DNA of 32,000 bases from Candidatus Saccharimonadota bacterium (GCF_047555085.1 NZ_CP180230.1:360001-392000), one strand, 5' to 3'; numbered from the stretch's first letter, positions 1 to 32,000 are shown. A program made the numbers and translations. The notes: generated by a model not told the origin, from the letters alone.

Positions 1-60
1 AAGTATACCTGAGCTGACGTCAAGTATTCCCAGTAGATCAGGCCTGAATATTTCGCCCAT
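1..60 (-). CDS. 5' end of an unidentified gene running off the left edge (MGEIFRPDLLGILDVSSGIL...)
   Basis: An ATG (reverse complement of 58-60) opens a minus-strand frame that stays open to position 1. It lies 28 nt downstream of the NYN gene stop on the same strand. Only 20 codons are visible, so no family can be assigned. Confidence 0.25.
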   Translation of the reverse strand, partial: MGEIFRPDLLGILDVSSGIL

Positions 61-87
61 GGAAAAAATGTTTTCCTGTCAAGATTT

Positions 88-552
88 TTATTCCAGTTCC
101 ACAACGTGATCCGCAGCATTCTTCAATGCAGTCGAAAATCCTGGCTCCATACCCATAACGACTGTCTCTTTCCCATGCTCCTTAGCCTTCTGTATCACAG
201 GAAGGAAATCTGTATCACGAGTCACAAGTGCGATAACATCGATATCATCGTTGAAAACTGCTTCAACAGCATTTACCGCCATGTAAACATCTACGTCACT
301 TTCCTTGGCCTTTTCTCCACCTAGACCCAGCTCAGCTTCAAATCCCTGAGATATTATAGCTTCAATAAGCTTATCGGAAGCGTACTGGTTCAGAAATACT
401 TTTCCAACCTTGATATTTCCAAACTCTCCGGTCTTCTCTCTTAAATGATCAAGATCTAGATCAAACTCCTTTCTAACAACGTTAGGCCCATCAACAAAGA
501 TAGCAACGTTCTTCCCTCTACTAACAGAATCCTTTATTTTAGATAAAACCAT
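88..552 (-). CDS. NYN / LabA-like (DUF88) PIN-fold nuclease domain protein
   Basis: 154-aa ORF. The '[10 protein letters not shown]' and '[14 protein letters not shown]' Asp-containing motifs and the size match the NYN/LabA-like family. Confidence 0.7.
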
Positions 553-770
553 GAAACAATATTTCTCCCACAGCCTTTTTTATCTCACCGCTGAAATAAT
601 TGGACAAAAATTTTCTCACGTTATCTGAAAAACTTAAATCAAATGTCGACAAAGAGAAGTCTATGGAGGCCTACCAGTATTCACATGATGTAATAGGGTG
701 TCGAGGCCTCCTTGTATTTCCAAACTTTTCCGAAAAACAGAGAATTTTCCGACGAGAGAGGTATACATAA

Positions 771-1430
771 ATGGTGTTGAAGGCTTACTGGCCTCTGGAT
801 GAAACATCCGGAAGCACAGCATACGACGCCAGAAACAGCAATAATGGAAGTTTGAATGGCGGAGTAACGCAGAACGTCTCAGGCCTCTTCGGTTCCGGAG
901 CATACAGTTTCGATGGCACTGATGACTATGTGGATGCTGGAAGCAACTCGGATATTGAGCCATCTACAGTCTCTATTTCAGCCTGGATAAAAACCAGTGG
1001 AGGTCATGGAGGCACTTATCCCAGGTATGCGGGAAACAACTGGAGCTTTGCAGGATACAATATCCAGCCATCTTCAGGTTCAGTGGCCATGGAAATAGGG
1101 GATGGTTCCAGTTCTAATACTCTCTCAGCATCGACCGGTATAGAAGACGGATCATGGCATCAAGTAACAGCAACTTACAGAGGAACAGATAATTCCTGGG
1201 CGATATATGTAGATGCTGTACAGGAAAACTCTGGGACGTCCAGCTACTCTCTTGCCTACGGAGGAAACCCTTTCATTATAGGTGCCAATCCATCAAAAAG
1301 CGACGGATTTGCAAATGCAGATATCTGCAATATCAGAATATATGATCATGTGTTAACAGAGCAGGAAGTAAGCTACCTGTACTCTGTAGGACAGAGAGGG
1401 CTACATACCTCAGACATTAGAACTCTGTAA
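771..1430 (+). CDS. Standalone LamG (Laminin_G_3 / concanavalin A-like) domain protein, no signal peptide
   Basis: 219 aa. It starts directly with 'YWPLDETSGSTAYD', then 'FDGTDDYVDAG', and ends 'IRIYDHVLTEQEVSYLYSVGQRGL'. These are typical LamG jelly-roll boundary motifs. It is a clear paralog of 18127..18792. Confidence 0.8.
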   Translation: MVLKAYWPLDETSGSTAYDARNSNNGSLNGGVTQNVSGLFGSGAYSFDGTDDYVDAGSNSDIEPSTVSISAWIKTSGGHGGTYPRYAGNNWSFAGYNIQPSSGSVAMEIGDGSSSNTLSASTGIEDGSWHQVTATYRGTDNSWAIYVDAVQENSGTSSYSLAYGGNPFIIGANPSKSDGFANADICNIRIYDHVLTEQEVSYLYSVGQRGLHTSDIRTL

Positions 1431-1446
1431 AAAAGAATATTTTTTA
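1428..1446. terminator. Candidate bidirectional oligo-T terminator between convergent genes (TAAAAAAGAATATTTTTTA)
   Basis: An A-run/T-run near-palindrome spans both stop codons, giving an oligo-T tract on each strand. Archaeal RNA polymerase terminates at oligo-T. Confidence 0.4.
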
Positions 1447-2184
1447 CCTGAAAATTTTTCTTGCGTTCACGGTAGAGGCCTCTACAACTTTCTCGTAATT
1501 CGTCTCCTTGATCTCGGCGATTTTCTCAGCACTCTCCTTTACGTTGACAGGTTCGTTCCGTTCTCCACGGTACAGGAACGGCGAATCCGTTTCAAGAAGC
1601 AGTTTTTCAAGGCCTATTCTATCAACGATTTCCTGAACACGGTTCGAATAAAGTACCTGTGTCGTAACGCCGATGAAGTATCCTTTCTCCACAGCTTCCT
1701 CCGCCAGTTCTGGTGCTCCGTTGAAACAGTGAAGCATAACATCTTTGAGATCGTATTCTCCCAGTATCTCAACTGTTCTCTTCTCGGCATCTCTTGTATG
1801 CAGTACGACAGGCTTTCCAAGCTCCTCCGCCAGATCCAGCATCTCCCGGAAAACTTTCTCCTGCTCATCCCTACTTTCGCTCTCCGTTACGTGATGATGG
1901 TCAAGGCCTATCTCGCCTATTGCCACAGGATCATTTTCACGGATCTGCTTTTTTATCCTGTCTATTTCATCGAAACTTTCCGTATACGTCGGATGAAGGC
2001 CTAGATTAGCAACTACAAATCCATCAGTCTCACTTTCAAGTTCCAGAGATTTTTCGTTATGTTCAAAATTACTTCCGGCATTCACCACGAAATCCAGTAC
2101 GTCTTTCGCTCTTCCGATCACTTCGTCTCGATCCTCATCAAAATTTTCAAAGTCCAGATGGCAGTGCGAATCTACAGGCCTCAT
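1444..2184 (-). CDS. tatD: TatD-family metal-dependent hydrolase / DNase
   Basis: 246 aa. N-terminal 'DSHCHLDF', then 'EIGLDHH', 'VVLHTRDA', 'HCFNG' and 'LLETDSPF' match the TatD metal-ligand motifs in the correct order. Confidence 0.9.
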   Translation of the reverse strand: MRPVDSHCHLDFENFDEDRDEVIGRAKDVLDFVVNAGSNFEHNEKSLELESETDGFVVANLGLHPTYTESFDEIDRIKKQIRENDPVAIGEIGLDHHHVTESESRDEQEKVFREMLDLAEELGKPVVLHTRDAEKRTVEILGEYDLKDVMLHCFNGAPELAEEAVEKGYFIGVTTQVLYSNRVQEIVDRIGLEKLLLETDSPFLYRGERNEPVNVKESAEKIAEIKETNYEKVVEASTVNARKIFR

Positions 2185-2332
2185 AACGGTTTATTGCCGG
2201 AAAAACGGTTTAAACGTAGAGGCCTCACTCCAGAAAAGATTAAGTTGTGGCCTGTTGCAATCTTATTTTTATTATTTGAAGTATCAAAGTTGGCTTGGGG
2301 ATAAGAATTTTTACAGAGGGGGAGATGCAAGT

Positions 2333-2476
2333 ATGCGAACTCTTGTCAGACAGGTAGGTTTCTGCCTGATCTGCGGTAATAGCGTGCACTCGGATCAGAT
2401 GTTCTACGATTCGGAAGAAGGATGTGTGCATGCCAGCTGTCTTGAAAAAAAGAACGGCGGCATGCAGAAGGTATGA
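2333..2476 (+). CDS. Small putative zinc-finger protein (47 aa, CxxC...CxxxxC)
   Basis: An internal ATG of the 2255..2476 ORF is preceded by a GGGGGAG Shine-Dalgarno-like run (2318-2324) with an 8-nt spacer. Four Cys residues form two pairs (CLIC ... CVHASC). No family was recognised. Confidence 0.3.
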   Translation: MRTLVRQVGFCLICGNSVHSDQMFYDSEEGCVHASCLEKKNGGMQKV

Positions 2477-2502
2477 TCCGGTGCAAAAACCTACCTTTTT
2501 CT

Positions 2503-3087
2503 TTATCTATGCTCCTTGTCCAGTCTTGAGCCTGTAGCACCTTCCTGATTCATGTACTTGGAATCAGTTTTCTCGCCGTACGGCTGCTCAGATTCTGAAG
2601 TCATTGTCTCGAAGACTACCTGACAGATCCTGTCCTCAGGATAGATCGTGATAGGTACGTTACCAAGATTCTGTATCTCCAGTGTAATCTGGCCTTCGAA
2701 TCCAGGATCAACGAATCCTGCGGCAGCGTGAGGGATAAGGCCTAATCTAGCGTACGATGAGCGGCCTTCGATCCTTGCAACAAGATCGTTGGGAACTTTC
2801 AGGGATTCAAGTGTAGAGCCAAGTACGAACTCCCCAGGATGGATCACCATTCCTTCTTCAGGAGTTGTTTTCCTTGTATTTCTTATCTTGTCGTAGTTCT
2901 CCATTTTTCTGGTGTCAAGGGCCTTTACACTTCTCGTATCCAGAAATCCGAACTCGTATCCCAGGCGGAGGTCAAGGGATGAAGGCCCGAGCTGAAGATC
3001 CATATCGATATCAGGGCCTCTATCAGTATATACTGCGTTTTTCTCTTCGATTATCTCCTTGAGCTCGGTATCTGAAAGTATAGCCAT
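2503..3087 (-). CDS. dcd: dCTP deaminase
   Basis: 194 aa. 'LDLRLG', 'HPGEFVLGSTLE', 'ARIEGRSSYARLGL' and 'AGFVDPGFEGQITLEI.N' are the hallmark Dcd/dUTPase-fold motifs. Confidence 0.9.
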   Translation of the reverse strand: MAILSDTELKEIIEEKNAVYTDRGPDIDMDLQLGPSSLDLRLGYEFGFLDTRSVKALDTRKMENYDKIRNTRKTTPEEGMVIHPGEFVLGSTLESLKVPNDLVARIEGRSSYARLGLIPHAAAGFVDPGFEGQITLEIQNLGNVPITIYPEDRICQVVFETMTSESEQPYGEKTDSKYMNQEGATGSRLDKEHR

Positions 3088-3163
3088 TGTATTCCAGAAG
3101 CGGACGAGAAATTTTTATTCTTTCCCGAAAACCACTTATCCCTTCCACAGAAATCAGTTTAAC

Positions 3164-4663
3164 ATGAAGAGGCCTCTGAAATTTTTCACATTCGTTTTTG
3201 TTCTAGCTGTTTTAGCTGTGCCAGCCGCTTCACAGGTGCAGTACACTATAGACTCCGACAATCGAGACGTCGAGATAAATACTACTGTGCGGCTTGACTG
3301 CGATATATCAAGCTCCAGCTGCCCTGTCAACAGCTGGAGGCTTCCTAACTGGCCTCTCCCTGAAGATGTCGAGGTCCTGAATGTCAGGGACAGTATTGGA
3401 GAGATCGAGGACTACAGTATAGAGGGAAACATGCTCAGTCTTGAGACGAACAGGGGAGAAAGAAGAACTTCTGAAACTGTGAAAATAAATTTCAGGATCA
3501 ACAGAGAGGCTGAGGAAGTGTACAGAGGCCTCAGAAAGAGAGAGTTCTCGCTTCCAGGATTCTCCGGTGAAAGAACTTTTGGAGAAGTCCAGATGGATAA
3601 CGTCATCTCGGGCAGGACCACGTACGGATTTGAAACATCCTATGGAAAGGACCACTTCAACTTTACAGGTACAGGCCCTGTCCAGATCCGTTTGAAGGCT
3701 GGAAAAGGTAATAGGACAGAATACTTCGAATTTTTCGGCGACAGGCCTGAAGGCAATCATTCTCTGGCGTATGAGATACCTGTTGCAATGACAGGACAGG
3801 TACAGAACTTTAAGCGCTTTCCTGTAGCTGTTATGGATCCTGAGACGTTTAACAGGTCTGTAGGCCTATGGAGTGCAGGAGAATACATCGGAGGAAGCAT
3901 AAAGATACGCAGAAATCTGGAGGAAGAATTTACACCTATACTGGCGCACGAAGTTGTTCACGGACTTAACGATAGAGTTCTGAACTGGGATCAGACTCGC
4001 AGCAGCTACATAGATGAGGGAACAGGAAAGTACGTGGAGTATCTGGTGAAGATAAAGCTTCAGGGCCGTGATAGAGTCAGAGAAGTATTCGGAGATGATG
4101 TGACATACACTGTTCAGAGAGATGATGGCCGTTACAGGATCACGCTTCCATCACAGGGAGATAGAGAAAGACTTTGGAAGTACTACAGAGATGACATGGA
4201 TTTCATGAAGGCCTGGAGTCCTGTAGAGTATCCGGATGAAAGAAGATTCGGATACGCATATTCGGAACTTATCATCAAGAACTTTATCGTCAACTCAAAC
4301 GGATCTATGAGAGATATTTACAGCATCGATCCCGGGAAAAAAGTAGATTCCAACGAGGAAAAATGGAGTATATACTCGGAGAAAATTGATCTAAGGCCCT
4401 GCGACTACAGCAACAGACAGAGATTCGAAAAATGTCTCGACAGAATAAATAACTACAATTACAGCGTTTACAGGGCCTCGGAGATAGATAGAGGTTCAAA
4501 CAGGATCATGATAGAGGATATAGATGTTCCTGAAAGAGAAGAAGTGCGGAATCCTTTCGATTTCTCGCCGGATAACAGCACTGCTGAAAAAATTTCCAGC
4601 AACAGTTTCTCAACATGGCTGAGAAATATTCTACAGGCCTTGCGTGATCTCCTTTCAAGTTAA
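3164..4663 (+). CDS. Secreted putative zinc metallopeptidase (gluzincin-type HExxH...E, Peptidase_MA-like)
   Basis: I chose the internal ATG at 3164, which gives 'MKRPLKFFTFVFVLAVLAVPAASQ', a classical signal peptide. 'LAHEVVHGL' is followed 19 residues after the second His by 'IDEGTGKYVEY', the gluzincin third-ligand Glu arrangement. Confidence 0.6.
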   Translation: MKRPLKFFTFVFVLAVLAVPAASQVQYTIDSDNRDVEINTTVRLDCDISSSSCPVNSWRLPNWPLPEDVEVLNVRDSIGEIEDYSIEGNMLSLETNRGERRTSETVKINFRINREAEEVYRGLRKREFSLPGFSGERTFGEVQMDNVISGRTTYGFETSYGKDHFNFTGTGPVQIRLKAGKGNRTEYFEFFGDRPEGNHSLAYEIPVAMTGQVQNFKRFPVAVMDPETFNRSVGLWSAGEYIGGSIKIRRNLEEEFTPILAHEVVHGLNDRVLNWDQTRSSYIDEGTGKYVEYLVKIKLQGRDRVREVFGDDVTYTVQRDDGRYRITLPSQGDRERLWKYYRDDMDFMKAWSPVEYPDERRFGYAYSELIIKNFIVNSNGSMRDIYSIDPGKKVDSNEEKWSIYSEKIDLRPCDYSNRQRFEKCLDRINNYNYSVYRASEIDRGSNRIMIEDIDVPEREEVRNPFDFSPDNSTAEKISSNSFSTWLRNILQALRDLLSS

Positions 4664-4690
4664 ATAAATCCAGACGAAAAAGTTCCTTTT

Positions 4691-5641
4691 ATGGGGTCCG
4701 GATTAAGACAGTGGCTTGAGATATATCTGAAAGGCCTGGCAATGGGTGCTGCCGACGCTGTCCCCGGAGTATCAGGAGGAACGATAGCACTTATCACTGG
4801 CATATACGAGAGACTGATACAGGCCCTGACAGGGATAACTTTCTCAACTTTTGAAGATATCTTCGTATCTCTGAAGGATTTCAATATCAGCGAAATAAAG
4901 GAGAAGCTGATAGATATCGATATCCCATTCCTCGTGGTGCTTGGAGCGGGTATAGCCACTGCAGTAGTGCTTGTGCTCCGTTTTATGCATTATGCTATTT
5001 CAAACTTTCCTGCAGTAACTTATGGCTTCTTTTCAGGATTGATAGCGTTTTCAGCAGTTATACTTTACAATGAAGTAGATATATCAACAACAAGAAGAAA
5101 AATTACAGCATTTGCAGGTTTCCTGTTTGCATTTATCGCTTCAGGTTATGGAGCAACATCTTTGAGCCACTCTCCGCTTGTTCTAGTTCTTTCAGGAGCT
5201 GTAGCTGTCAGCGCCATGATTCTTCCAGGTATATCAGGATCACTTATACTTGTGATACTTGGACAGTATGAATACATCTCTGCAGCGCTTTCAGATTTCC
5301 TTTCTGCAGCACTGAAACTTTTAACGACCGGAGATATCCAGCCACTGATACAGACTTCCGGTCCTATCGCAGTCTTCGTCTCTGGAGCATTCATAGGCCT
5401 TTTTTCGATAGTTCATGTAGTCAGAAAATCTCTGGAAAGTTACAGAAAGGCGACAATGGTATTCCTTGTAAGTATGATAGTCGGGGCATTGCGGGCACCT
5501 GTCTTACAGCTCAGCCAGCATCTTTCGTCTGTAGAGGCCTCTTGGATCAGTGTTGCTCCAGAGTTTTCCGTTGCAGCTATTTCTGGAGGCCTTGCAGTAG
5601 TTATTTTGCATTCCTACAGTTCTGGCTCTGAGAATTTCTGA
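4691..5641 (+). CDS. DUF368 family membrane protein (polyprenyl-phosphate transporter-like)
   Basis: 316 aa and polytopic. It has duplicated 'PGVSGGT' / 'PGISGS' motifs ('GAADAVPGVSGGTIALITGIYERL'), which are diagnostic of DUF368. Confidence 0.8.
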   Translation: MGSGLRQWLEIYLKGLAMGAADAVPGVSGGTIALITGIYERLIQALTGITFSTFEDIFVSLKDFNISEIKEKLIDIDIPFLVVLGAGIATAVVLVLRFMHYAISNFPAVTYGFFSGLIAFSAVILYNEVDISTTRRKITAFAGFLFAFIASGYGATSLSHSPLVLVLSGAVAVSAMILPGISGSLILVILGQYEYISAALSDFLSAALKLLTTGDIQPLIQTSGPIAVFVSGAFIGLFSIVHVVRKSLESYRKATMVFLVSMIVGALRAPVLQLSQHLSSVEASWISVAPEFSVAAISGGLAVVILHSYSSGSENF

Positions 5642-5652
5642 AAAAATTTTTC
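5640..5652. terminator. Perfect palindrome GAAAAAATTTTTC bridging two convergent stop codons
   Basis: It overlaps the TGA of 4691..5641 and ends 1 nt before the TAA of aRF1. An identical 13-mer recurs at 13583-13595 in the same genomic context. Confidence 0.45.
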
Positions 5653-5653
5653 T

Positions 5654-6895
5654 TTATCTTATCCGGTATCTGAGTATTGCCGCTATTCCGCTCATGTTCA
5701 TAAGTCGCTGTCCTTCCTCGTGTTCTGTAGATATTATCTCCAGTTCGCTTGACATCTCTTCAGCTTTCTCACCGAATCTGTCTACGATGTGTCCTATTTC
5801 CTCGAGATCCATTTCCTCGTTACATTCATCGCAGCTGATAGAGTCATCTATCTCAGGCTCCCGTTCGTATACTGTTTTTTCATGGCCCTGTGGGCATTTG
5901 TACTGTGCCTCGTACATCTCCAGGTCTTCTGAGATAAGTATTGTTTCCACGGCACCCATGTCAAGGGCCTGTTTGACCTGTTCGACTCCGTACTCTGATT
6001 TTCCGTCTTCCGACTTCAGGTGATCGAAGAATTCATTGACAAGGTTTTTCTCCTTGACTGCCTGTGAGTCCTCTATACTTTCCTCTGCTTTCTGAACCAG
6101 TTCCTTTAACGCTCCTTCGCCGGAATGGCCTATTGACTCTGTAGCTATTACCTTCTCCTGAAGTTCTTTGTGCAGATAGTCGTCTTCAACAAGTTTCTCC
6201 TTCACAAATCCAGGGCCTCCGATAACTATCCCGAGAAGCTTTCCCTCTCTAGCTTTCTGCAGAAAGGCCTGTTTGGATTTGTCCGCAATCTCTGTAAGAA
6301 AAGTTTTCAGCATCTGCTTCCTTATACGGGCGAAACGCTGAGCGGACTGTCCTCCAGCCCTTGTCTTTCCGGGAACGTTGGAATCCATAGTGTAAGCTGT
6401 CTTCACGTTACTTCCCTGAAGATATCCGATAGCAGCCTCTGACTTGTCCGCCACGATCAATCCATAGACACGATCATCGACGACCATGTTCTGCAGAGGC
6501 TCAAGAACAAACTCCTTGTCACACCTGTAATGCCGCGATTCAATTGGCTGTGGAGGTATAACTTCCCAGATCTGGATATCTGGTCGTCCTTCTGTATCTG
6601 AAACATTTCCTGCGAAGAAAGCCACGCCGTTTTCAGGTGTCTCATGCTCCTCGGAAACTTTCCTGCCGATCTTGCCGAGTGCATCCTGAACGTTCGTCCT
6701 GGTATGCTTCGACTTGATGTTCTCCGCTTCGCTCTGCTCAGAAGTAATAAAATCAGAGATCTTGGACATATCGTATCCGGCCGGGATATACAGAGAAACA
6801 AGCTCAGTGTTCCGGCCTCTGATATCCTCCAACTCATTTATAAGCCGCTTCAGCTCGTACTTCGACATCTCCTCATGCTTTTGATCTTTGCTCAT
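5654..6895 (-). CDS. prf1: Peptide chain release factor aRF1
   Basis: 413 aa. It carries the NIKS motif ('AENIKSKHTR'), the GGQ motif ('RAGGQSAQRFARIR'), and a C-terminal zinc-ribbon insertion (CPQGH...CDEC). Confidence 0.95.
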   Translation of the reverse strand: MSKDQKHEEMSKYELKRLINELEDIRGRNTELVSLYIPAGYDMSKISDFITSEQSEAENIKSKHTRTNVQDALGKIGRKVSEEHETPENGVAFFAGNVSDTEGRPDIQIWEVIPPQPIESRHYRCDKEFVLEPLQNMVVDDRVYGLIVADKSEAAIGYLQGSNVKTAYTMDSNVPGKTRAGGQSAQRFARIRKQMLKTFLTEIADKSKQAFLQKAREGKLLGIVIGGPGFVKEKLVEDDYLHKELQEKVIATESIGHSGEGALKELVQKAEESIEDSQAVKEKNLVNEFFDHLKSEDGKSEYGVEQVKQALDMGAVETILISEDLEMYEAQYKCPQGHEKTVYEREPEIDDSISCDECNEEMDLEEIGHIVDRFGEKAEEMSSELEIISTEHEEGQRLMNMSGIAAILRYRIR

Positions 6896-6968
6896 GCTTC
6901 ACAAATAGGCACCGAATTCTTTTAACTTGAAAACAGGCCTTCAGAAACTCCTCAAAAAATCAGTAAAG

Positions 6969-8396
6969 CTATCTGTTATTCAGTATAATTCTATTTACAG
7001 GCCTGAATCTTGCACCTGACTTGAGAACAATTTCATCAGCTGTAAAGTTGATATCGCCTCTCCAGAGGCCTGAGATAATGCTTCTGTTATTTACAGTGAT
7101 ATCTGATGCGCCGCCAGCTGACTTGAGTGCGGAGGATGGTTTTGACTCAAAGATAGAGTTTATCTCAAATGATCTGGCGCTTATCTGATGTACATTTGAT
7201 GATATGCATTCGTTTTTCGGTCCACGTCTGTCACAGAGACCTCCGTCAGGTTCTGATTGGAGAAGATATGTTCCTTCGTCATTCAGATTGTTTCCAGCTA
7301 TGAACTGTGTTATCACGGGTTTATTCGTGCTTACATTGTATGTGTGAGGTGGCGAAGTAGAGAACTGTTTGAATCCGTTTTTATCCATTTCATATGTTGT
7401 ACCGTCCACCTCGAGCTTCGTATCGTTTTCAGTCGCCATTGCAACAAGGTTAGGGCTATGTCTTCCGGCTCCGATCATCTTGTTTTCTCCTGGCTCTACT
7501 CGCGTCATGGAGAAGTCGTCACCCATGTAACTTATGCTGTTCCCTCCTTCAGTATCTCCTATCCAAACGGATATCGTGTCGTTAGCGACGAAGCGAAATT
7601 CTTCAACCCCGGTACCGCTTTGATACACGCGTGAGTCCTCATCTATGTTATGGCTCTGATATATAGAGGATCCTGTCTCTGTTAGACTGTAGACATCTAC
7701 GTTAACCGGTTTACCATATGAAAAAATAGCATAAGCACCTCTCTCCCAGTTACTCGTTGTACCGTAAAATTCCTGGCCCTTCATTCCTCCATTCGCTGAT
7801 GGGGCCATCTCAAAAGCGTTTCCAGCAGTATTCTCTATAATTAACTTTTTATCTGACTCAACCTCGTAACTGTTCCCTCCTGTAAGAGTCATCTTTTGGA
7901 ATCTATTGGAGTTAACAGTAAAGCTCGAAACTGTTCCATCGTTAAGATTTGTCACATCTACCGAGGCAGTTTCTTCAGGAGCGTAAAATCTTGTAGCGCC
8001 ATCGTTATTCGATTCTATCGCCTGAAAAACAAATCTATCCCCTGAAAAACTTCCATTGACGTCAGGATAGTAAACCTTTGCCGCCCAGCCATCATCTCCA
8101 AGATATGGAGCCACATCATTGCTACACTGCAACCTGATGAAGTCTCCTGGCGCAGTCTCCTGAGTCCATATATCTCCTTTACCTAAAGTGGTAGAGGCCA
8201 GCTCACTGTTACTTGAAGCATCGTAAAGACTACAGGATGTGGAGTCATATATCCCTGTAACCTCAAGACTGATCTGATCATCGCTGCTACCTGTCTGCGG
8301 ATCCCAGCCATAGTATTCCTCTCCGATAACAGGAGCAACTGCGAACGCAATCAGAATGAACAAAGTAAGAAGTTTCTTCCAATACTCCATAAACAC
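6969..8396 (-). CDS. Secreted protein of unknown function (signal peptide, beta-rich, Asn/Ser/Thr/Gly-rich)
   Basis: 475 aa. 'MFMEYWKKLLTLFILIAFAVAPVIGEE' is a hydrophobic signal sequence. There is no C-terminal TM segment and no recognisable sorting signal. Confidence 0.6.
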   Translation of the reverse strand: MFMEYWKKLLTLFILIAFAVAPVIGEEYYGWDPQTGSSDDQISLEVTGIYDSTSCSLYDASSNSELASTTLGKGDIWTQETAPGDFIRLQCSNDVAPYLGDDGWAAKVYYPDVNGSFSGDRFVFQAIESNNDGATRFYAPEETASVDVTNLNDGTVSSFTVNSNRFQKMTLTGGNSYEVESDKKLIIENTAGNAFEMAPSANGGMKGQEFYGTTSNWERGAYAIFSYGKPVNVDVYSLTETGSSIYQSHNIDEDSRVYQSGTGVEEFRFVANDTISVWIGDTEGGNSISYMGDDFSMTRVEPGENKMIGAGRHSPNLVAMATENDTKLEVDGTTYEMDKNGFKQFSTSPPHTYNVSTNKPVITQFIAGNNLNDEGTYLLQSEPDGGLCDRRGPKNECISSNVHQISARSFEINSIFESKPSSALKSAGGASDITVNNRSIISGLWRGDINFTADEIVLKSGARFRPVNRIILNNR

Positions 8397-8453
8397 AGTA
8401 TACTGCAGCTTGAAGTTAAATCTAACGAAGAAAAAGAGAAAAAAAATATTTTC

Positions 8454-8473
8454 AGAGGCCTTTGAAGGCCTCT
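8454..8473. repeat. Hairpin built from two AGGCCT copies (AGAGGCC-TTTGAA-GGCCTCT)
   Basis: A 7-bp perfect stem with a 6-nt loop abuts the valS stop codon (8473-8475). It sits in the spacer to the next minus-strand gene. Confidence 0.6.
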
Positions 8474-11067
8474 CAGTGTATGATGACGATCGTGTTCTCT
8501 GTCTCTATCATCTCGCCTTCGCCGGTGTATGTTCGTTCCTGTCGTACTTCGAACATCTCAGGCTTCAGGTGTTCGCCTGCTACTTCAAGACGGCCATCGT
8601 CGATCATGTAATCGTTGTCCTCTAAAGCCGCTTCTATCTCAGAGACTTTATCTCCGTACTTAGGCCCTGCCTTCGAGTAATTGAGCTTGATCTCGATAAT
8701 CTTGTTCTCTGTCTCAGGCTCGCCTTCAAGCTGTTCAAGACTGTTGACGTGCATAACTTCCTTGACAGCGCTTTCAAGGCCTGAAATGTTGCCGTAGACT
8801 TCCGCTCTCTCGATATCCTCGTTCAGCGACATCTGATGCTCTGTCTTGAACTTTCTCAATGCTGATACAACTTCCATAGCGTTCTCACCGGCCTCTTTGT
8901 CCGCCTCTATACCTGAGGCCTCTGGCCAGTCGCTCCTGTGGATCGATGTATTTTCATACAGTTCGTTCCATATCTCTTCTGTCGTATGTGACAGCATCGG
9001 AGCGAACAATTTGAGGAAAGTTCTGTGGGCCTTGACAAGTGTGTACTGAGCGGATTTGTTCTTTTCGTCGTCGAGACGCTGCTTGGCGATCTCCAGATAA
9101 TCGCTGCAGAACATGTTGAAGAATCTCTCCCGCAGACGATCGCGGGCAAGTGAGAACTCGTAGTTCTCGAATTTTTCAGTGGTGAACTCGACTAGTTCAT
9201 CCATCTCGGCTAGGAGCCAGCGATCGATCTCATCGAGATCTTCTTCCTCGACTTCGATATCTTTGTGAGGAGTCAGATCGTTGATAAGCTTTGATGCGTT
9301 CCACAGCTTCCTCATCAGCTTCTCTCCCTCGACAAGATCTTTTTCCTTCAGTGCCAGGTCGTCGCCTACCTTGGTGCGTGCACCCCAGTACCGTGCGGCA
9401 TCGACAGGGAAGTCTTCAAGGACTTCTTCAGGAGTTGTGACGTTTCCAACGCTTTTACTCATCTTCTCCCTGTTCTCATCCAGTACGAATCCATGGATCA
9501 TCGTATCCTTGAATGGAACTTCGCCGGTGTGTTCAACACATTTTACAACGGTATGGAATAGCCAGAAACTGATGATGTCGTGGGCCTGATAGCGTGCATC
9601 CATCTGGTAAAGCTCCGGTCTTCCAAGCTCGTACTCTTCCTCTTCAGCGTTCCAGCCCCAGTCAGCATTGATCAGCGGTGTCAAACTTGAAGTTGCCCAG
9701 GTGTCCAGGACATCTTCTTCAGGCTCAAACTCTTCTGCACCACATTCTGGACATTCATCGACAGGAGCTTCGTCCTGGATAGGATCAACAGGTAAATCAG
9801 TTTTTTCAGCGATTATCTCCTGCTCACATTCACTGCAGTACCAGACAGGCAGAGGAATACCGGAGTCTCTCTGCCGTGAGATACACCAGTCCCACTGAAG
9901 GCCTTCAATCCAGTGCTCGTACCGTGTAAACATTTTCTCGGGGAACCAGTCCATTTCTCTACCGGCTTCCAGATATTTTTCCTTGTGATCAAGAACTTCG
10001 ATGTACCACTGTTTCTTGACAAGGAACTCTATCGGCTCATCACATCTTTCATGAACCTGGACAGTATGCTCTATCTCCCAGCGATCCATCAAAAATCCTG
10101 ATTCATCCAGTTCCTCGACGATCTCTTCTCTGGCCTCTGTTCTGTCAAGACCTTCAAACTTTCCGGCCAGTTCAGTCATCTCCCCGGATTCATCCATGGC
10201 AACTCTCAAGTCGAGATCGTGGGCCTGGTACCACTCGATATCTGTCTGATCTCCGAAAGTACAGCACATAACAACGCCGGTGCCTGTCTCCATGTCGACT
10301 CTTTCATCTTCGATTATAGGGACTTCGTAGTCAAAGATCGGGACTTTTGCCTTTTCTCCGACAAGATTGTTGTTCGCCTCGTCTTCAGGATGAACGATGA
10401 TCGCGACACATGCCGGAAGCAGTTCGGGCCTTGTAGTCGATATCATCACTGATCCGTTGCCCGTCGCTAATGGGAACTCGATATCGTTGAAATGCGAGTC
10501 TTCCTCCATATCCTCTGTCTCGACCTGGCTGATAGCTGTCTCACATTCGGGACACCAGATCGCAGGAGCCTTCTGACGGTACTCACGCTCCTGCTCGTAC
10601 AGATCTATGAACGAAAGCTGAGAGATCTTCTGAACTCTCGGCTCGATAGTCTTGTAAGTATTGTTCCAGTCCATGGAGAAGGCGAACTGCTGCATGGCAT
10701 CTGTGAAATCGTTCTCGTATTCCTCACAGACCTCTCTACACTTCTCCTGGAACTCTCTTCGTGTAAAGTTCTGATGGCGGATTCCAAGCTCTCTCTCAGT
10801 TAAACGCTCGGATGCAATACCGTTGTCATCGTATCCAAACGGATAGTATACATCGTAGCCCTGCATTCTCTTGAAACGAGCCATGAAATCCATCAACGTG
10901 TTTCCATAGGTATGTCCGAAGTGAAGGCTTCCGGAAACCGTCGGAGGAGGTGTATCGATAGAGAAAACATCTTTATCCTCATCCCCCTCGTACTCGTAAG
11001 TCCCGTTTTCAACCCATTTTTCACTCCATTTTTCCTCAAAATCTTCCGGCGTATAATCTCCTAACAT
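8473..11067 (-). CDS. valS: Valyl-tRNA synthetase
   Basis: 864 aa. 'PPPTVSGSLHFGHTYG' is the HIGH region, 'KMSKSVGN' is the KMSKS motif, and there is a CP1 editing insertion. Size and N-terminus are typical of archaeal ValRS. Confidence 0.93.
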   Translation of the reverse strand: MLGDYTPEDFEEKWSEKWVENGTYEYEGDEDKDVFSIDTPPPTVSGSLHFGHTYGNTLMDFMARFKRMQGYDVYYPFGYDDNGIASERLTERELGIRHQNFTRREFQEKCREVCEEYENDFTDAMQQFAFSMDWNNTYKTIEPRVQKISQLSFIDLYEQEREYRQKAPAIWCPECETAISQVETEDMEEDSHFNDIEFPLATGNGSVMISTTRPELLPACVAIIVHPEDEANNNLVGEKAKVPIFDYEVPIIEDERVDMETGTGVVMCCTFGDQTDIEWYQAHDLDLRVAMDESGEMTELAGKFEGLDRTEAREEIVEELDESGFLMDRWEIEHTVQVHERCDEPIEFLVKKQWYIEVLDHKEKYLEAGREMDWFPEKMFTRYEHWIEGLQWDWCISRQRDSGIPLPVWYCSECEQEIIAEKTDLPVDPIQDEAPVDECPECGAEEFEPEEDVLDTWATSSLTPLINADWGWNAEEEEYELGRPELYQMDARYQAHDIISFWLFHTVVKCVEHTGEVPFKDTMIHGFVLDENREKMSKSVGNVTTPEEVLEDFPVDAARYWGARTKVGDDLALKEKDLVEGEKLMRKLWNASKLINDLTPHKDIEVEEEDLDEIDRWLLAEMDELVEFTTEKFENYEFSLARDRLRERFFNMFCSDYLEIAKQRLDDEKNKSAQYTLVKAHRTFLKLFAPMLSHTTEEIWNELYENTSIHRSDWPEASGIEADKEAGENAMEVVSALRKFKTEHQMSLNEDIERAEVYGNISGLESAVKEVMHVNSLEQLEGEPETENKIIEIKLNYSKAGPKYGDKVSEIEAALEDNDYMIDDGRLEVAGEHLKPEMFEVRQERTYTGEGEMIETENTIVIIH

Positions 11068-11350
11068 AGTATAGTTTCAGGCCTCGTGAAAAGAGATTCC
11101 CAAGGAACTGTTAAAATGATTTTCAGAGGTATAACTAAGTCTAGTCTTGATTAATTGTCGCATAATAGAATCACGTCTGAAGAAGTTTGTAGAGCAGGAG
11201 CTAAATTGAATCGGTGAAAACATGCCCGGCGGATACAAAACGTCCACCCTTCATTGCATCAAGCTCCATGCATCCTTTAGAGGCCTCAAGATTTAAAAGA
11301 ACTTCGAGACTTCCTCCCGGAATTCGATACAATAAAATCATTTTACTATC

Positions 11351-12184
11351 ATGAACACTTGTATGAAGATCCTAGTTGTCGGCGACTGCCACGGGAAAAA
11401 ACCTGAGATCGAAGGCCTTGCGGAAGAGGCCTCTGTGATACTTGTAACAGGTGATGTCTGTGGGGACTCTGACACGATGAGGAATGCAATGTTCGACTCT
11501 ATAGACAGTCAGAAAAAATGGTACGATGTACTTGGAAGGGAAACCGCCAGGGAAGCCGTTGAGAAATCCCTTGAGGAAGGAAGACAGGTGCTTGAATACC
11601 TCAACAGTTTTGACAAGCCTGTTTTCCTTGTACCCGGGAACTGGGACTGGATCGGCGACGAGGCCTGGGACTTTCTGGGAGAAAATCATTTCCAGAAACT
11701 GGTCGACGAATTCAACAATATCCATAACATCAACGGAGAGATATTCCAGGACTCAGAGTACAGCTACATCGGCTACGGACCGTGTCCAGGCCCTGAAATC
11801 CCTCAGTACGAGGACGACAGGCCTGAAGACGAACAGGAGATGAAAGAGATCCGGAAAGAGTACACTGAACAGAAAGAGAGGCTTGAAAAACTTTTCCAGG
11901 CCTCCGAGAAACCTGTAATCTTTCTTTCACACAATGTACCTCATAATACTTCGCTTGACAGGATAGAAAATCCTGATTCTCCTGCCGATGGAAGACACTA
12001 CGGCTCTATAATCGTCAGAGAACTTATAGAGGAGAAAAATCCGGTACTATCTATCGCAGGGCATATGCATGAAGGCTACGGAAAAGAGAAAATAGGCGGG
12101 ACAGTTGCAGTGAATGCAGGCCTTAACAGGCATGTTGTAATTGATTTAGAGAATGAAAAAGTAGGAAACCTTGATTTCTGTTAG
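11351..12184 (+). CDS. Calcineurin-like metallophosphoesterase
   Basis: 277 aa. 'ILVVGDCHG', 'TGDVCGD', 'VPGNWD', 'LSHNVPH' and 'GHMHEG' are the canonical metallophosphoesterase motifs in order. The ATG at 11363 (MKIL...) is an alternative start. Confidence 0.85.
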   Translation: MNTCMKILVVGDCHGKKPEIEGLAEEASVILVTGDVCGDSDTMRNAMFDSIDSQKKWYDVLGRETAREAVEKSLEEGRQVLEYLNSFDKPVFLVPGNWDWIGDEAWDFLGENHFQKLVDEFNNIHNINGEIFQDSEYSYIGYGPCPGPEIPQYEDDRPEDEQEMKEIRKEYTEQKERLEKLFQASEKPVIFLSHNVPHNTSLDRIENPDSPADGRHYGSIIVRELIEEKNPVLSIAGHMHEGYGKEKIGGTVAVNAGLNRHVVIDLENEKVGNLDFC

Positions 12185-12663
12185 TCGGCAGTTGTTTCAG
12201 GGAAGTAATCGGCAGTTAATTGCATATCGGCTTCTGTACGGAAACTTGGATCCATTTTGATAGTTCTTGCCAGGTGGATATAGGCCTCTGCGGCTGCTGA
12301 CTCCGGAGTAGGGTCTTTCATAACTCTGTATGTTTCTCCGTGGTCAAATACCAGTTCTTCGACTTGATCATCCAGCATTTCCTCTGTTACTTCGTAAAGT
12401 GTTTCTGACCAGGATTTACCTCTCATTCCCAGAATTTCGGGAATGTCGTCTCCCTCCGTGAATCTATTGATCGCTCTGTCAACTCTTCCGGGTGTAGCAT
12501 ATTTTTCAGTAACTTCATACGTGCTGGAGGCCTCAGAGAGGTGGTATACAGCTACAGCTCCATCGACTTCCCAGTCCATCTTCATCCTGCTCTTGGTGGC
12601 AGATTCTCCTGTTAGCTCATCAAGATCCGGAAGATTCATGTGGTTGTTATTAAACAGTGACAA
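12181..12663 (-). CDS. Hypothetical acidic cytoplasmic protein
   Basis: 160-aa ORF with halophile-type acidic composition. It overlaps the convergent neighbour's stop by 4 nt. No motif was recognised. Confidence 0.5.
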   Translation of the reverse strand: MSLFNNNHMNLPDLDELTGESATKSRMKMDWEVDGAVAVYHLSEASSTYEVTEKYATPGRVDRAINRFTEGDDIPEILGMRGKSWSETLYEVTEEMLDDQVEELVFDHGETYRVMKDPTPESAAAEAYIHLARTIKMDPSFRTEADMQLTADYFPETTAD

Positions 12664-12710
12664 ATAAAACTTTTTCGGTTAATACCCTATCATCGTGACG
12701 GGTGAACTGT

Positions 12711-13583
12711 ATGGAACAGAACATACTGGAAAAAATCAGGAATGGAGAAATCCAGGCACATGAGGCAGAGGAAGGAATCGTCAGCGACACGTATATCGCA
12801 GAAAACTTTGTTGTACAGGCCTCTGCAGGATTTGACGATAAGATCAGGATAAACCGTTTCATGATCGATAAGCTGGGTGAAAACGGAGTACCTGTTCCAG
12901 AAGTCATAGATTACAGCGAGGACCCGCTTTTCGTAGCATTCAACAGACTTGAAGGCCTCTCACTCGATAACAGAGACACGTTCACCGAGGAACAATATCT
13001 TGAGGCCGTCAGAAATGCTGGCGAGGCCCTGGCACTTGTACACCAGCAGGAAGGCCTTGGATATGGAAATCCTGATCCGGAACATGGTTTCGAGCAGGGA
13101 GTATTCGATGACTGGAGAAGTTTCATAGACTCCGATATCCAGGGAACTCTGGATTATGTTGACAGCGATAGATTCAGGCCTGTAGTGGAGAAAGCCGATG
13201 AACTGCTGGATATAGATGAATTACCGGAGTCTCCGGATAGCAGGATCTTGCACATGGATTATACTCCGGACAATGTTTTCGTTGCCGATGATCTTTCTGT
13301 AACAGTTCTGGATTTCGATGGAGCAATTTACGGAGATCCGGATTTCGATCTGATGTATGCAGAGTTGATAATGTCGAAATACGGCGATCAAACTCTGGGA
13401 AACTTTATCGATGGATATACAGGCCTCAGAGATGCCGAATTGAGGCCTGAACTGGAGAGAAACTACACTGCACTGGCAGTACTGAGAGATGCCAGAGGAG
13501 GAGAATGGTGTCTGCAAAACGACAGGGACGTTGATCTGGATGAATGGGCCAGAGGCCTGGAAAATACTGTTGAAGGCCTCTAG
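12711..13583 (+). CDS. Aminoglycoside/choline-kinase-like phosphotransferase (APH family)
   Basis: 'ILHMDYTPDNVFV' is the catalytic-loop HxDxxxxN motif and 'VLDFDGAIYGDPDFDL' is the DFD metal site. The ATG at 12711 is preferred over the GTG at 12702. Confidence 0.75.
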   Translation: MEQNILEKIRNGEIQAHEAEEGIVSDTYIAENFVVQASAGFDDKIRINRFMIDKLGENGVPVPEVIDYSEDPLFVAFNRLEGLSLDNRDTFTEEQYLEAVRNAGEALALVHQQEGLGYGNPDPEHGFEQGVFDDWRSFIDSDIQGTLDYVDSDRFRPVVEKADELLDIDELPESPDSRILHMDYTPDNVFVADDLSVTVLDFDGAIYGDPDFDLMYAELIMSKYGDQTLGNFIDGYTGLRDAELRPELERNYTALAVLRDARGGEWCLQNDRDVDLDEWARGLENTVEGL

Positions 13584-13595
13584 AAAAAATTTTTC
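13583..13595. terminator. Second copy of palindrome GAAAAAATTTTTC bridging convergent stop codons
   Basis: It starts on the last base of the TAG at 13581-13583 and overlaps the minus-strand stop at 13594-13596. It is identical to 5640-5652. Confidence 0.45.
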
Positions 13596-14373
13596 AGAAT
13601 GCATCCAGTGTACGGTTCCCCGGGAACTTCATTCCATCTTCAGCCATCACAACTTTGGCATCAATCTTTTCCTCCAGCCACTTCTTCTGCTCCTCTACAC
13701 CTTCATCCAGAAGCTTGTAGCCGAAATGCGTTAAAATAACTGTATCTGCATCAGAGGCCTCCACAATATCCGGAACTTCATCCACAGCAGTATGGCTGCT
13801 GGTAGCAGAATCTACAGGCCTTGAGCAGAAGACTACAAGCGTATCACAGTCGCTGTAAAGATCCACAAGTTCTCCGGAGAACTCTGTATCCGTCCAGAAT
13901 CCAATCTTCTTTTCACTGCTCTCAACGGTAAAACCTATAGTCTTCGGATCACTATGGAACATCTCCTGACACTCGATCTCGAGATCACCGACTTCATGCG
14001 TCGAGCCCTCCTTCATAGTATCTACACGTCCACAGAGGCCTTGATGATAATCTGAGATAGCTTTCTCCAGATCTCCGAATCCTTCAAGCACAGTCCTGTT
14101 CGCAAGAAGTACGCCAGCATTGTTATAGGCCTCTACCATCATTTCAATTATAGCCTGGGCGTCATTAAAGTGATCCATATGTGCATGAGTTACAAGAACA
14201 GCTTCAGTCTCCTCAGGATGCTCAAGGAACTCATGGCTGTTCACAAGACCTCCAGGTCCCGGATCGACGTGAACCTGTGTCTCATCAGTCTTGATAACTA
14301 TCCCACCGGTCTTCCTGCGCTGCATACCTGTAACATACCTTCCACCACCTGTTCCCAGAAACTGTAGCTCCAT
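13594..14373 (-). CDS. MBL-fold metallo-hydrolase
   Basis: The internal ATG gives 'MELQFLGTGGG...'. The 'VTHAHMDH' HxHxDH motif is present. The longer ORF (to 14469) would overlap the upstream methyltransferase gene. Confidence 0.8.
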   Translation of the reverse strand: MELQFLGTGGGRYVTGMQRRKTGGIVIKTDETQVHVDPGPGGLVNSHEFLEHPEETEAVLVTHAHMDHFNDAQAIIEMMVEAYNNAGVLLANRTVLEGFGDLEKAISDYHQGLCGRVDTMKEGSTHEVGDLEIECQEMFHSDPKTIGFTVESSEKKIGFWTDTEFSGELVDLYSDCDTLVVFCSRPVDSATSSHTAVDEVPDIVEASDADTVILTHFGYKLLDEGVEEQKKWLEEKIDAKVVMAEDGMKFPGNRTLDAF

Positions 14374-14444
14374 AGAAAAATAATGGCGCTGAAAAACTAT
14401 AAAACAGAGAGGCCTCTCAAGTTCCGCTCCAAAAGAATTCTTGA

Positions 14445-15053
14445 TCAGGCCTTCTCCGCCAGCACCCATAAATGGTGCTCATCATCACTTTCCTCCTCAT
14501 AAGTCTCAACTACGTTGAATCCCGCTTCCTCTATAATTTCAAGATTCTTTTCCTGACTGTACGAGCTCCACACCATTTCGGAGTCAGCCCACTCCTCGTT
14601 CGTGTGCTCATCCATCTCTCCGGCTCCAACAGTGACAAGAATAGCGCCGTCATCTCTCAACAAGTCGTTGATATGCTCGAAAAGATCGGAGTGCTCTTCT
14701 CTCGGAAGATGGAATATGGCATAAAAGCTTACAACTGCATCAAACTTTCCTTTCTCGGGCTCCACGTCAAAGAAATCTCCCTGGAAGAAATGAGCCTCCG
14801 GAACATGCTCTCTGGCGGCGTAGATATGCTTCTCAACGATATCAACACCTGTAACATCAAAGCCTTGATCCACTAAGTAACGATCGAAAGGCTCACCTGT
14901 CCCGCATCCAAGATCCAGGACATCACCGTTCCCGGGAATCAATTCGAACAGGCTCTGGAAAAGCTCCTCTTCTTCAGGCCTCACATCCCTTTCATTCCGG
15001 AACTCTCCCTCGTAATCTCCAGCTTCGTATCCTTGACGCACTTTCTCTCTCAT
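14445..15053 (-). CDS. Class I SAM-dependent methyltransferase
   Basis: 202 aa. 'VLDLGCGTGEP' is motif I, followed by 'GVDI' and 'FDAVVSFYAIFH' in standard Rossmann methyltransferase order. Confidence 0.85.
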   Translation of the reverse strand: MREKVRQGYEAGDYEGEFRNERDVRPEEEELFQSLFELIPGNGDVLDLGCGTGEPFDRYLVDQGFDVTGVDIVEKHIYAAREHVPEAHFFQGDFFDVEPEKGKFDAVVSFYAIFHLPREEHSDLFEHINDLLRDDGAILVTVGAGEMDEHTNEEWADSEMVWSSYSQEKNLEIIEEAGFNVVETYEEESDDEHHLWVLAEKA

Positions 15054-15135
15054 AAATTTTCAATACCTCTTATAACTCCAAATTACACCGCAAAATTCAA
15101 GTAAACAACGAAAAATAGAGGCCTCTACAAAATTT

Positions 15136-15486
15136 TTAGATTATCCAATGTGCTAATGTTAGACCGCTTCCTAAAAGTAAGGAGTTAACTATGGCTTCTC
15201 CAGTTGCTTCTTGTTCTATATTCTCGACTTTTGTGAATAGCTCTGTTTTATCTGCAATTTGATTTTTTGCAGATTTTTGCAGGTAAAGAATACCGAATAA
15301 GGCTACGAATACTATTAATCCAGCAGATAAGGACTGTGTGGCAGTATCAATAATCTCTAATTCGGAAAAATTTCCTGGATAAAGATGAAGGCCTAGTCCA
15401 TATCCGAGAAGATATATAGCAGGTACAGACCCCAAGATATCTTCGTCAAGATATTGTTTTACGGCCTCTCCAATTTGATTGTACAT
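15136..15486 (-). CDS. Small membrane protein, unknown function
   Basis: 116 aa with about three hydrophobic segments. No motif was recognised. Confidence 0.45.
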   Translation of the reverse strand: MYNQIGEAVKQYLDEDILGSVPAIYLLGYGLGLHLYPGNFSELEIIDTATQSLSAGLIVFVALFGILYLQKSAKNQIADKTELFTKVENIEQEATGEAIVNSLLLGSGLTLAHWII

Positions 15487-15538
15487 GGATAGAGAATGTG
15501 TTCTTAGTCTTTACAATTTTTCGATAGAGTGAAAAGTT

Positions 15539-15609
15539 AGCCGGGTCAGGGATTTGCACCCTGGTAGGCGGCTTTGCAGGCCGCTGCATGACTACTCTGC
15601 CAACCCGGC
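15539..15609 (-). tRNA. tRNA-Cys (anticodon GCA)
   Basis: The minus-strand reading folds manually as a cloverleaf: GCCGGGT-TG-GCA-GAGTAGTCA-TGC-A-GCGGC-CTGCAAA-GCCGC-CTAC-CAGGG-TGCAAAT-CCCTG-ACCCGGC-T. It has a 7-bp acceptor stem, a 5-bp anticodon stem, loop CU-GCA-AA, a 5-bp T stem and discriminator U. CCA is not encoded. Confidence 0.85.
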
Positions 15610-15649
15610 ATTAGTACGGTTGTGCAGTTCCAGCACCGTAAGGTGCGTT

Positions 15650-15667
15650 CTCTGCCAACCCGGCATT
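15650..15667 (-). repeat. 18-nt direct duplicate of the tRNA-Cys 5' end plus 3 nt of 5' flank (AATGCCGGGTTGGCAGAG)
   Basis: It exactly matches 15595-15612 and lies 55 nt upstream in the tRNA orientation. TATA-like A/T boxes lie upstream of this distal copy, not in the spacer. Confidence 0.8.
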
Positions 15668-15813
15668 GTGTAAATTTTTATGGAAACTGGAGTTGCCGAT
15701 CTTTATGAGGTATTTTTTCAGTAGTTTTTAAATCAGGTCTTGGTGGTAGGCCTGGATTTGTTTTTTATTATTAGCATCCTGTATCTGTTTCAAGGAGGAA
15801 TTAATTTTTTACT

Positions 15814-16623
15814 ATGAAAGTTGAGGTACTAGGGAATGTTCAGGATGGAGGAGTTCCGCATCTCGGATGCGACTGTGAAGTCTGTAAAAACGCCAGAGAA
15901 AATCCTGAGGAGCAGAAATTTGTTTCTTCACTTCTCTTGAAGGAAGATGAAAGTGAAAACTCCGCCAGATATCTTATCGAGGCCTCTCCGGATATCAGGA
16001 TGCAGCTTAGTGGAGGAGAGTATATTGACGGCGTCTTCATTCCTCTGTCCACTCTTGGACATATGACAGGCCTCCAGTTCTTCGGGCCTGAAGGCCCTGA
16101 TGCCTCTGATCTAAGTGTTTACTGCTGTGACGATGTAGAGGATTTCATGATGAAGAATGATCCTTACAGACTGTTGATCGACAGGGATAACTTGGAGATG
16201 CAGGAGTTCAGTGACGGGGACTCTATCGATATTCAGGGAGGAGAAGTAGAGTCACATCAGTTCTACCATCAGCACGTGAATCATAATACTACAGGATACA
16301 TGATCCACGGCGAGGACAGAAAGCTGTTCTACCTTGCCGATATCACCGAGTTCACGGAGGAGATAGAGGCCTGTATCCAGGAAGCTGATGTAGCTTTGAT
16401 CGACGGAACTTTCTGGAGCGAAGACGAGATCGGGCGTTACGAGGAAGTACCGCATCCACCGATCCGCAGAAGCCTGGATCAGTTCGAAGACGTGGACACG
16501 AAGATCTACTTCATCCACATGAACCACACAAATCCTGTTTTGAGAGAGGACAGCGAGGAAAGAGAGACTCTCAACGAAAGAGGATTCAGCGTGGCGGAGC
16601 AGGGACACCAGTTCCAGCTCTAA
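15814..16623 (+). CDS. PqqB/PhnP-like MBL-fold protein
   Basis: 269 aa. 'VEVLGNVQDGGVPHLGCDCEVC' resembles the PqqB-type N-terminus (GGG(F/V)PQ..C.C..C). The rest has an MBL-like layout. Its function here is unknown. Confidence 0.55.
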   Translation: MKVEVLGNVQDGGVPHLGCDCEVCKNARENPEEQKFVSSLLLKEDESENSARYLIEASPDIRMQLSGGEYIDGVFIPLSTLGHMTGLQFFGPEGPDASDLSVYCCDDVEDFMMKNDPYRLLIDRDNLEMQEFSDGDSIDIQGGEVESHQFYHQHVNHNTTGYMIHGEDRKLFYLADITEFTEEIEACIQEADVALIDGTFWSEDEIGRYEEVPHPPIRRSLDQFEDVDTKIYFIHMNHTNPVLREDSEERETLNERGFSVAEQGHQFQL

Positions 16624-16720
16624 AACTTTTCCTTTTCTCACTTTCTACCCACATTCTCATTTATTCTATCAAGGCCTCTACTGGATAATCGATTAAAACA
16701 AGGGAAAATAAATTCTCTGT

Positions 16721-17212
16721 ATGCCAACTGACAGGATCCGTTCAGCTGCGAAAGGCCTGCAGCAGATGCAGGACGAAACAGGAGTCGAACTTGAAGAACT
16801 TCACAGCGCCATCGAAGAAGTACAGGAAATCCACAACGAACACATGAGAGAGATGGAGCTCGATCAACAGTTCATCAACGATCTCAAGACACTTTTCAAG
16901 GAAATCAGGATGATACGGAAAATCGATCAGCACATGCTCAACGAAGTCCAGCACTTCGAAAATGGAGACATGTCAAAAGAAGAATTCAAACAGGCCTTCA
17001 TCAGAGACGAACACCGACTCGAAGAAGTAGTAAGCGAAGTAAGAACAGAACTTGAGGAAACAGTCAGAATACTATCCAACGAAGAAAGACTGACAAACAA
17101 AGACCTCAACATCGAAGACGCCACACAGAACCTCGTACGAGAACTCAACGACGAAGAAGAAAAACTCGAACAGGCCCACAACAGAGTCAACGAACTAATC
17201 TCAGGAGAATAA
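16721..17212 (+). CDS. Hypothetical acidic coiled-coil protein
   Basis: 163 aa, Glu/Leu/Gln-rich with heptad character. No family was recognised. Confidence 0.5.
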   Translation: MPTDRIRSAAKGLQQMQDETGVELEELHSAIEEVQEIHNEHMREMELDQQFINDLKTLFKEIRMIRKIDQHMLNEVQHFENGDMSKEEFKQAFIRDEHRLEEVVSEVRTELEETVRILSNEERLTNKDLNIEDATQNLVRELNDEEEKLEQAHNRVNELISGE

Positions 17213-17255
17213 ACAAATTCTTCTTAGAAATTTTTCTCTTAATTTCTTTCTCTGA

Positions 17256-17279
17256 AGAGGCCTTGAAAAAGAGGCCTCT
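17256..17279 (+). terminator. Hairpin from two AGGCCT copies followed by a T-rich tract
   Basis: AGAGGCCT-TGAAAAAG-AGGCCTCT forms an 8-bp stem. It is followed by GAGGTTTTATTTTT and lies 44 nt downstream of the 16721..17212 stop. Confidence 0.5.
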
Positions 17280-17337
17280 GAGGTTTTATTTTTCCTTCAG
17301 GGAAATTTTTGTAAGACTTTAGGACTGATAAGGAGTT

Positions 17338-17772
17338 GTGATTCCAAAAAGGGACGCAGAAAATCAAGCAGATGTCAGATTAAGATTTCTAGAGTTATTA
17401 ATACTTATATCAACACTTTTAGTGAGCCTAACGGGTGAAATAAGAGATTTTACTAATATAGTATTCCTAGGATTTCTGGTCTTCAGTATAATAATATATG
17501 TTTTCTTAATTCACAGACTCAGTCTAACAGAAGTTCCAATTTTAGCCATATGTACAGGAGCCACCTTTAGCTGGGTTTTTTCCAATATTCTTATCCTACA
17601 AAATCCTGTAAAAATTCTGAATTCGGATGTCTTCAGCACCATATTTAACTACGGAATATTTTCATTATATTTTGTCTTAGTTGGTTTAATTGTAGCTGGC
17701 GGGCTTGTCTCGAAAGACAGATTTGAACTTTGGATTGATAAAGTTACTAATCCTACAAGGCAGAACGAATAG
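17338..17772 (+). CDS. Membrane protein, unknown function (GTG start)
   Basis: 144 aa with about four hydrophobic helices and A/T-rich codon usage. The start is GTG. Confidence 0.45.
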   Translation: MIPKRDAENQADVRLRFLELLILISTLLVSLTGEIRDFTNIVFLGFLVFSIIIYVFLIHRLSLTEVPILAICTGATFSWVFSNILILQNPVKILNSDVFSTIFNYGIFSLYFVLVGLIVAGGLVSKDRFELWIDKVTNPTRQNE

Positions 17773-17813
17773 GAACCCTCCGACTTTTAACGTTTCGAGA
17801 TTGTTTGTTTTTT

Positions 17814-18085
17814 GGGTAGGCTGGGCGGTTCGGGGCCGCTTGTAACCCTGAAATCCTCGTTATGCAGTGGAGCCGAAAACCAGTGGAAGATGTTTCTTTC
17901 AATGGTTCGGCCCAGTGACGTGCTGTGGACGATCCGTCCTCCGGGATGTCGCTGGCTGTCAACCGGGTCAGGCCTTGACGGGAGCAGCCCTAAGCAGTCG
18001 GTGGCATGTTCGGAGGGTGGCGGATCCGAGGTATGTCGCTGGATTCACCGGCTGTTGAAGGGCATCGACCGCTGGGAACCCGCTA
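17814..18085 (+). ncRNA. ffs: Signal recognition particle RNA (archaeal 7S/SRP RNA)
   Basis: This is a local GC-rich island. The 5' domain 'GGGCGGTTCGGGGCCGCTTGTAACCC' and the helix-8 signature 'GGGTCAGGCC..GGGAGCAGCCCTAAGCAG' resemble conserved SRP RNA elements. The 5' GGGT...GGCGGT can pair with the 3' ACCGCT...ACCC. A TAATTTT tract follows. Ends are approximate. Confidence 0.75.
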
Positions 18086-18126
18086 ATTTTACTTTTCCAG
18101 AAAAACTTTCTAGAGGCCTCTAAATT

Positions 18127-18792
18127 TCATGAACTCTTCTTTGAAGTTGTCTGGAGGCCTCTTTTGCCGACGTTGTACAGGTACTGGATTTCTCTTTCTG
18201 TGAGGGGCCTGTTGTATATTCTTGCTTCGGTTAGCTGTCCGTTCCATGAGTCGTTGCCGCTTGTGGTTCCGTCGTTGGAGTGTCTGGATCCTATATTCAG
18301 GCTTATGGTTGAGTTGTTGAAGCTTCTGTTTCCTTCGGTTTTTTGGCTTCCGTCTATGTATATTTTTGCAGTTGAGTTATCGTAGGTAACTGTTAGATGG
18401 TGCCAGTTTCCATCGTCGTACTGTTGAGATGTTGAAAGCGTGCTGAACTGGGGGCCGTTGAAGTGTATGTATCCGTTTCCTTGAGCTCCCATGTAGATGA
18501 CCCAGCCTTCGTTGTTGTTCCAGTATTCTTTGCCGTATATTGCGCTCCATCCTGTTATTCCCGAAGTTTTGAACCATGCCGTAACAGTGAATCTTTGAGG
18601 CCTCAGATAGCTTCTGTCTGATGCATTCACGTAGTCTCCTGAACCATCGAAACTGTAAGAGTAGCCGTTAAGGATTCCTGGGGATCCGGGAGAAACATCG
18701 CCGTTCACAGTTCCATGATTTTCGTTGCCAGAATGATCATATGCAGTAGTTCCCGAGTTTTCGTTCAATGGCCAGTATCCGACAAGAGTCAA
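18127..18792 (-). CDS. Standalone LamG-domain protein, no signal peptide (paralog of 771..1430)
   Basis: 221 aa. 'GYWPLNENSGTTAYDHSGNENHGT', 'FDGSGDYV' and 'ARIYNRPLTEREIQYLYNVGKRGL' parallel the 771..1430 protein end to end. Confidence 0.8.
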   Translation of the reverse strand: MTLVGYWPLNENSGTTAYDHSGNENHGTVNGDVSPGSPGILNGYSYSFDGSGDYVNASDRSYLRPQRFTVTAWFKTSGITGWSAIYGKEYWNNNEGWVIYMGAQGNGYIHFNGPQFSTLSTSQQYDDGNWHHLTVTYDNSTAKIYIDGSQKTEGNRSFNNSTISLNIGSRHSNDGTTSGNDSWNGQLTEARIYNRPLTEREIQYLYNVGKRGLQTTSKKSS

Positions 18793-19574
18793 TTCAGTGT
18801 GTCACCTGGAGAAACTTTTGATGGCGCAGATGAGTTGTACAGGGCCTGAATCTCGGGTTCTGAAAGTTTTCTGCCGTAGATTCTTACATCGTCTATATGT
18901 CCGTTGAATGGATTTGATTGTGAGTTGCCGCCGTTCGGCACGCTTCCTATCCATGTATTGTACGCTGTGTCTATAGTATTTCCGTTTCCTGATACATCTA
19001 TTCTTCCGACTTGCTGGCCGTCGACGTAGGCCTCAAAAAATTCTCCTTCGCTGATTACAAGCATTAGATGAGTCCATACTCCGGTGGAAACTGAAGGCCC
19101 TTCTACGAAGTCGCTGCCGTGGTAGAAGTACCAGTTGCCCTGTTCGTAAGCTGTAACGGCGAAGCCGTCGCCTGCGTTGTTATCGTTGTTACTGTATACT
19201 GTGGAGTGATCATCAGATCCTGTGACAGAACCGGGCCTTGCCCATCCACAGATAGTAAGTTTTTCACCGTATGCTATTTCGCCTGCGTCAGCGTAATCAT
19301 CTGTTCCATCAAAATTAAGACAGAAATCTCCTATTTTCGAGTTAGAACTCCAGGATGCGCCATTGATCGTGCCGTCACTGGATAGAGCAGTGCTGTCAAA
19401 AACAGTGTTCCCAGAGCCTTCATCCATTGCATAGTATGCCAGGAGACCTTCCTTCAGGCTTCCGTGGAAGTATCCCTGCTGCAAACTTCCGTTACGGGAT
19501 ATTTTGTCTGCTACAGTTCCTGTGGAATCCTGCGGAATTCTGAAGTCGTCTCCATCCCAGTTCAGCTTTGGCAT
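18789..19574 (-). CDS. LamG-domain protein with ~45-aa N-terminal extension, no signal peptide
   Basis: 261 aa. 'LLAYYAMDEGSGNTVFD', 'FDGTDDYADAG' and 'VRIYGRKLSEPEIQALY' are present. Its stop overlaps the start of the downstream LamG gene by 4 nt, suggesting an operon. Confidence 0.8.
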   Translation of the reverse strand: MPKLNWDGDDFRIPQDSTGTVADKISRNGSLQQGYFHGSLKEGLLAYYAMDEGSGNTVFDSTALSSDGTINGASWSSNSKIGDFCLNFDGTDDYADAGEIAYGEKLTICGWARPGSVTGSDDHSTVYSNNDNNAGDGFAVTAYEQGNWYFYHGSDFVEGPSVSTGVWTHLMLVISEGEFFEAYVDGQQVGRIDVSGNGNTIDTAYNTWIGSVPNGGNSQSNPFNGHIDDVRIYGRKLSEPEIQALYNSSAPSKVSPGDTLN

Positions 19575-19595
19575 CTCTGTAACCTTCTTAGTATC

Positions 19596-19623
19596 GAGGC
19601 CTTAACTTATTTTTTGAGGCCTC
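19596..19623. repeat. Intergenic stem-loop from two GAGGCCT(C) copies
   Basis: GAGGCCT (19596-19602) pairs with AGGCCTC (19617-19623) across a 14-nt T-rich loop. It sits in the divergent spacer between the LamG operon and traB-like gene. Confidence 0.5.
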
Positions 19624-19665
19624 AGCAGGGTAGCGTTTTAAGATTCGGTCCGTAGTTACAGCTTG

Positions 19666-20316
19666 ATGATCAGGATTTACGGTACTTCACATGTTTCCAG
19701 AGATTCTCTAGATGTTATCGACGAGGCAATGGAGACTGATCCGGATATAGTGGCGCTGGAACTTGATGAGAATCGTTTACAGGCCCTGATGTCCGATAAA
19801 AAAAGCAATCCTGATACATTTTTCCTGAAGTTCCTGCAGACGGTGCAGAACAAGATAGGGGAAAAAACAGGCCTCATGCCTGGAAAAGAACTTCTCTACG
19901 CCCATGACAAAGCTTTCGAAAACGGATCTGATGTCGCATTAATCGACAGGAATATCAGGGAAACTTTTGCACGCCTGAAATCAGTCAGAAGGAAGGAAAA
20001 AGTCAAGGCAGCAGCCTCAATGATCCTAGGCCTGCTTGTGCCGTTCGGAGGCCTCAATATATCGGAGATACCGGAGGAAGAACAGATTGACAGGCTTGTA
20101 GAAGAGCTTCAGAAATCCTATCCGTGTATATACAGAGTTCTGATGGAGGAAAGAAATAATTTGATGGCTTTAAAGATTGCAGAGCTACAGAGGAGGAATC
20201 CTGAGGCCTCTATCGCAGTTTTTGTCGGAGCTGCACATAAAAAACCTGTTGAACATATTCTGGAGGCGGAAGGATTTGCAGTCGGTAGTCAAAGTAGCCT
20301 GGCACAGTTCGAGTGA
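19666..20316 (+). CDS. TraB/GumN family protein
   Basis: 'IYGTSHVSRDSLDVI...DIVALELDENR' is the TraB-family N-terminal signature, and 'VFVGAAHK' lies near the C-terminus. Confidence 0.75.
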   Translation: MIRIYGTSHVSRDSLDVIDEAMETDPDIVALELDENRLQALMSDKKSNPDTFFLKFLQTVQNKIGEKTGLMPGKELLYAHDKAFENGSDVALIDRNIRETFARLKSVRRKEKVKAAASMILGLLVPFGGLNISEIPEEEQIDRLVEELQKSYPCIYRVLMEERNNLMALKIAELQRRNPEASIAVFVGAAHKKPVEHILEAEGFAVGSQSSLAQFE

Positions 20317-21022
20317 CGGCTGGAAAGCAGATCTACTTCTTGCAGAGCCAGGCGGCTTCGAAAGATGGACTCTGTCGCCTGGAAGAAGCTTCAACTTTGA
20401 ATTATCTGACGAAAGGCGTTGTACAGGATATGCACCGAGTTCTGGAGAACGGACGCCGTGTCCGGAGTTCAGAAAAATTTCTTCCGGATCACAGTGCAGT
20501 GAATGCCGTGGAAAAGACATTTACAGTGACTACGTGAGGGGAGACGAGCAGACAGATCTTGACGGCGACTTTTCTGTATACCTGGCACAGATCTCTGACA
20601 ACGTGAAAGTAGGCGTCACCCGCAGTGAAAATATTCCCAAAAGATGGATCGAACAGGGCGCAGATTACGCCGTAGAGATTCTTTCAGGCCTTCAGGCCCG
20701 TGTGGCGCTTGAAAACGAGTCAAATCTTTCCAGTAAAGGCCTTGCTGAGAGGATAAGGAAGGAGGACAAGCTTCCGTCCGCAGAAGATTCTAGGCCTCTG
20801 GAAAAAGCTATGGGGCAGCACGACTTAGACGGTGATATGGTCGATGTCAATGAACTGACTGTGTACGAAGAGGCGAAAGGAGAGATTTCCAGGAAAGGCC
20901 TTTTCCAGGGAGAGCTGAAGAGTGTGAAAGGCCAGATAATCGGAAACGGAAGGATGGCACTGGCACTGACTTCCGGCAAAGTAGTCAAAAATCCGGAGCA
21001 GAGAGGCCTTAACTCGTTTTAA
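20276..21022 (+). CDS. DUF2797-like protein (Cys-cluster zinc ribbon plus 'VYLA...VKVGVTR' core)
   Basis: 'RRCTGY...PCPEF...CSECRG' is followed by 'FSVYLAQISDNVKVGVTRSENIPKRWIEQGA'. The stop is firm and the start is uncertain. The only in-frame start codons upstream of the conserved core are TTGs (20177, 20222, 20249, 20276). I chose the one with the least overlap with traB. Confidence 0.55.
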   Translation: MQSVVKVAWHSSSDGWKADLLLAEPGGFERWTLSPGRSFNFELSDERRCTGYAPSSGERTPCPEFRKISSGSQCSECRGKDIYSDYVRGDEQTDLDGDFSVYLAQISDNVKVGVTRSENIPKRWIEQGADYAVEILSGLQARVALENESNLSSKGLAERIRKEDKLPSAEDSRPLEKAMGQHDLDGDMVDVNELTVYEEAKGEISRKGLFQGELKSVKGQIIGNGRMALALTSGKVVKNPEQRGLNSF

Positions 21023-21185
21023 TCTGATTTTTCCTGGTTTTTATTCAAATGGTTTTTCTATACTGTGTTTGCCGGTTTTTTACTTGTGTTTGAACTGTTT
21101 TGGGTTGTATTTCCGGCTTTTGATCGGTGTGTTCGGCTTCCTGTGAGGCGTTGAGTTTTTATTCCTGTAACTGTATTCTTTGTTT

Positions 21186-21665
21186 ATGACTGATTTTGAG
21201 CGTGCTCTGGTAAATTCCTTTAACCAGTTTTTCAAGGAGGAGGATATCAATGGCATAGCTCACAGGAAGAAACAGCATCGTTTCTCGAGCCAGTTGTGTG
21301 ATGTATTAGTGGATTCTCAGCATGAGATGTTTTACCTGGCGATAGAGAACAAGTCTGTGAAGACTTCGAGTACGAACAAGCTGTACTTCAGCCAGCATTT
21401 CTCCAACTCCAAGGAAGGCCATCAAGTTGAACGCATCAGCGATTTCGTGGATCGTTCCGGAAGAGCAGGATTCCTGGCCGTGGAGCTGAAAAGAGGGAGA
21501 GGAAGAGCCAGAAAGGCATACATGGTGCCGTGGAATGCTGTTAGGGAGGCCTATGAAAAAGGTGAGACGGGCCTCCATATCGATGATATTCAGGAGTATC
21601 CGGAGATTTTACGGGATTCGGAGGATTACAGTGTTGCGGAGATGTGTATGGAGATGAAGATTTAG
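21186..21665 (+). CDS. PD-(D/E)xK nuclease, archaeal Holliday-junction resolvase (Hjc)-like
   Basis: 'FERAL' (Glu), 'CDVLV' (Asp) and 'LAIENKS' (E-x-K) are followed by 'ERISDFVDRSGRAGFLAVELK'. This mirrors the Hjc motif order and spacing, from my recall of Hjc sequences. Confidence 0.5.
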   Translation: MTDFERALVNSFNQFFKEEDINGIAHRKKQHRFSSQLCDVLVDSQHEMFYLAIENKSVKTSSTNKLYFSQHFSNSKEGHQVERISDFVDRSGRAGFLAVELKRGRGRARKAYMVPWNAVREAYEKGETGLHIDDIQEYPEILRDSEDYSVAEMCMEMKI

Positions 21666-21702
21666 GAAGAGTTTTTTACAGTACCCTGACAAAAAACAGT
21701 TT

Positions 21703-22323
21703 ATGGTAGAGGCCCCTGAGATAAGCGGTTTCCCTGATGCAGAAGACGGGAAGAACTTTGTCGTTGCCAGCATTGTCACAGGCCTCGCGTTCGCAGCCTT
21801 CTATCAGGACTTTACTGTTTCAGGCCTCGCATTTTTCTCACTGGCATCTGCAGCAATAGTATTTTCACGCGAAGTAGGCGTCAGATCAGCAGTAAATCTT
21901 CTGGATGGATACGTTGATCTTGAGGTTTCAAGTTCGGGAGCAACTACAACACTTTTCGGTGCAATACTATCCATAGCATCTGGTATAGGTGTAATACTGT
22001 TATTCCCGCTGTTCAGTGAGGCCTCAAGAGAACGTTACGAACAGTGGGGTAAGTCAACGGATGTTATATGGGCGCGCTACAGCTTCTACATTTCAGCGCT
22101 TGGAATAGTGGCTCTGCTTTTCTCATGGTTCATAACTTATTCTCTGGAGCTTACTCAACTGGCTCAGATGTACGGTATTTTTGCATTCTTCCAGATGATG
22201 CCTTTTGATTACTCGGGCATTCCAACAGGCCCTCTGGACGGCGCAAAAATAATCAGATGGAGTGGATTCTACTGGCTACTGTTTACAGGCCTGTCGCTAC
22301 TTGCTATAGTGCTGACACTGTAA
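21703..22323 (+). CDS. M50 (site-2 protease)-like membrane protein lacking the HExxH motif
   Basis: 206 aa and polytopic. The C-terminal 'FQMMPFDYSGIPTGPLDGAKII' resembles the M50 NxxPxxxLDG motif. The position expected for HExxH reads 'SREVGV'. Confidence 0.4.
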   Translation: MVEAPEISGFPDAEDGKNFVVASIVTGLAFAAFYQDFTVSGLAFFSLASAAIVFSREVGVRSAVNLLDGYVDLEVSSSGATTTLFGAILSIASGIGVILLFPLFSEASRERYEQWGKSTDVIWARYSFYISALGIVALLFSWFITYSLELTQLAQMYGIFAFFQMMPFDYSGIPTGPLDGAKIIRWSGFYWLLFTGLSLLAIVLTL

Positions 22324-22374
22324 AGGAGTTCTTCTGAAGCTGTGACAATAAGAAAAAGTATATGTGGTGAATTT

Positions 22375-22599
22375 TTAGCGGAGCAGGTCTTCTACAGGAT
22401 CGTCGTCGTCTCCTCGTTCATCATCTACAGGTCCGCCGATAGTTCCAGGCTCCTGATCAGGTAGCTCATCTTCAAATCCTTCTTCGTCGGCCTGGATCTC
22501 CTGTGCCTCTCTTTCGATCCTTTCACGCATATCGTCTTCGTCCAGCTCCTCGTCTTCGTCGTCGAAGTCATCCGGTTCAAATTCGTTTGGTTCTTCCAT
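22375..22599 (-). CDS. Hyper-acidic small protein (74 aa, 37 Asp/Glu)
   Basis: The ORF is divergent from the HerA-like ATPase gene. Composition was counted directly from the translation: 37 D/E and 5 R. Confidence 0.5.
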   Translation of the reverse strand: MEEPNEFEPDDFDDEDEELDEDDMRERIEREAQEIQADEEGFEDELPDQEPGTIGGPVDDERGDDDDPVEDLLR

Positions 22600-22743
22600 T
22601 TTTTAGTCGCCTCCGAGAGGGTACTGAATAAGTTTCAATCACCTGCATGTTTATAAAGGCATCGAAGCTTGTTTTTCTGTTCAGGTAGCAAACACATATT
22701 TTCTACAGTTGGATTTATTATCCGGCGTCTATCAACAGTCTTT

Positions 22744-24006
22744 ATGCCGAAGATCAGTGTGGGAAGAAGTGAGGATGACAAAGAGGAGTACGGCCTCAAA
22801 GGTACAGGAGTGATCGGTAAACACCTTGTAGGAGAGAACGAAGAGGCCCATACAGCGAATCCTATACATTTTGATCTGGCGAAGCCTCACGTCATGGGGG
22901 TCTTCGGAAAGAGAGGAACCGGAAAATCTTACTCTCTGGGAACTATCGCAGAGGAGATACAGACAGCGGATATCTCACAGAACTTATCTACTATAATGAT
23001 TGATCCCATGGGGATCTACTGGTCTATGAAGAGGCCTAACGAGAAAGATGTTACTGTACTTGATCAGTGGGATATGAAGCCGGAGGCCTTCGATGCACAG
23101 GTGTATATTCCGAAGGGGAAGGCGAAGGAGTTCGATGAACAGGAGATGCCGTACGATGATACTTTCACGTTGAATCCTGCGCAGTTGACGGCCGAGGAAT
23201 GGAGGATGGCATTCGGACTGGAGCAGAACTCCTCGATGAGTATTCTTCTGGAGAGAGCTGTACAGGAACTGAGCGAACAGTACGGCGATAACTACCGTGT
23301 TGAGCATATACTTGAGGCCCTGGAAAAATTTGATTTCGACAAGAAAACTGTCAGAGGCCTGGAGAATCGTTTCATGAATGCAGAGGACTGGGGGATCTTT
23401 GACGAGGAATCTTCGCTTGACAAGCTTACAGAGCGAGAGGAGCTGTCCATCGTCGATGTATCCGTCTTCGGCCAGATGTCTGGAGGAACAAAGGTACAGG
23501 CCCTGATTGTCGGCATACTTGGGAAAAGAATACTTAGAAGGAGGATGGCTGCTCGAAGATTGGAGGAGCTGGATGAGATGCAGGGTCTTGATCAGAACGA
23601 AATGCCCATAGTGTGGATGCTAATCGATGAGGCTCACGAGTTCCTCCCCAGTGACGGAGAGACACCTGCTTCTGCTCCGCTTCTACGATGGGTGAAGATC
23701 GGTAGAGAGCCGGGGGTATCGCTTGTGCTGTGTACCCAGCAGCCGGCAAAACTTCATCCGAATGCTCTTTCCCAGTGCGATGTACTTCTATCGCATCGCT
23801 TGACCGCACAGCAGGATATCGATTCTCTGGGAGAGATCATGCAGACGTACATGCGTTATGATCTGAAACATTACATTGAGGCCTTGCCGGACAGGAAAGG
23901 AACAGGCCTTATACTGGACGATAACTCGGAAAGGATCTATCCGATTCAGATGAGGCCTCGAAAGTCGTGGCACGCCGGAGGAACGCCTGACGCATTCGAT
24001 GAATGA
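22744..24006 (+). CDS. HerA/FtsK-superfamily ATPase (DUF87-like), without a HAS-barrel-sized N-terminal region
   Basis: 'GVFGKRGTGKSYSLG' is Walker A and 'VWMLIDEAHEFLP' is the HerA-type Walker B. The start was moved to 'MPKISVGR' at 22744. Only about 55 aa precede Walker A. Confidence 0.75.
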   Translation: MPKISVGRSEDDKEEYGLKGTGVIGKHLVGENEEAHTANPIHFDLAKPHVMGVFGKRGTGKSYSLGTIAEEIQTADISQNLSTIMIDPMGIYWSMKRPNEKDVTVLDQWDMKPEAFDAQVYIPKGKAKEFDEQEMPYDDTFTLNPAQLTAEEWRMAFGLEQNSSMSILLERAVQELSEQYGDNYRVEHILEALEKFDFDKKTVRGLENRFMNAEDWGIFDEESSLDKLTEREELSIVDVSVFGQMSGGTKVQALIVGILGKRILRRRMAARRLEELDEMQGLDQNEMPIVWMLIDEAHEFLPSDGETPASAPLLRWVKIGREPGVSLVLCTQQPAKLHPNALSQCDVLLSHRLTAQQDIDSLGEIMQTYMRYDLKHYIEALPDRKGTGLILDDNSERIYPIQMRPRKSWHAGGTPDAFDE

Positions 24007-24533
24007 TATCTATGAATATAGCCAGCTTCATCAATCCGGAGATAGTAGAGCGCGTACTGGTTTTTATAAAAACTCCTGTACAGAACACAGAGATTCTTCC
24101 GAACGTTCTTCCACTGATACTTGGACTTATCGTCATGGAGCTTTACTTCGGAAAGCACAAGAAAGAATCGCTTGGATGGAACACAGCTGAAGGGAACGCG
24201 ATAATCTGGCTTTCGACAGGCCTCTCGCTTTACTTTACACCGGCTCTTGGACAGATGGAGACTTATGCCGTCTACGCATTGATAGGAATAGGATTTTTCG
24301 TCGCCTACATGGACTTCTTCCATAAATGGCCTTCCACAGTAGCATTCGTCATCTCATCTTCCGCACTCGTTTACACACTGGCATATACACTTGTTATAGT
24401 GATAAAAGCTCCTTTACCGATGAATATGGTGACTTATCAGGCTGCCGGAATATTCTTTGTAGGAGTCAACATACTGTTCAAATTTATACAGGGCCTTGAG
24501 ACAGACAGTGATCCGTTTGGAACAGATTTCTGA
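24003..24533 (+). CDS. Polytopic membrane protein (~4-5 TM), translationally coupled to the HerA-like ATPase
   Basis: The ATG at 24003 overlaps the ATPase TGA (ATGA). 176 aa with several long hydrophobic helices and an acidic C-terminal tail. Confidence 0.6.
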   Translation: MISMNIASFINPEIVERVLVFIKTPVQNTEILPNVLPLILGLIVMELYFGKHKKESLGWNTAEGNAIIWLSTGLSLYFTPALGQMETYAVYALIGIGFFVAYMDFFHKWPSTVAFVISSSALVYTLAYTLVIVIKAPLPMNMVTYQAAGIFFVGVNILFKFIQGLETDSDPFGTDF

Positions 24534-24606
24534 CAGGCCTCAGAATTTTTCTCCTTTCTTTGAAGTGATGAGGCTTATGAATTTTCACTTCTAACAACGT
24601 TTTTAG

Positions 24607-26832
24607 ATGACGGTTCTCAGGAAAGACAAGATAGAATCCAGGGCCTATCAGGAAGTTATCGCGGCCTCAGCCAGTGACAGAAACACTCTTGTTGTTCTAC
24701 CGACAGGCCTCGGAAAGACTATTATAGCAGTCATGGTGGCCTCGATAAAGTACAGTGAAGATTCCAAGATCCTGATGCTTGCGCCGACAAAGCCTCTTGT
24801 AGAACAGCACAAGAAAACGTTCCAGGAGTTTCTGGATGTAGATGAAGACCAGATGCAGGTGATGACCGGTGAGATAAGGCCTGACAAACGTTACGAGCTC
24901 TGGGAGGAGAAAAATATATTTTTTGCAACACCACAGGTAGTGGAAAACGATCTGATCTCGGCAGAAGTCCCTGTAGAGGCCTTCTCATTGGTTATATTCG
25001 ATGAGGCTCACAGGGCGACAGGAGAGTACAGCTACGTATTCATCAACGAGAAGATGAACACGCAGAATCTGGCTTTGACGGCTTCGCCGGGAGGAAGCAA
25101 GGAAAAAATAATGGAGGTATCGGAAAATCTCGGGATAGAAAACTTTGAGGTCCGTACGGAAGACGATCCCGACGTAGAACCGTACATACAGGAAAGGGAG
25201 GTCAACTGGCTTAACGTTGAACTTGATGACAGATTCGAGGAGGCCCGGAACAAGATGGAGGCCTCAAAGAGAACACAGCTGAAGAAACTGAAGAAGCTGG
25301 GCCAGCTTGACTCCACGTCCGATGTCAACAAGACTGATTTACTGAAGTTAAGAGGAGAGATAAGCTCGAAGCTTTCAAAGAAAGATGATCCGCAGCTTTA
25401 CTCCGCTATCTCCCGTGTCGCCACAGCACTGAAGATTTCACAGGCTATCGAACTTCTTGAGACACAGGGAGTAAGCCAGGCCTATGAATACGTACAGGGC
25501 CTGGAGAACGATGATTCAAAAGCGGCTTCACGTGTTTTACAGGACGATGATATGCAGAGAGCGATCAACTTGATCACATATCTGAAAAAAGAGGATGTGG
25601 AGCATCCGAAGACTGAGAAAGTAGTGGATATACTTGACGGATTAGAAGACAGTCAGAAGGCACTTGTTTTCACGGAGTACCGTTCCTCGGTAGAGGATAT
25701 AACACGTAAACTTGAAGAGGAGGACTTCAGTGCCGCAGAGTTCGTCGGCCAGTCAGGAGACACAGGAATGAGTCAGACAGAACAGATAGAGCTTCTGGAG
25801 GAGTTCAGCGACGGAGATCATCAGGTAGTCGTCTCCACAAGCATCGGAGAGGAAGGCCTCGATATACCGGCCGTTGACTACGTTATATTCTACGAGCCGG
25901 TGCCTTCATCTATAAGAGATATTCAGAGAATGGGGAGAACAGGCAGACAGGAATCCGGAGAAGTATTCGTCCTTATAGCAGAAAATACAAGGGATGAAGG
26001 ATACTACTGGAGTGCACACCACAAGAAAAAGAAGATGAACAAAGTGCTCCAGGAGCTGAAGGAAGAAGGCCTTGAGGATACAGGACAGAGCACTCTGGAA
26101 GGATACAGCTCATCCAAGACGACTTCAAAAAAGGAGAAAAATTCTGAGGCCTCCACAAAATCTGAAAAGTCCGGTAAAGATGATGAAGATAAATTTGATA
26201 GTTCAGAGCTTACTATATACGCTGATGATCGTGAAAACTCCGTTGCAAAGAATCTCTCCCGTATGGATACAGTAGTCAAGAAGCAGCGGCTGGATGTAGC
26301 AGACTTTCTTGTATCGGATCGTACAGCAGTCGAGAGAAAGGAGGCGGAGGACTTTGTCGACTCTGTTCTTGATTCACGGCTTTTCGAGCAAGTTCAATCC
26401 CTGCAGCAGTTTGAGAGGCCTGTGATAATTGTTGAAGGTGATGATCTATACAGTCACAGGGATATCCATCCGAATGCAATCAGAGGTGCGCTTGCAACTC
26501 TTGCAATCGACTACGGGATGCCGATAATATGGTCTGCGGATGAGAAAGAGACCTCGAAAATTTTAGAGGCCCTGGCAAAGAGAGAGCAGGAGGATAAAGA
26601 TAGAGAAGTCTCCATCAGAGGAGAAAAATCTCCGAAGTCGGATAAGCAGCTTCAGGAGTTCGTTGTAGCAGGCCTTCCAGGAGTAAATACGAAGATCGCT
26701 GAGAGGATTCTCAACGAGTTTGGCAGTATACAGAAAGTTGTAAATGCTTCCGAGGAGGAACTCAAGTCAGTGGAGGGAATTGGAGATAAAAAGGCCTCCA
26801 CGATACGTGATCTCCTGACTCGTGAATACTGA
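24607..26832 (+). CDS. hef: Hef: helicase plus ERCC4/XPF-type nuclease for fork-structured DNA
   Basis: 741 aa. 'VLPTGLGKT', 'FDEAHRATG' and 'QRMGRTGR' are SF2 helicase motifs. The C-terminal 'VERKEAEDF' is the ERCC4 ERK motif. Tandem HhH elements follow ('GLPGVNTKIAERIL...VEGIGDKKA'). Confidence 0.92.
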   Translation: MTVLRKDKIESRAYQEVIAASASDRNTLVVLPTGLGKTIIAVMVASIKYSEDSKILMLAPTKPLVEQHKKTFQEFLDVDEDQMQVMTGEIRPDKRYELWEEKNIFFATPQVVENDLISAEVPVEAFSLVIFDEAHRATGEYSYVFINEKMNTQNLALTASPGGSKEKIMEVSENLGIENFEVRTEDDPDVEPYIQEREVNWLNVELDDRFEEARNKMEASKRTQLKKLKKLGQLDSTSDVNKTDLLKLRGEISSKLSKKDDPQLYSAISRVATALKISQAIELLETQGVSQAYEYVQGLENDDSKAASRVLQDDDMQRAINLITYLKKEDVEHPKTEKVVDILDGLEDSQKALVFTEYRSSVEDITRKLEEEDFSAAEFVGQSGDTGMSQTEQIELLEEFSDGDHQVVVSTSIGEEGLDIPAVDYVIFYEPVPSSIRDIQRMGRTGRQESGEVFVLIAENTRDEGYYWSAHHKKKKMNKVLQELKEEGLEDTGQSTLEGYSSSKTTSKKEKNSEASTKSEKSGKDDEDKFDSSELTIYADDRENSVAKNLSRMDTVVKKQRLDVADFLVSDRTAVERKEAEDFVDSVLDSRLFEQVQSLQQFERPVIIVEGDDLYSHRDIHPNAIRGALATLAIDYGMPIIWSADEKETSKILEALAKREQEDKDREVSIRGEKSPKSDKQLQEFVVAGLPGVNTKIAERILNEFGSIQKVVNASEEELKSVEGIGDKKASTIRDLLTREY

Positions 26833-27851
26833 TGAAACCTCTGATACTTGGTGTTGATCCCGGAAGCACTTCTGCTATAGCTCTTGTAGATTTCAAAGGA
26901 GATCTGGTCCATGTTGAAAGCGGGAAGAACTTTCCGCCGAGAGAAATGATTTCTAAAGTAGTTGAACAGGGAAAACCTGTTATAGTGGCCTCTGACAAGG
27001 AGAAATTTCCTTCCACAGTGGATAAAATCGCCAGATCGTTCGGTGCAGTAAAATATGAACTGGATGAGGATCTTGATGCTGAAAGGAAGAGGGAACTGGG
27101 CGAGGGAGATAACTCGCATGAACAGGATGCCGTTGCAGCATCAATAAACGCTTACAGAGGCCTGCGTGATAAAATAGATAAGATAGAAGAGATATCAAGT
27201 GAAAGAACTGAAGATAAAGGCACAGTAGCACTGAAGTACTTCAGAGATAATCTCAGGCCTCCACAGCAGGATGATGAGGAAGAGGCCTCTGAGGAAGAGG
27301 AACGTTCCAGGCCTGTTGAACCGGCTCCTGCTGTAGAAAGCTTGATGGGGGAGAATCAGAGGCTGGAGGGCAAGGTTGAAAACCTTGAGGAACAGGTGAA
27401 CGATCTCAAGGACAAAATTGAAGAGCAAAGAGATGAGGCCTCGCGCTGGAGAAGCAAGTACGATCGCATGAGGACTGAGAAAAGGCAGGAGATCATGAAG
27501 GAGCGTGAGTTGAGCAAGAAAAACGCCGAGATCAGGGAAAAAGAGGATAAAATATCTGAACTGGAGGACAGCCTGGAAAAATCACGTATAAGAGAGGACA
27601 GATACGTCAAGGCCCTGAAATTAATCGAAAACGGCGGGAAGATCCTTCCGATTTTTGAAAGAACGGATGAAAGGCCTGAAGTCTCAGTTACGCGTTCACA
27701 GGATCTGAAGAAAGAGCTCGTGGAGAGCGGTGAGCGTGTTTTCCATGTAGATGATCTTGAAGGAGTCGAATTACTTGACAGATTTGTTACAGAGGAGGAG
27801 CCTGAGGCTGATCTCAAGAAAATGATGGAGGAGTACAGAGATGCGAGATAG
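26832..27851 (+). CDS. DUF460 (COG2433) protein: RuvC/YqgF-like RNase H-fold N-domain plus long coiled coil
   Basis: 'ILGVDPGSTSAIALVDFKGDL' is an RNase H-fold first-strand Asp motif and 'VIVASDK' follows. The C-terminal half is an acidic coiled coil. The ATG shares one base with the hef TGA (TGATG). Confidence 0.7.
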   Translation: MKPLILGVDPGSTSAIALVDFKGDLVHVESGKNFPPREMISKVVEQGKPVIVASDKEKFPSTVDKIARSFGAVKYELDEDLDAERKRELGEGDNSHEQDAVAASINAYRGLRDKIDKIEEISSERTEDKGTVALKYFRDNLRPPQQDDEEEASEEEERSRPVEPAPAVESLMGENQRLEGKVENLEEQVNDLKDKIEEQRDEASRWRSKYDRMRTEKRQEIMKERELSKKNAEIREKEDKISELEDSLEKSRIREDRYVKALKLIENGGKILPIFERTDERPEVSVTRSQDLKKELVESGERVFHVDDLEGVELLDRFVTEEEPEADLKKMMEEYRDAR

Positions 27852-28398
27852 ACTCCGTGAAAAATTAGAGGCCTCTAGAGATCAGTTCAGAGAGTTTATT
27901 GGCTTTGATGAGTTTTCCGAGAAGCAGAGGAAAATTCTTGAGGCCAATATTTTCCTCGGCAAGATGCTCGCTATAGGAGCTGTCTTCCATGCCGTGCTTT
28001 TCCTGTATCCCAGCACTGTGCCAGTACAGGAGGCCTTTGCCGGCGTCACTACATCTTTCATGAATTTTTTCGGCTACGATTTCTCGCATTACAGTGTCTA
28101 CATCATGGATGCAGGAACAGGATACGAGATAACTCAGGACTGCCTCGGCTGGAAATCCATGATGGCTTTCACAGCACTTATGGCATCATCAGGCAGAGTA
28201 CGGAAAAACCTCAGATACCTGGGATTAGGCCTTCTGGCAATAGTTTTCACAAACTTCCTCAGAGTTGTCACAACTATACATCTCAGCGAGGCCGGGATCA
28301 TAAGCTTTGAGATAATACACGGATTCCTCTGGCGCTGGAGCCTTACAGGCGTAGTACTCGCTGCATGGATGATATGGTTCACTTACTACAGAGAATAA
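27841..28398 (+). CDS. Small exosortase/archaeosortase-family protein
   Basis: 185 aa and polytopic. It has 'TQDCLGWKSM' (Cys101), 'FTNFLRVV' (Arg141, 40 residues after the Cys) and 'IIHGF' (His). Order and spacing match the archaeosortase Cys/Arg/His triad. It overlaps the DUF460 gene by 11 nt. Confidence 0.6.
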   Translation: MRDRLREKLEASRDQFREFIGFDEFSEKQRKILEANIFLGKMLAIGAVFHAVLFLYPSTVPVQEAFAGVTTSFMNFFGYDFSHYSVYIMDAGTGYEITQDCLGWKSMMAFTALMASSGRVRKNLRYLGLGLLAIVFTNFLRVVTTIHLSEAGIISFEIIHGFLWRWSLTGVVLAAWMIWFTYYRE

Positions 28399-28424
28399 AC
28401 TGTAAAAAGAATTTTAGAGGCCTT

Positions 28425-29240
28425 TCAGTAAATCGTGTAGAAAGCTGCCACACCGAGGCCTGTAAGATCTGTTATAACTACTGAAAGAAGGAATACAGGC
28501 ACCAGAGGCACGCCTGTCCGTACTTTGATGGTATCTTCTTCGTATTCTTCGATCTCCTCTTCTGTAAGGCCTTTGATTTTTCCGTCGAATCCCTGATCCG
28601 GTGCAGGTACTTCGTTGAAGGCGTCTTCAGTCTTTATTTCTCTAACAAGGTATCTGTCCTCGACAAGTTTCACCCATTCGTACAGGAAGATCAGTGACGT
28701 CATCACAGCGAAGAATACTGCACCATTGACGTTGTTGGACCATAGAAATACGCTGAAAAGGCCTGTTCCTGTGATGAATGCTGCTATAAATCTCTGTCTT
28801 TTTTTCAGTGATTTCTGGAACTCTCTGAGGCTTCCTTCGGCCTCGATGAATTTTTTGGCGGCGTATATCAGTGTTACTGCGACTGCGGCGATCATGAAGT
28901 TGAAAACGAGATCCAGTATGTACGTTACGGAGGCCTGGCCTGTGGCTGTCAAGGGTACTGTGAATCCCATCATTGTGAGTATCATGGCGTCTGCTCCTCC
29001 CCAGAATCCTTTGTAGTATGCTGCCCAGCCGTAGATTCCTGCCACGAGGCCTCCGATGAGGCATACTGTGATTGCAGTCATAGAGCCTGTGGTGTAGGAC
29101 TGTGCTGCATGGAGTAACAGGCCTCCGATGATTCCTGTGACGGCGAATTCGTCGGGAACGTTGTGGTCGTTGAAAAGGTCGAAAAGCGAGTCCACAAAAA
29201 GTACTGCGAAAGCCAGTATGTGTGAGAAAACTACGAACAT
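28425..29240 (-). CDS. A24-family prepilin/preflagellin-type signal peptidase (PibD/FlaK/EppA-like)
   Basis: 271 aa and polytopic. There is an N-terminal Asp region ('VDSLFDLFNDHNVPDEF') and a second catalytic-type motif 'FWGGADAMIL' (GxGD-like). Confidence 0.7.
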   Translation of the reverse strand: MFVVFSHILAFAVLFVDSLFDLFNDHNVPDEFAVTGIIGGLLLHAAQSYTTGSMTAITVCLIGGLVAGIYGWAAYYKGFWGGADAMILTMMGFTVPLTATGQASVTYILDLVFNFMIAAVAVTLIYAAKKFIEAEGSLREFQKSLKKRQRFIAAFITGTGLFSVFLWSNNVNGAVFFAVMTSLIFLYEWVKLVEDRYLVREIKTEDAFNEVPAPDQGFDGKIKGLTEEEIEEYEEDTIKVRTGVPLVPVFLLSVVITDLTGLGVAAFYTIY

Positions 29241-29277
29241 ACAAACTTTAAACCGGACAGTCCATAAAAATATACTT

Positions 29278-29910
29278 GTGACACGTCAAAGAGAAGAACT
29301 TCTGAACGATCCTGCTGCCTATATAATACTGAAGAAGGCAGCCGGTCAGGGCGAGAAGGATCTTGAGGAGCTATCCAGTGAGATAGGAGTGGAACATTAC
29401 AGGGTGAAGAAAAGATCCCGTGAACTGGAGAAACACGGATTCGCTGAAGTCAGGCAGGGAAGAAAAATACTGTTTCAGGATAGGCACAGAGAAAAACTGG
29501 AGGCCTTCCATGACAGCATCACTGATTTTGCGGAAAGTCATCACGAAAGGCTTTCAGGAAGCTTTGAAGAGGCCTCAGAGCAGCTGAGAAATGAGTTGGA
29601 GAAATTAGAAAGTGAGAAAGAGGAGACAGATTCTGTGAAGAAACAGAAGATGATCGAGAGAAAGATAGAGGTGTTTGAAGAGGCTCTGGATCAGGAAACT
29701 GGTTCTCCTGAAAAATCGCTTCAGGCCTTTTCACGTGTACACAGGGTCAGAAAGTTTGTGGGCCTGGATGTAGAGTTCCATGGCTTCAATCCGGTACGCA
29801 AGGCGAGGACTATGGTCAAGATCAGGAAAGTTCTCTCCGAGGAGCCTGAAGAGGAAAGGCCTAGAACTTTTTTCGGTAATCGATGGGTTGTACAGGATTC
29901 TCTGGAATGA
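29278..29910 (+). CDS. Winged-helix DNA-binding protein with coiled-coil C-terminal half
   Basis: A GTG start at 29278 avoids overlap with the divergent peptidase gene. 'KDLEELSSEIGVEHYRVKKRSRELEKHGFAEV' is a wHTH-like segment. A TTTAAA box lies about 25-30 nt upstream, so the transcript may be leaderless. Confidence 0.55.
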   Translation: MTRQREELLNDPAAYIILKKAAGQGEKDLEELSSEIGVEHYRVKKRSRELEKHGFAEVRQGRKILFQDRHREKLEAFHDSITDFAESHHERLSGSFEEASEQLRNELEKLESEKEETDSVKKQKMIERKIEVFEEALDQETGSPEKSLQAFSRVHRVRKFVGLDVEFHGFNPVRKARTMVKIRKVLSEEPEEERPRTFFGNRWVVQDSLE

Positions 29911-29949
29911 TGGTCGAGTTTAAAAAATTCCACTTCTCCTTCAAGTGTT

Positions 29950-30126
29950 ATGACAGAGTTTGAATTCACCGGTACGCTTGATCAGGGACGTTCTACTACA
30001 CCTTTCACAAGGACTATCGAAGGCGAGTCCCTTAAGCACGCTACAGAAAAACTTTACTCACAGCTGGGAAGTGAGCACTCGGTTACACGTGGAAAAATCA
30101 CTATCGAGGAAACTGAAGAGCTTTAA
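29950..30126 (+). CDS. rplX: Ribosomal protein LX / L18Ae (eL20)
   Basis: This 58-aa ORF is below the ORF-track cutoff and I translated it by hand: MTEFEFTGTLDQGRSTTPFTRTIEGESLKHATEKLYSQLGSEHSVTRGKITIEETEEL. It fits the archaeal LX pattern (F.V.G.F ... Y..LGS.H...R..I.I.E). It sits in the conserved position upstream of pfdA-ftsY. Confidence 0.8.
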   Translation: MTEFEFTGTLDQGRSTTPFTRTIEGESLKHATEKLYSQLGSEHSVTRGKITIEETEEL

Positions 30127-30138
30127 AGGAGATTCTCT

Positions 30139-30537
30139 ATGGATCAGCAGAAGATGCAGCAGTACCAGCAACTTCAGCAGCAGGTAGAGGAGATGCAGGG
30201 ATCCATGCAGCAGCTTGAACAGCGTATAAACGATGTAGAAGACGCTGTTGAAGGAGTTAGAGGTCTTGAAGAAGTTGAGGAAGGTGAAGAGATCCTTGCC
30301 TCAATAGGTTCCGGTGCTTTCGCCATCGCCGAGCTGAAGAGCAGTGAGGAAGTTGTCACGAATATCGGAGGAGAGGCCTACGAAAGAAGAAAGCTGGATG
30401 ATGCAGAAGACCTGCTTCAGCGTCACGTAGATGAGCTTGAAAATACTAAAAGCGAGCTTGAAGAGGATATAACTGAGATGCAGCAGCAACTTCAGCAGAT
30501 TCAGGCAGAGATCCAGCAGCAGAGACAGGGAGAGTAA
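30139..30537 (+). CDS. pfdA: Prefoldin alpha subunit
   Basis: 132 aa. Two Gln/Glu-rich coiled-coil arms flank a central beta-hairpin region ('ILASIGSGAFAIAELKSSEEVVTNIGGEAY'). Confidence 0.85.
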   Translation: MDQQKMQQYQQLQQQVEEMQGSMQQLEQRINDVEDAVEGVRGLEEVEEGEEILASIGSGAFAIAELKSSEEVVTNIGGEAYERRKLDDAEDLLQRHVDELENTKSELEEDITEMQQQLQQIQAEIQQQRQGE

Positions 30538-30542
30538 ATTCC

Positions 30543-31436
30543 ATGCTTAAAGGCCTGAAAGACTCCGTAAAAGATCTTTCTGAAAACGTCAAGTCAGCGG
30601 TAGGAGAGAAGGAACTGGATGAAGACACTCTTGAGCCGCTGCTGGAAGATTTCAGGCTTAAACTTCTGAAGAACAATGTTTCACTTGATGTAGCTGAAGA
30701 TATAGAGAAAGGCCTCAAAGACAATCTAATAGATACAAAGGTGAAGAGAGGGAAAGTCGAGGAAAAAGTCGAGGAAGCATTCCGTGAGAAACTTGAGGAG
30801 CTTCTTGACGACACATTTAACTTCGAGGAAGCTCTTGAAGAGGCCTCTGAGCCACCTGTTGTTTTCATGATAGGTTTCAATGGCTCGGGTAAGACAACTA
30901 CGGCTGCAAAGCTTGCTGATTACCTGCAGGAAGATCTTGGTGAAGAAGTTGTCCTTGGAGCAGGAGATACATTTAGAGCAGCTTCTATAGAGCAGTTAGA
31001 GGAGCACGGCAATAATCTAGGAGTTAAAGTTGTTTCTCATGAGTACGAGTCGGATCCAGCGGCTGTAGCGTACGATGCTGTGGAGCATGCCGACAAGCAC
31101 GGTAAAGTTGCCATAGTTGATACAGCAGGTAGAAGCCACAGCGACAGAAATCTCATGGATGAGCTGCAGAAGATGATTGATGTCAACGAGCCGGATATAA
31201 CGTTCCTTGTTGTGGATGCGCTGGCTGGAAACGATATACTGGAACAGGCAGAGGCCTATGAGGGCATGTTCGATGCAATAATCGCTACAAAGATGGATAT
31301 CGATGAGAAAGGCGGTGGCATCGTCTCGATAAGTCAGAGATCAGGTAAGCCAGTGGCTTTCCTAGGTACAGGCCAGGACTACAACGAACTTGAAGACTTC
31401 AACAAGGAAGAATTCATCGACAGGATAATGGACTGA
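30543..31436 (+). CDS. ftsY: Signal recognition particle receptor FtsY
   Basis: 297 aa. It carries the SRP-GTPase motifs 'GFNGSGKTTTAAKLA' (G1), 'DTAGR' (G3) and 'TKMD' (G4), plus an acidic N-domain. Confidence 0.93.
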   Translation: MLKGLKDSVKDLSENVKSAVGEKELDEDTLEPLLEDFRLKLLKNNVSLDVAEDIEKGLKDNLIDTKVKRGKVEEKVEEAFREKLEELLDDTFNFEEALEEASEPPVVFMIGFNGSGKTTTAAKLADYLQEDLGEEVVLGAGDTFRAASIEQLEEHGNNLGVKVVSHEYESDPAAVAYDAVEHADKHGKVAIVDTAGRSHSDRNLMDELQKMIDVNEPDITFLVVDALAGNDILEQAEAYEGMFDAIIATKMDIDEKGGGIVSISQRSGKPVAFLGTGQDYNELEDFNKEEFIDRIMD

Positions 31437-31496
31437 GGCCTTGAAGTTAAATTTTTAGGCTAGTTCTGACAATTTTTCATAGAGGCAACTATTTTT

Positions 31497-32000
31497 ATGG
31501 CACAGATCGGTACTCTGAAGTTGAAATCTGATTCGGGTGTTGTTGAGGTACCGGTCTTCGAGCCGGGAGATGTAGGCCTTCCCGTGGTACGTGTACAGAC
31601 TGATTCAGGTACAGGAGCCTTGAACGTAGTTGATACAGGTGATGCAGAGCTTGATCAGCTTCGTGTACAGACATCTCAAGGAGTAAAGGCAGTCAGTACC
31701 ACGATAAACACCGTCTTCAGTTACGAGGATGATTTCACTACAGACACTACAGATAACTACTCTATAGAGCTTTCAAGCAGCAGTCCTTCATACTCGTATA
31801 GTTCATCAAACGATGCGATATACTTTGACACTACTGACAACGACCATGCCTACGTAAGGAAAACCTTCTCAAACATGTCTTCCAGCGGCTATGTCAAGAT
31901 AACAAACAATATCACAGGCGACGATCCCTACGGAGAAACAGTAGGCCTCTCAATCTACAACAGTTCAACAGGAGACCGTTACAGAGCAACTAACAGAGAC
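31497..32000 (+). CDS. Hypothetical protein, 3'-truncated by the window edge
   Basis: The ATG at 31497 opens a frame that stays open for 168 codons to the window end. The N-terminus carries a repeated '(V/L)RVQT(D/S)xG' motif, followed by Ser/Thr/Asn/Asp-rich sequence. It is absent from the ORF track because no stop falls inside the window. Confidence 0.5.
   Translation, partial: MAQIGTLKLKSDSGVVEVPVFEPGDVGLPVVRVQTDSGTGALNVVDTGDAELDQLRVQTSQGVKAVSTTINTVFSYEDDFTTDTTDNYSIELSSSSPSYSYSSSNDAIYFDTTDNDHAYVRKTFSNMSSSGYVKITNNITGDDPYGETVGLSIYNSSTGDRYRATNRD

Follow-up and report, generated by a model that had tools for sequence, protein, structure and literature searches.

Neisseria DUS and Pasteurellaceae USS are 9-12 nt long and non-palindromic, and they are used by a known receptor and competence machinery. 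They are over-represented genome-wide in both coding and non-coding DNA but rarer in constrained genes, they come in lineage-specific "dialects", and paired copies form terminator-like hairpins. In E. coli, Dcm/Vsr repair shapes the frequencies of CCWGG and CTWGG: biased T:G repair enriches the sequence that is methylated and depletes what deamination makes of it. Restriction targets, for their part, are usually avoided.

HIP1 (GCGATCGC) of cyanobacteria and the alternate HIPs are short GC-rich palindromes in tens-of-fold excess, which are spread through coding DNA (in all phases) and non-coding DNA without a larger repeat unit, are conserved above background, are present or absent lineage by lineage, and hold a common methyltransferase target, CGATCG/GATC in cyanobacteria (Elhai 2015, PMC4390886; Xu et al. 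2018, PMC5861425). Their one-letter variants concentrate at the first and last positions, a pattern that for HIP1 was attributed by Elhai to an inner methyltransferase site (PMC4390886). AGGCCT-specific methylating restriction-modification systems of the StuI type also exist: in Alcanivorax borkumensis SK2 AGGCCT is the recognition sequence and its methylation is documented, but with 1674 copies per genome (by our own estimate ~0.5/kb and ~2-fold over composition) it is not hyper-abundant there (PMC12128166).

Here we describe AGGCCT in a 32,000-nucleotide stretch of DNA, the window, which belongs to a nanohaloarchaeon (DPANN). The motif, itself a common methyltransferase target like the GGCC within it, is accumulated rather than avoided, and it behaves as HIPs do in its abundance, dispersal, codon independence, conservation and outer-position variants, which bears out the initial annotation's choice of HIP1 as the closest analogue. 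It is not HIP1 proper, since both the motif and the organism differ: AGGCCT is a hexamer found in Archaea whereas HIP1 is a cyanobacterial octamer, and it is denser (1.5-4.2/kb as opposed to ~1/kb for HIP1; Elhai, PMC4390886). It also occurs in host-dependent ectosymbionts, whereas symbiotic cyanobacteria tend to lose HIP1 (Elhai, PMC4390886). We found no earlier description of AGGCCT hyper-abundance in nanohaloarchaea in the searchable literature.

Counts, flanks and protein coding

AGGCCT is the commonest of all hexamers in the window (GC 45.7%), with 134 exact copies (4.2/kb, one per 239 bp); about 130 had been estimated initially, along with about 8 copies of GGATCC, for which the exact count is 10. 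The order-0 expectation for AGGCCT is 6.4, a 21-fold excess over composition, and those of orders 1, 2 and 3 are 7.2, 23.1 and 58.4; the order-4 value of 125.6 tells little, since the signal is already contained in the pentamers AGGCC (163) and GGCCT (171). Within coding sequence there are 114 copies, compared with 15.7±3.6 after synonymous-codon shuffling (maximum 27 in 300 shuffles), a 7.3-fold excess, and 8.0±2.7 after shuffling of codon order. There are 222 GGCC tetramers in the window, 134 of them inside AGGCCT.

The motif is a plain hexamer, without a GAGGCCTC unit, a larger repeat or periodicity. Spacing between sites is approximately exponential (mean 240, CV 0.93), and a search for periodicity in the window found none. 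In an otherwise flat flank logo, G is weakly preferred at -1 and C at +1 (44% of sites in either case), and among 12- and 14-mer contexts none is present more than five times in 133 kb of enriched DNA, on which grounds we rejected a REP/MITE-like interspersed repeat. The octamer GAGGCCTC, initially proposed as the unit around the core, did not hold up: its 31 copies compare with ~26 expected under independent flanks. The individual sites singled out at the same time (the two at stop codons, the one in the SRP RNA, MKRPL, and the M-R-P start of the TatD-family gene) are all correctly placed, as listed below.

Table 1. Positions of AGGCCT and of individual sites and pairs in the window
Feature	Position	Strand	Remarks
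Dispersed AGGCCT sites (134)	1..32000	.	exact copies
First bases of AGGCCT, part 1	40, 667, 704, 881, 1476, 1610, 1904, 1997, 2176, 2220, 2738, 3170, 3526, 3743, 3862, 4209, 4635, 4732, 5395, 5535, 5587, 6265, 6935, 6999, 7066, 8456, 8466, 8777, 8916, 9899, 11079, 11281, 11413, 11427, 11661, 11819, 11898, 12118, 12282, 12528, 12817, 12953, 13052, 13176, 13421, 13443, 13553, 13574, 13755, 13816, 14036, 14127, 14410, 14447, 14976, 15119, 15389, 15748, 15980, 16068, 16367, 16672, 16753, 16992, 17258, 17272, 17970
First bases of AGGCCT, part 2	18114, 18155, 18598, 19028, 19597, 19617, 19869, 20028, 20049, 20204, 20686, 20737, 20792, 20896, 21004, 21547, 21780, 21822, 22019, 22287, 23032, 23084, 23355, 23879, 23904, 23953, 24218, 24535, 24705, 24877, 24977, 25259, 25478, 25854, 26067, 26147, 26416, 26670, 26792, 27158, 27255, 27283, 27309, 27436, 27672, 27869, 28031, 28227, 28418, 28456, 28567, 28759, 28931, 29047, 29119, 29501, 29570, 29723, 29857, 30374, 30551, 30710, 30841, 31252, 31436, 31574, 31943
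AGGCCT in TatD-family gene (1444-2184)	2176..2181	-	codons 2-3 (Arg-Pro)
ATGAAGAGGCCTCTG (MKRPL)	begins at 3164
AGGCCT pair 10 bp apart, directly 3' of the ValRS stop codon	8456..8471	-	8-bp hairpin then eight-U run; -16.1 kcal/mol, z = -3.1
AGGCCT in valyl-tRNA synthetase (ValRS) gene	9899..9904	-	synonymous Gly codon GGC then CT
AGGCCT abutting stop codon (AGGCCTCTAG) of APH-like kinase gene	13574..13583	+
Intergenic AGGCCT pair	17258..17277	+	hairpin, z = -2.6
Single AGGCCT within archaeal SRP RNA gene (17809-18086)	17970..17975	+
AGGCCT pair in divergent intergenic spacer	19597..19622	.	~10-bp hairpin on either strand, z = -2.2 and -3.3
AGGCCT overlapping stop codon (TGAGGCCT) of FtsY/SRP54-type GTPase gene	31434..31441	+

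As the initial annotation had argued, protein coding does not explain the excess. The sites lie in genes of both orientations and use all three codon phases: 20 in phase 0 (AGG CCT, Arg-Pro), 39 in phase 1 (mostly EAS, EAY or EAF) and 54 in phase 2 (x-Gly-Leu). Where the preceding codon ends in A and the next begins with CT, 54 of 60 Gly codons are GGC (~25% elsewhere); of the Ala codons flanked by.AG and T.., 40 of 42 are GCC (~29% elsewhere), and 20 of 26 Arg-Pro pairs are written AGG CCT. Permissive peptide contexts are filled by AGGCCT in 72% of cases in the window and 69-84% in loci L003, L004 and L010, as opposed to 4-25% in non-enriched relatives, and 18 of the 43 unrealised contexts read AGGCCC or GGGCCT. 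The proteins here also contain more of the motif-capable peptides themselves (Arg-Pro and [EQK]-Ala-[SFYCWL]) than do the orthologues of non-enriched relatives. Density falls with protein constraint, from 6-10/kb in poorly conserved genes to 1.2/kb in ValRS and 0.8/kb in aRF1, and intergenic DNA, denser than coding DNA overall, carries 19-20 sites in 3.0 kb (6.3/kb; 19 sites observed vs 0.40 expected at its 39% GC).

A count within about 2-fold of the null, or a single phase with no intergenic excess, had been named at the outset as the mark of a codon-driven motif. The control CTCGAG in Natrialbaceae behaves as that prediction requires, with ~90% of sites in phase 0 and only a 2.1-2.4-fold excess over codon shuffling. 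AGGCCT stands 6-9-fold over the codon-aware null in the window, L004, L006 and L168; with three phases in use, we reject a codon- or dipeptide-driven excess.

Distribution among relatives and site conservation

Our comparison set comprised 41 related loci, 18 of them enriched (1.5-4.2 AGGCCT/kb, O/E 16) and 23 non-enriched (at most 0.53/kb, O/E 0.98). The enrichment is bimodal and follows clades, as expected for one gene present or absent; the sister clade, Nanosalina, has a like proteome and belongs to the non-enriched group. The window's 4.19/kb compares with 0.21/kb in non-enriched relatives, and the corresponding ratio for the pooled enriched loci is 14-fold. Haloarchaeal (host-type) DNA carries 0.12/kb (O/E 0.36); enriched genomes have 23-34 times more AGGCCT per kb.

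Within enriched clades, 45-100% of AGGCCT sites are conserved compared with 21-62% for other hexamers at equal divergence, a 2-3-fold difference. Conservation exceeds background at every level from 76% to 91% identity, and some of it comes from permissive contexts that were saturated in parallel. The ValRS site illustrates this contribution. AGGCCT is present in six of the seven aligned enriched relatives (L018 has AGGTCT), and among 12 aligned non-enriched genomes six have AGGACT, which uses the preferred Gly codon GGA, and two (L007 and L013) have AGGCCT; the pattern is one of parallel synonymous switching. Where sites have been gained or lost between relatives, no clear C-to-T signature is seen.

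The one-letter variants had been described as frequent, which is true of GGGCCT/AGGCCC (39 copies, O/E 3.6) but not of CGGCCT/AGGCCG (11 on both strands, O/E 1.0). Relative to non-enriched relatives, variants at the first and last positions stand at 1.86-fold and those at inner positions at 0.80-0.89-fold, while the one-mismatch pool as a whole shows no depletion (481 vs 440 per 100 kb). The most depleted neighbour in the window is AGGTCT/AGACCT, which arises when the inner C is deaminated (O/E 0.85 vs 2.2 in seven non-enriched relatives), although in the larger locus set its ratio is only 0.76. No depletion is seen for AGGCTT/AAGCCT (1.1), the product of the outer C, which is the one that the Alcanivorax enzyme methylates.

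Candidate forces behind the excess

These comparisons show that a force limited to certain lineages acts region-wide on double-stranded DNA itself, is weakest at the most constrained proteins, and favours all six positions of AGGCCT, shifting the odds ~30-60-fold per opportunity; the scaled advantage is roughly ln 33-64, or 3.5-4. We regard AGGCCT as a genuine highly iterated palindrome, the archaeal (nanohaloarchaeal, DPANN) counterpart of the HIPs, raised by this lineage-specific force, probably through a modification enzyme that biases repair or gene conversion, and would give this reading as a whole somewhat less than an even chance. The agent would be a protein, confined to the enriched clades, whose symmetric dimer recognises AGGCCT. 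The likeliest candidate is a DNA methyltransferase directed at the whole of AGGCCT (StuI type) or at its GGCC core and linked to repair or gene conversion, by which mismatches in or next to the site would be settled toward the methylatable sequence, as in Elhai's HIP ratchet model; the dense mark may then act as a self-label.

The depletion of AGGTCT/AGACCT in the window may be of the kind that Dcm/Vsr repair produces. Classical very-short-patch repair guards only the methylated C, with effects below 2-fold in E. coli, and cannot alone yield a ~20-fold excess at all six positions. Counted against a methyltransferase-repair origin are the lack of a clear C-to-T signature and the undepleted variant pool and AGGCTT/AAGCCT. 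In addition, a search of the window and of ~950 ORFs from related loci, with ~0.6 Mb of syntenic nanohaloarchaeal DNA covered, turned up no gene for a DNA methyltransferase, Vsr or a restriction enzyme, a further difference from the HIPs. PacBio sequencing detects m5C poorly. Two Dcm-like methyltransferases but only one PacBio-detected motif are on record for a cultured nanohaloarchaeon (PMC11001535), which, like the AGGCCT-methylating systems noted above, speaks for such an origin. On the uptake and competence side, the window contains only a weakly prepilin-peptidase-like gene (28425-29240).

A signal for uptake or recombination like DUS and USS would arise if a receptor or recombination protein preferred AGGCCT DNA, such that same-species alleles with the motif replaced those without and it accumulated by molecular drive. 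The inverse relation to protein constraint and the clade-specific, dialect-like distribution agree with such a history, as do the hairpins that close pairs form beside T-runs at gene ends, although there are only three such pairs in 32 kb. The form of the motif does not agree: AGGCCT is a palindromic hexamer with essentially no information beyond ±1, whereas known signals are longer and occur about once per kb. A 6-mer gives little specificity per site, yet at 23-34 times the haloarchaeal density it could discriminate self from non-self. Neither natural transformation nor an uptake receptor is known in nanohaloarchaea; environmental DNA import for nucleotides has been proposed for them (PMC10266531), and according to a 2024 preprint transformation is made more efficient by HIP1, an effect that depends on homology and methylation. 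On balance we consider this origin unlikely. About as doubtful is direct selection, without methylation-linked repair bias, for binding sites of an abundant chromosomal protein that serves in nucleoid packaging, segregation, or defence or self-marking, the last sparing symbiont DNA while imported host DNA is degraded. A palindrome suits a protein that binds DNA as a dimer, maintenance extends to all six positions, conservation of the sites exceeds background, host-type DNA is poor in AGGCCT, and nanohaloarchaea scavenge DNA. However, selection would have to be effective, in a symbiont of small population size, on thousands of sites each of which is dispensable, whole clades that do completely without the excess are hard to explain, and we found no candidate protein.

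Much less probable is a relic or by-product without present maintenance, for example the remains of an earlier burst or the effect of a mutational hot-spot context. Given parallel synonymous switching, genomes can share a position without having inherited it from a common ancestor, but intergenic DNA has 19 exact sites to 10 one-mismatch variants (all 18 pooled; 8.3 expected), where neutral decay predicts ~1 to 21. AGGCCT is thus being maintained in unconstrained DNA, and with the conservation above background at every level of identity this already disfavours a relic. We give least credence of all to a signal read in RNA as AGGCCU, or to the excess being an artefact of base composition or of codon or dipeptide usage. 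A palindrome shows in transcripts of either strand, so that strand symmetry by itself is compatible with a role in RNA, and halophile proteomes have unusual amino-acid usage; but an RNA signal gives no prediction of palindromy, the three phases, the 7-fold excess over the codon-aware null and the dense intergenic sites fit neither, a sister clade of like lifestyle lacks the excess, and the CTCGAG control behaves quite differently. The composition or codon version is already refuted.

A possible self-label

Sister lineages with and without the excess offer a route to what makes such motifs, and the origin of HIP1 is still unexplained. More speculatively, and in our judgement improbable as it stands, AGGCCT might be the high-density self-label of a DNA-scavenging ectosymbiont. 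A lineage-specific reader of AGGCCT, whether or not methylation is involved, would leave the symbiont's chromosome intact or control recombination with it, imported host DNA would be degraded for nucleotides, and the motif would spread by the resulting drive. If true, self and non-self DNA would here be told apart in a new way, by enrichment of a site instead of its avoidance, and the same might account for HIP-type sequences in general.

Abundance and form of the AGGCCT repeat

AGGCCT occurs 134 times in the window (32,000 bp, 45.7% GC), or once every 239 bp, where base composition predicts 6.4 and Markov models of order 1, 2 and 3 predict 7.2, 23.1 and 58.4. The initial annotation had described the hexamer as hugely over-represented, and the exact count agrees; the coordinates and examples of sites that it listed were all correct when re-read in the window. 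AGGCCT ranks first of all 4,096 hexamers, and the next two, GGCCTC (74) and GAGGCC (69), both overlap it. A fourth-order Markov null gives an apparent agreement (125.6 expected), but this is circular and was rejected: the motif's signal is already present in the pentamers AGGCC (163) and GGCCT (171), which are seven-fold enriched through AGGCCT. GGATCC, which is also palindromic and has the same base composition, reaches 10 copies, and the remaining hexamer palindromes of the window do not rise above about 4-fold over composition. A moderate excess of TCCGGA (25 copies, 3.9-fold over composition) and of AGATCT (16 copies) is shared by AGGCCT-rich and AGGCCT-poor nanohaloarchaea (the window and comparison loci L001-L035 and L160-L197); it is a general nanohaloarchaeal feature, separate from AGGCCT. 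GGGCCC and GCTAGC have zero copies in the window.

The repeating unit is the bare hexamer rather than the octamer core GAGGCCTC proposed initially: the latter's 31 copies are about as many as independent flanks would give, which rules it out as a unit in its own right, and no 12- or 14-mer context recurs, which led us to reject a larger repeat unit as well. Position -1 is G at 44% and T at 9% of sites, position +1 mirrors this, and the flanks carry next to no information farther out than ±1. Distances between sites are distributed almost exponentially (mean 240 bp, CV 0.93) apart from a slight shortage below 25 bp, and periodic spacing was therefore rejected. The 222 GGCC tetramers comprise 134 within AGGCCT, 66 with one matching flank and 22 with neither, against about 6, 34 and 46 predicted by composition. 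One-letter variants are in excess only where an outer position is changed (1.86-fold; 4.4-fold for GGGCCT/AGGCCC), and inner-position variants are slightly depleted (0.80-0.89-fold). Three closely spaced pairs of sites give hairpins of 8-10 bp next to T-runs where genes end, an arrangement that recalls paired uptake sequences.

Features of the window discussed in the text
Feature	Position	Description
AGGCCT hairpin pair	8456-8471	after ValRS stop codon; eight U follow the hairpin, as in an intrinsic terminator
AGGCCT hairpin pair	17258-17277	closely spaced sites, fold predicted
AGGCCT hairpin pair	19597-19622	closely spaced sites, fold predicted
AGGCCT site in ValRS	9899-9904	GGC-CT in window and 6/7 aligned enriched genomes from four clades; preferred GGA in 6/12 aligned non-enriched genomes
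Generic small SAM methyltransferase	14445-15053	
Lectin-fold and secreted proteins	771-1430, 6969-8396, 18127-19574	three Laminin_G_3 (concanavalin-like lectin fold) proteins and a 475-aa apparently secreted protein without family match
Candidate unannotated ORF	22324-22668	minus strand, 345 bp called intergenic, very acidic; zero AGGCCT
DNA-repair-type gene run	21180-21665, 22669-24533, 24607-27851	weak Hjc-like resolvase match, HerA-like ATPase with small unknown partner, Hef nuclease-helicase, DUF460

Codon choice and intergenic DNA

ORF-based gene calling gave 36 ORFs (28.6 kb), one tRNA-Cys, the SRP RNA and 3.0 kb of intergenic DNA. The gene content is of the archaeal housekeeping type (ValRS, aRF1, Hef, TatD, dCTP deaminase, prefoldin and an FtsY-type GTPase, with the SRP RNA), and the repair-type run, too, is what archaea ordinarily carry, without evident connection to AGGCCT. 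The first lectin gene and the gene for the 475-aa protein have no counterpart in the relatives' syntenic loci and a low AGGCCT density (1.4-1.5/kb); they may have been recently acquired.

Coding DNA holds 113-114 AGGCCT sites in all three phases: 20 as AGG CCT (Arg-Pro), 39 as xAG GCC Txx (EAS, EAY, EAF and others) and 54 as xxA GGC CTx (x-Gly-Leu). Shuffling synonymous codons with the proteins and overall codon usage held yields 15.7±3.6 sites (maximum 27 in 300 trials), and shuffling codon order yields 8.0±2.7. The dependence of codon choice on context is extreme. Between ...A and CT..., Gly is encoded by GGC in 54 of 60 cases, compared with about a quarter elsewhere, where the preferred codon is GGA; Ala between.AG and T.. 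is GCC in 40 of 42; and 20 of the 26 Arg-Pro dipeptides are AGG CCT. Altogether, 113 of the 156 peptide contexts able to encode the motif synonymously (72%) do so, and 23 of the remaining 43 are one transition away (AGGCCC 14, AGGTCT 5, GGGCCT 4). Intergenic DNA (39% GC) is the densest compartment, with 19 exact copies against 0.40 expected, while all 18 one-mismatch variants pooled amount to 10 against 8.3 expected. Within genes, density drops with constraint, from 6-10/kb in poorly conserved genes to 1.2/kb in ValRS and 0.8/kb in aRF1. The AGGCCT excess is thus not a consequence of coding, as had been argued at the outset from the sequence by eye, and in four independent enriched genomes (the window, L004, L006 and L168) it is 6-9-fold over the synonymous shuffle in three phases.

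As a negative control, CTCGAG in Natrialbaceae loci is 10-15-fold over composition, with about 90% of copies in one phase (CTC GAG), and just 2.1-2.4-fold over the shuffle. Across the Natrialbaceae-type loci L019, L024/L184, L030, L189 and L201, and not in other Halobacteria, CTCGAG is 7-15-fold over composition (up to 5/kb), mostly in phase 0 (Leu-Glu) in those tested. GATATC in L037, a Halobacteriales MAG, reaches 30 copies in 22.6 kb, 14-fold over composition and 5.3-fold over the synonymous shuffle, mostly in phase 0 (GAT ATC).

Distribution and turnover among relatives

The closest ValRS relatives of the window (82-90% identity) belong to nanohaloarchaeal MAGs, including Ca. Nanosalina J07AB43. 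Among 41 nanohaloarchaeal loci (about 0.6 Mb, one neighbourhood around ValRS per genome), AGGCCT density falls into two sharply separate classes: 18 loci carry 1.5-4.2 AGGCCT/kb (pooled O/E 16) and 23 carry 0-0.53/kb (pooled O/E 0.98). The 43 haloarchaeal loci, representing host-type DNA, have 0.12/kb (O/E 0.36). On a single-gene neighbour-joining tree of ValRS the trait follows clades. The enriched ones are the window with L160, L164 and L003; L004 (Nanohalobium sp.); L006 (M3_22) with L182 and L008; and a large clade (L010...L018). The non-enriched ones are the Nanosalina clade, sister to the window's, L007/L013/L009, L011 and every basal lineage. On this tree, a single early gain followed by three losses would be about as parsimonious as some four independent gains. 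L009 (JBLGBK010000003.1; 43% GC), labelled 'MAG: Colwellia polaris', has a nanohaloarchaeal ValRS (70% identity), aRF1 and neighbours in the window's order, which suggests a nanohaloarchaeal contig put into the wrong bin.

Between members of enriched clades, AGGCCT sites outlast other hexamers by far at equal divergence, as in the four pairs tabulated.

Retention of hexamer sites between pairs of enriched loci
Pair	AGGCCT sites retained	Other hexamers retained
window-L160	45-68%	24%
window-L003	50-64%	21%
L010-L197	73-93%	35%
L197-L191	86-100%	62%

Against non-enriched relatives, AGGCCT sites are conserved below background (3-7% vs 10-17%), and they fall at less conserved amino-acid positions (identity 0.50-0.53 vs 0.64-0.76). 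Window proteins contain Arg-Pro and [EQK]-Ala-[SFYCWL], the permissive peptides, about 1.5-2 times as often as non-enriched orthologues do, which suggests that the motif has also shaped protein sequence. We rejected shared site positions as proof of common ancestry, since the same synonymous positions switch in parallel, as at the tabulated ValRS site; judging from such alignments, shared positions are partly parallelism. The intergenic exact-to-variant ratio and the codon odds ratios for AGGCCT contexts (33 and 64) each put the scaled advantage, as a back-of-envelope estimate, at roughly 3.5-4 per site.

Candidate drivers and significance

These data describe a DNA-level force on a symmetric six-base word that follows lineages and is currently active; it operates throughout, more weakly where proteins are constrained. 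The results above speak against a relic that is no longer maintained, against an RNA signal and against a composition artefact. The palindromic form suggests that the word is read on duplex DNA by a putative dimeric protein, which would be the driver. AGGCCT is a StuI-type target and contains the HaeIII-type GGCC. Methyltransferase-linked repair or gene conversion would bias sequence toward AGGCCT, and we tentatively favour this as the driver, at somewhat less than an even chance, because a restriction-modification system known from Alcanivorax methylates AGGCCT (PMC12128166), because cyanobacterial HIP palindromes contain the site of a resident methyltransferase, and because the concentration of HIP one-letter variants at the ends (both Elhai, PMC4390886) is reproduced for AGGCCT. 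The same author proposed a methylation-dependent mismatch-repair ratchet for HIPs (PMC4390886). Against methyltransferase-linked bias, a classical Vsr-type mechanism guards one position only and could not produce a 20-fold excess, sites and variants bear no clear C-to-T signature, and the limited DNA examined yielded no driver gene. Pfam and NCBIfam searches of the window's called ORFs returned only housekeeping genes and the generic small SAM methyltransferase, scanning about 950 ORFs of related loci for motifs turned up chance matches only (a cysteine desulfurase, a secreted protein), and the REBASE-based supplements of PMC10609329 (Nanohalobium LC1Nh, M3_22) were uninformative.

An uptake or recombination drive of the DUS/USS kind could instead spread the motif: nanohaloarchaea are proposed to import DNA (PMC10266531), and such a drive would suit the paired hairpin sites where genes end. 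A further rival is that selection acts directly to keep a dense binding site, or a self-mark telling the symbiont chromosome from host DNA, in which AGGCCT is about 25-35-fold rarer. A three-site pattern scan of IMG/VR for AGGCCT-rich viruses was abandoned, the matches listed being mostly tandem repeats and unrelated contigs; the ORFs of one match, L046, bore no sign of nanohaloarchaeal origin.

By its behaviour at the sequence level, AGGCCT is a highly iterated palindrome in every class property tested, and the early comparison with HIP1 as closest analogue holds up to that extent. We rejected its identification with HIP1 itself, with an uptake sequence (by form), with a repeat element or with a codon artefact. 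It differs from cyanobacterial HIPs in domain of life, in being shorter and denser, and in the symbiont lifestyle of its carrier. The full-text literature searched, outside which many subscription papers lie, held no earlier account of an AGGCCT excess in nanohaloarchaea or in any other archaeon, and searches for nanohaloarchaea with palindrome, methyltransferase or motif, and for over-represented palindromes in archaea, found none either.

To our knowledge, the HIP phenomenon has so far been essentially confined to cyanobacteria. AGGCCT would be a second, independent instance, in another domain of life and in genomes of about 1 Mb (M3_22: 0.92 Mb). A 2026 preprint states that, some three decades after the description of HIP1, where HIPs come from and what they do are still open questions. 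Here, enriched clades lie scattered among non-enriched ones, with sister clades 16-fold apart, making it a tractable comparative-genomics question which gene co-varies with AGGCCT. The motif's density is also a sharp marker when hypersaline metagenomes are binned or screened for contamination, and the one mislabelled 'Colwellia' contig was spotted by it. Codon-usage and selection analyses of these nanohaloarchaeal genomes must allow for AGGCCT, whose cost is measurable: even in a strongly reduced symbiont genome, a motif-level force can override codon preference at about 72% of opportunities, and peptides able to carry the motif outnumber those of non-enriched orthologues.
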